Source of the DNA: an uncultured Verrucomicrobiae bacterium
GTDB taxonomy: Bacteria; Verrucomicrobiota; Verrucomicrobiia; Chthoniobacterales; JAFAMB01
NCBI GenBank assembly: GCA_963762565.1
Contig: CAVXLD010000010.1
Location: forward strand, 64,001-128,000
Direction of reading: 5' to 3'
DNA length: 64,000 nt
In this document: positions 1 through 64,000 of the stretch, piece by piece
Numbering within the stretch: position 1 is the stretch's first letter
Layout of the letters: the number at the start of each line of letters is the position of its first letter
The notes under the pieces: generated by a model
The model's database searches: none
The model's input: the letters and a program-made list of their open reading frames with translations, nothing else
Told to the model about the DNA's origin: nothing
Translations under genes and position numbers: made by a program

Positions 1-492
1 AACATCCTGCTCGAGTTGGAGATTGTCGACGGGGACAATAAACGTAACTCGCTGGCGATGATTCAGGAAGTCCAACATCATCCGCTGCAGCGCCAGATTT
101 TACACGTCGATTTTCACGCGGTTTCAGCCACCGAGAAAATCACAGCGGAAGTACCGATTGAGACAATCGGCGAGCCGATCGGCGTTAAGACTGGCGGCGG
201 GCTGTTGGAACATATCTTGCGCGACCTGGAGGTCGAATGTCTGCCGGGTGATTTGCCGGACCGGATTCAAGTGGACGTATCCAGCCTCGATCTCAATCAA
301 TCCATCCACGTGAAAGATCTTAAGCTCCCGGCCGGGGTTGAAGCGGTTACGGACGCTGATCTGACGGTCGTAGCGGTCAGCACGGCTCGAGTTGAGGAAG
401 AGCCGACCGAAGCGCTTGGAGCTGTCCCGGCTGCACCTGAAGTGATCACGGCCAAGAAGCCTGAAGAGGGCTCCGCGCCGGCAGCGTCTTAA
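1..492 (+). CDS. rplY: 50S ribosomal protein L25/general stress protein Ctc (5' truncated by window)
   Basis: QHHPLQRQILHVDF, GVKTGGGLLE and LPDRIQVDVSSL motifs; directly upstream of pth; frame open from base 1. Confidence 0.95.
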   Translation, partial: NILLELEIVDGDNKRNSLAMIQEVQHHPLQRQILHVDFHAVSATEKITAEVPIETIGEPIGVKTGGGLLEHILRDLEVECLPGDLPDRIQVDVSSLDLNQSIHVKDLKLPAGVEAVTDADLTVVAVSTARVEEEPTEALGAVPAAPEVITAKKPEEGSAPAAS

Positions 493-504
493 TTCGTTTC
501 GGCG

Positions 505-1068
505 ATGGCGCACTTGCGGCTGTTAGCCGGGCTCGGTAATCCTGGACCAGAATACAACGTCACGCGCCACAACGTTGGGTTCATGGTCCTCGATCGTTTG
601 GCGCAACAGGAAGGCCTGGCTTTCGGAGCCGCATCGAAATGGGATTGCCTCTGGACTCGCTGGAACGAGGTAATCCTGATGAAGCCGATGACCTACATGA
701 ATCGCAGCGGCGATTCTGTGGCCGGCGTACTCCGCTATTTCCGAATCGAGCCCAGCGAACTGCTCGCGGTGGTTGATGATGTCGCCTTGCCCCTGGGCAG
801 GTTGCGGTTACGTTCTTCCGGGAGCGACGGCGGTCACAATGGGCTGGGATCGATCATCGCTCATGTGGGAGAAGACTTTCCGCGCTTGCGGCTGGGGGTT
901 GGCGCTGCGACAGATAGCGCCGATTTAGTGGATCACGTTCTGGGGCCTTTCTCCAAAACAGAATTGGCGGTAATAAGCCAATCTGTGGAGAGAGCAACGG
1001 ATGCGATCCGCAAGGCGGTTGAGGCCGGATTAGAAACAGCAATGAATATATTCAACCGCGCAGAATGA
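505..1068 (+). CDS. pth: Peptidyl-tRNA hydrolase
   Basis: GLGNPG..Y..TRHNVGF, KPMTYMNRSG and GGHNGL motifs. Confidence 0.97.
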   Translation: MAHLRLLAGLGNPGPEYNVTRHNVGFMVLDRLAQQEGLAFGAASKWDCLWTRWNEVILMKPMTYMNRSGDSVAGVLRYFRIEPSELLAVVDDVALPLGRLRLRSSGSDGGHNGLGSIIAHVGEDFPRLRLGVGAATDSADLVDHVLGPFSKTELAVISQSVERATDAIRKAVEAGLETAMNIFNRAE

Positions 1069-1081
1069 TATTGCATACATT

Positions 1082-1399
1082 ATGAAAAACCGTTATGAGT
1101 GTCTAATGGCATTGGATACCAGGGGCCAGGAAGATAGTGTGAAAGAGATCATCGAACGTCTTGAGGCCGAGTTCGCCAAAGAAGGGGCAACTATCGAGCA
1201 GGTCCAAAAGATGGATAAACGCCAGCTCGCTTATGCGCCGGGTAATGTGGAGTCTGCTTACTACGTAAACTTCGTCTTTGAAGCAGAACCGAGCCTGATC
1301 ACTAAGCTTCGCGGAAAATTCAAGCTCGATCCCATGGTCTTTTTGCAACATTATCAGCAATTGCCGGTGAAAAACCCAACGCCGGCCCGCAAAGAATAG
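1082..1399 (+). CDS. rpsF: 30S ribosomal protein S6
   Basis: RYE N-terminus, KRQLAY, 105 aa, between pth and ssb. Confidence 0.9.
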   Translation: MKNRYECLMALDTRGQEDSVKEIIERLEAEFAKEGATIEQVQKMDKRQLAYAPGNVESAYYVNFVFEAEPSLITKLRGKFKLDPMVFLQHYQQLPVKNPTPARKE

Positions 1400-1409
1400 G
1401 ATCAATGTT

Positions 1410-1871
1410 ATGGCCAATCTGAACCGCGTTCTACTGATCGGTAATCTGACCCGGGACCCGGATGTCCGGTATACTCCGAAAGGAACGGCGGTTGCGGATA
1501 TTGGCTTGGCCATAAACCGGGTTTTCACGGGCGAGGACGGGGAAAAACGGGAAGAAGTCACCTACGTCGATGTGGTTCTCTGGAGCCGCCTCGCCGAGAT
1601 CGCCGAACAATACTTGAAAAAAGGGCGCCCAGTCTTCATCGAGGGACGCCTGCAACTGGATTCTTGGGATGATAAGCAGACCGGGCAGAAACGGTCACGC
1701 TTGCGGGTCGTGGCTGAGAACCTGCAGCTTCTCGGATCTCGAGGTGAAGGTGAAGCTGGCGGGACGGGCGTTGCACCCGCGCCTCGTCGTTCAGCCCCAG
1801 CTCCAGCGCCAAAACCGAACCCTCCGCGGGACCCGGACTTGGACGCCGAGCCGGACGACATCCCGTTTTGA
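1410..1871 (+). CDS. ssb: Single-stranded DNA-binding protein
   Basis: NRVLLIGNLTRDP..RYTP OB-fold start; acidic DDIPF C-terminal tip. Confidence 0.98.
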   Translation: MANLNRVLLIGNLTRDPDVRYTPKGTAVADIGLAINRVFTGEDGEKREEVTYVDVVLWSRLAEIAEQYLKKGRPVFIEGRLQLDSWDDKQTGQKRSRLRVVAENLQLLGSRGEGEAGGTGVAPAPRRSAPAPAPKPNPPRDPDLDAEPDDIPF

Positions 1872-1881
1872 GCGGTCGGAA

Positions 1882-2199
1882 CCGTGGAGCGCTGCCTCGC
1901 TTGCGAGGCCGGGAACGGTAGGGCGAAAGTCTGGTGGGGCTCCCGAAGAACCCAACGCTATCGCGGAGCTGCGGTTTGACTCCGGCCGAACGGCAACCGT
2001 TATGCCGTCGATCGTGCCGAGCCGTGGTCTATCGCTGGGCCGCGGCTCGGCACGTTCACAGGCCCCGCTCACCATTTGGCTAGGGTTTGCGCATTTCGTT
2101 GCTGAATCGCTGGGTCTTTCGGGAGCCTCGCCCCACCAAATTATTCGCCCTACCGATCAGGGGCCTCGTCCCGCGGCCACGGCGAGGCAGCGCTCCACG
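1882..2199. repeat. Nested REP/REPIN-like palindromic element (family A arms outside, family B arms inside)
   Basis: cgtggagcgctgcctcgc...gcgaggcagcgctccacg outer arms; ggtagggcgaa/ttcgccctacc; tggtggggc..tcccgaa/ttcgggagcctcgccccacca; inner gtgccgagcc/ggctcggcac. Confidence 0.85.
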
Positions 2200-2208
2200 G
2201 CTTGCGCT

Positions 2209-2667
2209 TCAAGACGTTCCTACACTCCCGTACACATTGGGATTGTGACGCTGCATGAAGCGGTCGGGCTGAGCCAGTCCCGTAAAACCGAATCTTTGAT
2301 AAAGCTCATGCGCATCTGCTGTGGCAAGCATCCAGCGGCGTAAGCCTTGCAGATCCGGATGGGCAAGTATCGCTTCCATTAGACGTTTCGACAGACCTTT
2401 GCCACGGTGTTCCGGCAGGATGAAAACGTCGGCCAGGTAGGCAAAAGTAGCGCGATCCGTTGTCGCTCTCGCAAAGCCGACTTGGAGCCAATCTGCTTGC
2501 GCCGTGGGATTCGCCACAGCATACGCACCGAAGCAGAGCGAATTGGCAATCGAACGGGCCACGACATCTCGCGGAATACCCCGGGCCCAATAGCTGTGCT
2601 CAGAAAGGAATTTGTGGATGAGATCCAGGTCGAGCTTAGTTGGATCCGCGCTGATCAAGTATTCCAT
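2209..2667 (-). CDS. GNAT family N-acetyltransferase
   Basis: FAYLADVFILPEHRGKGLS acetyl-CoA motif A; LYQRFGF. Confidence 0.92.
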   Translation of the reverse strand: MEYLISADPTKLDLDLIHKFLSEHSYWARGIPRDVVARSIANSLCFGAYAVANPTAQADWLQVGFARATTDRATFAYLADVFILPEHRGKGLSKRLMEAILAHPDLQGLRRWMLATADAHELYQRFGFTGLAQPDRFMQRHNPNVYGSVGTS

Positions 2668-3497
2668 AGCGTAGCCGCATCAATCAGTTCCTCGGTAAGC
2701 TTGGCCAGCTGGCCCCTGACTTCTAGGTCGTAGGCTTGAGCATTCGCCTTCGCTTCCTTGAGTCCATCAAAATACTTACCGGTGACACCATCTAGAGCTG
2801 GGTCCACCACTAGTCGCATCGTCGCCTCCAACCCCTCTTCTACAGTGCTCATTATGCTCCACCCCGCTTCCAAAACCATCTTGGTCGGCATCAAGGACGC
2901 CGGGTGCAAAGCATTGACGGTCACCCCGGCATTCGCTAGCTGAGCCGCAAGATCAAAAGTCCAGGCGATCATTGCCAGCTTGCTCTGCCGATAGGCCGTG
3001 ACTCCGGAGTAACCGTGCTCCGACATGATATCCTCGAAATTCAAAGGGGCTTGTCCGACGGAAGCGACGTTCACGATACGGGCTGGCCCAGAAGCTTCGA
3101 GCTTGGGGAGCACTCCCTTAACTAAGAGATAGGGGGCAAGGTAATTGACCGCAAAACGCAGTTCGTAGCCATCTTGGCTCATTTCTCTTTTGGAAGAGTC
3201 TTTACCAAAGCCAACGCCGGCATTGTTGATCAGAATGTCCAGACGTTCTTGTTCAGCAGCAACCCGTCGAGCCAGCTCAGAAGTCTGTTGTAACGACGCC
3301 AGGTCGGCGCAATAGAATTGCAGCTTTTCGTTGCCAGTTTCCTGCCTGATTTCATCAAGGATTGCTTTTCCGCGCTTGTTATCTCGCCCGTGAAGGAGCA
3401 CCGTCGCCCCTTTTTCGGCCAAAGCCTGCGCTAATCCCAGTCCCAATCCACTCGTAGCACCGGTAATAAGAATCGTCTGTTCCGCGAACGGTCTCAT
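2655..3497 (-). CDS. Short-chain dehydrogenase/reductase
   Basis: TGATSGLG, NNAG and YRQSK catalytic motif; ATG at 3497 preferred as start. Confidence 0.93.
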   Translation of the reverse strand: MRPFAEQTILITGATSGLGLGLAQALAEKGATVLLHGRDNKRGKAILDEIRQETGNEKLQFYCADLASLQQTSELARRVAAEQERLDILINNAGVGFGKDSSKREMSQDGYELRFAVNYLAPYLLVKGVLPKLEASGPARIVNVASVGQAPLNFEDIMSEHGYSGVTAYRQSKLAMIAWTFDLAAQLANAGVTVNALHPASLMPTKMVLEAGWSIMSTVEEGLEATMRLVVDPALDGVTGKYFDGLKEAKANAQAYDLEVRGQLAKLTEELIDAATLWNT

Positions 3498-3579
3498 AAA
3501 CAAAGAATACAACGCTAGCCTGCGCTCCGGGCAAATGCATCAGGGCATTTGCCCGTAGCGCAAGGCTATGGCCGTAAGT

Positions 3580-4194
3580 TCAGGGGATACTCGATCTTTT
3601 CCACGGGATCGCGCAAGCAGCCGTGATCAAGGGTCCGTTCCAAGTCTTGATCACTTGAGTCTCGTTCTCGTAACCCAAAATGGAGAGCGTGCTCGTACCA
3701 AGCAGGAAACGACTGCCATGATCTGCGGAAAGACCGATCCAACGAGATACAAGCACCCTGAGGAAATGGCCGTGGGAGAAGATTGCAACGTTGCCTTCGA
3801 TCGATCGAAGCTTTGCTACAACCTGATCGGCACGTTGGGATAGCTCGTCGATCGTTTCTCCGTTGGGAAACGGGTGCGTCCAGACGCTCCAGCCCGGTAC
3901 GCGCTCTCGAATCTGGTTTGTGGTCAGCCCTTCGTAGTCGCCGTAATCCCACTCCAACAGTTCTTTGTCCACTTCCACGCGGGAGCTTAGTCCAGCAAGC
4001 TTCGCGGTTTCCAACGCGCGCTGGAGCGGGCTGCTAAGAATACGCGCGAACTTTACGTCATCGAAAATCGGCAAAAGGAATCCAGCCTGCTCGCGCCCCG
4101 CATCTGTAAGAGGAATATCAGTGAGCCCGGTATGCCGCCCACTCTTTGCCCATTCGGTTTCACCGTGGCGAATTAAATAGATGGTTGAGTTCAC
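3580..4194 (-). CDS. Histidine phosphatase (phosphoglycerate mutase-like) family protein
   Basis: RHGET, SSPLQRA and SHG motifs. Confidence 0.92.
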   Translation of the reverse strand: MNSTIYLIRHGETEWAKSGRHTGLTDIPLTDAGREQAGFLLPIFDDVKFARILSSPLQRALETAKLAGLSSRVEVDKELLEWDYGDYEGLTTNQIRERVPGWSVWTHPFPNGETIDELSQRADQVVAKLRSIEGNVAIFSHGHFLRVLVSRWIGLSADHGSRFLLGTSTLSILGYENETQVIKTWNGPLITAACAIPWKRSSIP

Positions 4195-4394
4195 GGTTGG
4201 CGGGTAGCGGTTTACAGTTAGCAGTCGGCGCTTCGCCGCTGCAACACATAAGTCTCATGAGTCTCATTCGAGGCAAGCGTCCCTGGTGTACTAGCCCCTA
4301 GACCCTCCCAGCTGCTAACCGCTAACTGCAAACCCGGATCGCGAGGACGCGATCCCTCCCTGCGAGGGGCCTGCATCATGTAAACTGTAAACTG

Positions 4395-7300
4395 CTAACC
4401 GTGAACTCCGTGAGGCTCCAGCTCATGCTTCGGACGAATTTTTGCGTAGAGCATGGAGGTCCACTCCTGGATCCCTTCGAGATAGAGATACAGTGCGGGA
4501 GTCACATAGAGCGTGATTAATTGGGAGACGATCAGACCGCCAACCAAGATAAGACCGAGGGGGCGGCGAGATTCAGCGTCGGCACCGAAACCGACCGCGA
4601 TGGGAATCGCTCCCATCAATGCGGCCAGAGTCGTCATAATGATCGGGCGAAATCGTTCAACACTCGCCTCATGAACGGCCTCGACTGGCGTTTTGCCGGC
4701 TTTACGCTGTTCGACCGCAAAGTCGACCATCATAATCCCATTCTTTTTCACGATACCGATCAGCATGAACATGCCGATATAGGAATAAAGTGAGAGCTCG
4801 GAGTGGAACAATAGCAGTGTGAATAGTCCGCCGACTGCCGCCACCGGAAGCGAAGATAGGACGGTAATGGGATGGAACCAGCTTTCATAGAGGATCCCGA
4901 GGATGACGTACATGATGAAGACGGCGACAAACAGCAACACTCCTAACTGCGAGAATGTTTCGCTAAACGTTTCCGCCTCACCTTGAAGTTCGCCACGAAT
5001 CGTCGGCGGCAGCACTTCCTTAGCAGTTCGTTCAATGAATTCGGTTGCATCGCCGGTAGCGGATCCCGGTTTCAAATTGAAGTAGAGAGTGACAGCGGGA
5101 AACTGATTGATGTGATTCACCGACAGCCTGCCAGTTGAAGCTTGAGAGTCCGTGACGGTCTGATTTGGAATAATCTGGCTAGTTCCAGAAGGCTTGAAAT
5201 AGAGGCGATTAATGTCGTTGGGATCGCTACGCTGTTGATCTTCAGCCTCAACGATCACCTTATACTGATCCACCGGCGTTTTGATCAGATACGTGTAGTT
5301 CTGCGAATAAGCGTTCTTGAGCAGCTGCTCAACGTTCAAGTTATTTAATCCGTACGACTGCAATTGCAGCTCATTCAAATCCACGCCAAGGACTGGCGTA
5401 TTGAAATAGTCAGAAGAAACCGTGGCAAACCCGGGGTATTGCCGGCATTTCGCCATCATCTCCATCGCGGACTGGTAGACCTGCTGCGCATCAACGCCGG
5501 AAATGGCGAAGGCGTACTGCCCCTGATTGTTCTTGGTGGCGCCGGTACTGATCTGCAGGACCGGGTCCGGCCGCATCAATGGAATAATACCGGGAATCTG
5601 AGCAAGCGCTCGCGAGAGCTCACTCACGACTTTCGTGATCGGCGGACGCTGGCTGGGATCTTTCAGAAAAGCCAGGGCCAACATTTGGTTGGAAGGCAGC
5701 CCTTGGGAAAATCCAGCTAAGGTAAAAGATTCATTGACCGCCGGATTACCTCTGAGGACGACATCAACCTGTTTTTGCAGCTGTTTGATCCGGTCGGGAG
5801 AAATGCCTTCCTGACAAACAAGAATGCCGCGGATAAACGAGCTGTCACCGGCAGGGATAAACGTCTTCGGCAGCAACCCGAAAACCCAAATGGTCAGAGC
5901 AAAGCAACCAACCCAGGTAACGGCTGAAATCCAACGGTGACGGAGAAAGAAGTACAAACTGCGGCCATAGAGCGCGGTAATCCGCTTGAACAAATGTCCA
6001 ACGGTTCGTTCCATCCAAGTTCTTTCGTCATGGCCTCGCGGCCCTAAAACCCGCGAGCACATCATTGGGGTCAACGTGACGGAAACGATCCCGGAGGCGA
6101 AGATGGCTACGATGATGGTTACAGAGAATTCACGGAAGATTCGCCCGATGATACCGGTCACCATCACCAGGGGCAGAAAGACTACCGCCAACGAAACCGT
6201 CATCGCCACAATAGTAAAAGTGATCTGGCGGGCGCTATTCATTGCCGCCTGCATCGGGTTTTGACCTGACTCCATGAGCCGCACCGTGTTTTCGAGAAAG
6301 ACGATGGCGTCATCCACTAGGAACCCGATGGACAACGTCAGCGCCATCAACGTCAAATTGTTGAGGCTGAAATTCAGCATCCCCATGACCAGGAATGTGA
6401 TCAGCATCGATAGGGGTAAGGCCACAACCGGAATCAGAGTGTCAGTAGCCCGGCCAAGGAAGGCGAAGATAACGATAACCACTAAGGCAAAGGCTATCAG
6501 CAAGGTATGTTCGACCTCGTCAGTATTCGTGACGATGGTTTTGGAGCGATCATAGAGCGGGATCATCTGAACGGACCCCGGTATCTGCGCTCGAAAAAAA
6601 GGCAGTAAGTCTTTGATTTTTTGAGCGACTTCCACCGCGTTGGCGCCGGCTTGACGATAGATCGCCAATACTACTTCCGCGGGCGCCTCTCCGTAATCTC
6701 GAGCCCAGAAATTTCGGCTGATGCGTTCATCCTCAACGGTTTTAACTACCTTCGCGACATCCTTCAGATAAACCGGTTGGCCATTCGGCCGCGCGATGAT
6801 CACATTCTCATACTGTTGAGGAGTCGTTAGCTGCCCGTTTGCATAGAGAAGATAGGTACGATCTTTGCCGTCAAATTGCCCGGCCCCCAAGTAAGCAGTG
6901 CTTTGGTTCACCGCGTTCGTCACGTCGGTCATGGTGAGGCCAAGCGAGGAAAGTTTGTTAACTTGAACCTTGATGCGAATCGCCGTCCTGGCGCCATAAA
7001 CCTGGACCTGACTAACTCCGTTTAGGATGGCGATCTGCTGACCTAGATTAGTATTGCCATAGTCGAATAGGTCGCCCTCCCTCATCGTATCGCTAACCAG
7101 GGCGATATAAAAAATTGCCTGGTCGTTCGGATTGGTTTTTGTGAACGAAGGAGGCTGGGGCAAGTCGGTCGGTAAATAGCCTGCGGCCCTCGAGATCGCG
7201 GCCTGTACGTCGGTCGCGGCGTCTCCTAAACTTTTGTCCAGCGAGAACTGCAATACCAGAGTCGATTGTCCGGTTTGATTGGTCGATGTCACCAGATCCA

Positions 7301-7529
7301 AACCCGGGATTTGCAGGAATTGCTTCTCCAGCGGAGTCGCGCAGGTATTCGCCATCGTTTCCGGGCTGGCGCCGGGATAAGTGACGCTAACCTGAATGAC
7401 CGGGTAATCGACCGCGGGCAGATCGTTCACCGCCAATCCCCGAAAAACCTGGATCCCGAAAGCGGTGACGGTGATCGTCAACAGTAGCGTCATGATCGGA
7501 CGCCGAATAAAGAGCGCCGAAAAGTTCAT
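4395..7529 (-). CDS. RND efflux transporter permease (AcrB/MdtB-C-like)
   Basis: FIRRP start, GFLVDDAIV, GIVKKNGIMMVDFA, RFRPIIMTT; 1044 aa. Confidence 0.96.
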   Translation of the reverse strand: MNFSALFIRRPIMTLLLTITVTAFGIQVFRGLAVNDLPAVDYPVIQVSVTYPGASPETMANTCATPLEKQFLQIPGLDLVTSTNQTGQSTLVLQFSLDKSLGDAATDVQAAISRAAGYLPTDLPQPPSFTKTNPNDQAIFYIALVSDTMREGDLFDYGNTNLGQQIAILNGVSQVQVYGARTAIRIKVQVNKLSSLGLTMTDVTNAVNQSTAYLGAGQFDGKDRTYLLYANGQLTTPQQYENVIIARPNGQPVYLKDVAKVVKTVEDERISRNFWARDYGEAPAEVVLAIYRQAGANAVEVAQKIKDLLPFFRAQIPGSVQMIPLYDRSKTIVTNTDEVEHTLLIAFALVVIVIFAFLGRATDTLIPVVALPLSMLITFLVMGMLNFSLNNLTLMALTLSIGFLVDDAIVFLENTVRLMESGQNPMQAAMNSARQITFTIVAMTVSLAVVFLPLVMVTGIIGRIFREFSVTIIVAIFASGIVSVTLTPMMCSRVLGPRGHDERTWMERTVGHLFKRITALYGRSLYFFLRHRWISAVTWVGCFALTIWVFGLLPKTFIPAGDSSFIRGILVCQEGISPDRIKQLQKQVDVVLRGNPAVNESFTLAGFSQGLPSNQMLALAFLKDPSQRPPITKVVSELSRALAQIPGIIPLMRPDPVLQISTGATKNNQGQYAFAISGVDAQQVYQSAMEMMAKCRQYPGFATVSSDYFNTPVLGVDLNELQLQSYGLNNLNVEQLLKNAYSQNYTYLIKTPVDQYKVIVEAEDQQRSDPNDINRLYFKPSGTSQIIPNQTVTDSQASTGRLSVNHINQFPAVTLYFNLKPGSATGDATEFIERTAKEVLPPTIRGELQGEAETFSETFSQLGVLLFVAVFIMYVILGILYESWFHPITVLSSLPVAAVGGLFTLLLFHSELSLYSYIGMFMLIGIVKKNGIMMVDFAVEQRKAGKTPVEAVHEASVERFRPIIMTTLAALMGAIPIAVGFGADAESRRPLGLILVGGLIVSQLITLYVTPALYLYLEGIQEWTSMLYAKIRPKHELEPHGVHG

Positions 7530-8761
7530 AGCGCTGGGCTGGGCTTCACTATTGAACTTTCCTGTTGAGCGCCGGAGGTCGAATTCTGTTGCAAGCCCTG
7601 GCCAGTCAGCGCCGCTGGGGCCGGCGTCGGACTCGGCATGGGATATTCTTTGGGGTTCACCTTGGTGCCATTGGCGAGCGCGATCTGCCCTTCGACGACG
7701 ACGGTTTCACCCGCTTGCACCCCCTGAGGAACCACAACCAGATCCTGATACTTCACCCCTTGCGGAACTAACCGTTGTTCGACGGTGTTATCCGGTTTCA
7801 CCACGAATAAGTAAGTCCCCTTCCCTCCGAGTTGTACCGTCTGACTCGGCACGACGAGCGCATCCTTCAAGATCTGCAACGTCAGCGCGACGTTGACGTA
7901 TTGGCCAGGCCAGAAATAGCGGTCCTCATTAGGAATCGTCGCCCGAAGTAGAACCGTGCCGGCCTGGGTCGAAACGCTGTTGTCGAAAAAGCTCAACTTG
8001 CCCGCCTTGGCTATGTCGGGCCGGGTTGGCGCTATGACTTCCACCTTAAGAGAATTCCCCTGACTCATGTTCTCTCGCAGATGAGCAAGGTCGTTCTCGG
8101 AGATGTCGAAATCGACGTAGACCGGGTCCTGGAGCTGGATATTGACCAGAGTCGATCCACCAACGGCAACGTAATTACCTGGATCGACCAGCCTGCGACC
8201 GGTACGGCCGTTCCCTGGGGATCGGATATAGCAATATTCGAGATTGAGCTTGGCTAGATCGATCGAAGCCTGATCCCGAGCGACAGCGCCGTTGTAGTTG
8301 TCGAAGTTCGCTTTGTCGGTGTCGATCTGTTGTTCCGACACAAAATGTTGCGGCCCGATCTTTTCATCGCGCTCCAGGTTTCTTTGATTCAAGTCGACTT
8401 GGGCGTTGTCCGACAAGAGTTGAGCCTGGGCTTGCTCCAATTGAGCCTGAAATGGCCTCGGATCGATCACAAAAAGGAGGTCGCCTTTCTTGACCTCCTG
8501 GCCCTCTACGAAATGGACTTCCGTGATTCTGCCGCTGACTTGAGGCTGGATATTGACCGATTCCGGAGAAACGACCCGGCCGAATTCATGGAGCTGCACC
8601 GGCACATCCGCTGCCAGGACTTTCGTGACCAGGACGTTTTTGGGGGCAGCCGGCCCCTGAGTAGTGTTGGACTGGGGGCCGCATCCACTGAAGAAAATGG
8701 CCGTTACTGAAAGAAGAAAAAAAAGAAGGCTTCTAGGACCAATCGCCAGTTGGGGGGTCAT
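7526..8761 (-). CDS. RND periplasmic adaptor (membrane fusion) lipoprotein
   Basis: Lipobox FSGC; VEGQEVKKGDLLFVIDPRPFQA; 4-bp overlap with the permease. Confidence 0.95.
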   Translation of the reverse strand: MTPQLAIGPRSLLFFLLSVTAIFFSGCGPQSNTTQGPAAPKNVLVTKVLAADVPVQLHEFGRVVSPESVNIQPQVSGRITEVHFVEGQEVKKGDLLFVIDPRPFQAQLEQAQAQLLSDNAQVDLNQRNLERDEKIGPQHFVSEQQIDTDKANFDNYNGAVARDQASIDLAKLNLEYCYIRSPGNGRTGRRLVDPGNYVAVGGSTLVNIQLQDPVYVDFDISENDLAHLRENMSQGNSLKVEVIAPTRPDIAKAGKLSFFDNSVSTQAGTVLLRATIPNEDRYFWPGQYVNVALTLQILKDALVVPSQTVQLGGKGTYLFVVKPDNTVEQRLVPQGVKYQDLVVVPQGVQAGETVVVEGQIALANGTKVNPKEYPMPSPTPAPAALTGQGLQQNSTSGAQQESSIVKPSPAL

Positions 8762-9050
8762 TTTCGGGGGGAGACATCGTGCGTTTTGCGATACTAATCA
8801 TGCAAATTTGCTGAAGAAAAAGTCGACCCTCCATGGTCGCTTTCATTCTCCTTTTCGAGTTTCGCTCTTCCAGAAGCACTCCTTTTCGTGACGAAACCGA
8901 AGCCGGGTCGCGCCCGACACTTTGCCGCACTTCCAGATAAAAGCTAGTTCCGTACCCCCGGTGGCGTCAAACCGTATATCATATAACCGGACGGTAAATG
9001 CCGAAGAACCGGCGAGCCGCTGGCGCAATTCGGGGAGGGCGCGCAGCCAC

Positions 9051-9223
9051 CGGGAGGGATCGCGTCCTCGCGATCCTTGGTTCTCGAAGCCCAGGAGGTG
9101 ATCTGATCGCGGACAAAAATACCCTTCTGGATTGTGGCACGTCCTCGCGGCGCGCGGTGGTCGCAGCGCGCAAATCGGGGAGGGCGCGCGTCCCCGCGCG
9201 CCGCGAGGACGCGATCCCTCCCG
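9051..9223. repeat. REP/REPIN-like element family C (GGAG-initiated)
   Basis: gggagggatcgcgtcctcgcg ... cgcgaggacgcgatccctccc inverted arms; related copies at 4336, 18642, 43156, 50571. Confidence 0.8.
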
Positions 9224-9273
9224 ACGATGGGCCTGCACACAATCCAAGAACGAAGCGCCCAAGCGCGTTCCGC

Positions 9274-10074
9274 CTATTCACGGCTAGATCCAATTCCCAG
9301 ACGGGACTGGAACCGGCCTCGAGCGAATCGGATCGAAAGCTCAGCTCCGAATGCCTGGGAGAGGTTCTTGCTAGAAACGACTTGGCGCACGGGGCCGTGA
9401 ATCAACACTTTTCCGTCCTTCAAAAGAAGGGCGCGAGAGAAACAGGATAGTATCTCTTCGACGTGATGAGTCACTAACACGAGGTTCGGGCTATGGTCTG
9501 TCGATTGGGTCGCAAGCCTTTGTAAGAACTCCAGAAACCGCTCTCGCGCCACGGGGTCTAGACCAGCGCAGGGTTCGTCTAGAATCAGGATCTTATGATT
9601 GGCCATCAAAGCGCGGCCGATTAGAACGCGTTGGCGTTCGCCCTGTGAAAAATAGCCCCAAGGCCGGTCCGCCAGCTTTTGACATTCTACCTGCTCTAGC
9701 AATCGAAATGCTTGCTTCCGCTGAAGACCATGCGGAGGTTTCCAACTGTTGATCACCGCCTGCTGGCCGCTGGCCACGATATCGAGGCCAACTTGATCGT
9801 CGTCGATCATCTGTCTGACGCTGGAGCTGACCAACCCAACCTGTTTTCGTAGCTCACGCCAATCGGTTTTGCCGTATTCCTGATCCAATACCCGGATACG
9901 GCCGCTAGAGGGTGTGACGTAGCCCGTAATGCAGCTGAGCAGGGTCGTTTTACCGGAGCCGTTAGCGCCAAGGACGGTCCAGTTCTCACCCGGCTTAATC
10001 TCCCAATTCAGGTTTTGAAGGATCTTTGTTTTACCGCGGTAGACGGTCAGGCTCTCTATCGACACAATGGACAT
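9274..10074 (-). CDS. ABC ATP-binding protein (ModF/YlmA-like)
   Basis: Walker A GANGSGKT, SQGERQR signature, ILILDEP Walker B. Confidence 0.93.
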   Translation of the reverse strand: MSIVSIESLTVYRGKTKILQNLNWEIKPGENWTVLGANGSGKTTLLSCITGYVTPSSGRIRVLDQEYGKTDWRELRKQVGLVSSSVRQMIDDDQVGLDIVASGQQAVINSWKPPHGLQRKQAFRLLEQVECQKLADRPWGYFSQGERQRVLIGRALMANHKILILDEPCAGLDPVARERFLEFLQRLATQSTDHSPNLVLVTHHVEEILSCFSRALLLKDGKVLIHGPVRQVVSSKNLSQAFGAELSIRFARGRFQSRLGIGSSRE

Positions 10075-10212
10075 GGGCGTTCACGGTTCACAATTCGCCG
10101 TTCACGGTTCACAGTTTATGGCAGCGCCCGCAACAGTATATTTCTGAAGAGCGAATGAGAATAGGGCGCCAAATCGCGGACAACCGGGGACAGTGAACTG
10201 CGAATCCGTTCA

Positions 10213-10803
10213 CTAAAACTCACAATCGACGTCAAGGGCTTGATGCAGCATGCGGAGGTATTGCCGTTTGGGGACCTCGATTGCTCCAAAGGTACGAAGG
10301 TGTGGAGTGATATATTGAGTGTCCAGCAGCTTAAATCCGCGAGTTTGCAACCGGTCGACCAAAGCTAATAGCGCGATCTTAGAGGCATCGGTTTCTCGAT
10401 GGAACATTGACTCGCCGAAAAAAGCCCCCTGAATGCTCACACCGTAAAGACCTCCGGCTAGCTCCTGGTTCTTCCAGGTTTCGACTGAATGAGCGAAACC
10501 GAGATCGTGCAAGTTGAGATAGCTTTGGATGATTTGCTCGTTGATCCAAGTTTCGGTGCGCTCCGCGCAAGCCCGCAAGACCTCTTCGAAGGCGGTGTCG
10601 ATTTTCACCTCGAAGATCCCTTTTTTCGCGACCCGGTGCAGGCCGTGAGGGACATGAAAGGTATCTAGCGGAATGATCCCTCTTGGATCGGGCGAGAACC
10701 ACGCAATTTCTCCGCTTTCCAGCGCCATGGGAAAGATCCCATTGCGATAGGCCTCAACCAGAAGTGACGCCGGGATGATTGTCGGTGTGGTTCTTCTCCG
10801 CAC
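10213..10803 (-). CDS. aat: Leucyl/phenylalanyl-tRNA--protein transferase
   Basis: AYRNGIFPM, WFSPDPR, GGLYGV..FFGESMF and DASKIAL. Confidence 0.95.
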   Translation of the reverse strand: MRRRTTPTIIPASLLVEAYRNGIFPMALESGEIAWFSPDPRGIIPLDTFHVPHGLHRVAKKGIFEVKIDTAFEEVLRACAERTETWINEQIIQSYLNLHDLGFAHSVETWKNQELAGGLYGVSIQGAFFGESMFHRETDASKIALLALVDRLQTRGFKLLDTQYITPHLRTFGAIEVPKRQYLRMLHQALDVDCEF

Positions 10804-11064
10804 AAAGCTACTAAAATAGCGGGTGCTGGGGGCAGACGAAAGGGCGAAACGGCGATACGGCGAATGGGCGAGGCGGCGAATCCGTGTTAGTCGTTTCGTT
10901 TTCGATGGGTCACAATGGCTGAGACTAACGGCCTGACCTATTACTCATGCGCGGACATCGCCCTGTCGCCGTTTCGCCGCATCGCCGGTGCGCCGTTTCG
11001 CCCATTCGCCGTTTCGCTTCCTTTGCGGTTCGGCGATTTCGTGGCATAATCGTTTTTTCTACTG

Positions 11065-12645
11065 ATGATCGCCGTCGACTCCACGACTCACTCTACAATC
11101 ATCATCCTGGATTTCGGTTCGCAATACACGCAGGTGATCGCTCGGCGGATCCGGGAAAGCCGGGTTTACTCCGAGATTGCGCCCTTCAATCTCTCGGCTG
11201 AGCAGATCCGAAAACTGCAGCCGAAAGGGATCGTCTTGTCCGGCGGGCCAGCCAGTGTGTTCGCCTCCAGCGCTCCTCTGCCGGATCCAGCAATCTTTTC
11301 GCTGGGAATCCCGATCCTAGGGATTTGCTATGGAGTTCATCTCATGGCGCTGCAGCTTAATGGCTCGGTCGAATTCTCAAATCGGCGCGAGTTCGGACCT
11401 GGCACCTTAAAGGTTCAGAGTCCGTCCCCATTATTTGACGGCTTGCCATTGGAGTTTCCCGTTTGGAATAGCCATGGAGACAAAGTCGTGTCCTTACCCC
11501 CAGGGTTTCAAACAGTTGGTATCAGCGAAAACAGTCCGTTTGCGGCGATTGAAGATCGGAGCCGGAACCTCTTTGGCGTCCAATTTCACCCTGAAGTCGC
11601 TCACACGCCCTTAGGAAAAGAGATCCTGGAGAACTTCGTTTACAACGTCTGTCAATGCCGGCCGGATTGGACCATGGGTTCCTTCATCGAGAGAAGTTGC
11701 CAGGAGATTCGCGAACGCGTCGGCCCGGATAAAGTCGTGCTTGGTCTCTCGGGTGGTGTGGACTCATCTGTGACTGCTGCCCTCATCCATCGGGCAATCG
11801 GCGATCAATTGACCTGCATCTTCGTCAACAACGGTCTCTTGCGCTCGCGTGAGGCCGAAACCGTCCAGAAAGTTTTCGGCGAAACGTTTCGTATCAAACT
11901 TCAATATGTCGATGCCAGTAACCGATTCCTCGAACGTCTGGCAGGCGTCACGGACCCAGAAAAAAAACGCAAGATTATCGGAGAAGAGTTTATCCGGGTT
12001 TTCGAAGCGACGGCTCTCGAGCTGAAAGCGCTGGATTCTAAAGACCATCGGTACCGGTACCTGGCCCAAGGAACTCTCTATCCCGACGTGATCGAGAGCG
12101 TGGCGATCGGTGGGAACCCGGCGGCGATGATTAAGAGCCATCATAACGTCGGCGGGTTGCCCGAGCACATGGACTTCGAATTGCTGGAACCACTTCGACA
12201 ACTCTTCAAAGACGAAGTCCGCCAGGTCGGTCTTGAGCTGGAACTCCCGAAAGAAATCGTCTTTCGCCAGCCTTTCCCCGGTCCGGGCCTGGCGGTGCGA
12301 GTGCTCGGCGAAATTACCCGGGAGCGGCTGCAAATACTGCGGCAAGCAGACGAGATTGTAGTGAACGAGATGAAAGCAGCGGACTGGTATTACAAGGTTT
12401 GGCAGTCTTTCGCCGTTCTGTTGCCAGTTCAATCCGTCGGGGTCATGGGCGACCAGCGAACGTACGAGAACACCGTTGCTCTGCGCATAGTAGAAAGCCA
12501 AGACGGGATGACCGCAGATTGGGTGCGGATCCCATACGAGATCCTAGCCAAGATCTCCAGCCGGATCATCAACGAGGTCAAAGGAGTAAACCGAGTTTGT
12601 TATGACATCTCCAGTAAGCCTCCGAGCACAATTGAGTGGGAGTGA
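11065..12645 (+). CDS. guaA: GMP synthase (glutamine-hydrolysing)
   Basis: [27 protein letters not shown] and KPPSTIEWE. Confidence 0.98.
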
Positions 12646-12746
12646 GGGTTCGCAGTTAGCGGTTAGCGGTTAACAGTTGGCTTCCGCCCCATCATTCGCT
12701 TCCCGCTCCCGACTGCAAACGGCCAACTGCAAACCAACTGGCGGAT

Positions 12747-13454
12747 ATGAGCGAATTGAGAAAACCGGAACTTGCTGCGATTGAGGCCCTGGCTAAGCAT
12801 TTTTCTGCAACTTGGGAACATGGCGAGCAGCCGCCCGACGCTTACGTCAAGATCGGGAAGAAGGAGATCGCGGTCGATATCACGGCTATCAAGCAACGGA
12901 TGATTAAGTGGGACGACCAGGCGAAGCCTCGCCTCCGTTTCGATAAAGTCGTACTCGAATTGATTGGACGTTTGCAAACCGGCCTGCACGCGACCGTGCC
13001 CGATGGCAAAACTCTCATAGTGACCGTCACGGCTCCTATACGGCTACCAGGGAAGACAGCGGACACACTGGAAGACAGAATACTAAGCTCTCTGGCTCAC
13101 CGATCCGCTCGATTGGAGCTCAAGGACACCATCCATGGAAATCAGGTCCGTGTTCGTCTCGTAAAGAGTTTTGGAGGAACATCGAGAGTGATCGGATTCG
13201 TGCACAATCCCGACTCAGACCCCGAGATTCTCCTGGGTGTGACCGATTTAATGCTCAAGTGCATCGGCGCTGACGCGGGTAAAGGCATGCCGGCAGGCTT
13301 CGCGGGTGACCGATGGCTCGTTATCGGCTATGAGGGCAAGCCCATCCAAGTCGATACCTATCGTCAGGTCTGTTCCCAGATCTCCCTCCCGAGCGACTTG
13401 AAGAAGGTTTTGATGGTGTTTGCCGGCGGTTTGGTCGAGAGCCTGAGCGGCTAA
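12747..13454 (+). CDS. Hypothetical protein
   Basis: 235-aa ORF with normal composition filling the guaA-coaD gap; no family recognised. Confidence 0.7.
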   Translation: MSELRKPELAAIEALAKHFSATWEHGEQPPDAYVKIGKKEIAVDITAIKQRMIKWDDQAKPRLRFDKVVLELIGRLQTGLHATVPDGKTLIVTVTAPIRLPGKTADTLEDRILSSLAHRSARLELKDTIHGNQVRVRLVKSFGGTSRVIGFVHNPDSDPEILLGVTDLMLKCIGADAGKGMPAGFAGDRWLVIGYEGKPIQVDTYRQVCSQISLPSDLKKVLMVFAGGLVESLSG

Positions 13455-13470
13455 ACGCGAATTGGGCAGC

Positions 13471-13527
13471 GTTGGCGTTTGGCGTTTGGCGTTCGGCGTT
13501 CGGCGTTCGGCGTTCGGCGTTCGGCGG
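13471..13527. repeat. Heptamer tandem repeat (GTTCGGC/GTTTGGC)n
   Basis: About 8 consecutive units read directly. Confidence 0.9.
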
Positions 13528-13679
13528 TTTGCAGTTTCCCAACCCGTCGTCCACAATGCAGGCAAACCATCGTCCCATAAGTCCTATCGGTCCCATAGGT
13601 CCCATGCGTTCCTACCCATCCTCCCCGGAGCCGCGAACCAAAAACCGCAAACTGCTAACCCACGACCCTCACCTCCTCC

Positions 13680-14294
13680 ATGCGCCTCGCCATTTATCCA
13701 GGAAGTTTTGATCCGATCACTAACGGCCACCTCGATGTCATCCATAGGGCGTGCCGGTTATTCGACGAATTGATCGTCGCGGTGGCTTTAAACGATCAGA
13801 AACATACGTCCTGTTTGTTTACGATCGACGAACGGATCACCATTTTGACGGAAGCGTGTGAAGGGGTCGCTAAGGTCCGGGTGGCCAAGCTGAACGGTCT
13901 GCTGGTGGATTTTGCCCGTGCCTGCGGAGCGAGCGCGATCGTAAGAGGCCTGAGGGCGGTATCGGATTTCGAGTTTGAGTTCCAGATGGCGCTGATGAAT
14001 CGGAAGATGGAACCGGATATAGAGACAATCTTTCTGATGCCGAAAGAGGAGTACACTTATCTTAGCTCGAGGATTGTGAAAGAGATCGCCCGGCTCGGGG
14101 GCAACGTCGACGCCTTTGTCCCTCCCTCCGCGCGAAGAGCCTTGGCCAAGAAGCTATCCGGGCAGGGCGCCGGTGGGGCGAGCGTTGGTGGGGCGAGGCT
14201 CCCGAAAGACCCAATGCCTCATCAGCGCCAGACGGTGAGTCGACGCAAAGGGAACAAAAATAGAACGAAAAGCGCGCCGAGCCGTCACCCCTGA
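13680..14294 (+). CDS. coaD: Phosphopantetheine adenylyltransferase with REP-derived C-terminal extension
   Basis: YPGSFDPITNGH, RGLRAVSDFEFE and SSRIVKEIA; last ~40 aa read through a family-B repeat. Confidence 0.96.
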   Translation: MRLAIYPGSFDPITNGHLDVIHRACRLFDELIVAVALNDQKHTSCLFTIDERITILTEACEGVAKVRVAKLNGLLVDFARACGASAIVRGLRAVSDFEFEFQMALMNRKMEPDIETIFLMPKEEYTYLSSRIVKEIARLGGNVDAFVPPSARRALAKKLSGQGAGGASVGGARLPKDPMPHQRQTVSRRKGNKNRTKSAPSRHP

Positions 14295-14432
14295 AATGCC
14301 ACTCGAAGAGGCGCGGATCACACTATAGACCGGCGGCTCGGCACGATTGTCGGCCTATTGTTGCTCTTCGGCGTCGACACCACCTTATCCCTCGTATAAG
14401 TACTGGGTCTTTCGGGAGCCTCGCCCCACCAA
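14184..14432. repeat. REPIN-like element family B
   Basis: ttggtggggcgaggctcccgaaagaccca / tgggtctttcgggagcctcgccccaccaa inverted arms with inner gccgagcc/ggctcggc. Confidence 0.88.
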
Positions 14433-14589
14433 ATCAGTCCCCCAAAAAAAGCAGTAGAATGGTCCGGCTTAGCCGGAGTATTCTACTGCCATAGCCTGGA
14501 TTGCTTTCAAAGGTCCCGCCCACATCGCTCCCGCCGTGGCGGAAGAGGGCGGGTCTTTGAAAGCAATCCAGGCTCGGGAGGAATTCGCC

Positions 14590-15051
14590 ATGAAAATTCA
14601 CGTCAATCAAATCCCGGCGAAAGGCGCAGCGTTCGAAGGCAAGGAACAGAGCGACATACTCGAGCTGAACGAACCGGGTTTTCGCCCGGCGGATACGTTG
14701 TCGTATTCACTCTTCGCTGAATTCGACAAAGACACGCTTTTGGTGAGCGGTACGCTATCGATCGTTTTGGAACTCGATTGTGTCAGTTGTTTACAGCCTT
14801 TTGTCTATCCGCTTGAGGTCCGGGATTTCGCAGTACAGATCCCGGCTGGGCCCCACGATACTGTCGACTTGACGCCATACCTACGCGAAGATATTGTCCT
14901 GGCTCTTCCGGCGCATCCGAGGTGCGATTGGGACGGGAGCCGTGTTTGTCCCGGGCCAAAGATACCGAGTCAAGTGACGGAGGAAAAAGAGCCGAGCCAG
15001 CCAGATGCGTGGGCAGCCTTAGATGAATTGAACTTAAGAAAGAATAACTAG
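14590..15051 (+). CDS. yceD: DUF177/YceD family protein
   Basis: CxxC (CVSC), DLTPYLREDIVLALP, C..C and W.AL; upstream of rpmF; GGAGG before ATG 14590. Confidence 0.85.
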   Translation: MKIHVNQIPAKGAAFEGKEQSDILELNEPGFRPADTLSYSLFAEFDKDTLLVSGTLSIVLELDCVSCLQPFVYPLEVRDFAVQIPAGPHDTVDLTPYLREDIVLALPAHPRCDWDGSRVCPGPKIPSQVTEEKEPSQPDAWAALDELNLRKNN

Positions 15052-15055
15052 CACA

Positions 15056-15238
15056 ATGGGTGTACCAAAACGAAAAACGTCCAAGATGAGACTTCGGACG
15101 CGCAGAGCCGCCAACCGCTGGCACGCCCCGCAGCTGACCAAGTGTCCTCAATGTGGTAGCCGAGTCCGCGGCCACACAGCATGCCCCGCCTGCGGATACT
15201 ATCGCGGACGACAGATTTTGTCGGTTGAAGTAGCTTAA
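15056..15238 (+). CDS. rpmF: 50S ribosomal protein L32
   Basis: MGVPKRKTSK; CPQCG..H..CPACGYY zinc ribbon. Confidence 0.97.
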   Translation: MGVPKRKTSKMRLRTRRAANRWHAPQLTKCPQCGSRVRGHTACPACGYYRGRQILSVEVA

Positions 15239-15247
15239 AGGTCCGCA

Positions 15248-15462
15248 GTTGGTAGGGCGAGGCTCCTGTACAGCCTAAACCTTATCGCAAGGTTATCCTT
15301 TTGTGCCCGACAGCTAGTTGAGTAAGGCCGAAACGCCGCCGAGCCATCCGTGCAGCTTATCCACGTCCTGGCGGGCGCAGTGACCTGGTTTACCTGATCT
15401 AGAGAGAACGCCAGAGGCGTTGCGAAGGTTTTTTTATCTTTCGGGAGCCTCGCCCCACCAAC
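15248..15462. repeat. REPIN-like element family B
   Basis: gttggtagggcgaggctcc / ggagcctcgccccacaac arms. Confidence 0.8.
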
Positions 15463-15578
15463 CCTAAACGGCCAACCGCTAACTGTTCGGCTGCGAATTC
15501 CTGTTGAACGGGCCTTTTTATTGCGCTAATCACGGGGTCTAGGCTTTTCGGGTTTCAGGTCAGTCTAAGCCGGCACGT

Positions 15579-16607
15579 ATGAGGATCGCATTAGATGCTA
15601 TGGGAGGAGACTTCGCTCCCAAGAACAACGTCGAAGGGGCCGTTCTAGCGCTAAAAGAGTATCCGCACGTTGAAAAACTCTTCCTGGTCGGTGACGCCAT
15701 GACGATCAGCGCCGAGCTGAAGCGCATCGGGTATCAGGACCAAAGAATTGAAGTTTTTCATGCTTCCGAGGTCGTGAACATGCACGAGTCAGCGGCTAAG
15801 GCAGTTCGCCAAAAAAAGGACTCTTCTATTTCCCGCGCGGTTGATCTGGTAAAAAGCGGCTCCGCCCAAGCGGTAGTGTCCGCCGGTCACACCGGCGCTG
15901 CTGTTGCCGCCTCGGTATTGAAGCTGCGCACACTGAAGGGAATCGAACGGCCGGCGGTTGCTTGCATATTGCCGACTGAACACGGCGTTTTTGTTTTGAT
16001 CGATGCCGGCGCCAACCCGGACTCCACACCCGAAAACTTGTTGCAATTCGGCATTATGGGCTCGGTTTTCTCTGAGCAAGTTCTGGGGAACAAAACGGCG
16101 AAGGTCGCCCTGCTTTCTATTGGTGAAGAAGATCTCAAAGGAAACGATGTTACCAAAGAGGCTTTCAAAGTCCTGAAAACATCTAACCTCAATTTCCAAG
16201 GCAATATCGAGGGGCGCGACCTTTACGAGAACCCGGCAGATGTCGTGGTTTGCGATGGCTTTACCGGCAACGTCGTTTTGAAGACGTCTGAGTCGATCGC
16301 CTACGCCATTTTCGGATGGTTACGGAGGGAACTGAACCGCGGATTGGTAAGAAAGCTTGGGGCCAGTTTGGCTCGAGGCGCCTTTCGCGACATTTACAAG
16401 AAAACCAACTCTGAGGAGTACGGCGGTATGCCGCTGCTTGGAGTCAACGGTGTGTGCATCATCGCCCACGGCTCCAGCTCGCCTGTGGCGATGAAAAATG
16501 CGATTCGGGTCGCCGCCGAGTCGGTGAAACAGGATCTTAACCCCCACATCTTACGGAAGCTCGAAATTTATAATGAGAATCTCGCCGCGACCACATCGGT
16601 CCAATAA
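15579..16607 (+). CDS. plsX: Phosphate acyltransferase
   Basis: IALDAMGGDFAP, GIERPA, DGFTGNVVLK and LLGVNG..HG. Confidence 0.97.
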   Translation: MRIALDAMGGDFAPKNNVEGAVLALKEYPHVEKLFLVGDAMTISAELKRIGYQDQRIEVFHASEVVNMHESAAKAVRQKKDSSISRAVDLVKSGSAQAVVSAGHTGAAVAASVLKLRTLKGIERPAVACILPTEHGVFVLIDAGANPDSTPENLLQFGIMGSVFSEQVLGNKTAKVALLSIGEEDLKGNDVTKEAFKVLKTSNLNFQGNIEGRDLYENPADVVVCDGFTGNVVLKTSESIAYAIFGWLRRELNRGLVRKLGASLARGAFRDIYKKTNSEEYGGMPLLGVNGVCIIAHGSSSPVAMKNAIRVAAESVKQDLNPHILRKLEIYNENLAATTSVQ

Positions 16608-17592
16608 ACCCTGCCGGACCGTCTCGATTATCGGAACCGGCAGTTACACTCCTGAACGGATCCTGACCAATCATGATCTGGAAAAGATGGTTGATACGAC
16701 AGATCAATGGATTCGCACCCGGACAGGTATTAGAGAGCGACGAATTGCGAAAGATAGCGAGACCACCAGCGACATGGCCACTCGAGCTGCGCTGGCGGCC
16801 ATGGAACAGGCCAAAGTCACTCCGGAAGAGATTGATTTGATTATCGTCGCCACGGCCACGCCGGACCATCAGTTTCCCGCCACCGCCTGTTTTGTACAAA
16901 AGAAGATCGGCGCTATCAACGCCGCTTGTTTTGATGTCTCTGCGGCTTGTTCCGGGTTTCTCTATGCGCTCGAGATTGGCCAGCAGTTTATCTCTACCCA
17001 CGTCTATAACACCGTTCTAATTATCGGCGCCGACAAACTGAGCGCGATAATCGATTGGGCAGATCGCAACACCTGCGTGCTTTTCGGAGACGGAGCCGGA
17101 GCTGCGATTCTGCGTAATCGACCTCATTCTCATGGCGTGATCTCCACCTATATGGGAAGCGATGGAGCGTTCACCGATATTCTAATCATGCCGGGAGGCG
17201 GCACTCGCTGCCCTATTACGCCGGAGAATATCGATCAGCGGCTGAACACGCTAAAGATGTCCGGCAGGGAAGTCTACAAACAAGCGGTCGTTTCCATGTT
17301 CAATGCTGGGACGCGCGTTCTGGATGAAGCAGGATTGCAGTACGAAGACATTAATTGTGTGATCCCTCATCAAGCTAATCTGCGAATTATCGAGGCGATC
17401 GCGGAACGGATGGCGCTGCCGATGGATAAATTCTATGTCAATTTGGATCGGTTTGGGAACACATCAGCAGCTGCTGTCGCTATCGCGCTCGACGAAGCTC
17501 ACCGTACCGGCCGGATCCAAATTGGTGACTACATTCTCCTGATCGTTTTCGGCGGCGGCCTGACTTGGGCTAGTTCGGTGATTCAGTGGTAA
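16573..17592 (+). CDS. fabH: Beta-ketoacyl-ACP synthase III
   Basis: WIRTRTGIRERR, AACSGF, HQAN and GNTSAA. Confidence 0.97.
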   Translation: MRISPRPHRSNKPCRTVSIIGTGSYTPERILTNHDLEKMVDTTDQWIRTRTGIRERRIAKDSETTSDMATRAALAAMEQAKVTPEEIDLIIVATATPDHQFPATACFVQKKIGAINAACFDVSAACSGFLYALEIGQQFISTHVYNTVLIIGADKLSAIIDWADRNTCVLFGDGAGAAILRNRPHSHGVISTYMGSDGAFTDILIMPGGGTRCPITPENIDQRLNTLKMSGREVYKQAVVSMFNAGTRVLDEAGLQYEDINCVIPHQANLRIIEAIAERMALPMDKFYVNLDRFGNTSAAAVAIALDEAHRTGRIQIGDYILLIVFGGGLTWASSVIQW

Positions 17593-17644
17593 CCGCGTTA
17601 GCAGTTCACAGTTTGCCGTTGGTCCGTTTTCGGCGGCAACTGTG

Positions 17645-17735
17645 TTGTCCCGGAGGGACTGAATGAAGGTAGCCTTACGATGTGTTTTCCAGGCATTTCA
17701 TGCCAGGCTACCTTCATTTAGTCCCTCCGGGACAA
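17645..17735. repeat. Palindromic REP-like element (family D)
   Basis: ttgtcccggagggactgaatgaaggtagcc / ggctaccttcatttagtccctccgggacaa near-perfect inverted repeat. Confidence 0.85.
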
Positions 17736-17748
17736 GCTAGCTGCAACT

Positions 17749-18603
17749 ATGAACGTGAACCCACTCATCGACACTCACTGCCACCTCGATTTTCCTGAAT
17801 TTGCGAACGATCTTGATGCCGTAATCAAGCGCGCAACCGCCGCTGGCGTTGACAGGATCATCACGATCGGGACTTCGTTAGACTCAAGCCGGGCGGCGAT
17901 CGAGTTAGCAAATCGTTACCCTAATGTCTTCGCGACGGTGGGTCTGCACCCGACGTCGATCACGGAGGATACGCCTGAGTTTATCGAAGAACTGAAACAA
18001 CTGGCTGGGCATCCGAAAGCCGTCGCGATTGGGGAGTGCGGACTGGATTTTTATCGACTATCTGACGACGATAAACCGGATCTTGTGGAATCGGCCTTCG
18101 GATCCATCACCCAGAGCGGGATTGAAACAGACCTGAGAATCGATTCACTGAAAGCAGCGCAGGGCGCGGCGTTTGAGCAACAGCTTGAGCTGGCGGCGCA
18201 ATTGGGGAAACCGGTCGTTATTCATCAACGAGATTCGTGGAATGAAACGCTAGAGATCATTAAGCCGTATTCGGTGAACGCGGTATTTCACTGCTTTACC
18301 GGTGGCTTAGCAGAGTTGAAAGAAGTGCTAGCGCTTGGATACCACGTCTCATTCACTGGCATCGCGACGTTTAAGAGCGCTGCCGATGTCCGGGCAGCGG
18401 CCAAAGTCGTACCTTCTGATCGGGTGATGGTAGAGACCGATGCGCCGTATCTGGCGCCGGTTCCTCACCGGGGAAAACGCTGTGAGCCTGCGTACGTGCG
18501 CTTCACGGCGGAATCGATCGCGAGAGAACGCGGGGTAAGCCCTGACGACTTCGCTAAAACCACCACCGATAACGCGGAACGCTTCTTTGGGCTCGTACCT
18601 TAA
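17749..18603 (+). CDS. TatD family hydrolase
   Basis: DTHCH, GLHP, AIGECGLD, HCF and ETDAPY. Confidence 0.95.
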   Translation: MNVNPLIDTHCHLDFPEFANDLDAVIKRATAAGVDRIITIGTSLDSSRAAIELANRYPNVFATVGLHPTSITEDTPEFIEELKQLAGHPKAVAIGECGLDFYRLSDDDKPDLVESAFGSITQSGIETDLRIDSLKAAQGAAFEQQLELAAQLGKPVVIHQRDSWNETLEIIKPYSVNAVFHCFTGGLAELKEVLALGYHVSFTGIATFKSAADVRAAAKVVPSDRVMVETDAPYLAPVPHRGKRCEPAYVRFTAESIARERGVSPDDFAKTTTDNAERFFGLVP

Positions 18604-18641
18604 GCGATCGCGTTCCTACACTGCTGGCGAACACGCCCATC

Positions 18642-18835
18642 CGGGAGGGATCGCGTCCTCGTACCGCGGCCGCGGGATTGTTACCGAGGACGTGACATAA
18701 TCGCGGGCAAAAATACACCGCGAGTTGTGGCATGTCCTCGAGGCGCGCGGGGATCCGACGTCGCCCCGTTGGCAGAAAATCGATCGGATGCCTTAGGCTA
18801 TGTCGGACAGGCAGCGCGCCCTCCCCGATTTGCAC
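18642..18835. repeat. REP/REPIN-like element family C
   Basis: About 110 bp nearly identical to 50711-50822. Confidence 0.85.
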
Positions 18836-19021
18836 GTAACAAACGCGGGGCATAATCCAGCCCACAAAAAAACAAACAGTTCATGTCCCCACCTACCGAA
18901 TTACGAGCAGGTGGGGGAGACTAATTCGTCACTACAGGCGGAACCTGTCGCGCCGTAGGCTTGGTGAAGGCGGAACTTATCGCGCCGAAGTCCCAGTTAA
19001 CCGGGACGAAGGCAGACTGCC

Positions 19022-19372
19022 TTATCGGCGGCGAAAATCGCGATCTTTTCCTCTGCGGTTATCACGGCCACCGCCACCACCGCCACGACCGGCCTCACTC
19101 GGGAAGAATCGATCTTGTCGAGGTTCCGGCGGTCGAGCTTCGTTTACGGTAAGCGCACGATTGTCTAAAGAATAACCGTTGAACTTGTTGATGGCCTCTG
19201 TGGCTTGTTCACCTGATTCCATGGTTACGAATCCAAACCCACGTGATTTCCCCGTGAATTTGTCCTGAATGATTTTGACGTCGACGACGTTTCCAACCTG
19301 TCCGAACAGGTCTTGTAGATCTAGCTCGGTCGTAGCGAAGGATAGATTTCCTACGTAGAGTTTTGCTGACAT
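19022..19372 (-). CDS. RRM-domain RNA-binding protein with Gly/Arg-rich tail
   Basis: RNP2 LYVGNL, RNP1 RGFGFVTM, LTVNEARP. Confidence 0.95.
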   Translation of the reverse strand: MSAKLYVGNLSFATTELDLQDLFGQVGNVVDVKIIQDKFTGKSRGFGFVTMESGEQATEAINKFNGYSLDNRALTVNEARPPEPRQDRFFPSEAGRGGGGGGRDNRRGKDRDFRRR

Positions 19373-19636
19373 AATAACAGTTTTTCGGGGACACCTCCTC
19401 GAGCAAGCCGGTCGAAACCGGATCCGATCGCCAACCGCTTAAGTGCTGACAATTACCTCGAACGAAAAGAAGTCCCTATCGGCTACGGCAGGAAGCGCCC
19501 GGTTTCAAGTGGAAAAGGGCCTGAAAAGGAGTTGGTAGGGCGAGGCTCCGGAATGCTCGAGAGGAGTCGCAGCGTGAAATCGCGTACATGATATGCGGCA
19601 AGCAATCGCCGAGAGCTGCCGAGCCTTGGGTTGCGG

Positions 19637-20062
19637 CTATTCCTTGTCTCCGTCACCGCTCCAATGAAAATGAACCGGGATCTCTATGTCGGGATGTAAA
19701 CTTTCGCAAACTGGGCAAGCTAGAGCCGCTTTCTCTAATGCGCTTTTTTTTGGGTGAGTAGCAGGGAGTGGAACCGTAATATCGACGGTTAATTTCTTGA
19801 TCCGCCGGACCGGCTCCTGAAGCATCTCTTTTGAAACACTGACTTTCGTTCCTGTCAGATCCATCTCATGGCGTTCGGCAAACAGACCCATGATCGTGAC
19901 CATGCAAGTGCCCAAAGCCGTGGCCACAAGATCGGTGGGAGAAAAGGAAGAGCCTTTCCCGCCGTTATCGACGGGAGCATCCGTCAAAATTCCGGTACCA
20001 GAAGGCGTATGAACGGCTTCGGTCTGTAGCTGCCCCTTATATTCGATTTCGATTTTGACCAT
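19637..20062 (-). CDS. OsmC family protein
   Basis: TDAPVDN.G.GS.FSPTDL..ALGTC; second Cys in ACPV..SL. Confidence 0.92.
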   Translation of the reverse strand: MVKIEIEYKGQLQTEAVHTPSGTGILTDAPVDNGGKGSSFSPTDLVATALGTCMVTIMGLFAERHEMDLTGTKVSVSKEMLQEPVRRIKKLTVDITVPLPATHPKKSALEKAALACPVCESLHPDIEIPVHFHWSGDGDKE

Positions 20063-20156
20063 GGAAGCTGTATACGCCGACTCGGTTCAGGATGCTAGAC
20101 CGGAGGAGCTAGGAGCTGGAATCTAGGATCTAGGAGCGGCGTTGGCGCACGGACTT

Positions 20157-20444
20157 TTGGTGGGGCGAGGCTCCCGAACAGCCCATCGAAATCCGCAGCG
20201 GAGGTGTAGGTTCGACTAGGATGCGCCTAGCCGGCCCGATACGCTCGCCGAGCCGTACCCAGCACTTGATAACACCCCTGGACGTAGAATCCTCGACCGA
20301 GCTCGCTGAAATTCTTTGGTCTGGCGTCTTGGCACACGCTGGGACGCGGCTCGGCATGTCAATCGGTGAAGCGTACGCCCGGTTGAGCTAAATCGAACTC
20401 TTCGTTTCGATCTCTGAGACCGTTCGGGAGCCTCGCCCCACCAC
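20157..20444. repeat. REPIN-like element family B
   Basis: tggtggggcgaggctcccgaac / gttcgggagcctcgccccacca arms. Confidence 0.88.
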
Positions 20445-20479
20445 AAGTCTATGCAGCAGACGTGCCCTGATTCTAACTC

Positions 20480-21499
20480 CTAGCTTCCTACAGTACCGGG
20501 TTTGCGAAGCGCTCTGCAAATCTGCCGGATGATCCCCGGGCCACGATAAATGAATCCTGTGTAGAGCTGGATCAGGTCAGCCCCGGCGTCAAAACGAGCC
20601 AAGGCGTCCGTTGGGTTCATGATTCCGCCCACAGAAATAACCGGCAATCGGGACTTGGTCTTAATGTATTTCAGAACTTCGCAAGAACGGTCCCGGAGGG
20701 GGGTACCGCTCAGTCCTCCTTGGGTTCGCCTTGGAGACGGGATCCCGGAATGATCGATTGTGGTGTTGGTCGCAACAATGCCGGAAATGCCCTTCGAGTC
20801 AGCGACAGCAAGAATATCGTCGATTTCTTGCCAGGTTAGATCTGGCGCAATCTTAAGCAATAGAGGCGTCTGACTGAGCTCCTGGCGAAGGGTGGCGCAA
20901 AGCGGACCCAGAGCGGCCGGGTCCTGCAGCGACCTCAACCCCGGGGTGTTAGGCGAACTCACATTCAGAACAAAGTAGTCACCGTGATCCCGCAACAGGC
21001 GCAATGACTTAAGATAATCCTCAACTGCGTTTTCGAGGGGAACGACTTTTGATTTCCCGATATTGATTCCAACCGGGATCGCCGGCCATCGCGCGCTTTG
21101 GCGCAATCTTTGTAAGTGTTCCGCTATCGCGGCTGCTCCCCGGTTATTGAACCCTAATCGATTAATGATCGCCTCAGCTTCAGGCACTCGAAACATTCGA
21201 GGTTTCGGATTGCCGGGCTGCGCTACCGCCGTCACGGTGCCAATTTCAACCGATCCAAACCCAAGAGCGGCCAACGCCGGTATCGCGATCCCGTTCTTAT
21301 CAAAGCCCGCTGCCAACCCGACTGGATTCGGGAAACTCAAACCGAAGACTTCCCGCCGGAGCGGCGCCTCCCGCCTTTCTCGATTGAGCGACGGAAGTGA
21401 GGAAGCCAGGCTTAGGGCGTGCAGCGCCAATTCGTGAACTTTTTCCGGATCGACGAGAAACAGCAGCGGTCTAAGGAGGTCTTCGTATGCGGAGAACAC
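20480..21499 (-). CDS. pyrD: Quinone-dependent dihydroorotate dehydrogenase
   Basis: GLAAGFDKN, INRLGFNN, NVSSPNTPGLR, KIAPD and GGLSG. Confidence 0.97.
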   Translation of the reverse strand: MFSAYEDLLRPLLFLVDPEKVHELALHALSLASSLPSLNRERREAPLRREVFGLSFPNPVGLAAGFDKNGIAIPALAALGFGSVEIGTVTAVAQPGNPKPRMFRVPEAEAIINRLGFNNRGAAAIAEHLQRLRQSARWPAIPVGINIGKSKVVPLENAVEDYLKSLRLLRDHGDYFVLNVSSPNTPGLRSLQDPAALGPLCATLRQELSQTPLLLKIAPDLTWQEIDDILAVADSKGISGIVATNTTIDHSGIPSPRRTQGGLSGTPLRDRSCEVLKYIKTKSRLPVISVGGIMNPTDALARFDAGADLIQLYTGFIYRGPGIIRQICRALRKPGTVGS

Positions 21500-21623
21500 A
21501 GGGAATAGGATAAAGGAGTTGCAGGAGTTACAGGAGTTCAGAATCTGCGTCCATCTGCGTTCATTTCACCCCGGAGAATTTTGGGGCTGCGGTTAAAGAT
21601 TCTTATTCGTGTCCATTCGTGGT

Positions 21624-22955
21624 CTATTTCCCGATACAGAACTCGCTGAAGATCCGGCCGAGAAGATCCTCGGTATCATGCCGCCCGATCACATCGCCGA
21701 TGGCATCGAGCGCGCCTCGGAGCTCGATCGAAATCAGCTCGGGTAATTGGTTGTTTGCCAAGCCCGCTTTCGCTGCTTCGACTTCCGTAATCGCCTTTTG
21801 CAGACATGCTTGATGGCGGACACTAATGGCAATTCGAAAATCCTGACCGCTAAAACCCCCGGCCATCACAAAATCCCAGATCGCTTGACTTAGAGATTCC
21901 TCCCCTTCCCTGGTCCGGCAGGAAAACCTGACACCGGAGCTGGACACCCAATCGGGGTGTACCCCTAAGTCGATCTTATTCAACACCAGGATACGCTCTC
22001 GCTCGCTCCCGCCCGTTGTCCCGGGCAAACTAGCGTCCACCACCTCCAGCACTAGATCCGCTTGAGCCAATTGGAGCTCAGTCCGGCGAATGCCTTCCTG
22101 TTCGATGCTGTCTTTGGATGAACGCTTACCCGCTGTATCAATTAATCGAACCGGGATACCTCTAACATTGATCGTTTCCTCGATGGTGTCGCGAGTGGTG
22201 CCGGGGGTTTCACTCACGATTGCTCGATCGTAACCCAAAAGCAGATTGAGCAGGCTGGATTTCCCAACGTTAGGTTCACCGTAAATGACCGTCCGCAACC
22301 CATGACGCAGAATTCTACCTTGATCGGCAGTAGCAACCAGCCTGGCTAAACTCCCACCGGTCTCTTCCAGGCGATCGAACAGCATCTTACCGGTCTCAGG
22401 GGAGATCCCTTCATCCGGGAAATCGATATAAGCCTCGATATGCGCGAGCGTTGTTAGCAGCTGATCCTGGATATCGATGAGCTCGCGTCCCAAATAACCA
22501 GCTAGTTGTTCGTTAGCAGCCCGCAACGCCAACTCGGTCTGAGCCCGGATCAAATCCATGACCGCTTCGGCTTGCGTCAGATCCATTTTACCGTTCAGGA
22601 AGGCGCGTTGCGTGAATTCACCAGGCTCCGCCGAGCGTGCCCCGGCGTTTAGCAGTAGCGAGAAAATCTTGCCGGTTACTAAGACACCGCCGTGGCAACT
22701 TACTTCGACGAGGTCCTCTCCGGTATAACTGTGCGGACCCCGGAAGGTAATGATCAGCACTTGGTCGATAACACCGCTACCGTCATAGATCTCCCCGAAA
22801 TAGCTCCGCCGAGGCTCCATTTTTTCCGGAGCGATAGACCCGCGAAATATCCGGGCTACCACAATTACTGCGTCGGGCCCGGATACCCGTAGAACCGCGA
22901 TTGCGCCTTCCCCAACTGGAGTCGAAATAGCAGCAATGGTGTCGTCGAGGAGCAT
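21624..22955 (-). CDS. mnmE: tRNA modification GTPase
   Basis: [29 protein letters not shown] and terminal FCIGK. Confidence 0.98.
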
Positions 22956-22964
22956 AGATCAATT

Positions 22965-23575
22965 TTCACAGCAAGATCACAAAGATAGAAACAAAAACAG
23001 AAATAGGATCCGCAGTCCCGAAATCCTCCGGGATAAAATTACACAGATTACGCAGATTTCGGTTTGAGGCCGAGAGAAGATGGCGGGTATTTTGAGATAG
23101 CTCTAGCCCGTGTTCGATGCCTTCGAAAACTGGATCAAGGCACAGCACGTTCACTGGGCCGCGGGCCTGAACTCGATCTCTTGAATATTCTCAAGGGCGA
23201 TGAAGCGTGGTACCCCATTCTTCGTGTAGATGATCATAAAAGACGGGATATCCGGATCCACTTCCTCAGGAATAGGAGGCAGGTCAACGAAGTCGGGATG
23301 ATTGACGGAAAAGCGACTGCCGGAGCCGGTAACGATGACAAACGGCGAAAACGCGTCCGGCCTGATGATATCCGCAATCTCTTCTCTTGTCACGAGCCAG
23401 ACATTAGGCAGCAATTCGAGAAAAGTAAACACATTCATTTATTGTTAGGAAGACCCATCTTCCGACACGAACTGAAGGAACGAAACCTAAATTCACAGCA
23501 AGATCACAAAGGTCACAAAGATAGGACCAAAAACAGAAATAGGATCCGCAGATTACACGGATTACGCAGATTTCG
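22965..23575. repeat. Direct-repeat pair (22965-23061, 23492-23575) flanking a small gene
   Basis: ttcacagcaagatcacaaag...aaaaacagaaataggatccgcag...attacac.gattacgcagatttcg occurs twice. Confidence 0.8.
23151..23393 (-). CDS. Small hypothetical protein
   Basis: TREEIADII...FSPFVIVTGSGSRFSVNHPDFV pattern looks protein-like; GTG at 23393 preferred over 23438. Confidence 0.65.
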   Translation of the reverse strand: MTREEIADIIRPDAFSPFVIVTGSGSRFSVNHPDFVDLPPIPEEVDPDIPSFMIIYTKNGVPRFIALENIQEIEFRPAAQ

Positions 23576-23836
23576 ATGTACGGCCCAGCGAAGTCTTCCC
23601 GAGTCAGTCTGCCGTCGGCTTCGGTCCACTTTCGGAAGTCGAAAAGACAAATTTAAATCGCAGCAAGACCGCGAAGACCACAAGGACGAAACGGGATAGT
23701 TGCAGCAACAGACGCCGACATCTTCCCCAGCAGCCGCATGCTTTAAGCTTAACGGCAGACCAAAATCCTAGACCGAAATCTGTGTAATCTGTGGATAATT
23801 ATCTCTTTGCGTTCTTTGCGATCCTTCGCGGCTATT

Positions 23837-24940
23837 TCATTCAGCCATCACCGCGTCCAGATCCTCAAAGAATCTGCGGTTCTGTTCCATGGTGCCAACA
23901 CTAACGCGGATCCATTCGGGTAATTTGTATTCGCCCGTGGCGCGCACGATCGTACCGCGCCGCAGGAGTTTCTCGAAGATCGCTTTTCCGTCACCGACTT
24001 TGACCAGCACGAAATTGGCCGAGCTCGGGACGTATTCAAGACCGCGTTTCTCGAATTCAGCCTGAAGGAACGCCACACCCTCCAAGGTCAGAGCTCGAGT
24101 TTTTTCCTGGTGTTCGTCGTCCTGCAGACCGGCGATAGCGCCAACTTGCGCAATGGCGTTGGCATTAAAGGGCTGCCGGGTTTTAGCCACCACTTTGATC
24201 AACTCTGGATTCGCCAACCCGTAACCGATCCGCAAACTGGCGAGGCCCTGGATCTTGGAAAAGGTACGCAACAAGATCACGTTACCGGTCTCATGGACGT
24301 ACCGCAGAGTATCAGGAGGGTTCGGCAGAAACTCGTAGTAGGCTTCATCCAGCACAATCCCCACGTTCGAGGGAACCTCTTTCACCAGGCGATCAAGCTC
24401 GGCAGTCCCAACCATGGTACCGGTCGGATTATTAGGGTTGGCGACGTAAATTAGCTTAGTCCGAGGTGTAATCGCCCGGACCATAGCGTCTATGTCTGCG
24501 GTTAAGCCCGGATCAGGCACTTCAATTGCCGAGGCGCCGAACAGATGCGCCATGAGCTTGTAGATTACGAACGCATGATCTGCCACCACAATATTGTCCC
24601 CTGGAGTCAGGAAAGCGTGCCCCATGAACTCGATGATTTCGTTGGAACCGTTGCCGAGGGCCACGTTAGAAATATCGAGCCCAAATTTTTGCGCGATCGC
24701 TTTACGCAAATGATACCCTCCCCCGTCGGGATAGAAATGCGCATTGGTTAATGCCTGAGTCATCGCCGCTACGGCTTTAGGCGAAGGACCGATCGGGTTT
24801 TCGTTTGAAGCCAGCTTTACGATCCTCTCTGGAGGTAGACCTAGCTCGCGGGCAACATCATCGATTGGTTTTCCCGGGATATAAGAAACGATGTCGTTCA
24901 GCCAGGGGTTCGCACGGGCAATCAAATCGGAGGTAACCAT
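23837..24940 (-). CDS. hisC: Histidinol-phosphate aminotransferase
   Basis: KLASNENP, NPNNPTG, DEAY and RTFSKIQGLASLRIGY. Confidence 0.95.
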   Translation of the reverse strand: MVTSDLIARANPWLNDIVSYIPGKPIDDVARELGLPPERIVKLASNENPIGPSPKAVAAMTQALTNAHFYPDGGGYHLRKAIAQKFGLDISNVALGNGSNEIIEFMGHAFLTPGDNIVVADHAFVIYKLMAHLFGASAIEVPDPGLTADIDAMVRAITPRTKLIYVANPNNPTGTMVGTAELDRLVKEVPSNVGIVLDEAYYEFLPNPPDTLRYVHETGNVILLRTFSKIQGLASLRIGYGLANPELIKVVAKTRQPFNANAIAQVGAIAGLQDDEHQEKTRALTLEGVAFLQAEFEKRGLEYVPSSANFVLVKVGDGKAIFEKLLRRGTIVRATGEYKLPEWIRVSVGTMEQNRRFFEDLDAVMAE

Positions 24941-24943
24941 TTT

Positions 24944-24985
24944 GGAGTGAGAAGTGAGAGGTGAGAAGTGAGAGGTGAGAGGTGA
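24944..24985. repeat. Heptamer tandem repeat GA(G/A)GTGA x6 directly upstream of hisC start
   Basis: Read directly; same unit as the array inside mutS. Confidence 0.9.
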
Positions 24986-25159
24986 TCAAATCGGCCCGAA
25001 CCATGGGAAAAAACTAACCCGGGAACCGGCGTTAGGCAACCTCAGAGCGAGTACAGGCGGAAAACGTCGGCCAGGTTATTTATGGCGGACAGGGCGCAAC
25101 CAATTCAAATGAACCCCGATTCCTTTGCGGCCAGCCGTAAATATGGTTTAGTTGCGGAT

Positions 25160-25245
25160 CATGAGGACCATGCTAGAGCTTCCAGATGAGCTTTTTCGCT
25201 CTGCGAAGGCTCGAGCTGCCCAGCAGGGCATTAGTTTACGAGGCT
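25160..25245 (+). pseudogene. Truncated RHH-type antitoxin fragment
   Basis: MRTMLELPDELFRSAKARAAQQGISLR resembles an RHH antitoxin N-terminus; similarity then stops. Confidence 0.55.
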
Positions 25246-25369
25246 CGCGTAGAGCGAGTTGCTTTCGGCTCGACTGGCTAAAACCGGACGACTTGCCGAT
25301 GTATTACATCGGCTGTAGAAACACAATATATGCCGGCTAGCAAACGGAAAACGAAAGAGCCATCCGGTA

Positions 25370-25885
25370 AATGCGTTACCATCTACTTGGACAAGGCGCT
25401 TTACCGTCAATTTCTGCACAAGGCTTTAGCCGTAAGTCGACGGTTGGTAAGATCATCAAGGAGAGCTCTTGGAGAAAGAAAATGCTGGGCTCTCCTTGTA
25501 TGACCGACTAGAACATCTGATTGGCCGAGTTAATGGACCGTCCGATCTGGGCACGAATCCAAAGTACTTGCATGGGTTCGGAGAAGATCTGAACTGGTTT
25601 GCAAGAATGAGAACGATTATCGCCGATACCGGTCCGATAGTCGCAATGTTGAATCGGCGCGATCAATTCCACATTGGGCAGCCGATAGTTTGAAGACTAT
25701 TCAAGAACCTTTGCAACGTGCGAGGCGGTGTTAACGGAGGTTTTTTTCGACTCTCACACGTGCCGACGCGGCAAGACAGCTACTTGATCTTTTGACGGAA
25801 CCTGACGTGATTGTCCTCAACTGGCGACTCGACAACAATCGAGTGCAGATTAAGCGATATTGAAGAAATATGCTGACACTCGCCA
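25370..25885 (+). pseudogene. Decayed vapBC-type toxin-antitoxin pair
   Basis: Antitoxin-like LYDRLEHLIGRVNGPSDLGTNPKYLHGFG, then PIN-like MRTIIADTGPIVAMLNRRDQFH..TCEAVLTE..KKYAD spread over several frames. Confidence 0.75.
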
Positions 25886-26246
25886 GTTTTGCCGACACCT
25901 GCCCGGTGTCGATTGCTGCATCTTCGTCTTCACATTGTCTGGACACCACCGCCATTTTGAGATTACCGGTTGCCGGGCGGAAAAGAATTCCGCTTCTCGT
26001 TCCGGAACGCTTACAATGAGCGTATCGGGGGCTGTTCGCGAATACCGGGCCCCAAATAACAAAGCAAAATCGAGCAGCGGAGAATTGCAGTGTCGGAGCA
26101 GTGGATTACTGGAAGGCGACGAACCTTGGCTTTTATTCGCGTAACTTCGTGTCCATTAGCGGTCCCTTTTTGCGATCTTTGCTCTCTTCCGCCTTCGCCA
26201 AGCCAGCGGCGCGACAGGTTTTTGCGGCTATTTCCGTCTTCCGCCT

Positions 26247-27124
26247 TCAATCGCTAGACTGCGGACTCGGTGACGGAAAATCCGCAGTCACTTCCTGACG
26301 CACAATCCGGACATCCAGAATGTTTGGCGTTACCGGAGGGATTTTCTCGCCGGTAAGCAACGCGTAATCAGGGACGATTCGCAATCCTGGGCTCCAGGTC
26401 GATGGCGTTGCTGGTGGGGTCGAATCTTTACCCAAAGCGATAACGCCACCCGTTAAGGTGACATTGGGTGACGCAATTACCTTAGCTGGGTCTGATAAGA
26501 CCGGAGATGATGACGGCATGGACGTTGGAGAAGCCAGGAGGCGGATTTCGCCCACTGGTTTTAGCGACTGGCGGGGTCACCATGGAACCCGCCAGACTCG
26601 TGCCTACCCGTGAACACAGTCTGGCCAGTTAACACACTCCATTCTTTGAAACTGGGTGATAAAGCTGACCACGTTCATAGATTACGCACATAGACCCCAG
26701 AACCCGAGATCTGAAATTGCGACATCGGATTGTAAAAGGAAAATGTGCCGTCGTTAGGATCGTCGACAGTCCTGAGCTATCGCCGGATCTCGACGTGCTA
26801 AATGGCAATTCGTGTCACCGACCGACACCACGATCCGAAGACGTGGATTGCTAGAAATACTTGGGCCGCTCCCATCAATTCCTCCGTCGACGAGAACCAC
26901 ACAGGAACCAGTAGTCAAGGGTTATTGTTCCTTGATCCAAGCAAATATCTGTGAGCCGTTCGCGCGCGCTTCAACATTAATAGTCGTACTCGCATCGCAG
27001 TCTTGTACGTACATTCCGGCGTCACGATCCAGAGCAAAGGCACGGTCAACAATAACCTGCGCAAACTGCTACAGCGACAAAATCGGAGCCAGCAACACCG
27101 TCTCCAAGGTTCCGGACACTTCAT
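26247..27124 (-). pseudogene. Fragmented gene for a probably exported protein; intact C-terminal piece 26247-26555
   Basis: Protein-like stretches in shifting frames with an in-frame TAG; C-terminus PNILDVRIVRQEVTADFP is repeated at 31768-31850. Confidence 0.4.
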
Positions 27125-27256
27125 AAATAGTTTTCTATTGCCATCGATTGCCATTCCGGTTTCAAGCCTTCGCAACAACTTCTATGAAGTTTTTTCCCGG
27201 TCGCTGTGGGCTGCACCCAATTGCTTCCAAGAAGGCCACATCCCTAGGTAGAAAAC

Positions 27257-27284
27257 AAAAACGCCGGGCAGTGGCCCGGCGTTT
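27257..27284 (-). terminator. Rho-independent terminator after TBDR1
   Basis: aaacgccgggc-N4-gcccggcgttt hairpin with U-tract on minus strand. Confidence 0.85.
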
Positions 27285-27319
27285 CGTAGAACAGCTTGTA
27301 CCTCTTCTAAAGGCTAAGG

Positions 27320-30228
27320 TTAAAACTTCTTCTCGATCTCCACGTAGAAGTAACGCTGAAAAGCGTTCGTGACCTGGGTATCAAATCCTTCCGTAGTGGC
27401 ATCAGAAAACGGAGGCCGGGTATCAAAAATATTGTTGATACCGAATACCAGCTTGGTGCCGGCCAACCAGGTACGAATACCACCAGTGCGAGCCTCCGGA
27501 ACCGGAGCGACCGCTTTTTCACCAACGACCCGTTTGCCTTCCTTGTTATACCCGGGTTTCGGTGTTTCGGGAGTCACTATCTCGGGCTTACCGAATTCAT
27601 AACTGATCTGCCAATCGAAGGTCAGCCAGTTGCCCACGACGTGGGTCTGAGTGAAACCGGTCTCTGCCACCAATTGAGGGATCGTCAACCCCTCCGATTG
27701 GAAATCGCTACCGTTACCGTCATGTTCGGAGTCGACGAAATTTAGGGTCAACCCGGTCTTGAACGTGTCTACGCCGAAGAGGGTTTTCGAATAAAAGATA
27801 CTCGCCACCATCTTGAAGTCGGGAGTGGTGAAGGAATCAGTAATATTGAAAACCGGAGCGTTCCGCACAAACTGCTCAGAGGAGTAATAGATCCAGGACG
27901 CATCAAGTTCGCCAGTCAGTTTCCCCCAGCTATACTCTTTGGTCGCGTAGCTCGCCCCAAAGTCGACCACATCAACCAAGAGGTTCCCTAGATTCTCTAA
28001 CGGATCATCAACGGTGGTAATCGTACCGCTCGAATCCCGGTGAACGAAGCCGGGAAATTCGGTGGGGTTATTGACCACGTCCTGCGCCGGAATTTGGCCA
28101 ATGAGACTGTTTTTTGTGATTTGGATCCAGTCGACGTAGGCGGTAAACCCGTTGGCCCATCCCCACCAGCTATGTTCCGGGTCTGCGCTTCCAGGGCTCC
28201 AGACCACCCCAGCATAATAGCTGTAACCGGTTTCCGGCTTTAGCTTAGGATTGCCTACGGTCACAATCCCTACTTCGGGTTGGGTCTGGGTAACAGGATC
28301 CACTACGAAAGTGAATGCTTCCAAAGGCCCGGTATATAGCTCTTCAACTGAGGGCGCCCGAAAGCTTTCGGAATAGCTAGCCCGGAAGGTCAGATCATCG
28401 AAAGGTTTGTAACGGATCGAGATCTTCGGTTTAGCGGCGTCGCCAAAGGAGCTATAGGAATCGTAACGTTCGGACAAGTCTACTTCTAGTAAGCGCATAC
28501 CTGGCCAGGACCACTGGCCACCAAAGATCGGGATGATGAGCTGTCCATAAGCGCTCTTGACGTAATCGTTACCGATCGCGTTTTGTTTAAACCCGCTCGC
28601 AGTGATGTTCCCGATAATGTAATTCGGATCGTTTCTTTCGAGGTAATTATCCGAGCGGTATTCCAAGCCGCCACCCACGGTAAAAGCCCCAGAAGGGAGA
28701 TAAAACAAATCGCCACCAGCACGAACTGTCCACTGAACCAAGTTCGTACTCGCTTCTGTGTTCGCGGTGTACCGGAGCGCCTTTATGAACTGCTGGTTAG
28801 GATTGAGGTTGGTATCAATGAATGGATTCAGAGAATTGACCGGTGAGACCCGGCAGCGTGCCGGACAAAGCCTCGTTCAAACGAGAATCCAAGGTAGCAT
28901 TATAGTTTGTCATGGTGGCATCGCTCTCGGAATAAAGAAAACTGGCATCCAAGAAGAAATTGTTCGGCAAGTTAATCAGCCGAATGCCCCCGACGTTGCG
29001 ATACGTGTTAATGACTGATTCGACTTTGCGTTGACCCAGGTTCAGTAAGCGACCAAACCAATCGAGCGGCTCACCAAAAGGATTGAAGGGGTTGTTCGTC
29101 GGTACAACGACCCCGTCGGTATTGGTGATCGGCGAGGCCGTGAAGTTGGCGAACTCGTCCTGACGCTGATAGAGGAAATCGTCGTAAAGCTGGACAAATT
29201 TAAACGGCTGGAAAGTCATTTTTTCGTAGGTGCCAATTCTTTGCTCCCGAGGAATGAGTTCGACGCCCGGAACGGTATTATAAAGGTTGAAGGCGACGTT
29301 AGTAACGAAGTTCGCTGGTGTAACAATCGGTCCAGCCGTCCCGGGAATCAGCGAGTAGAGATTGCCGGTGTTTACGCCGATGAAATTGCCCGCCGGAGTT
29401 CGAGCGGACTGAAGGTCGCTGTATTGGGGGCTCAACAGCGAATGGTTCACGTTACTGGAGTAGGGGCGATCGACTGCCAGAATTGGGCTGGTCTCGTCGT
29501 AATCGAAGGAGGCAACAATGCTCAGTTTCGAGTCATCGCTCCAAAGCTTCTGCGAAATCCCGGCGGTTAGCTGGACGTGGTCCTCTTCGTAGTCGCCGCG
29601 CTGGCTGATACCGTAATGATACCGGATATCAGCGCCGTTGTATTCGTCCTTCATCAGGACGTTGATGACGCCGGCGATAGCATCCGAACCATAAATCGAG
29701 CTTGCGCCGTCCTTCAGAATCTCGATGCGATCGACAGCTGATAGCGGGATCGTATTCAGGTCAACAAAGGGTTCGAAACCGTTTTGTGGGAAACGGCCCG
29801 TTCGTCAGGCGAAACCCGTCGATTAAGACCAGGGTAGAACTGAAACCAACCCCATAAAGGTTCGCAGTCGAGCCTCCAGGCGAAAAACTCGCACCGGCGT
29901 TGACCATCTGAGTGAACGCGCCAGTGTTCTGCGGCAACTTCTGGATCACATCGGAGACCGTTTGGTCCCCCTGGTTTTCGATGAATGTTTGATCGATCGT
30001 AGCAACAGGCTGCGTACCTTCGCCGACACGCGGAACGATGTAACCGGTCACTGTGACTTGTTGCAACTGGCCTTGGTTCTCAATGCCAGTACCGGCGAGC
30101 GTTGATTCCGGTGTCGGAGTGGGACTAGGAGCTTGCGCCCGAAGGTTGCTGGTTAAAGCAAGCGTTAGCAAAAACCCAGCTGTGGCGACAAATCCCACAA
30201 CTGAGTGGAAACGTTTCTTAATTATCAT
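27320..30228 (-). CDS. TonB-dependent receptor 1 (two single-base frameshifts at ~29790 and ~28833)
   Basis: Signal peptide, TonB box LQQVTVTG, plug DLNTIPLSAVDRIEILKDG, terminal EKKF; three ORF pieces join colinearly with paralogs. Confidence 0.9.
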
Positions 30229-30417
30229 TGTTTTGATCCTTGGATTCTCCGAGAAGCCATCTCTCGAGGTGGCCACCCGCGAAAATGGCGGACAGAGACA
30301 GACCAGACCTTCCGCCACGGCGACCCTGATTAGTCGCAACGGCTTCTGCTAGTGAAAGGACTGACTAATTCCCCTGCCAATCGTCTGCCGCCCGTTTTGC
30401 AAAAAAATCGTGATTTG

Positions 30418-30468
30418 GTCAAGACAATCATGAGCAATTTTTGAACGAATGATGCGGACTTCTGTCAC
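30418..30468 (-). promoter_or_regulatory. Conserved TBDR upstream motif, copy 1
   Basis: GTGACA-N16-GTTCAA-N17-CTTGAC on minus strand. Confidence 0.75.
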
Positions 30469-30514
30469 ACCGGTCTCGCAGAGCCGCGAAAAGGCACAAG
30501 AAACGCAAAATGGA

Positions 30515-30666
30515 CCGCGAATAAACGGTTAGCATCGCGCAGAGGGCGCAAAGGGCGCGGAGGTTTTAACCCGAAATTGAATGGGGTTAGATCCAGACTC
30601 GACTTCACCCCTTCCCTTTGCGTTCCTTGGCGTCCTTTGCGCGAGGATTTTGTTTGGTTGCGGCTC
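30515..30666. repeat. Direct repeat, left copy flanking TA module
   Basis: About 150 bp highly similar to 31558-31708; internally palindromic (gcgcaaagg/cctttgcgc). Confidence 0.88.
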
Positions 30667-30797
30667 CGTCGCGCTGCGCCTCTTTGCGGCGATTTTCTTT
30701 GGTCTATCGGCTTAGTTCCCCGCAGATACGTTAGGAACTCAGGAGTGCTGCAAAAACAGTTGAGAAAAGAGGCGTAGCGGCTACAAATTCGTAGCAC

Positions 30798-31049
30798 ATG
30801 AAAATAGCCACGGTACGAGAACTTCGCAATCGATACACGACGGTGCTAAAATGGATCGAAGCTGGGGAAGAAGTCGCCATCAGCCGTCGCGGCGTCATCA
30901 TCGCTCGCTTGGTTCCGGAAAAACACCAGCAAACTGATAAAGTTGACTGGGCGCAGAGCGCCGCTTTCCGGCGCGATCGATCCGGAGAACGTGTGTTAAC
31001 CGCGGAGGAAACCGCGGCTTTGCTGAGCGAAAACAAAGGGAACTGGTAA
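30798..31049 (+). CDS. Phd/YefM family antitoxin
   Basis: TVRELRN..VL..IEAGEEVAISRRG..IARLVP. Confidence 0.9.
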   Translation: MKIATVRELRNRYTTVLKWIEAGEEVAISRRGVIIARLVPEKHQQTDKVDWAQSAAFRRDRSGERVLTAEETAALLSENKGNW

Positions 31050-31053
31050 GCCC

Positions 31054-31487
31054 ATGCCGATCTGCTGCGATACAAGCTTCCTATTTGCGACGTACGCTAA
31101 CGATGTTCATACAAGGAAAGCGTTGTCTGAACTTAACCAGATTAGCAGAGCCATTCACATCTCGGTTCTGAACCAATTTGAATTTGAGAACGCGCTCCGT
31201 TTAGCGGCGTTTCGTAAGCTCTTACCGACTGGCAGCGTACTAAGCATCCTGGCAGATTTCGAAGCCGACTTTGGATCTGGCAAACTGATTCTGGCGCCTG
31301 TTAACCTCGCATCCGCAATCGCGGAAGCGCGGCGTTTATCGGCGCGTTACACGCTGAGACTGGGGCATCGGGCCTTCGACAATTACACATTGGCGCCGCC
31401 CTTAGCCTTCGGGCCACGACGTTCCTGTCTTTTGACGAACGCCAACGAAAATTGGCCGGTGCCGAAGGACTATTGGTGAAACCTTGA
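31054..31487 (+). CDS. vapC: VapC/PIN-domain toxin (frameshift at ~31382)
   Basis: DTSFL, EFENAL and HRAFD; adding one base gives LHIGAAL..FLSFDERQRKLAGAEGL ending at 31487. Confidence 0.85.
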
Positions 31488-31557
31488 CCGGATATCTCCT
31501 TGTGTAACTGAGGTTGCAGATCGAGCAAATCCGCGATGAATTTTAAGCTGCCATCGG

Positions 31558-31708
31558 CCGCGAATAACCGGGTTAGCATCGCGCAGGGGCGCAAAGGTCG
31601 CGGAGGTTTTGACCCGAAATTGAGTTGGGGTAGATCCGGACTCGACTCACCCCTTCACTTTGCGTTCCTTTGCGTCCTTTGCGCGAGGATTTTGTTTGGT
31701 TGCAGCTC
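31558..31708. repeat. Direct repeat, right copy flanking TA module
   Basis: Matches 30515-30666. Confidence 0.88.
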
Positions 31709-31767
31709 ACTTGCGCCCCCCTAGATGAACACGAACGCACTGAAAAAAAGGCGAACCGCTGGCTGCC

Positions 31768-31971
31768 TCAATTGTTAGCTTGAGGACTATTGGCCGGAAA
31801 ATCAGCCGTGACTTCTTGCCTGACAATACGGACGTCGATGATGTTCGGGTAACTGCTAGCTTCCGGAGCAAAGGACAACCACGCTGGTACAACAGCGACA
31901 GCGAACAGGTCAGGCCGTGGTCCGAACATTCCCTCGCCGGCCTTTTTATGGCAGACCAACTGGGCTGTCAA
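31768..31971 (-). pseudogene. Short ORF/remnant sharing its C-terminus with 26247-26555
   Basis: PNIIDVRIVRQEVTADFPANSPQ, with mostly synonymous differences from the other copy. Confidence 0.5.
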
Positions 31972-32030
31972 TAACTCGCCCGTTTTGTGTTGTTTAACAG
32001 CCGGAAGGCTTGCTCCATGATTTGAAACAG

Positions 32031-32056
32031 AACGCCGGGCGGAAGCCCGGCGTTTT
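32031..32056 (-). terminator. Terminator hairpin after TBDR2
   Basis: aacgccgggc-ggaa-gcccggcgtt; interrupted U-tract. Confidence 0.7.
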
Positions 32057-32145
32057 GTTTAATAGTTTTTCAGCAGTGCCTGCCGCGCCGAAGCTTGGCG
32101 AAGGCGGGCGCTGAAATCGGCCTCGCAAGCGAGGCGCGCTCCAGG

Positions 32146-35100
32146 TCAGAACTTCTTCTCGATCTGGCCGTAGAAGAAGCGTCGGATCGGATTCGCCGCC
32201 AAGGTATCGTAACCTTGATAACCGCTGTTGCCATCGATCGCGAGCGGCGGGCGGTATCAAAGAGGTTTTTGATACCGAAGGTAAACGTCGTGTTATCCAG
32301 CAAGCGCCGCCAAGTCCAACCATGACCTTCGGGCGCAGGCGCAACGGCTTTTTCACCGACAACCCTCTTACCTTCTTTGTCGTACCCGGGTTTAGGCGTT
32401 TCCGGCGTAACTTCGGCTGGCGGCCCGAATTCATAGGAAATCTGCCAGTCAACGGTCGTCCAGTCGCCGACAATATGGATGTACCCGGGCGGAGTCAGCC
32501 CGGCGCTAGCTGCGGGATGGTCCCATGCCCGTCATTTAAAGCATCAAGCTCCGAGCTTTCATAATTCAGAGTAAAACCAGTTCGGAACAGGTCGTTGCCG
32601 AACACGTGTTTAGAGTAGAAAATGCTGGCCACGATTTTCAAGTCAGGCCCCGGCCCCGCGTTGTTCCCAATTGGCCGCTGGTATCTGTGAGGTTCGTAAC
32701 CAGGAACTGCGCAAAACCATTGGCCTCTACCTCCAATTGTTTCAGGGAGAAGTTGTAGACGTAAGCGCCATTGGCATCCAACTCGAGTTTACCCCAACTG
32801 AATTCTGGGGTGACATAGCTTGCGCCAAACTGGATACCATCGGTTAGCAGCGTACCGAGGTTGGTAAAGTTGGCGAAGATTTCTGTGAGAGTGCCGTCCG
32901 GAGCGCGGACGACAGATCCCGGAAGATTAGCAGCAAGCACGGTGGTGGGAGAGGGCGTCGCGATAAGCTGGCGAAGCTCAACCTGATACCAGTCGAAGTA
33001 GGCAGTAAACCCTTTAGCCCAATGCCACCAGCTATCGTCCTTCGTAGATCCTGGGCTCCAAACTGCTTCGAGGTAGTAGCCATACGAATTCTCCGGTTGC
33101 AGTTTCGGGTTACCTCCCGTGGTCAATAGAATATTGGCGTTCACCCCCTTTACCGGATCGAAGACAGTCTGTTGGAACTGTGACTGGCCGGAGAACAGCT
33201 GGCCGAGTGACGGTACGATAAACCCTTCAGAATAGGTCGCCCGGAAGGTAAGATCATCGAAGGGCTTGTACAGGAGCGCGATCTTAGGCTTCGCCGAGCT
33301 GCCAAACTGACTATAATTGTCGAAGCGCTCATCCAAAATGACCTGTAGACTTCTCATTCCCGGCCAAGACCATTTGTCCCCGAAGATCGGGATTGATAGT
33401 TCGCCGTACATACTTTGAACCCAGCGCCGAGCGCTAAAGAGCTTACCGGCAAAGTCAGCCGAAGTAATATTGAAGTTCCGGCTATTTACATCATTCGACT
33501 GGATATAGGATTCACCACGATACTCCAATCCGCCCGCGGCAGTGAAGTCACCGCTGGGAAGAGCCCAGATTGTGCCCCCGGCTATCACACGGTACTGGAC
33601 GATATCGGTGCGATTGTCTTCGAGCTGGCTCGCCTTGAGGAACGGATAGAAGATCGCGTTCGGACTGTGGGAAACACTTTCATCGGTGAACGGGTTGAAG
33701 AAAACACCCGGAAGTTGGGGAAGAGTTCCATTAAGAGCTTCTTGCAGCTGCCGAGTTTTGACCGAGTTGTCGACCTCTTCGCTGACATCACTTTCACCAT
33801 AGGACGCAGCGGCATCGATATACCACGAATTCCACGGCAATTGAAGAGTAGCGCCGGCGACGTTGCGGAAAGTGCGGCCGATGGTGGTGGTATACCAGGG
33901 ACCGAATTCGCCCAAAGATTGCCCGATGAAGGGAGTTAAGTTTTCGTGCCAGGGGTTAAACGGATTGTTCGCCGGGATGATAATGGGGGCGCCATTAATG
34001 TTATCCCCGGAACTGAACCCTTGGTTGGGAGTGGTAGTCGTTTCCTCGTTACGCTGAATGATGAAATGGTCGTAAAGCTTGAGCCAATCGGTCGGATCAT
34101 AATCAACGTTAACCGTGCCGCCGTAACGCCTTTCGCGACCGGCCAATTGTGATTCGAATATACCGGCAGGAATCCGAGCCGAAGAAGGCGTACCGTTAAC
34201 GATGAAACTGTTCTGGGTAATACCGCCCACCCCGGTAGTACCCGGCTTCACGATGTAGATGTTACCAGTGGTTTCTCCGATATAGCTCCCATTACCCGGA
34301 AAGAAGGCGACCTGCTGATTTATGTAATTTGGTGAAAGTCGCGAGAACTCGCTATCATTCGAAAATCCACGGTCGCGGGCGTCGATCGGGGTCGATTCGT
34401 AATAATCGAACGTCGCTACGATGCTGACTTTACCGAAATTGCCTTCCGAGATGACCGCCCCCCGGTTTCTCAGTGATACCACCGGTCATCTGAAGGTGAT
34501 AGACCGCATTATCACCGCGCTGGCTCTCGCCGAAGTAATTGATGATATCGGCTCCATTGTAATCCTGCTTGGTGATGACGTTGACCACCCCGGCAATCGC
34601 GTCATCTCCGTAGGTGGCGCTGCCCCCATCTTTCAGAATTTCGATACGGTCGATGGCCGCCAGAGGGATGGAGTTTAAGTCAACGAAAGGGACCGTACCC
34701 GCATTGATCGATATGGCATAGTTAGGCATCCGGAATCCGTCGACGAGGACTAAGGTTGAGCCGACCGGCAAACTCTTCAGGCTGTAAGCCGATGAAGCAG
34801 GCGAATTGCTGTTGCCGGTAAAGGTCTGCGTATTTTGGGCGCTCAGACCTCCCGGGTACTGGTTCAAAACGTCGTTGATCGTCTGATACGCCTGCTTCTG
34901 GATGAAATCTTGATTGAGGGTTTCAACCGGCTGCGGACCTTCACCGACTCGCGGGATCAGGTAGCCGGTAACGGTCACCTGCTCCAACTGACCACCGGTG
35001 GGCGGAGGCGCCTGGGCCGGAGGGTTATTGGCACCGCCTGGAGCGGGCGGTGGAGGGGCATTCTGCGCTCGACCAGTTACGCCGAGCGTAAACAGAACCA

Positions 35101-35155
35101 ACAATTGAGCTGCGGTTACAATTGCAGCTACACGGGAACATCGTTTTTTAATCAT
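32146..35155 (-). CDS. TonB-dependent receptor 2 (four single-base frameshifts at ~34460, ~32674, ~32514, ~32252)
   Basis: TonB box LEQVTVTG, plug motif, terminal IEKKF; colinear with TBDR3; no in-frame stops seen in the reconstruction. Confidence 0.88.
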
Positions 35156-35329
35156 TATTTATCCTTGTTTCTCCTTGGCGACGCGGGTTGTGCCCTTCGC
35201 CAAGAACCCCTCGAAAAAGATTCAAAACCGGTTACCGGGACGATCCTGCTACCAGCCAACAGCCATCCGACTCCTTCTCCGAGTTCCGGTCTCAATTTGA
35301 GGTCGTTTTTGAGGCAAAACCGCCTACAG

Positions 35330-35379
35330 GTCAAGAAAATGTAAACAAATTTTGAACGAAATTGGGTCGAAGTTGTCAC
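35330..35379 (-). promoter_or_regulatory. Conserved TBDR upstream motif, copy 2
   Basis: GTGACA-N16-GTTCAA-N16-CTTGAC. Confidence 0.78.
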
Positions 35380-35518
35380 TGTCTCTCATTTTGAACGCAC
35401 CGGCTTGGCGAACATCCATTTGAGGGCGACTTAGCCTCCTTATTCGACCAGTCGGACGATGTTGCCAGAGAAAGGCAAACTAGCCGTTCGACCCGCTTAA
35501 AAACCTCTTAACCAGTAT

Positions 35519-35569
35519 TTTCTGTGAAAAAGCCGTAACAATATCAAGGTTTTTCGAAAGAAAATTAAG
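35519..35569 (-). promoter_or_regulatory. Distal promoter-like motif upstream of TBDR2
   Basis: CTTAA..TCGAAAA..CTTGATATTGTTACGGCTTTTTCACAGAAA; homologous to 39296-39347 and 43024-43076. Confidence 0.65.
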
Positions 35570-35867
35570 GGCCGGAAGCCAGCCCATGCACCGGCCGAAT
35601 CGAGAGTTTGGCTTAGTGTAGCCATCGTCGCAATCAGGCTCAGAATTGCTCGAACGGCGGCAGCAGTGACGGGCTGCAATCGTTCGACCTGGCCTCTTTT
35701 AAGCCGTCGGGCGCAGATACCCAGGTTCTAGATTAGTTAATCGTTACGGCCAACCTCTTCCGAAGAAAGACGAAACCATCTTGTAGCGTGTTATTTCTTT
35801 TCAGAGCCCTGAGTTTCTACTGTGATCCTCGCAAAGCGGCGCGCTCAGATGGAGGTACGCGGTAAAC

Positions 35868-35895
35868 AAAAACGCCGGGCGCAAGCCCGGCGTTT
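35868..35895 (-). terminator. Rho-independent terminator after TBDR3
   Basis: aaacgccgggc-gcaa-gcccggcgttt plus U-tract. Confidence 0.85.
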
Positions 35896-35949
35896 ACTAG
35901 TTTTTCGGCGGGCGCCGAAATCGGCCTCGCAAGCGAGGCGCGCTCCAGG

Positions 35950-38900
35950 TCAGAACTTCTTCTCGATCTGGCCGTAGAAGAACCTTTGGACCGGGTTCGT
36001 AGCCAAGGTATCGTAACCTTGATAGGCGCCGTTGCCGACGAAAGCCAGCGGCGGATGGGCATCTGTGAGGTTCTTGATACCAAACGTGAAGGTCATATTG
36101 TCCAGCAATCGCCGCCAGGTCCAACCATGAGCTTCGGGTGCGGGCGCAATGGCCTTTTCGCCGATAACTCTCTTTCCTTCTTTGTCGTAGCCGGGTTTCG
36201 GCGTTTCCGGAGTGATCTCAACGGGTGGCCCGAATTCATAGGAGATCTGCCAATCGAGCGTAGTCCAGCTGCCGACCAGATGGACATAGCCGGGAAATGT
36301 CAGGGCTGCGTCGACTGCCGGAATAGTTCCGTGCCCGTCGTTGGTGTTGTCCAACTCCGAATTTGTAAAGTTCAGCGTAAATCCGGTTCGAAATAGGTCG
36401 GTGACGAACAGATGCTTTGAGTAGAATAGACTACCCACGATTCTGAAGTCGGGGCCGCTGCCAGGGGGACTTGCTGAAGCACCGCCGGCAGTATCGGTCA
36501 GGTTGGTAACCAGGAATTGCGCGGCACCGCTTGGTTCTACCTCCAACTGTTTCAGAGAATAGTTATAAATAAAGGATCCGTTGGCGTCGAATTCGAGTTT
36601 GCCCCAGTTGAATTCTTTAGTGACATAGCTTGCCCCAAACTCGAGCCCATCCACAAGCAGGGTGCCGAGGTTCGTGTAATTCGCGAAAATCCCTTGGAGT
36701 GAGCCATCCGCACCCCGGACGACGGAGCCCGGAAGATTGGCGGCGAGGACAGTGGCGGGGGCGGGCACCGAGATCACGTTACGAAGTTCGACTTGGTACC
36801 AGTCGACGTACGCGGTAAAACCCTTGGCCCAATGCCACCAGCTATTTTCGTCTTTCGATCCGGGTGTCCAGACTGCTTCAAGGTAATAGCCGTAAGAGTT
36901 CTCCGGCCTTAAGTTGGGGTTTCCTCCCTGAACTAGCACAACATTAGGCGCCTCAACGTTCTTGACCGGATCAAATACTGTGGTCAAGAACAGGGTCTGG
37001 GGCGCAAACAGCTGCCCTAGCGACGGAACGATATAACCTTCCGAATAGGTCGCCCGGAAGGTAATGTCATCGCACGGCTTATAGAGCACGGCAATTTTTG
37101 GCTTCGCCGCGCTGCCAAAATGGCTGTAATTGTCGAGGCGCTCATCCAAAATGACTTGCAGGCTCCTTAAGCCGGGCCAAGACCATCTGTCACCCAAAAG
37201 CGGGATGGATAGTTCGCCGTACATGCTCTGAACCCACCGAGCACTGCTGAGCAGCTTCCCAGGGAAGTCATCCGAGGTGATATTGAAATTGCGGCTATTT
37301 ACATCGTTCGATTGCACTAGCGATTCACTGCGGTACTCAAGTCCGCCCGCTACAGTTAGGTCGCCGCTTGGCAGAGACCAGAGCGTGCCGCCAGCGAGCA
37401 ATCGGTATTGGACGAGATCGGTGTGATTATCTTCGTACTGGTTCGTCCTGAGATACGGATAAAAGACCGCATTGGGATGTCCCAAGCTCTCATCGGTGAA
37501 CGGGTTAAAGAAAACCCCTGGAAGCTGAGGAAGCGTCCCGTTTAGAGCTTCCTGCAACTGTCGGAGCTTCACCGAGTTTGCTACATTTTCGCTGGAATCG
37601 CTTTCGCCGTACGAGGCGGCAGCGTCAATGTACCATGAATTCCAGGGAAGTTGGATGGTGGCGCCGCTGACGTTGCGAAAGGTCCGGATGATGGTGTCAG
37701 TGTACCACGGCCCAAATTCGGCCAGAGAAGTCCCCAAGAATGGCGCTAAGGGCACGTGCCAAGGATTAAACGGGTTATTCGCAGGGACGATTACAGGGCC
37801 GGGGGCAGGATCGAGAGCGCTGAACCCCTGGTTGGGCGTTGTGCTCGTTTCTTCGGTCCGCTGAATGATGAAATGATCGTAAAGCTTGAACCAGTCGGTC
37901 ACATCATAGTCAAGATTGACCGTCCCGCCGTAACGCCTTTCGCGGGCTAACAACTGGGTGATAAAATTACCTTCCGGGATAAAGACGTTGCCGGCAGTAC
38001 CGTTAACGATGAAATCGTTTTGGGTAATGTTCGGGCCGGTAGTCCCCGGCTTCACGATAAAAGTGGTGCCGGTGGGGATAGTAGGCGTGCTAGGCCCGAT
38101 ATACTGATAGCTCCCATTAGGAGGAGTGAAGGTAATCGCCGCATTTGGGTATTTGCCCGGCGAAAGTCTGGAAAAGAAGCTGTCATTGGACCACCAGCGA
38201 CTCGACGAGTCGATCGGAGACGAGTCGAAATAGTCGAATGTGGCAACCAGGCTAACTTTTCCGAAGTTTCCTTTCTCGGTAATACCTCCGGTCATGGAAA
38301 GGTGATAGATCTCATCATCACCGCGCTGGCTCTCGCCGAAGTAGTTGACGATATCAGCCCCATTGTAATCCTGTTTGGTAATAATGTTGACCACGCCTGC
38401 GATAGCATCGTCACCATAGGTAGCGCTGCCGCCGTCTTTTAGAATTTCGATACGATCGATCGACGCCAACGGGATTGAGTTGAGATCAACGAAGGGAATT
38501 GTTCCCCCGTTGATCGAAATCCCGGTTGTCGGAAAGCGAAATCCATCGATCAAGATCAGCGTGGAGCCAATGGGCAACGATTTCAGACTAAAAGCTGATG
38601 TAGCCGGGGAATTACTGTTCCCGGCAAAGGTCTGCGCGTTTTGCCCGCTGAGACCGCCCGGATAGGTGTTCAGGACGTCGTTAACCGTTTGATAGGCCTG
38701 CTTCTGGATGAAGTCTTGGTTCAAGGTCGCGACCGGCTGCGGTCCCTCGCCTACGCGCGGGATGAGGTAGCCGGTAACCGTGACGGTCTGAAGCTCGCCG
38801 CCACTAGTAGGGGCAGTGCCGCCTGGCGGGCCGCGGTCTGGCCTGTGGCCGGAGTTGGATTTTGGGGCGCTGTTTGCGCTCGGGCGGTGATTCCGAGCGT

Positions 38901-38966
38901 ACACAGCAACATCAATTGAGCTGCGGTTGCGATTGCAACCGGACTTGAGCTTGGGTAATTAGTCAT
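35950..38966 (-). CDS. TonB-dependent receptor 3 (one frameshift at ~38829, after the signal peptide)
   Basis: Signal peptide in ORF 38751-38966 joins the 984-aa ORF with one extra C; TonB box LQTVTVTG; terminal IEKKF. Confidence 0.92.
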
Positions 38967-39105
38967 TAATTATCCTCGGTAGGCCTGGACACCGCCGGTT
39001 TTCGACCGCATCAAGGCCACGTTGAAACAATACTGACCCGGCACCCGCGCACGCGGGTACCGGATTACCTGCTCGGAACCGTTTGTGAGCTAAATCAGGC
39101 CGTCC

Positions 39106-39157
39106 GTCAAGAAAATGCGACGGCAAATTTTGAACAAATTTCTGGCGGAGTTGTCAC
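39106..39157 (-). promoter_or_regulatory. Conserved TBDR upstream motif, copy 3
   Basis: GTGACA-N16-GTTCAA-N18-CTTGAC. Confidence 0.78.
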
Positions 39158-39295
39158 CACGCGATCTTCGCCGTGTGCGGGATAGGATCGCCTGCAAAGA
39201 GAGGGCCGTCCATGAATCACAGAATCCGATCACTCAAACCGTGGCTAGAGCAAGCGTCGTCGCTCAACCCTTTTCAAACAACCTCTGACCGGACC

Positions 39296-39347
39296 TTTTT
39301 GGTAAAAAAAAGTAACGACAGCAAGAACTTTTCGCGATTCTTTTAAG
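39296..39347 (-). promoter_or_regulatory. Distal promoter-like motif upstream of TBDR3
   Basis: CTTAA..GCGAAAA..CTTGCTGTCGTTACTTTTTTTTACCAAAAA. Confidence 0.55.
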
Positions 39348-39526
39348 AGAAACCTCTTCAGCTGGAAAAAAATGTAGCGCTGGGTCGGGAGTCGCGAATC
39401 TCTGCCGAGCTCGCCGAATATCCTGCCTCCCCCCGTTCCTCGTTCCCAAGGTTTGGCGAGGGCGGAAGGAGAGGCGGAACCCATGGTGCCTACCGCTTCG
39501 GCCTCGCAAGCGAGGCAGCGCTCCAC

Positions 39527-39561
39527 AAAAAAAACGCCGGGCGTTAGCCCGGCGTTTTTTT
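39527..39561 (-). terminator. Bidirectional Rho-independent terminator after TBDR4
   Basis: A-tract, cgccgggc-gtta-gcccggcg, T-tract. Confidence 0.9.
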
Positions 39562-39621
39562 AAATAGTTTTTCGGCGTTGCCTGCCGCGCCGTAGCTTGG
39601 CGAAGGCGGGCGCCGAAAAAC

Positions 39622-42600
39622 TTAGAACTTCTTATCAACCGAGAACCAGAAATAGCGCTGGATGAAGTTAGCACCGCCAGCGTTATCAAAGTTCGAGAGG
39701 ACGTTATCCACAGCCAGAGGCGCCGGCGTGTCGAAGATGTTATTGATGCCGAAGGTGATCGTGGTGTTGGCCAGGAGATTGCGCCAACCCCAGCGAGATC
39801 CTTCGATGGGTGGTGCGATCGCCTTCTCGCCAATGATTCTCTTCCCTTCCTTATTGTAGCCAGGTTTTGGTGTTTCAGGCGTAATTTCGGTTGGTTGGCC
39901 GAACTTGTAAGAGATCTGCCAATCCAGAGTAGTCCAGCTGCCGATCAGGTGAACATAATTGGGGGCGTTCAAAGTGACGTTCGGGTTAGTGCCGTTAGCG
40001 GAGTTTGTAAAGTCTTGCTCCGAACCAACGTAATGGAGAGTGAAGCCGGTTCTGAATGTATCAATCCCAAACAGCGTCTTGGAATAGAAGGCGGTGGCCT
40101 GCATTTTCAGGTCCGGCGCGGCGCCGTTGGCCGTATCGGTCAAGTTGAAGACTCGAAAAAAGAGCGTGCCGTTCGGATTAACCCCCTGCACGGTTTGCGC
40201 GCTGACCCAGTAGAGGTACGACGCATCGAATTCCAGGTCGATTTTACCCCAGCTGTATTCCTTGCTGTCGTAGGTAAAGCCCGTCTCAATTCCTTCGCTA
40301 CGACTATCACCCAGGTTCAGGTAGGTGTTAGTAACCTCAACAGGTACTCCGCCTGGGCCCAAAACAATGCTGTTACCAGGAGGGAGCGGAACGCCAGCCG
40401 AAACGAGATCAAACACATTGGCGGCGGTTAAAGTCCCAAAGACTTGGTGTTGATCGAGCTGGAACCAGTTTATGTAAGCCGAAAACCCATTCGCCCATCC
40501 CCACCAGCTATGCTCCGGATCCTGAGACCCGGGATTCCAAACCGCTCCCAGGTAATACATATAGGCGTTCTCTGGCTTGAGTCTCGGGTTGCCCAAGGTC
40601 TCGGCAAGAACGGTAGCTGTCTGTCCATTCTGAAGGGTAATAGTGGTCTCAGCCGGTATTCCCGCGGAGGTAAACAGCTGTGGCAGTGACGGTGCTACGA
40701 AGGATTCCGAATAAGAAGCCCGGAGGGTCAGATCGTTGATCGGTTTCCACGCCAGCGAGAATTTCGGTTTCGCAGCACTACCGAAATCACTGTAATAATC
40801 CTGCCGCTCAGACATGACGAACTCGAGAGACCGCATTCCTGGAAAGGACCATTGACCACCAAGGATCGGGATATCAGCCTGTCCGAAGATGCTCCAAATG
40901 TTACGACGCGCGTTGACCAGCCTGCCGAGCGGGAACTGAATCGCAGTCAGATTACCATCGTAACTATTAGGATCATCGTTCTGAATGTAATCTTCACTGC
41001 GGTACTCTAAACCGCCGGCAACAGTGATATCGCCCGCTGGAGTCGACCATATTGTGCCGCCCGCGGTGACATGGAACTGCATGATGTCGCTCCTGATATT
41101 CTCAAAGATGCTGCCAACGAGGTTTTTATTACCATAAAAAGCGCTATTGGGTCCGGCAACCGTTTCATCGGCAAACGGGTTGAAGAATTGGCCGACGTTG
41201 CCGGGCAGAGTGCCATTCATGGCTTCCTGCATACCATTGAAGAAAAACATGTTCTTCATAGTCTCAGTGCCGTCAGATTCGCCGTAGAGCCAATTACCAT
41301 CGATTGCCCAGCCATGCGGCAGTTGAATCGTAGCCCCGGCAACCTCGCGGAATGTGGTGATGGTGGTGTCGGTCTTCAGCACGTTGAACTCGTTCAGAGC
41401 AAGTTCAAACACCTGCAGGGGTTCATGGAACGGATTGAATGGATTGTTCGCAGGAACAGTAATTCCGCTGTTAAACGGAGGCGGATAGATACCTTGGTTA
41501 GGACCATAGGTACTGGATTCCTCCGTTCGCGAGATGAGGAAGCTATCGTAGAGCTTTAACCACTCGGTTGGCTGGTAATCAATTTTAACTAAGCCGCCGA
41601 GGCGATCTTCCCGCGGGTACACTTGCAGGCCATTTATGGTGAATGACGAAGGATTCTGAGTTGTAAAGTTATTGAGGATAAAGTCATTAGGTGTCGGATT
41701 TACACCGTTAAAGCCCTGTTTTGTAATATATAGGTTCCCACTGTTTTGACCGATAAAAACTCCAGTCGGGAACGGGAATACCGCGGCGGCCGGATATTTA
41801 GGTGATAGAAGTGAATAATTCAGAAAGGTATCGCGCCGGTCGACTGCGTTCACCGGACTCTGCGTGTAGTAATCGAACGCTGCGACGACGTCGATCTTTG
41901 GAATAAAGGCCTCGCCAACTTGCGGCGCCGGCGGCGTCTTGCCATCTCCTACCGGTTCACCGCCACTGCCACCCCCTCGACCAAATTTCTCCTCGAAGCC
42001 GCCGGTGAATTCACCGTGATAAACTTCGTAATCACCTCGCTGGCTGATGCCGTAGTAATTGTAGATATCAGCCCCGGTATAATTGCTTTTGGTGATGAAG
42101 TTCACGACCCCAGCCACCGCATCCGTTCCGTACACGGCGCTACCGCCGTCCTGCAGGATCTGGACGCTGTCAATTGCACCTATCGGAATGCTATTGATGT
42201 CGACATAGTTAAACGCACCGGCAACCGATACCTGCGGAAACGGATAGGAAGGCATCCGCAGCCCATCCACCAGAACGAGGGTGTCGTTTGGAGGCAACCC
42301 TTTGAGCGCGATTGATGAGCCACCGGGAGAGAAACCGAAGCCAGTGGTTACCCCTGGGTTAAAGTTGCCCGTGGCTGCGGGAAGGTTTTGTAGCACGTCC
42401 TGGACGTTCTGATAGCCCGTCTTCTGAAAATACGCTTGATCGTAAGTGGTAACGGGGTTTGGACCTTCTCCGACACGCGGGATCAGGTAACCTGTAACGA
42501 TGACCTGTTGGAGCTCACCGCTGGTGCTTGCACCCGCGTTGGGTGCGGCGGCACGGCGGGGTTCTCACCCGGAGCTGGACTGGGCGCCGCTGTCTGCGCC

Positions 42601-42692
42601 TGAGCGCCAACGGTGAGCCCGAACGTAAGGACGAATTGGATTGCGGTCGCAAATGCGATTCTGGAGAGATATCGATTTAGATTAATAATCAT
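39622..42692 (-). CDS. TonB-dependent receptor 4 (one frameshift at ~42547, after the signal peptide)
   Basis: Signal peptide in ORF 42483-42809; adding one base gives SGELQQVIVTGYLIPRVGEGP continuing into the 924-aa ORF; terminal VDKKF. Confidence 0.92.
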
Positions 42693-42847
42693 CGTGAACC
42701 TCAATTTCATCTTTGCGCCGCCTTTTCTGGCTTCGCCAAGATTCCTGCTGAAATTGCTTAATCCGGCCACCGACCAGCATTTGACACTTTTTCGGCGGCC
42801 AGAATCCACTCAGTTTGCACCCACTTTTGCGGGAAAACCTAGGAGCA

Positions 42848-42897
42848 GTCAAGGAAATGTAAGGAAATTTTGAACAAATTTCCTGCAAACTTGTCAC
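42848..42897 (-). promoter_or_regulatory. Conserved TBDR upstream motif, copy 4
   Basis: GTGACA-N16-GTTCAA-N16-CTTGAC. Confidence 0.78.
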
Positions 42898-43023
42898 CGC
42901 GATTCTCGGTGTTTGGCGGATCGATCTTCTCCCCTGGAAAAAGCGGAGCTCTTCTGCGCATCAAAGCACCCGGAAAGTAAAGGGGGGAGTGCTCTTCGGC
43001 TTTTAAAAGCCGTTAATTCGACG

Positions 43024-43076
43024 TTTCTGTGAAAAAAACGTAACAAGATCAAGCCTTTTTTCGACAGATCCTTAAG
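43024..43076 (-). promoter_or_regulatory. Distal promoter-like motif upstream of TBDR4
   Basis: CTTAA..TCGAAAA..CTTGATCTTGTTACGTTTTTTTCACAGAAA. Confidence 0.65.
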
Positions 43077-43510
43077 AAGCGAGCGCCGAAGGCAGAGGAC
43101 AGGGACGAGTAACGCAGGAATGCCGGCGTCCAAGGGTGAGAAACAAACATGACGTGGGAGGGCGCGCGTCCCCGCGCGCTGCGAACGGGTCTATAATCTT
43201 GGGTGTAGCCTCGCGCGGGACTTGTTTGTCCCGGGTTTCGAAAACAAAACGGCCGCTGCCGGACGCGGACGCGATCCCTCCCGCCGAAGGGCATTGGTCG
43301 ATAAGAGGACCGGGACGAAGCCTGGCGAGAGGACTAGTGGGCGGCGATGATGCCCCCCACATCACGACATAGAGAGCAGGCTTGCGTATGTTATGTCTCT
43401 CGATTTCCCTTGTTCACCACGGCCTCGCAAGCGAGGCAGCGCTCCATGGGTGGCGCCGTAGGCTTGACGAAGGCGGGCGCCGAAATCGGCCTCGCAAGCG
43501 AGGCGCGCCC

Positions 43511-46498
43511 CTAGAACTTCTTATCAATCGAGACCCAGAAATAGCGCTGGATATTGTTCGCACCGCTGCCGGGGTCGTAGTTAGTGAGAACGGCGTCCAC
43601 CGCGAATGGCGCAGCGGTATCGAAGATGTTGTTGATGCCGAAAGTAAAGGTCGTATTCGCCAGCAGATTGCGCCAGCCCCAACGAGATCCTTCGGGAGCA
43701 GGTGCAACTGCTTTTTCACCTACGATTCGCTTGCCTTCTTTATCATAGCCGGGCTTGGGCGTTTGAGGGGTAATTTCGGTTGGTTGTCCGAATTTATAGG
43801 AGATTTGCCAGTCGAGCGTCGTCCAACTACCGATCAAATGAACATAGTTCGGAAAATTCAAAGTGGCATTCGGGTTCGTATTATTGGCGCTGTTGGTGAA
43901 ATCCAGTTCGGAACCGATGTAGTGAAGAGTTAGCCCGGTTTTAACTGTATCGATCCCGAAGACGGTCTTGGAATAGAACGCGCTGGCCTGGAACTTCACG
44001 TCAGGCGAAGACGCACCCTGGAGCGCGGTGTCCGTCAGGTTGAAAACTCGGAAAAAAGGAGTCCCGTTGGCATTTGCGCCCTGTATGGTTTGCTGAGTCA
44101 GCCAGTAGAGATAGGTACCGTCAAATTGCAGATCGATCTTGCCCCAGTTGTATTCTTTGGAGTTGTAAGTGAAGCCGAACTCAAGGCCTTCGCTGCGGCC
44201 GTTCCCGAGATTCGCTACGGCGGTGGTAACCTCCAGAATCTGGCCGGTGGTTGCGTCCCGCGTAACGAAGTTTCCAGCCGGCGCAGACGCACCCAGATCG
44301 GCAACCTCTTGCGCGCTCAACGTACCGAATTGGTCGTGTTGATCGATTTGGAACCAGTTGATGTAGGCAGAGAACCCGTTAGCCCAGCCCCACCAGCTAT
44401 GTTCCGGATCACTAGATCCGGGAGACCAGACCCCTCCGACATAGTAAGTGTAAGCGTTCTCTGCCTTCAGATGGGGGTTACCGGTTGTCTGATTCAGTAC
44501 GGTTATCTGGCCGAGTCCAGGGTTCTTAGGGTCAACCAGGGTGGTCTCCGCGATCTGCGGCGCCGTGAAGAGTGCGGTTAAGCTCGGAGCAACGAACGAC
44601 TCCGAATAGGTGCCGCGAATGCTGAAATCGTTAAAAGGTTTGTACAGCAGCGCGAATTTGGGTTTAGCGGCGCTGCCGAAGTCGCTATAGTAATCTTGGC
44701 GCTCCGATATGACCAGTTCAAGGGACCGCATCCCGGGCCAAGACCAGGCGCCGCCGACGATCGGAATGTCTACCTCACCGAAGATACTCCAGATGTATCG
44801 CCGAGCGTTGGTTAAGGTACCAATCGGATTTTGAGGCGCAGTGAGGTTCCCGACTTTACCATAGGGATCCTCGTTCGCGATGTAATCTTCACTGCGATAT
44901 TCCCAGCCGCCCGCGACGGTGAGGGGACCCGATGGCAACTCCCACAGCGTGCCACCCGCGGTGGTATGGAACTGCATAATATCCGTCCGGATATTTTCGA
45001 AGATACTTCCGATGAGTAGCTTGTTTCCGTAGAAAGCGGCATTGGGACCGGCTACAGATTCATCCGCAAACGGATTGAAGAATTGCCCGACGTTACCGGG
45101 AAGGGTGCCATTTAACGCGTTTTGCAGTCCGGTGAAACGGAAGAAATTTTCCTGGGTCTCGGTTCCGTCGCTTTCACCGTAGAGAAAGTTGGAATCGATA
45201 TACCAACCATGCGGTAACTGGATGGTTGCGCCAACCACCTCACGGAACGTGGTGACGATCGTTTGGGTTCTCAGGACGCCGAATTCATTAAACGCCTGGG
45301 GACCGACCTGCAGGGGTACACCGAACGGATTGTACGGGTTGTCAGCCGGAACGATCAGGAAGGCATTCCCGGAGAATCCGCCACCATAAGTGCCTTGGTT
45401 TGGGCCGTACGTAGCCAGCTCCTCCGTACGATTAACGAGGAAGCTATCGTAGAGCTTTAACCAGGTAGTCGGCTCGTACTCGACTTTGACTAAACCGCCT
45501 AGCCGCTGTTCCCGCGGAACGACCTGCAGACCTTGGATGCTGAAAAATTGTTGCGGAGCGTTACTGTTGAAGTCGGCGGGCGTGGGGTTCACCCCGTTGA
45601 AGCCCAAATTGGGCTGGAGAAAGGTTCCCGCAGGAATGCCAGTCTTCGTAGGAGCTAACGTTGTAAACTCGCCAGTTAGACCCGGAAAAACGGCGTTATT
45701 CGGGTATTTGAAACTGTAACGAGAGTAATTTAACGCCTCCATTGAGCGATCAATCGCTTCGATCGGACTCTGGTCATAGTAATCGAATACTGCGAGCACG
45801 CTGAGCTTGGAGTCCTGACCTAATTTCTGCGTGATCCCACCGGTAAACTCACCGTGATAGACCTCATAGTCATCTCGTTGGCTGATCCCGTAATAATTGT
45901 AAATATCCGCCCCGTTATACCCTTCTTTGGTGATAAAGTTGACGACGCCGGCCACCGCGTCGGTTCCGTAGGTGGCGCTACCGCCATCATTCAAAATATC
46001 GACGCGGTCGATCGCACCAATCGGAATGCTGTTGATGTCGGTGAAAGTGAATGGACCGCTAGCGGGAGTGAACTGGAAGAACGGATATGCCGGCATGCGG
46101 AGTCCATCGACCAGAACCAGAGTATCTTGGGGCAGCAGCCCCTTGAGTGCAACCGACGCGCCCCCAGGCTGGAATCCGAATCCGGGTATGAAACCCGGGT
46201 TCACACTACCGGTAGCGGCGGGAAGCTGCTGTAGGACATCCGCAACATCTTGGTTTCCCGTTTTTGTGATGTAGGTCTGGTCATAGCTTGTTACTGGCTG
46301 CGGACCATCTCCAACGTGCGGGAGGAGGTAACCGGTAACGGTGACTTGCTGGAGCTCGTTTCCGGTGTTTTGGCTTTCGCCGGCGCCGGTGGCCGGTGAG
46401 GCGGTCTGGGCGTGGGTAGTAAACCGCAGCCCGAACAGGATTACGAACTGAACGACTGTCGCAAATGCGACGGTACGGAGATGTGGATATTTAATCAT
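43511..46498 (-). CDS. TonB-dependent receptor 5 (intact)
   Basis: 995 aa; signal peptide, ELQQVTVTG, DINSIPIGAIDRVDILNDGG..YGTDAVAGVVN, terminal F. Confidence 0.96.
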   Translation of the reverse strand: MIKYPHLRTVAFATVVQFVILFGLRFTTHAQTASPATGAGESQNTGNELQQVTVTGYLLPHVGDGPQPVTSYDQTYITKTGNQDVADVLQQLPAATGSVNPGFIPGFGFQPGGASVALKGLLPQDTLVLVDGLRMPAYPFFQFTPASGPFTFTDINSIPIGAIDRVDILNDGGSATYGTDAVAGVVNFITKEGYNGADIYNYYGISQRDDYEVYHGEFTGGITQKLGQDSKLSVLAVFDYYDQSPIEAIDRSMEALNYSRYSFKYPNNAVFPGLTGEFTTLAPTKTGIPAGTFLQPNLGFNGVNPTPADFNSNAPQQFFSIQGLQVVPREQRLGGLVKVEYEPTTWLKLYDSFLVNRTEELATYGPNQGTYGGGFSGNAFLIVPADNPYNPFGVPLQVGPQAFNEFGVLRTQTIVTTFREVVGATIQLPHGWYIDSNFLYGESDGTETQENFFRFTGLQNALNGTLPGNVGQFFNPFADESVAGPNAAFYGNKLLIGSIFENIRTDIMQFHTTAGGTLWELPSGPLTVAGGWEYRSEDYIANEDPYGKVGNLTAPQNPIGTLTNARRYIWSIFGEVDIPIVGGAWSWPGMRSLELVISERQDYYSDFGSAAKPKFALLYKPFNDFSIRGTYSESFVAPSLTALFTAPQIAETTLVDPKNPGLGQITVLNQTTGNPHLKAENAYTYYVGGVWSPGSSDPEHSWWGWANGFSAYINWFQIDQHDQFGTLSAQEVADLGASAPAGNFVTRDATTGQILEVTTAVANLGNGRSEGLEFGFTYNSKEYNWGKIDLQFDGTYLYWLTQQTIQGANANGTPFFRVFNLTDTALQGASSPDVKFQASAFYSKTVFGIDTVKTGLTLHYIGSELDFTNSANNTNPNATLNFPNYVHLIGSWTTLDWQISYKFGQPTEITPQTPKPGYDKEGKRIVGEKAVAPAPEGSRWGWRNLLANTTFTFGINNIFDTAAPFAVDAVLTNYDPGSGANNIQRYFWVSIDKKF

Positions 46499-46640
46499 TC
46501 TGAGAAGGACTATTTTCGCCAGCTGGGTTTGGGAGCGACGCTGTAATCTGCGGCTCGGCGTGAGACCTAGCGCAAACCAGCTCAGTAAGTGAGTCGTAGC
46601 TGCCGCTATCCACTATGGCGCGACATCGTTTCTTAATCAC
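46491..46640 (-). other. 49-codon upstream ORF / relic TBDR 5' end overlapping the TBDR5 start
   Basis: GGAGG-N6-GTG, MIKKRC start identical to TBDR2; TAA lies just inside the TBDR5 start (ATGATTAA). Confidence 0.55.
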
Positions 46641-46865
46641 TATTACCTCCATTTATTACTCCTCGAAGATCCTACCGGAACGCGCGAAAGTGTGAGCAGG
46701 TGCAGGACGTGATTGTTAGTCATCGTAACGCTAATCTAAACTTGGCGGTGCCGGTCCTGCTCTACCGACATCGCTGTCGAAAAATTTCTCCGCCACTTAC
46801 CGAAGAACGATTGACGCTCCTCCGATTGGGCAATGTGGCCGTTTTAGATGTAAACCGGAGGGAAA

Positions 46866-46917
46866 GTCAAGCAGCATCCGAGTAAAATATTGAACGAAGT
46901 TGCCTTGGCGTTGTCGA
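46866..46917 (-). promoter_or_regulatory. Conserved TBDR upstream motif, copy 5 (divergent)
   Basis: TCGACA-N16-GTTCAA-N18-CTTGAC. Confidence 0.7.
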
Positions 46918-47090
46918 GAGGACGGTTTCCTTTCTTAAGTCTTGCAAATCCTCGGCCCAATCAACGCGGTACAGAGCGTAGATTAAGGAAGAGCGGGCGG
47001 CACGAAACACCTTGGTCACCAGGGCCTCATCCCCTCGGCCGCGGGAAGACAGCCCTCCACGGTGGCCACCCTTTCGGTCTTGTCTCCACC

Positions 47091-47123
47091 AAAAAAAAAG
47101 CCGGGCGGAAACCCGGCTTTTTT
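47091..47123 (-). terminator. Bidirectional Rho-independent terminator after TBDR6
   Basis: A9-gccggg-cggaaa-cccggc-T6. Confidence 0.88.
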
Positions 47124-47206
47124 CCATAGTTTTTAAGCGGCGTCTGCCGCGCCGAACGCTCGGCGAAGGCGGGCGCTTAAATCGGCCTCGCAAGCGAGGC
47201 GCGCTC

Positions 47207-50170
47207 CTAGAACTTCTTATCAACCGAAACCCAGAAGTAACGCTGGATATTGTTCACACCGCTCTGGCCATCAAAGTTCGAGAGAACGCTATCCACCGCA
47301 AATGGTGCCGGCGTATCGAAGATGTTGTTGATGCCGAAGGTAATAGTTGTATTCGCCAGCAGATTTCGCCAACCCCAGCGTGATCCTTCTGGAGCAGGCG
47401 CGATGGCTTTCTCACCCACGATCCGTTTTCCTTCTTTATCATAACCCGGCTTGGGAGTTTGCGGCGTTAGTTCAGTCGGTTGCCCGAACTTATAGGAGAT
47501 TTGCCAATCCAGAGTCGTCCAGCTCCCGACGAGATGAACGTAGTTAGGAAAATCCAAGGTGGCATTCGGGTTGGTTCCGTTGGCGCTGTTTCTGAAATCT
47601 TGCTCAGAACCAATGTAATGGAGAGTCAGCCCGGTTCTAACCGTGTCGATGCCGAAGAGGGTCTTGGAATAGAAGGCGCTTGTCAGGAATTTCAAGTCCG
47701 GACCGGTTCCGTCGGCAGTATCTGTTAAGTTAAAATCCCGGAAAAAGATTGTCCCGTTTGGATTTACGCCTTGCAAAGTTTGCTGGGTAAGCCAGTACAG
47801 ATAGGAACCGTCGAACTGCAAATCGATCTTGCCCCAGCTGTATTCTTTCGATGTATAGGTGAAGCCGAACTCGATCCCTTCGCTGCGGCCGTTCCCGAGG
47901 TTCGCGACAGCCGAGGTAACCTCCAAAATCTGTCCGGTTACGGTGCTCCGGGTCACGAAGTTACCGGGCGGAGCAGCTCCTCCGAGATCGACGACTTCCT
48001 GCGGAGTCAAAGTACCGAACTGGTTGTGCTGGTCGATTTGGAACCAGTTGATGTACGCAGAGAATCCATTGGCCCAGCCCCACCAGCTATGCTCGGGATC
48101 ACTAGAACCTGGAGACCACACCGCTCCGGCATAATAGGTGTACGCATTCTCCGGTTTCAGATGGGTGTTGCCTGAAGTCAGAGAGAGTACGGTCTCTTGC
48201 CCGGCTGCAGGATTCTTGGGGTCAACTACACCGGTCTCGGCAATCTGCGGTGTCGTGAAGAGTTGGGTCAGACTCGGAGCGACGAACGACTCAGAATAGG
48301 TGGCCCGAAGGGTCAAATCGTTGATCGGCTTGTACAATATAGCGAATTTCGGTTTGGCGGCGCTCCCGAAATCGCTGTAGTAATCTTGCCGCTCCGACAT
48401 AGTCACCTCGAGCGACCGGACGCCAGGCCAAGACCAGGCGCCGCCCAGAATCGGGATGTCCACTTCACCGAAGATGCTCCAGATGTAACGGCGGGCATTG
48501 GTCAGGTCACCCGGGGGGAATTGCGGCGCCGTAAGGTTGCCTGATTTACTATAAGGATCATCATTGGCGATATAATCTTCACTACGATATTCGAAGCCTC
48601 CCGCGACCTGGATCGCACCGGAGGGTAACTCCCACAGCGTGCCTCCAGCAACGGTATGAAACTGCATAATATCGGTCCGGATATCTTCCCAGATATTGCC
48701 GATCAGCAGCTTATTGCCGTAGAAGGCGCTGTTAGGTCCAGCCACTGATTCATCCGCAAACGGGTTGAAGAATTGCCCAACGTTTCCTGGAAGGGTGCCA
48801 TTTAACGCTTGTTGTAGACCGGTGAAGCGGAAGAAATTGTACGTCGTCTCAGTTCCGTCGCTCTCTCCATAGAGGAAATTGGAATCGATATACCAGCCAT
48901 GCGGTAGCTGGATGGTGGCGCCAACTACTTCACGGAAAGTGGTGACGGTCGTATCGTTCTTCAGGACACCGAATTCATTGAATGCCTGCGGGCCAACCTG
49001 TAAAGCTTCACCGAACGGATTGTAAGGGTTATTAGCTGGAACGACGAGGAAGGCATTCCCCCCGAATCCACCACCATACGTACCTTGATTGGGGCCATAC
49101 GTACTGATTTCTTCGGTTCGGTTAACCAGGAAGCTGTCATACAACTTCAACCAGCTGGTCGGGTTGTACTCAATCTTGACCAAGCCGCCTAACCGTTGTT
49201 CCCGCGGATAGACCTGCAGGCCTTGAATACTGAATTGTTGTTCCGGATTACCATTGATGATGAAGTCCGACGGTGCGGGGTTCACGCCGTTGAATCCCGG
49301 CTTCGGCTGGTAGAAGTTTCCAGTTTGCAACCCAACGAATTGGCCCGTTAAACCCGGAAAGATAGGCGCGTCCGGGTATTTGGGGCTGTAGCGCGAGTAA
49401 TTCAACGCCTCCATTGAGCGATCGATGGCCTCTACTGGACTCTGATCATAGTAATCGAACACTGCCAGGACGCTGATATTAGAGTCCTGACCTAGCTTCT
49501 GCGTCAGGCCGCTGGTAAACTCACCGTGATACACCTCATAATCGTCTCGCTGGCTAATCCCGAAATAATTGTAAACATCGGCGCCGTTGTACCCGTCTTT
49601 GGTGATGAAGTTAACGACTCCAGCCACCGCATCGGTTCCGTAGGTGGCGCTACCTCCGTCGTTCAAAATGTCGACGCGATCGACCGCTCCCAAGGGAATG
49701 CTGTTGATGTCGGTAAAAGTGAATGGACCGCTATTGGTGGCGAACTGGAAAAACGGGTACACCGGCATGCGGAGCCCATCGACCAGCACCAAAGTATCAC
49801 TGGGCAGCAAGCCTTTCAGGGCAATGGATGCCCCACCGGGCTGAAATCCGAATCCGGGCACCACACCCGGATTCACGTTACCGGTCGCGGCAGGAAGCTG
49901 CTGCAATACGTCAGCAATCTGTTGGTTCCCCAGTTTTGAGATGAAAGCCTGGTCATAGGTTGTCACCGGCTGGGGGCCCTCGCCAACGTGCGGAATCAGG
50001 TAACCGGTAACCGTGACTTGCTGAAGCTCGCCACCGCTGGATGAAGTTTCGTTGGCAGCCGAACTTGGTGATGCCGTCTGAGCGTGGGTGGTACTCCCGA
50101 TCCCAAGCAAGATTACGAATTGAATGGTGGTCGCAGCAGCGACCCTTCGCAGATATCGATTTCTCATCAT
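47207..50170 (-). CDS. TonB-dependent receptor 6 (intact)
   Basis: 987 aa; same motifs; closest paralog of TBDR5. Confidence 0.96.
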   Translation of the reverse strand: MMRNRYLRRVAAATTIQFVILLGIGSTTHAQTASPSSAANETSSSGGELQQVTVTGYLIPHVGEGPQPVTTYDQAFISKLGNQQIADVLQQLPAATGNVNPGVVPGFGFQPGGASIALKGLLPSDTLVLVDGLRMPVYPFFQFATNSGPFTFTDINSIPLGAVDRVDILNDGGSATYGTDAVAGVVNFITKDGYNGADVYNYFGISQRDDYEVYHGEFTSGLTQKLGQDSNISVLAVFDYYDQSPVEAIDRSMEALNYSRYSPKYPDAPIFPGLTGQFVGLQTGNFYQPKPGFNGVNPAPSDFIINGNPEQQFSIQGLQVYPREQRLGGLVKIEYNPTSWLKLYDSFLVNRTEEISTYGPNQGTYGGGFGGNAFLVVPANNPYNPFGEALQVGPQAFNEFGVLKNDTTVTTFREVVGATIQLPHGWYIDSNFLYGESDGTETTYNFFRFTGLQQALNGTLPGNVGQFFNPFADESVAGPNSAFYGNKLLIGNIWEDIRTDIMQFHTVAGGTLWELPSGAIQVAGGFEYRSEDYIANDDPYSKSGNLTAPQFPPGDLTNARRYIWSIFGEVDIPILGGAWSWPGVRSLEVTMSERQDYYSDFGSAAKPKFAILYKPINDLTLRATYSESFVAPSLTQLFTTPQIAETGVVDPKNPAAGQETVLSLTSGNTHLKPENAYTYYAGAVWSPGSSDPEHSWWGWANGFSAYINWFQIDQHNQFGTLTPQEVVDLGGAAPPGNFVTRSTVTGQILEVTSAVANLGNGRSEGIEFGFTYTSKEYSWGKIDLQFDGSYLYWLTQQTLQGVNPNGTIFFRDFNLTDTADGTGPDLKFLTSAFYSKTLFGIDTVRTGLTLHYIGSEQDFRNSANGTNPNATLDFPNYVHLVGSWTTLDWQISYKFGQPTELTPQTPKPGYDKEGKRIVGEKAIAPAPEGSRWGWRNLLANTTITFGINNIFDTPAPFAVDSVLSNFDGQSGVNNIQRYFWVSVDKKF

Positions 50171-50289
50171 TAATTAATTGATCCTTGTTCCCTCCGCACC
50201 GCCCGTTGTGCTCAGCCAAGATCCTTCGCCGGGTAGAGACTTACACTTTTGCGCGGCTCGCCTCGTTAGTGGGCTAAAACCAAGGGTCA

Positions 50290-50339
50290 GTCAAGGAAAT
50301 GTGAGAAATTTTTGAACGAAATTGCGACAAGATTGTCAC
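50290..50339 (-). promoter_or_regulatory. Conserved TBDR upstream motif, copy 6
   Basis: GTGACA-N16-GTTCAA-N16-CTTGAC. Confidence 0.78.
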
Positions 50340-50570
50340 CCCACGTAATTCGCTCGGGATTAAGACAATGTAGCCTGTTCAAGACAAGCTGGTTTCGCGA
50401 GTTGCTCCGGGTCGAGCCTGGCCGTCGATTCCTTGTGTCGGGGTAAGCTTTTTGTGTGCCAACCGGCGTATTCAACGCAGATCGGCCGCGCGATACCGCG
50501 GTAGAGATTCTGTGACGACTTTCCTCTTGAGGCGATATCCGGGCTTTAATTGAGTGGACGCCCATCGCCC

Positions 50571-50822
50571 GGGAGGGAATCGCTGCCTGTCCGACATAGC
50601 CTTCTGTCTGTAGGTCTTTCTTACTAGGGTTGGCGAAGTCGGATCCTCGCGATCCGGTGTTAGCGAGGCTGCGGATGTGTTGTGATCGCGGATCACAATA
50701 GATCTTTGGGTTGTGGCACATGCTCGCGGCGCGCGGGGATCCGACGTCGCCCTGTTGGCAGAAAAATCGATCGGATGCCTTAGGCTATGTCGGACAGGCA
50801 GCGCGCCCTCCCCGATTTGCAC
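50571..50822. repeat. REP/REPIN-like element family C
   Basis: gggaggga..gctgcctgtccgacatagcc / ggctatgtcggacaggcagcgcgccctccc arms. Confidence 0.85.
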
Positions 50823-50917
50823 CTCGCGACGCGGGGGGTGGGAGGTGCTTTTGGGGAGAAAAGCTGCAGTGCGATGTCAGTTCTTGCCCATCATGAGCCG
50901 GAACTCACCACTACCGC

Positions 50918-50948
50918 AAAAAAAAACGCCGGGCATTAGCCCGGCGTT
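50918..50948 (-). terminator. Rho-independent terminator after tonB (same family as the TBDR terminators)
   Basis: aacgccgggc-atta-gcccggcgtt with U9 on minus strand. Confidence 0.88.
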
Positions 50949-51010
50949 AGTTACGTTTTCAGCAGGGGCCTGCCGCGCCAAAGGCTTGGCGAAGGCGGGC
51001 GCTGAAAAGC

Positions 51011-51679
51011 TCAGTGAGCGATCTGGAATACCACGGGCAAAGTGAACGTGCCGGTTTGGTCAGGTGCGAATTCCCAGTTACTTCTCACCCAGCGCGCAGC
51101 GGCACTGGAGAGGATGCCCGGACCAGAGACCGCCTGCACATCTGTGATATGGCCAGCCGACACGGTAATCGCCAACCGGACATCACCGGTGATATGCATC
51201 TGTAACGCTTGTGGCGGATAAGGCGGCTTGGGCGAGCGCATCAGTTTGCCTGAGCGGGCACCACCAGTTCCGGTTCCACCAACCACGCCATTCGCGAAGC
51301 CTTTCTGCATACCGGGCGTAGCCGCAGCATTCGGAGCCTCCTTCTTCTTTGGCGTTGGATGCGGCGCTGAGCTGGGCGCTGGAGTCGGTGTTGCTGCCGG
51401 TATTTCGAATTCCGGCGGTTTATCCAATGGAGGCGGAGTCGGTTCCGGATCCGGCGGTGGAGTTGGTTGTGGATCTGGCGGCTGTTCCTCTGGAGCATTC
51501 GGATCTCCTAGAGGCGGCGCATCGTTGGTGTCCACCGCGGTGAGAATTGTGGGCGGCTGCTCGGGCAGTCTGAACCAGTACCCGAAATACGCAGCGCTGC
51601 CGTTAAGCACCAGCGACAGCAACAAAAACCAAACCAACGAAAACCCGTCCCGACGGGATCGATACAAATTGTCGGACAT
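51011..51679 (-). CDS. tonB: TonB energy transducer
   Basis: N-terminal TM helix, Pro-rich linker, C-terminal PPYPPQA..GDV..W.F.P domain. Confidence 0.92.
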   Translation of the reverse strand: MSDNLYRSRRDGFSLVWFLLLSLVLNGSAAYFGYWFRLPEQPPTILTAVDTNDAPPLGDPNAPEEQPPDPQPTPPPDPEPTPPPLDKPPEFEIPAATPTPAPSSAPHPTPKKKEAPNAAATPGMQKGFANGVVGGTGTGGARSGKLMRSPKPPYPPQALQMHITGDVRLAITVSAGHITDVQAVSGPGILSSAAARWVRSNWEFAPDQTGTFTLPVVFQIAH

Positions 51680-51791
51680 AGTTTAGTTTTTCAGCGCATG
51701 CTGAAAAACTCTGGTCGGCCTCATAACGCGAGGCACGCTCCAAAGATTGTCTTTCAGAATGCTGCTGTTAGTGATCGTTTGGTTATATTCT

Positions 51792-52292
51792 CTACGGACC
51801 AGGTTTGGCTCCGCCTGCGGGCGGCGCTCCACCTGCCGGCGGTGCTCCACCGGACGTATTACCACCTTGAACAGCGTCTTGGGCTTTGATCTCAAGACCT
51901 ACCTTCTGGATCCCGGCATTCCGGGCTTGATCCAGCACGTACATCACCCCTTCGTAGACTGCTTGCTTGTCCGCCCGGATGTAGATTCGCACATCGTGGT
52001 TCGAATTATAAAGCTGCTGAAAATGCGAAAGCACGTCATCCTTCGCAACTTTATCCTTCTCGAAGTAGAAATCTCCTAAAGCATCAACACTGACGATAAT
52101 GAAATCGGGCTTGGTGTTGGGTTGAGCGGTGGTGGCAGTCGGCAGATTAACCTCGATCGCCTTCATGTTAATCATCGTCAAGCTCACCAACATGAACGAG
52201 GCGAGCAAGAAGAACATGATGTCGATCAGCGGGATGATCTCAATCCGCGCCTTCTTAATTAGTACTGGCGAACTGCTGTGGCTCCCGTGCAT
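51792..52292 (-). CDS. exbD: ExbD/TolR family protein
   Basis: IEIIPLIDIMFFLL (conserved Asp), VNLP, IRADK. Confidence 0.93.
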   Translation of the reverse strand: MHGSHSSSPVLIKKARIEIIPLIDIMFFLLASFMLVSLTMINMKAIEVNLPTATTAQPNTKPDFIIVSVDALGDFYFEKDKVAKDDVLSHFQQLYNSNHDVRIYIRADKQAVYEGVMYVLDQARNAGIQKVGLEIKAQDAVQGGNTSGGAPPAGGAPPAGGAKPGP

Positions 52293-53010
52293 CTTGGACT
52301 AAATCGAGGTTAGCGTTCTTTAAGCGAAGGGTGTTGAACATGATGAGGACGTTATTGCACGTCGACTCGAGTTCGAACTGCAACTTCTGCAGCTTGGCAT
52401 TAAAGAAGTTAAAGAAAACGAGGCAGGTAATGGCGATACCCAGACCGCACATGGTTGCGATCAGCGCTTCACCGATACCGCCGGACACCGCTGCGGGGCT
52501 AAGACCGCCTTCGTTAACGGCGTTAAAGGCGAGCATGATTCCGGTAACGGTTCCCAGCAATCCGAGCAACGGCGCCAGGGTGATCACCGAATCAAGAATC
52601 CACATAAAGCGTCCGGCTCGTTGCATTTCAACGCCAGAAGCGACTTGTAACGCTCCTTCAACCGACGAATGAACGTGGTTAATGCCGTGCCAAACGGTGC
52701 GGATTAGAGGATCGCCGGATTTACGGCCGAGATTGGCAGCCGCTGCGATGTTACCTTGTTCCATAGCGGCATACATTTTATCGAGCTTATTGGCATCTCG
52801 CCGAGCGCCAAGGACTGTCCACCAAACGGCCCGTTCGAGGATAATCGCGATCGCGACTACCAGGACGGCAACAATAGGGTACATGACGATGCCGCCCTTA
52901 AAGAAGTACTCGAGAAAAACGTTGCCTTTGGCCCAATCCGGGACGTAGTGCACTACGACACTTTGGGCTTGCGCGGCCAATAGTGGAGTTTGAGCTAGCA
53001 AACTAAACAT
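52255..53010 (-). CDS. exbB: MotA/TolQ/ExbB proton channel
   Basis: APLLGLLGTVTGI and GIGEALIAT..GL. Confidence 0.94.
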   Translation of the reverse strand: MFSLLAQTPLLAAQAQSVVVHYVPDWAKGNVFLEYFFKGGIVMYPIVAVLVVAIAIILERAVWWTVLGARRDANKLDKMYAAMEQGNIAAAANLGRKSGDPLIRTVWHGINHVHSSVEGALQVASGVEMQRAGRFMWILDSVITLAPLLGLLGTVTGIMLAFNAVNEGGLSPAAVSGGIGEALIATMCGLGIAITCLVFFNFFNAKLQKLQFELESTCNNVLIMFNTLRLKNANLDLVQDAREPQQFASTN

Positions 53011-53436
53011 AGTTTAATGGGTTAGAGTGATTTGATTGTGTTTCCTGCTCTGGGAATATGGCTGTTCGCTTACTCTCATTGGCAGGAGTCCGTATCGAGC
53101 AGGATCCTTGCCACCTGCCAGCTTGATTACCTCTAAACCAAACTGTCCTGTCCCGGGGGAGCTTCCGCATAACGCAGGCCTTGTTGAGAAAACTATAAAC
53201 CTTATCCCGAAAATGTAAGTCGTCAAAGTGACTCTTTTTTTTCAGGCTGCAAGATTTTTATTGAAGAAATATACCCACCCCTCGGGTTTGACTTTTCAAT
53301 GAATTACTCCCGCTCGCTGAATAAAAGAAAAAAGATTTGGCCTACTGCTTAAGAATTGTTCGTGGAAACTGAATGTCTAATAGATTGGACTGGTTGAGGC
53401 AGGAGCCATGCCGGACGAAGCGGCATGGCAGTTAAC

Positions 53437-53647
53437 CGTGGAGCGCTGCCTCGCTTGAGGCCGATGGTAAACAAAGAAGAATGATGAGGCACATCCTGGT
53501 TGCATTCTGCACTCTATAGTATGGGCGCGCGTTCTGAGGAGGACTTTTCTCCGCCGTCGCACGACATGGAGCGCAGGCGGACTATAAGGCGCATCTCACA
53601 TATCGCTCCGCTCGCCTTCGGCCTCGCAAGCGAGGCGCGCTCCACGG
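53437..53647. repeat. REPIN-like element family A
   Basis: ccgtggagcgctgcctcgcttg / caagcgaggcgcgctccacgg arms. Confidence 0.85.
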
Positions 53648-54988
53648 TTAACCCGCTAACCGGTTCGCGATTTGGTCGCGGAGGTAGACCTTAATGTTGT
53701 CGTCCGAAAGGCGGTCGACGACCTCGTTTAGGAAGCCGTTGACGACCAGACCTTTGGCCTTTAATTCCGGAATGCCTCGGCTCTGGAGATAAAAAAGTTC
53801 TTCCGGCTCGACTTGACCTGAGGTCGCGCCGTGCGTGCAACGAACGTCGTCGGCCAAGATCTCAAGACCCGGCATCGAATTCGCTTCGGCTTCGTCGCTG
53901 AGAAGAAGGTTTCGCACTTTCTGGTACGCGTCGGTGCGATGGGCACCGCGTTCAACTTTGATCAGGCCGGAAAAAATGGTGCGCGCGTTCGCGCTGAGCG
54001 CGTTTTTATAAAGCAGATCGCTGGTGGTATCGGGTTGCAGGTGATCCTGCAAAGTCCGTTGGTCGAATTCCTGATCCGCTCCGGCAATCGAGACCGCGAG
54101 CATGTCGCTCCGGGAACCGGCGCCAGCTAAACGACTGACACTTTCCAGGCGCGAATAACGCCCCCCAAAGTTCAACGACAGATTCACGGCGCTGGATTGT
54201 TCGTCGGCAACCGTGGAATTGACCTGCACAGAAACGAACTGCCGGCTCCAATTCTGAACATTGATATAATTCAGCTTCGAGCCTGGACGGAGAACCAAAT
54301 CATTGACTCCGCAGGCAAAACCATGTGCCTGACCATCCGTCGATATGAAATGATCCAGGAAGGTTACCTCACTCTCTTTATCGGCAATGATCAGGGTGTG
54401 TGGGAACAGGGCCAGGTTTTCGCCGGTCACAATATGAAACACCTCAAACGGAGCCTGCACACCCAAACTGGGCGGCAGGTAAAGAACGGTTCCGGCTTGA
54501 ACTGAGGCCTTGTGAAGAGCAGCAAACTTCTTTGAACCGAGGCGAGCCGGTTGAGCCATGAAATGGGCCTGCAACACATCGGGGCGAAGCTTCAGCGCCT
54601 GTTCCAGAGGAAGAAAGAGAACCCCTCTTTCACTGAGCGACTCGTCGAGTAGTTCACACGAAATGAGCTGATCATTGAGGAACACCATGCGCCCGGCTGG
54701 TTCGGGAAAAGCACGTTCCAGAGCCACCTCCAAGGCCGGCTTGGCCAGCCGAGCCGCTCCAATCTCGGACGCCGGCCGCGCAAGCGAGATTACCCCATCC
54801 AAGTTCTTAACCGAAGAAAAACGCCAAAACTCGTCTTTGCGAGTCGGAGATGGCTCATCCGCAAATTCCCGTCGCGCTTCGGTCCGAGCGTCGACAAACC
54901 ATTGAGGAAGGCCGTTCTGACCCTCGATTGTAGACGCCGATGAAAGCTCATCGAGCGTCGTTCCGCCAGATTTCTGCCCTGGTAACAT
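53648..54988 (-). CDS. sufD: Fe-S assembly protein SufD
   Basis: E.WRF, PGLEILADDVRCTHGAT, LFYLQSRGI. Confidence 0.95.
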   Translation of the reverse strand: MLPGQKSGGTTLDELSSASTIEGQNGLPQWFVDARTEARREFADEPSPTRKDEFWRFSSVKNLDGVISLARPASEIGAARLAKPALEVALERAFPEPAGRMVFLNDQLISCELLDESLSERGVLFLPLEQALKLRPDVLQAHFMAQPARLGSKKFAALHKASVQAGTVLYLPPSLGVQAPFEVFHIVTGENLALFPHTLIIADKESEVTFLDHFISTDGQAHGFACGVNDLVLRPGSKLNYINVQNWSRQFVSVQVNSTVADEQSSAVNLSLNFGGRYSRLESVSRLAGAGSRSDMLAVSIAGADQEFDQRTLQDHLQPDTTSDLLYKNALSANARTIFSGLIKVERGAHRTDAYQKVRNLLLSDEAEANSMPGLEILADDVRCTHGATSGQVEPEELFYLQSRGIPELKAKGLVVNGFLNEVVDRLSDDNIKVYLRDQIANRLAG

Positions 54989-55123
54989 TTAAGGTTCGTA
55001 ATGTGCGGCTGGTAACGCCACGGATGAAATGTGTTGAGGTGAAATGATCTCGGTTAATGCTCGCATCCTCCTTCGTCCGGCTTAGCCGGACTTCGGAGGA
55101 CAAGAGCGAGGCCGCTCCAGGCT

Positions 55124-56533
55124 TTACCCGACAGAGCCCTCCATTTGGAGGTCGATCAATCGCTTCAACTCCACGCTGTATTCCATAGGGAATTGACGAA
55201 CCAGATCATTCACGAACCCGTTGACAGCCAGACTCATTGACTGTCCTTCCGAGAGACCTCTCTGTTGCATGTAAAAGATTTGTTCGGCGCTGATCTGGCT
55301 AACCGAAGCCTCATGTTGAGTAGCGTTTCCGGTGCCGCGCACGGTGATGGCCGGGTAGGTATCGGTCCGGCTATGTGAGTTGATTAAGAGCGCATCGCAT
55401 TCCGTATTGTTTTTGCAGCCCTTCAGATGCTTCGGCACATGTACGAGACCCCGGTAAGTAGCGCGTCCTTGTCCGACACTGATGCTCTTGGAGACGATGT
55501 TGCTCGAGGTTTCATCCGCGGCATGGATCATTTTCGCTCCCGTATCCTGATGTTGACCATCCCCGGCCAGAGCGATGCTGATGACCTCTCCGCGGGCCTT
55601 TCTACCCTTTAACACCACACCCGGATACTTCATGGTCAGCCGTGAACCGATATTACAATCGATCCATTTGATCTCGGCCTCTTCCATCGCCATCCCGCGT
55701 TTGGTCACCAGGTTAAATACGTTTGGCGACCAGTTTTGCACCGTCACGTATTGAATCTTGGCGCCGGGCATCGCGACGAGCTCAACCACAGCCGAGTGAA
55801 GCGTCGCCGTAGTGAACTTGGGAGCGGTACAACCTTCCATGTACATCACTTCGGAACCTTCATCCGCGATAATCAATGTGCGTTCGAATTGACCAAAATT
55901 TTCGGCGTTAATTCGAAAATAAGCTTGTAGCGGATGCTTCACTTTTACCCCCGGAGGGACGTAGATAAAGCTGCCACCGCTAAACACGGCGCTGTTTAGA
56001 GCGCTGAATTTATTATCGCCGGTTGGGATCACTTTACCGAACCATTTCCGGAAAATCTCCGGGTGGTGCTTCAGTCCCTCCGTGCTGCCCACAAAGATCA
56101 CGCCCTGATCAGACACCGCCTTTTTGATATTGGAATAGACGGCTTCGGAATCGAATTGGGCTTCGACGCCGGCTAAGAATTTTCGTTCGCTCTCCGGGAT
56201 GCCGAGACGCTCAAAGGTTTGCTTGATCTCGTCAGGGACTTCTTCCCAACTTCGCTTGGGTGCTTCCCCGGAAGCCAAGTAATAACGAATCTTATCAAAG
56301 TCGATGGCATCCAAATCATGACTTGCCCAATGTGTCGGGAGTGGCTTGTCCTTAAAAACTTGGAACGCGTTCTTGCGAAACTCACGAATCCAATCGGGTT
56401 CCTCCTTAGCGTCAACAATGTAGTCGATCGTGCTTTCGGTTAACCCGGTTCCGGCATCTCGCGCCGATTTGATGTCAAAATAAAAATCCCCAACGCTGCG
56501 ATCGATTTCGATGGTGTTGTTCGCGCTGCTCAT
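55124..56533 (-). CDS. sufB: Fe-S assembly protein SufB
   Basis: [22 protein letters not shown] and EGSVG terminus. Confidence 0.97.
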
Positions 56534-56569
56534 AACAGTTTGCCTTTTGCGGTTCGCCGTCGACAGTTT

Positions 56570-57352
56570 TTATCTTGCCACGGCCGGCTCGGTGGCCGCT
56601 TCTGTTTCTCCTTCCGACTTTAGCCAATCGTAGCCTCTTGATTCGAGTTCCAAAGCGAGCTCTTTACCGCCGCTTAGGACAACCTTTCCGGCATACATCA
56701 CATGGACAAAATCCGGTACAATATAATTTAAAAGTCGCTGGTAGTGCGTGATCAACAGCACGCCGAGTTTAGGTCCACGCAGTTTATTAACTCCGTTGGC
56801 GACGACTTTGAGCGCATCGATATCCAACCCGCTGTCGGTCTCGTCCAGAACCGCAAACGCCGGTTCGAGAATAGCGAGTTGCAGGATTTCGTTCCGTTTC
56901 TTTTCGCCGCCGGAAAATCCTTCGTTAACGGATCGGGCTGTAAATTCTCGCTTCATTTCCAGCAGATCCATTTTTTCGTAAAGGCGATGATAAAAGTCGG
57001 TGGCATCCAATTCTTCACCCTCGGGCAAGCGCGACTGCAACGCCGCTCGCAAAAAGTTGGCATTACTGACCCCCGGGATTTCGACCGGATACTGAAACGC
57101 CATAAAAAGACCTCGCCGAGCCCGTTCGTCCGGCTCCAACTCCAGGATACTTTCCCCATTCAATAGGATATCGCCTTCAGTCACCTCATAATCGGGGTGC
57201 CCGGCCATCACTTTGGCCAACGTGCTTTTCCCGGATCCGTTTGGACCCATCACTGCATGCACTTCACCTTGGCGAAACTCGATGTCGAGGCCACGGATGA
57301 TTTCCTGGCCATTGATTGATGCATGCAGGTTTTGAACGGAGATCGAACTCAT
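56570..57352 (-). CDS. sufC: Fe-S assembly ATPase SufC
   Basis: [30 protein letters not shown] overlaps the upstream TGA. Confidence 0.97.
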
Positions 57353-57780
57353 AAATTTTTCGCAGTGAGACCTTTCGACGTACAGGCGGGGCACTTACCC
57401 CGGAAAGTGACTTCAGCTTGTTTAATTAGGTACCCAGCGGGCAGATTCCAAGGCGCCTGGACCGGGATTTCAATGTCGTGCACCGCGCCGCACTCTTCAC
57501 AGAAGAAATGGCTATGATCGAGCAGGTTAGCGCAGTATCGCGTAGGGGCCCGATCGAGGTTGACTTGTTTGACGAGTCCGCTCTCGACCAGCGCTTCCAA
57601 GCAGTTGTAAACGGTGGCCAAAGAAATGGTCTCCATATGCTTTTTCGACCGCATAAACACCTCAACCGCAGTGGGATGGTCACGCTTCTGGAGAAGCACG
57701 GCGAGCACTTCCTCACGTTGCCTAGTCAACCGGATACCGCTGGCCGCTAGACGGTCTGTCACCTCGGAAGAAAGCTTCAC
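57349..57780 (-). CDS. Fur/PerR family transcriptional regulator
   Basis: [27 protein letters not shown] and CPAC; GTG at 57780 gives a typical 143 aa. Confidence 0.93.
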
Positions 57781-57828
57781 GATTTGAGCGTCGCGTAACT
57801 GAGAACGGGATGCAAGTGAAAACGAGAT

Positions 57829-57843
57829 CAAGAATAATTCTAA
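57829..57843. promoter_or_regulatory. Putative Per/Fur-type 7-1-7 operator
   Basis: CAAGAAT-A-ATTCTAA, overlapping minus-strand TTGATC. Confidence 0.55.
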
Positions 57844-57977
57844 ATCAGGGATGGTGGGGAAGTCTGACGAGCGAGACGCGCTCGAAGTGGTCCGGATAGG
57901 ATCCGCCTTCGCAAAGCCTACGGCGCGAGCAGGCTTTATGGGACCTATAGGACTAATAGGTTTGAGCCGTGGAACTC

Positions 57978-58394
57978 TCAGTGTCCGCGGACAAATAAAG
58001 CCCAAAGCTTTGGGACGTAGAGCAGCAGGGCGACGAGGACGGAAACGATGGCGGCGATCAACACGGCGGCGGCTCCGATGTCTTTGGCTGCTTTGGCAAG
58101 CGGATGGAACCCTGGGGTTGTTGTGTCGATGGCGCGCTCGATTGCGCTATTGATGCCTTCGGCGACTAAAACCAGACCAATGGTCACGATTAAAATCGCC
58201 CACTCTAGGTGGGTGAAACCAAGGAAGGCGGCTAAGATGACGGCACACGCGGCCGCAGCGAGGTGAAGTTGGAAATGTCTTTCAGACGTGGCCAGGCGAC
58301 GGAGCCCACTGAAAGCAGCCCGGAATCCGTTGGCGCGCCGGGCGCCTTCCTTCTTGAGCAATTCTCCCCATTTGACTGCGATTTTCCTAGACAT
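57978..58394 (-). CDS. dgkA: Diacylglycerol/undecaprenol kinase (DgkA family)
   Basis: E.INSAIERAID, AKDIGAAAVL; three hydrophobic segments. Confidence 0.9.
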   Translation of the reverse strand: MSRKIAVKWGELLKKEGARRANGFRAAFSGLRRLATSERHFQLHLAAAACAVILAAFLGFTHLEWAILIVTIGLVLVAEGINSAIERAIDTTTPGFHPLAKAAKDIGAAAVLIAAIVSVLVALLLYVPKLWALFVRGH

Positions 58395-58404
58395 AATTGG
58401 CGGA

Positions 58405-58618
58405 TTGGTAGGGCGAGGCTCCGGAATAGACCACAAGCGTGTCGCGGCGCGAAATGGGACTTCGTTGGTATATGACATGCAACATCTGAAAGCTGCCGAG
58501 CCGCGGGTCGCGCAACCCATGGCTCGGCAGCTATCAGGCCGTGCTGCACATACAATGGCGAAACGTCACTTCGCCCTGCGACTGCCTTTCGCCTAGTCCG
58601 GAGCCTCGCCCTACCAAC
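58405..58618. repeat. REPIN-like element family B
   Basis: ttggtagggcgaggctccgga / tccggagcctcgccctaccaa perfect arms. Confidence 0.88.
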
Positions 58619-58708
58619 TGCAAACTGCAAACTGCCAACCGCAAACTGACAACTCGATGGTTGACTCTTAGCGCGATAACGATTAGCGACCCATGCATTC
58701 TAATCCAC

Positions 58709-58888
58709 ATGAAGAAATTCTGTCTTGTTTTGCTGGTCTCAGGTATCGGCTTGGTGGCATGCGAACGTCATCCGGCTAGCCAACTGCAAGAAGGAACCGA
58801 ACAAGGAGAAGCGAAAACGGAGGTCAGTCCGTCGACTCAACCGGCCTCTTCGGCGACACCGAAGACGTTTTTCCCTCAGAATTCTTAA
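58709..58888 (+). CDS. Small lipoprotein
   Basis: MKK, hydrophobic stretch, lipobox LVAC; 59 aa. Confidence 0.7.
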   Translation: MKKFCLVLLVSGIGLVACERHPASQLQEGTEQGEAKTEVSPSTQPASSATPKTFFPQNS

Positions 58889-58957
58889 GATTGACGTGCC
58901 AGGCACGGGCTCGATCTGAGCTTGTTTCTTCCAACTCAAACCGTTTCGATAAAAGGC

Positions 58958-59512
58958 ATGAACTGTTTTTTCAGACTCTTTACGATAGGCTTTTTCGTAG
59001 CTGGAACATCTGCTGTTTGCGACGCCGGGATGGCTCCCGGCCCCGGGCAACAGCAACCGCCGCCGTCTGTGCCTCAACTGCCGCAGTCCCAGCCATCCCC
59101 CCAGCAGAATCAACAACAGCAAAAGCAGCAGCAAAAAGGGCCGGACGCAGTGACTCCTTTTAATGAGGGAATCGCCTTTCTAAAGGTCCACAACTATGGG
59201 GCAGCGGTCCCGAAGTTCGAGGCTGCGTTAAAAGCGAATCCGAATTTACCCCAAGCGCATCTCCTGGCAGCCTTTTGCCTGAGGCAGCTCGGTCCAGCAA
59301 ACTACCCAGCCTCCTTGCAGCACTTAAATGCGGCACTGAAGCTCAATCCGAGTATGGGCGAGGCCTACGAGTCCAGAGGGGTTCTTTACGTTAAGATGGG
59401 TAAGAAGGAAGACGCCGAGAAAGATCTAGCCACATTGAAGCATCTAAATCCGAAGCTGACCCCTGGCCTTGAGGCTGCCATCAAGACCGGTAAAGACGTG
59501 GATCATTACTAA
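58958..59512 (+). CDS. Exported TPR protein with Gln/Pro-rich linker
   Basis: Signal-like N-terminus; AL..NP and AY..RG.LY TPR motifs. Confidence 0.85.
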   Translation: MNCFFRLFTIGFFVAGTSAVCDAGMAPGPGQQQPPPSVPQLPQSQPSPQQNQQQQKQQQKGPDAVTPFNEGIAFLKVHNYGAAVPKFEAALKANPNLPQAHLLAAFCLRQLGPANYPASLQHLNAALKLNPSMGEAYESRGVLYVKMGKKEDAEKDLATLKHLNPKLTPGLEAAIKTGKDVDHY

Positions 59513-59536
59513 TAGAAAACTAAAGAAAACCGACTC

Positions 59537-60088
59537 ATGAATCGTTTCTTTGCGACTATCACCTGCTGTTTTTTCGTAGCCGGAACACCGGCTGCCTTCG
59601 GGGCTGGGCCTGGCGGCGGCGGATCGCTGGTACCACCCTCAGCGCCGCCTGATTTTTCACAAATACCGACGAGCCAGACGGTTGGCTTACTGCTTCCGAA
59701 GAAGACAACGAAAGCTCCGGACGCAGCAACTCCCTATAATCAAGGGATCGCTTTGATGAAGGCTAAAAATTATTCTGCGGCGGTTCTTAAGTTCGAGATA
59801 TCACTCGATGCGAACCCGAACCAGGCCCAGGCGCACCTGCTTGCGGCGTACTGCCTGCGCCAGATGGGTTCGGAAAAATACGCTGCCTCTCTGCAGCACT
59901 TGAACGAGGCACTGAAACTCAATCCGAAATTCGGAGAGGCTTACGAGTCCAGAGGGGTCCTCTATGTTAAGATGGGCAAAAAAGAAGATGCCCAAAAAGA
60001 TCTCGCTACGGTGCAGCAGCTGAATCCGAGGCTGACACCTGGTCTGGAGACTGCGATCAAGACGGGGAAAGACGTCGATACTTACTAA
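59537..60088 (+). CDS. Exported TPR protein, tandem paralog
   Basis: C-terminal ~120 aa closely match the preceding gene. Confidence 0.87.
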   Translation: MNRFFATITCCFFVAGTPAAFGAGPGGGGSLVPPSAPPDFSQIPTSQTVGLLLPKKTTKAPDAATPYNQGIALMKAKNYSAAVLKFEISLDANPNQAQAHLLAAYCLRQMGSEKYAASLQHLNEALKLNPKFGEAYESRGVLYVKMGKKEDAQKDLATVQQLNPRLTPGLETAIKTGKDVDTY

Positions 60089-60397
60089 GAACGTGGGGAA
60101 TGCAGCGCCCATGGCCTGGAGGGGAGCCGCTTTGTAGGATGGCAATTCTATCGGATGGCAGCAGGCGACTCCCGGGAATTAACCAGCGTTAGCCATGGAA
60201 CAACGTGGCGTCACTAGAGGCTACCGATTTGGAATCAGCCGATAGAATTGCTTTGCTCCGGGAACGTTCTCGGGAGCCGCTTGCTGCCAACCGACAGAGC
60301 TGCCAAGCTAAAAAGCGGCTCCCCTCCAGGTCTTGGACATGCAACACCGCAGTGTTCATTGGAGGACGACAACGAGACGGTATCGCCTTTTGGGGGT

Positions 60398-62959
60398 TCA
60401 ACGATCCCCGGGCTGAAGATCAAACAAGGTTGGTTGGGGGCGAGCTTCCTCGGTTTTGGGTTTTCGCCGGGTCGATTTCGCTTCGGCTAAGCGTGGACGT
60501 CCCTGGGCATTCAGTTCGGCGCTTTCCAGGTTGGCGAGAATTTCTTTGGCCCGATCAATGACAGTAGCGGGCAGTCCCGCTAATCGCGCCACTTGGATAC
60601 CGTAGCTTTTGTCAGCTGCTCCCTTTTGGATCTTACGCAAGAAAATGATCCGGTCGTTCCATTCCCGAACCGCTACATTGAAGTTTTTCACACCAGAACA
60701 CACCATTTCGAGCTCCGTCATCTCGTGGTAATGAGTGGCGAAAAGAGTGCGCGCACGCACAACGTCGTGCAAATGTTCCGCCACGCTCCATGCGATAGAC
60801 AAGCCGTCAAAGGTTGAGGTTCCCCGTCCGATCTCGTCCAAAATCACAAGACTTCGGTCGGTCGCGTTGTTGACGATATTTGCGGTTTCATTCATCTCCA
60901 CCATGAAAGTTGATTGGCCTCGAGCCAGGTCATCGGAGGCGCCCACTCGGGTGAAAATGCGGTCGACGATTCCGATGGCAGCAGATTTAGCGGGAATGAA
61001 ACTCCCGATTTGAGCCATTAGCACCAAAAGCGCGACTTGCCGGATATACGTCGATTTTCCGGCCATGTTAGGCCCTGTGATCAACAGTAACCGATTGGCG
61101 TCTCCATCCAGCAGACAATCGTTAGGAACAAATTTTTCCTCGGTCAGATTCTGGTCCAGAACCGGATGACGACCTTCGGTAATGTGTAGAACGCTTTCCG
61201 CATTTACTTCCGGCCGGCAATAGCCAAAAAGCCGAGCGGTCTCGGCCAAGCTGGCGATGAAGTCCAACTGAGCGACGGCTCGAGCGGTCTCTTGCAGCGG
61301 GGCAAGATAGCCTAGCGTGGTCTCGCGTAATTTCAGGAAGAGCTGGTACTCGAGTTGTTTGGCTCGTTCATCCGCCCCTAGAACCTTGGCCTCGAACTCT
61401 TTCAACTCCGGCGTGATAAACCGTTCGCCGTTTACCGTGGTTTGCTTTCGAATATAATCGGCAGGAACTGCATTGAGATTTGCTTTGGTGATCTCGATAA
61501 AATAACCAAAAACCGAATTGTAGCGGACCTTCAAAGATTTTATTCCGGTCCGATCGATCTCTTTCTGCTGGAGCTCGGCGATCCACTCTTTGCCGCTCCC
61601 GGAATGTTGACGCAACTCATCAAGATCGGGATCGTACCCCGACCTGAAAATGCCTCCTTCCTTTACCGTAGCCGGCGGTTCATCCACGATGGCGGCGCGC
61701 AACCGTTCCAGCAGCTCCGGCAAGAGATGGATCTCGCTCAAGATTTGGCGGCAGAGGGAAAAGGAAGGTGAGAGGTGAGAAGTGAGAGGTGAGAGGTGAG
61801 AGGTGGGAGGCGCCGCGGCCGGGTCACCAGCAAACAGTGCGGTTTTTTCCAACGCGTTTAAATGTTCTACCAAAGGCGGTACTGCTTCCAACGAATGACG
61901 AATCGCTGCCAAATCGCGGGGACCACCTGTTCCTTGGCTGACTCGGCTCAAAGTGCGCTCGACATCGCGCACGCCGCGCATTGATTCTCGGCAAGCATTC
62001 AAGAGAAAAGGTTGCTCCAGAAATCGAGCAACCAAGGACTGGCGGCGTCGGATCTTCTCCAGGTTTCGCAACGGCTTAAGAATTGACTCTCGGAGCAGAC
62101 GAGCGCCCATGGGCGTGACTGTGCGATCGAGAGCTCGTAACAGGCTCGCGTCGCGCCGGTCGTCCCGTTTTCCTACGAGCTCCAGATGGTTCTGCGTGGT
62201 CGCATCTAAGGACACGAATTCATCGGCCAGATAGACTCCTAGGGAGCGGATATGCTCGGTCGATCGCCGCAGCTGATTTTTGAGGTAATGGACGATGGCT
62301 CCGGCAGCGCCAACCGCAGCCACTAGCGAGCTGCACCCGAATCCGTCTAGAGATTGCACTTGAAACTGTTCGCGCAGCAGCTCGGTCGCTTGTTCGAACT
62401 CGAAAGCGTACCCGTCATAAACCGTAGCTTCTGCGAAATCATCCATGGTGTCGGGACGAATCAATTCCGTCGGTGAAAATCGAGCCAGCTCGTCGTGCAA
62501 TGCGTTCCGGCGATCCATTTCCGCGATCCGAAATTCGCCGGTACTGATATCAATTAGAGCAAGGCCATAACGGTTTTTTACTTGATTGATCGCGGCCAAA
62601 AAGTTGTTCTGCTTCGACTCGAGAAGGTTAAGATCGCTGATTGTTCCCGGGCTGATGATCTGGGAGACTTTCCTTTCAACGATCTTACCGGGTTGCGGTT
62701 CACTAACTTGATCACAAATCGCGACTCGGAGTCCGGCTTTGATCAGCTTCCCGACATAGACCTCTGCGGCATGAAACGGGACTCCGCACATCGGCATGCC
62801 GTTACGTTTGGTCAACGCGACCCCAAGAATATCGGCGGCCAGCTTGGCATCGTCGAAAAAAAGCTCGTAGAAATCGCCCAACCGAAACAAGAGAAGCGTG
62901 CCTTTTGGGAGCGAGCGCCGGATGCTCTGATACTGCTGCATCATCGGAGTCCCTGACAT
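60398..62959 (-). CDS. mutS: DNA mismatch repair protein MutS
   Basis: TPMMQQY, GDFYELF, GPNMAGKST, DEIGRGT and SYGIQVA. Confidence 0.98.
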   Translation of the reverse strand: MSGTPMMQQYQSIRRSLPKGTLLLFRLGDFYELFFDDAKLAADILGVALTKRNGMPMCGVPFHAAEVYVGKLIKAGLRVAICDQVSEPQPGKIVERKVSQIISPGTISDLNLLESKQNNFLAAINQVKNRYGLALIDISTGEFRIAEMDRRNALHDELARFSPTELIRPDTMDDFAEATVYDGYAFEFEQATELLREQFQVQSLDGFGCSSLVAAVGAAGAIVHYLKNQLRRSTEHIRSLGVYLADEFVSLDATTQNHLELVGKRDDRRDASLLRALDRTVTPMGARLLRESILKPLRNLEKIRRRQSLVARFLEQPFLLNACRESMRGVRDVERTLSRVSQGTGGPRDLAAIRHSLEAVPPLVEHLNALEKTALFAGDPAAAPPTSHLSPLTSHLSPSFSLCRQILSEIHLLPELLERLRAAIVDEPPATVKEGGIFRSGYDPDLDELRQHSGSGKEWIAELQQKEIDRTGIKSLKVRYNSVFGYFIEITKANLNAVPADYIRKQTTVNGERFITPELKEFEAKVLGADERAKQLEYQLFLKLRETTLGYLAPLQETARAVAQLDFIASLAETARLFGYCRPEVNAESVLHITEGRHPVLDQNLTEEKFVPNDCLLDGDANRLLLITGPNMAGKSTYIRQVALLVLMAQIGSFIPAKSAAIGIVDRIFTRVGASDDLARGQSTFMVEMNETANIVNNATDRSLVILDEIGRGTSTFDGLSIAWSVAEHLHDVVRARTLFATHYHEMTELEMVCSGVKNFNVAVREWNDRIIFLRKIQKGAADKSYGIQVARLAGLPATVIDRAKEILANLESAELNAQGRPRLAEAKSTRRKPKTEEARPQPTLFDLQPGDR
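61765..61806. repeat. Heptamer array GA(G/A)GTGA x6 inside mutS
   Basis: 42 bp; encodes PTSHLSPLTSHLSP. Confidence 0.9.
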
Positions 62960-63088
62960 GGTGGCGAGCTTACGCTTGAGGAGTTCAGGAGTTCAAGGAG
63001 TTCAAGGAGTTCGAGGAGCGAATGGGCGAATGGGCGAATGGGCATGTCGGCGTATCGGCGGGGACAGCTGCCGGACGAGACGGTCGGA

Positions 63089-63300
63089 ACCGTGGAGCGT
63101 TGCCTCGCTTGCGAGGCCGTGGTGAACAGAGGTAAGCGGGTGGCAGGCCTGAGCTTCTGCGGGGCTCGGCAGCGGGCCTTAGACTTCCAGACCACTGTTC
63201 CACCACGAGAAGCACTACAGAGCGCAGACTAGCATGGCCCTTCCAATCGGTTATCCCCCCGCTGTTCACCACGGCCTCGCAAACGAGGCAGCGCTCCACG
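63089..63300. repeat. REPIN-like element family A
   Basis: cgtggagcgttgcctcgcttgcgaggccgtggtgaacag / ctgttcaccacggcctcgcaaacgaggcagcgctccacg. Confidence 0.88.
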
Positions 63301-63404
63301 AGTGGCGACCCCTTCGCTCTCCCCGCGCCAACCATCGATGAAAACGTAGTGACGACGCTTTTTATCGATTACATAGATTTAATGCCTTGATGCATTAAAT
63401 CTCA

Positions 63405-64000
63405 ATGAATAGTTCTAGTCGAACGCAGAGGAAGGCCATCATTCCGGTCGGGATTGGTTTCTTCTTGCTAGTCGCAACTTTTTGGCTTTTCTCACAAACC
63501 GCCTCTCTCCCACACTGGTGGCACCCATGGCAATACGCGTCCCTCAACTGGGAAGCAGCCGGATACAGTTTACCGCTGCTGCTCCTAACCGTTTTTTTGG
63601 CTATGCCCACTCCTCTCGGTCATAGTGTCCGCGAGAAGATTTTTCGGTCGGTAGCCGGCATTGTGGCAAGGCTGATCTATCGGACTCGAACATTTGGCCT
63701 GGAGAACTTGCCCGAAGCCGGCTTCCTGCTGCTGCCGAACCATATGAGCTATGTCGATGCGGTGGTGCTCCAGCTCGCGTGTCCCCGCCCCATCCGCTTC
63801 GTGGTGCATGAATCGATTTATCAGGTCAAATGGCTGACACCGATTTTCGAGCTGGTCCGAGCGATTCCCATCTCTAGCACCCACGCGAAAGACGCGATCC
63901 GGGCGGCGGCAGATCAAATAAAAGCAGGCGAAATCGTTTGTATCTTTCCAGAAGGAGAACTGAGCCGGACAGGTGTCTTGATCAAACTCCGGAAAGGGTT
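63405..64000 (+). CDS. PlsC-type acyltransferase domain protein (Aas-like), 3' truncated; absent from the ORF track
   Basis: Open frame from ATG 63405 to window end: two hydrophobic segments, NHMSYVD and FPEG motifs. Confidence 0.88.
   Translation, partial: MNSSSRTQRKAIIPVGIGFFLLVATFWLFSQTASLPHWWHPWQYASLNWEAAGYSLPLLLLTVFLAMPTPLGHSVREKIFRSVAGIVARLIYRTRTFGLENLPEAGFLLLPNHMSYVDAVVLQLACPRPIRFVVHESIYQVKWLTPIFELVRAIPISSTHAKDAIRAAADQIKAGEIVCIFPEGELSRTGVLIKLRKG

Follow-up and report, generated by a model that had tools for sequence, protein, structure and literature searches.

An enlarged, conserved turn in TonB-dependent receptors of one clade of soil Verrucomicrobia may serve as a hook to the cell wall or to the TonB motor

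The TonB-dependent receptors of one clade of soil Verrucomicrobia carry a dedicated module in a late turn of the barrel. This predicted flexible loop of 35–50 residues, with an almost invariant lysine in its middle, probably serves to hook the receptor to the cell wall or to the TonB motor. In the window, the whole 64,000-nucleotide stretch of DNA analyzed here, six such receptor genes (R1–R6) are arranged in tandem on the minus strand. R1 (47207..50170, 987 aa), an open reading frame with the plug (PF07715) and barrel (PF00593) domains over cut-off, and R2 (43511..46498, 995 aa), recognized likewise from its open reading frame and Pfam matches, are the only two that run without a frame break from the signal peptide to the terminal Phe in this assembly. 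The signal-peptide piece (42483–42809) and body (39622–42396) of R3 (39622..42809) lie in different frames, and contigs from other public runs lack two bases at 42553 or 42555. R4 (35950..38904) comprises a 984 aa body and an upstream signal-peptide-like stretch in a different frame. R5 (32146..35155), read in three frames, has at least four frame breaks in the assembly; in contigs from other public runs, insertions or deletions occur at 32253, 32513, and 32673, and 7 letters at 34457–34465 are replaced by 60. The most divergent receptor, R6 (27320..30339), is split into the frame pieces 27320–28741, 28815–29654, and 29761–30339. The frame breaks of R3–R6 all fall outside the insert.

The plug domain scored over cut-off in R1–R4 (E 6.5e-16 to 2.1e-14) and the barrel domain in all five receptor frames scanned, while no NCBIfam model exceeded its cut-off for the receptor. 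All receptor copies end in KKF, and the signal peptide is followed by the stretch (Q)VTVTGY, a putative TonB box by the consensus of such boxes. Directly upstream of R1, Pfam matches identify genes for TonB (51011..51679, 222 aa, TonB_C), ExbD (51792..52292, PF02472), and ExbB (52255..53010, PF01618), all on the minus strand. They also identify SufC/SufB/SufD (53648–57394) and, upstream of these, a Fur-family regulator (57349..58005, minus strand); the Fur and Suf neighbors suggest an iron context for the receptor locus. No sigma/anti-sigma pair adjoining the receptors was detected by Pfam within the window, and Rfam returned no match over it. No RNA data set was listed as containing this DNA.

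The motif PKPGY(D/N)KEGK, located by degenerate back-translation on the minus strand, is present with no mismatch in each of the six genes (27533–27562, 32367–32396, 36172–36201, 39841–39870, 43730–43759, and 47426–47455), whereas 100 shuffles yielded no match. It invariably lies in the C-terminal part of the receptor frame, flanked by DWQISY(E/K)F on one side and TFGI(N/K)N on the other, and its third codon positions vary between copies. In R1, the insert comprises G896–N940 (47351..47485), with the tip motif K912-E913-G914-K915 at 47426–47437. The other inserts, also on the minus strand, are located at 43655..43789 (R2), 39766..39900 (R3), 36097..36231 (R4), 32292..32426 (R5, itself unbroken), and 27458..27592 (R6). 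The preliminary description, made from the sequence, had assigned to all six receptors an insert of about 45 residues, usually with a Trp-rich piece. The motif is indeed common to the six, although only R1 and R2 have intact frames, and the extra residues in the turn are real; the PF00593 profile ends at its position 424 of 436, which corresponds to R1 residue 896, the start of the insert. The Trp-rich piece does not belong to it: the Trp/Leu element preceding the next strand (W..L..T) also occurs in relatives without the insert and is thus part of the ancestral short turn. With this piece set aside, the real addition is about 35 residues, and the length of the insert ranges from 33 to 51. A search of the ESM Atlas with residues 896–940 gave no usable match by features, and all its structural matches had a TM score below 0.5.

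The AlphaFold model of R1 (mean pLDDT 82.5, pTM 0.82) matched the solved structures of PfeA/FepA, PirA, Cir, BtuB, FhuA, and HasR in Foldseek (E 1e-31 to 1e-23, probability 1.00), with PfeA, PirA, FepA, Cir, and BtuB at E 1e-31 to 1e-25, and the predicted fold is that of a canonical plug-and-barrel TonB-dependent transporter. In sequence, only the plug and one mid-barrel stretch resemble solved chains; no other part was aligned by a profile search, which did not reach the C-terminus. The last three strands of the model span residues 884–894, 941–948, and 978–986, and the insert sits between the third-last and second-last of them. DSSP also lists hairpins in the loops, so that the strands cannot be counted as exactly 22. 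The C-terminus of TonB-dependent transporters is located on the periplasmic side. Strand parity counted from either end of the fold places residues 895–940 on this side; the insert is thus predicted to be periplasmic, as had been proposed, from the strand order in the fold topology alone. It is predicted to be disordered, with pLDDT values of 49, 46, and 48 in the residue blocks of 901–930, and a short helix is modeled at residues 934–938.

Comparison of the paralogs shows that the insert is maintained by selection on the protein. The non-synonymous difference was lower in the insert than elsewhere in 26 of the 28 paralog pairs, equal in one, and higher in one, which bears out the earlier claim that conservation is higher in the insert than in most of the protein. 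The synonymous difference was equally saturated in the insert (0.61–0.96) and in the rest of the protein (0.57–0.82), and the DNA identity within the 265-nt repeat family covering the insert is only 61–78%. Saturated synonymous sites combined with little amino-acid change indicate protein-level selection rather than gene conversion; conservation is therefore not confined to the DNA level. Among 66 inserts from four families, the residue corresponding to K912 is Lys in 64, Arg in one, and Val in one, comparable to the framework residues Y893 (66/66), G946 (66/66), and D888 (65/66). Thus, the Lys conservation previously noted holds for K912 across the four families, but not for K907, the Lys of TPKPGY. 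The arms drift (P903 is present in 18 of the 66 inserts and P906 in 36) and are rich in Pro, Thr, Glu, Lys, and Ala, a linker-like composition. In the close family, the fully invariant positions are P903, P906, G909, Y910, G919, E920, A922, and P925, none of which is Lys, while across the four families only a Lys, an acidic residue, a small residue, and a second Lys are kept, with no hydrophobic anchor. An alignment-free count finds K[DE][GSA]K in 54 of the 66 inserts, whereas 500 shuffles averaged 1.0 and never exceeded 5; the motif occurs twice in some inserts of families f6 and f14. From the start of the insert to the first K[DE], the median distance is 16 residues, or 0.36 of the insert length, which is close to the middle of the free part when the interface helix is excluded.

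The insert is restricted to one order, Chthoniobacterales by database names, in which it was found in 41 of 42 genomes of four families (f1, f5, f6, and f14) and in none of 78 genomes from the other 12 families. Outside the order, the turn at this position is short in the relatives inspected; the equivalent turn measures about 4–14 residues in relatives of the same class and about 4–10 residues in this genome's three short receptors. This genome contains 14 plug matches, read as 13 receptors, 10 of which carry the motif; its 10 motif matches all lie at the C-terminal end of TonB-dependent receptors, and the insert-bearing paralogs are distributed over four contigs. Among 1.84 billion proteins, 129 representatives bear the motif, and the full-length ones examined are receptors. 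Selection at the protein level, restriction to one clade, and the excess of K[DE][GSA]K over shuffles support the earlier view of a dedicated module.

The receptors share with canonical TonB-dependent transporters the plug and barrel domains, the predicted fold, the terminal Phe, and the neighboring TonB–ExbBD genes, but differ from them in having 33–51 residues with a conserved tip in place of a short turn. The signaling domain of FecA, FpvA, and HasR likewise adds a periplasmic module to a TonB-dependent transporter; it is folded, N-terminal, and communicates with an anti-sigma factor, in contrast to the predicted disordered loop near the C-terminus described here. Periplasmic loop 10 of HasR (authors' numbering) has 8 residues, and 4 are said to suffice (PMC11633176), a comparison of length that does not equate this loop with the insert turn. 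In a non-exhaustive literature search, no title or abstract reported an enlarged periplasmic turn in such receptors.

As the leading reading, we tentatively propose that the insert may tether the receptor to peptidoglycan through the tip lysine. The predicted periplasmic turn between strands 20 and 21 has grown from about 8–14 to 33–51 residues, with two linker-like arms flanking the tip (G-Y)-x-K-[D/E]-[G/S/A]-K. By simple arithmetic, a loop with about 34 free residues and both ends fixed could extend up to roughly 5 nm into the periplasm. In the proposed mechanism, one of many L,D-transpeptidases would join the side-chain amine of K912 to meso-diaminopimelate. This is the linkage by which an L,D-transpeptidase joins Braun's lipoprotein to peptidoglycan through a Lys amine. 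The conserved Lys provides an amine donor in a predicted flexible, putatively periplasmic segment, and its almost complete lack of replacement by Arg fits a need for the amine itself. The genome contains 13 YkuD-domain matches, and no Lpp match was found in it at 93.7% completeness, while the E. coli control matched. Absence of Lpp together with many L,D-transpeptidases is the profile of bacteria that tether β-barrels covalently (PMC11841132). In covalently bound outer-membrane proteins of this kind, namely Braun's lipoprotein and, from that paper, Coxiella BbpA/BbpB, Legionella MOMPs, and Lpg1810, the Lys lies in a Pro-rich flexible periplasmic segment, as is predicted for the present receptors. 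The FadL-family channel Lpg1810 of Legionella, reportedly tethered via a Lys of its tail KTPAPPEKDIT, is a nutrient channel like these receptors, and the authors consider that tethering may aid nutrient uptake (PMC11841132).

Several observations weigh against a tether. The motif was seen only in TonB-dependent receptors, whereas a general tether would be expected in other abundant outer-membrane proteins as well, and iron-regulated receptors, as the Fur and Suf context suggests them to be, would be an odd choice for a structural link. YkuD matches number 5–17 per genome throughout the order, including the 12 insert-free families, so richness in L,D-transpeptidases does not single out the insert bearers; the YkuD count, which rises with genome size and does not separate them, was discarded as a marker. 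The residues invariant in the close family (Pro, Gly, Tyr, Glu, and Ala) would equally fit a recognition or conformation motif. To our knowledge, covalent β-barrel tethers use terminal tails and not internal loops. The acceptors reported in PMC11841132 likewise lie in terminal tails, in contrast to the putative internal loop here, and no TonB-dependent receptor was noted among the substrates it describes. On contig C1, the second gene downstream of the receptor encodes a YkuD lipoprotein; its close orthologs in three relatives lie on short contigs with no receptor match listed, and it was set aside as a chance neighbor, with a rough estimate of about 6% for five loci. The broader proposition that these receptors are covalent outer-membrane-to-peptidoglycan tethers through an internal-loop Lys tip in Lpp-less soil Verrucomicrobia appears unlikely as a whole.

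The main rival of the peptidoglycan tether is docking of TonB or ExbD. Here, the loop would hang beside the exit of the TonB box and might bind TonB's C-terminal domain, its Pro-rich rod, or ExbD, and would pre-position the Ton motor or stabilize the complex under load, which we regard as possible but doubtful. The specificity of the motif for TonB-dependent receptors fits docking, as does the TonB–ExbD–ExbB set (51011–53010) directly upstream of the receptors, and linear binding motifs are typically stretches that are conserved yet disordered. Contact with TonB is established for periplasmic turns of TonB-dependent transporters: barrel turns of FepA cross-link in vivo to the TonB amphipathic helix (10.1101/2021.12.08.471779), and such turns of the HasR/FepA type form a working surface towards the motor protein (PMC11633176; 10.1101/2021.12.08.471779). 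The insert occupies a periplasmic turn of the same kind of transporter, but those turns are short and lack K[DE]GK, and TonB contact is putative here. The insert turn also adjoins turns 8 and 9, which lie beside the bound TonB in the FhuA–TonB figure of PMC11658791; this proximity favors docking over a tether. The TonB linker motif, TPPPLDKPPEFE, is invariant across an alignment of 58 TonB homologs and is encoded a few kb from insert-bearing receptors in at least seven other f1 genomes. However, the linker motif PPLDKPPEFE was found only in f1 (10 of 12 genomes and the present genome) and in 0 of 30 genomes of f5, f6, and f14, all of which bear the insert. Since it is confined to one family while the insert occurs in four, the linker motif does not co-vary with the insert, and the proposed co-distribution was rejected. 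Docking is further weakened by the lack of a hydrophobic anchor among the residues kept across the four families and by the fact that three short receptors encoded in the same genome lack the loop. Co-folding of R1 residues 894–941 with TonB residues 60–222, both supplied as alignments, gave a score of 0.00 in a run without controls and carries no weight either way.

It is less likely that the insert binds another periplasmic partner or is modified. The candidates include a TPR-domain protein, O-glycosylation of the Thr/Pro arms, the barrel-assembly machinery or a chaperone, and a periplasmic binding protein that accepts the substrate. A loop conserved despite its disorder, with arms rich in Thr-Pro, would suit such a role, but between families these arms are not conserved. 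At three of six f14 and f6 loci (L127, L128, and L132), insert-bearing receptors have large TPR-repeat proteins as neighbors, and one of these, at a distance of 4 kb in L127, gives a PMT_2 match as well. However, L127 and L128 share synteny and are therefore not independent, and TPR proteins are common in Verrucomicrobiota. Moreover, no TPR gene was noted beside the five receptor loci of the present genome, four of which, outside the window, were read as open reading frames only; the nearest in the window is at 59537–60088.

A passive spacer, in which a disordered bristle clears the barrel mouth or sets the distance between layers without a specific partner, is improbable. The low predicted order, the variable length, and the drifting arms agree with it, but a spacer accounts poorly for a positioned four-residue motif in most inserts where about one was expected, for one Lys that is nearly fixed, and for non-synonymous change below the barrel level in nearly all paralog pairs. 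That the insert is extracellular, or that its similarity stems from recent gene conversion, is highly improbable: the copies are tandem and the membrane side is read from strand order alone, but the insert is common to paralogs on four contigs and to genomes of four families, its synonymous sites and repeat DNA have diverged as given above, and strand parity from both ends of a fold matching solved 22-strand transporters assigns the loop to the C-terminal, periplasmic side.

In TonB-dependent transporters, the periplasmic turns are normally regarded as minimal connectors, and their contact with TonB has been demonstrated only recently. Here, a whole clade has invested about 35–50 selected residues in one such turn, with a single Lys nearly fixed. 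The insert thus offers a natural experiment both on how the outer membrane is fastened in diderms without Braun's lipoprotein and on how the Ton motor finds and holds its receptors, and the proposals are directly testable because the motif is short, alignment-free, and clade-specific. If the peptidoglycan tether is true, this would be the first case of an L,D-transpeptidase using an acceptor in an internal loop and of a TonB-dependent transporter being anchored to the wall, and one protein would couple nutrient uptake, a wall-anchored Ton motor, and envelope mechanics.

The genome (6.1 Mb, 15 contigs, completeness 93.7%), whose contig C10 supplies the window (64001–128000), is assigned to Verrucomicrobia, order Chthoniobacterales, from the database names of near-identical proteins. 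On the minus strand, a Fur-family gene (57349–58005) is followed by SufC, SufB, and SufD (53648–57394), ExbB, ExbD, and TonB (51011–53010), and six receptor genes in tandem, R1–R6 (from 50170 to 27320). The TonB-dependent receptor barrel domain was detected in all five receptor frames scanned, with the plug in four of them. The Pfam barrel profile stops at position 424 of 436, at the first residue of an enlarged turn, the insert (G896–N940; numbering of R1, 987 residues). A degenerate pattern from the insert, PKPGY(D/N)KEGK, has one match in each of the six receptors and none in 100 shuffles; throughout, it is preceded by ...DWQISY(E/K)F and followed by ...TFGI(N/K)N. The preliminary description had assigned the insert to all six receptors. 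The motif is indeed present in each copy, but only R1 and R2 retain an unbroken reading frame from signal peptide to terminal Phe in the assembly. The signal-peptide pieces of R3 and R4 lie in a different frame, the frame of R5 is interrupted at least four times, and R6 is split into three pieces. Contigs from four other public metagenome runs, which are 93–100% alike and therefore derive from related strains, differ by indels where R5 is broken, at 32253, 32513, and 32673; in these contigs, 60 letters replace 7 at 34457–34465 of R5, and R3 has an indel at 42553/42555. A run of six C occurs at the R5 site 34457. These contigs show that related strains read through the R3 and R5 break sites, which is compatible with real or erroneous breaks here; the R3–R6 breaks (27320–42809) reflect errors of long-read assembly or else decay particular to the strain.

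Five of the receptor genes are preceded by a recurrent AT-rich element of 37 nt (AAATTTTGAACAAATTT...GTTGTCAC): R5 (35336–35383), R4 (39125–39161), R3 (42865–42901), R2 (46885–46921), and R1 (50307–50343). Its distance to the start codon ranges from 56 nt to about 390 nt. It may be a promoter or operator of each of these genes. A Fur-family regulator is encoded at 57349–58005. A GC-rich inverted-repeat element (...GGCCTCGCAAGCGAGGC...) immediately follows the stop codon in R5 (32093–32142), R4 (35897–35946), R2 (43462–43511), and R1 (47158–47207), and related pieces (repeat family D19) follow R3 (39567–39612) and the TonB gene (46 nt, 50955–51000). The element matched no Rfam family and resembles a terminator or a REP-like element. 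Between R5 and R6, a 141-residue frame on the opposite strand (31054–31479, plus) gave a weak PIN-domain match under the cut-off (E 2e-4).

An AlphaFold2 model of R1, built from 85 aligned homologs, has a mean pLDDT of 82.5 and a pTM of 0.82, and Foldseek matched it to the solved transporters PfeA, PirA, FepA, Cir, BtuB, HasR, FecA, and SusC with E values of 1e-31 to 1e-22. The last three model strands span residues 884–894, 941–948, and 978–986. The 29 residues 949–977 thus form the last extracellular loop in the model, and the preceding turn (895–940) falls on the same side as the C-terminus, which in TonB-dependent transporters is the periplasm; the turn would thus be periplasmic by topology rather than by measured position. 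DSSP assigns more than 22 strand segments because the loops hold hairpins; these extra hairpins come in pairs, and the strand parity counted from the plug therefore agrees with that from the C-terminal end. The periplasmic placement proposed earlier is supported by the model's strand order. Within the insert, residues 901–930 have pLDDT values of 46–49, and a short helix at 934–938 (pLDDT about 75) leads into strand 21. At low confidence, isolated bridge residues (910 and 916) suggest a hairpin around D911–K915. Strong conservation also marks another Trp-rich stretch (PGSSDPEHSWWGWANGF; residues 686–702, window about 48065–48115), which lies between two model strands. It retains D691, P692, H694, S695, W696, W697, and W699 in at least 90% of the 85 homologs, and a 60-nt repeat family (28118, 32980, 36790, 40456, 44345, and 48035) goes with it. 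This stretch may also be periplasmic by strand parity, which the loop hairpins blur.

Plug matches in the genome number 14, two of them within R6, and are read as 13 receptors. Ten bear the insert (six in the window, two on contig C1, and one each on C3 and C12); in the remaining three (690–764 residues, contig C7), the turn at this place is of ordinary size, about 4–10 residues. A search with the last 117 residues returned 129 matches at E ≤ 0.001 among 1.84 billion representatives. All 32 tails inspected are receptor C-termini, with some inserts merely 35–42% identical to that of R1, and the insert lies at the same place in all except P0147, a truncated fragment whose tail fuses an earlier barrel part to the motif. 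Two proteins with multi-stretch matches (P0158 and P0227) are repeat proteins and were regarded as spurious. Among 120 other genomes of the order, the C-terminus profile matched in families f1 (12/12), f5 (6/7), f6 (12/12), and f14 (11/11) and in none of 78 genomes from the other 12 families; across the phylum it matched 30 of 301 genomes, with those outside the order confined to three families of the same class. Both figures describe samples, and very different inserts may escape the profile. From the phylum sample, 35 receptor tails were inspected: 29 of the 30 kept loci, five of them over the last 20 residues only (the remaining locus is R2 of this genome), and six more. Three fall within the order and carry inserts, and every outside-order tail covering the turn has about 4–14 residues there, often ending in W..L..T. 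The Trp/Leu piece is therefore ancestral and the insertion proper comprises about 35 residues; the Trp-rich piece, noted earlier behind the motif, stands in short-turn relatives too and does not belong to the insertion.

In the close family (85 sequences), G896, P903, P906, G909, Y910, G919, E920, A922, and P925 are invariant, and K912, E913, G914, K915, and K921 reach at least 90% conservation. A wider-clade alignment of 66 rows combined 60 of the places matched by the profile within the order, chosen non-randomly to cover the four families, with nine copies from this genome; R5 was left out, and loci L062, L068, and L104 were dropped for a wrong frame. There, with inserts of 33–51 residues, position 912 is Lys in 64 of 66 rows (Arg and Val once each), followed by D/E913 (61), K915 (53), Y910 (49), G914 (47), P906 (36), and P903 (18). 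Because an aligner can pull lysines together, the motifs were also counted alignment-free: K[DE][GSA]K occurs in 54 of 66 inserts (mean 1.0 and maximum 5 in 500 shuffles) and [YFW].K[DE] in 45 (2.1 in shuffles). Five inserts lack any K[DE], and the motif is duplicated within some f6 and f14 inserts. Nei–Gojobori proportions were calculated on codon alignments of eight paralogs, leaving out R5 and R6 for their frame breaks. Synonymous differences are saturated in both the insert (0.61–0.96) and the rest (0.57–0.82), whereas non-synonymous differences are smaller within the insert for 26 of the 28 pairs, by as much as fivefold among closer paralogs; the R4/C12 pair is even, and C3/C12 shows the higher value in the insert. 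The DNA repeat family covering the insert is just 61–78% identical among the six copies. Conservation therefore acts at the protein level, which argues against the recent gene conversion that the preliminary description had considered.

We regard it as established that the insert is a clade-specific, selected, flexible loop, periplasmic by strand order, presenting a lysine–acid–small–lysine tip. By analogy with known tethers, the tip lysine might link the receptor to peptidoglycan, a reading we favor over the others, though tentatively and at less than even odds. The sole residue held across the four families is a lysine, almost never arginine, set mid-loop between linker-like arms; the genome encodes 13 YkuD domains and, at 93.7% completeness, no detectable Lpp. 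A Legionella FadL-type channel is reportedly tethered via a lysine of its Pro-rich periplasmic tail, and the bacteria concerned are described as L,D-transpeptidase-rich (PMC11841132). Against this reading, the motif is seen solely in TonB-dependent receptors, an abundance of L,D-transpeptidases marks the whole order, the tethers considered use terminal tails, and the residues invariant in the close family are Pro, Gly, Tyr, Glu, and Ala. On contig C1 (401246–403593), two lipoproteins are encoded a short way downstream of a receptor with the insert (locus L030: 3244–4245 and 4707–5576): one has a YkuD domain and a Pro-rich linker, and the other fits no known family. This arrangement did not recur among relatives, which are represented by short contigs.

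Docking of the Ton machinery by the loop is the next reading in order, somewhat less probable than the tether. In its favor, the motif is specific to receptors and TonB–receptor synteny is kept in f1. Published work describes periplasmic turns in contact with TonB-family proteins for HasR (PMC11633176) and FepA (10.1101/2021.12.08.471779), and a figure of the FhuA complex labels the adjacent turns 8 and 9 beside bound TonB (PMC11658791). In the TonB of the locus (51011–51679), T-P-P-P-L and P-E-F-E are invariant in aligned homologs (residues about 79–94); both belong to the linker stretch TPPPLDKPPEFE(I/V)P. A Gly-rich stretch precedes the C-terminal domain. The corresponding DNA pattern for PPLDKPPEFE occurs in 10 of 12 other f1 genomes and in none of the 108 genomes representing the 15 remaining families. 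Against docking, the linker motif thus does not track the insert beyond f1, and the 66 inserts hold no conserved hydrophobic anchor.

Another periplasmic partner is rather unlikely. Large TPR-repeat proteins flank insert-bearing receptors in f14 and f6 (L127, 8201–10237; L128, 3404–7261 and 10877–14757; L132, 13463–16081); L127 and L128 share synteny, and one TPR protein of L127, 4 kb away, also matches the glycosyltransferase-like PMT_2 family. Going by these neighbors, a TPR protein could be the partner, or the Thr/Pro arms might be glycosylated. A passive spacer is improbable, and a wrong membrane side or gene conversion highly so, given the model's strand order and the saturated synonymous sites; the remaining probability falls to readings outside those named. 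A literature search judged at title and abstract level found no published description of such a module. These receptors are ordinary transporters carrying an apparently unreported periplasmic module.
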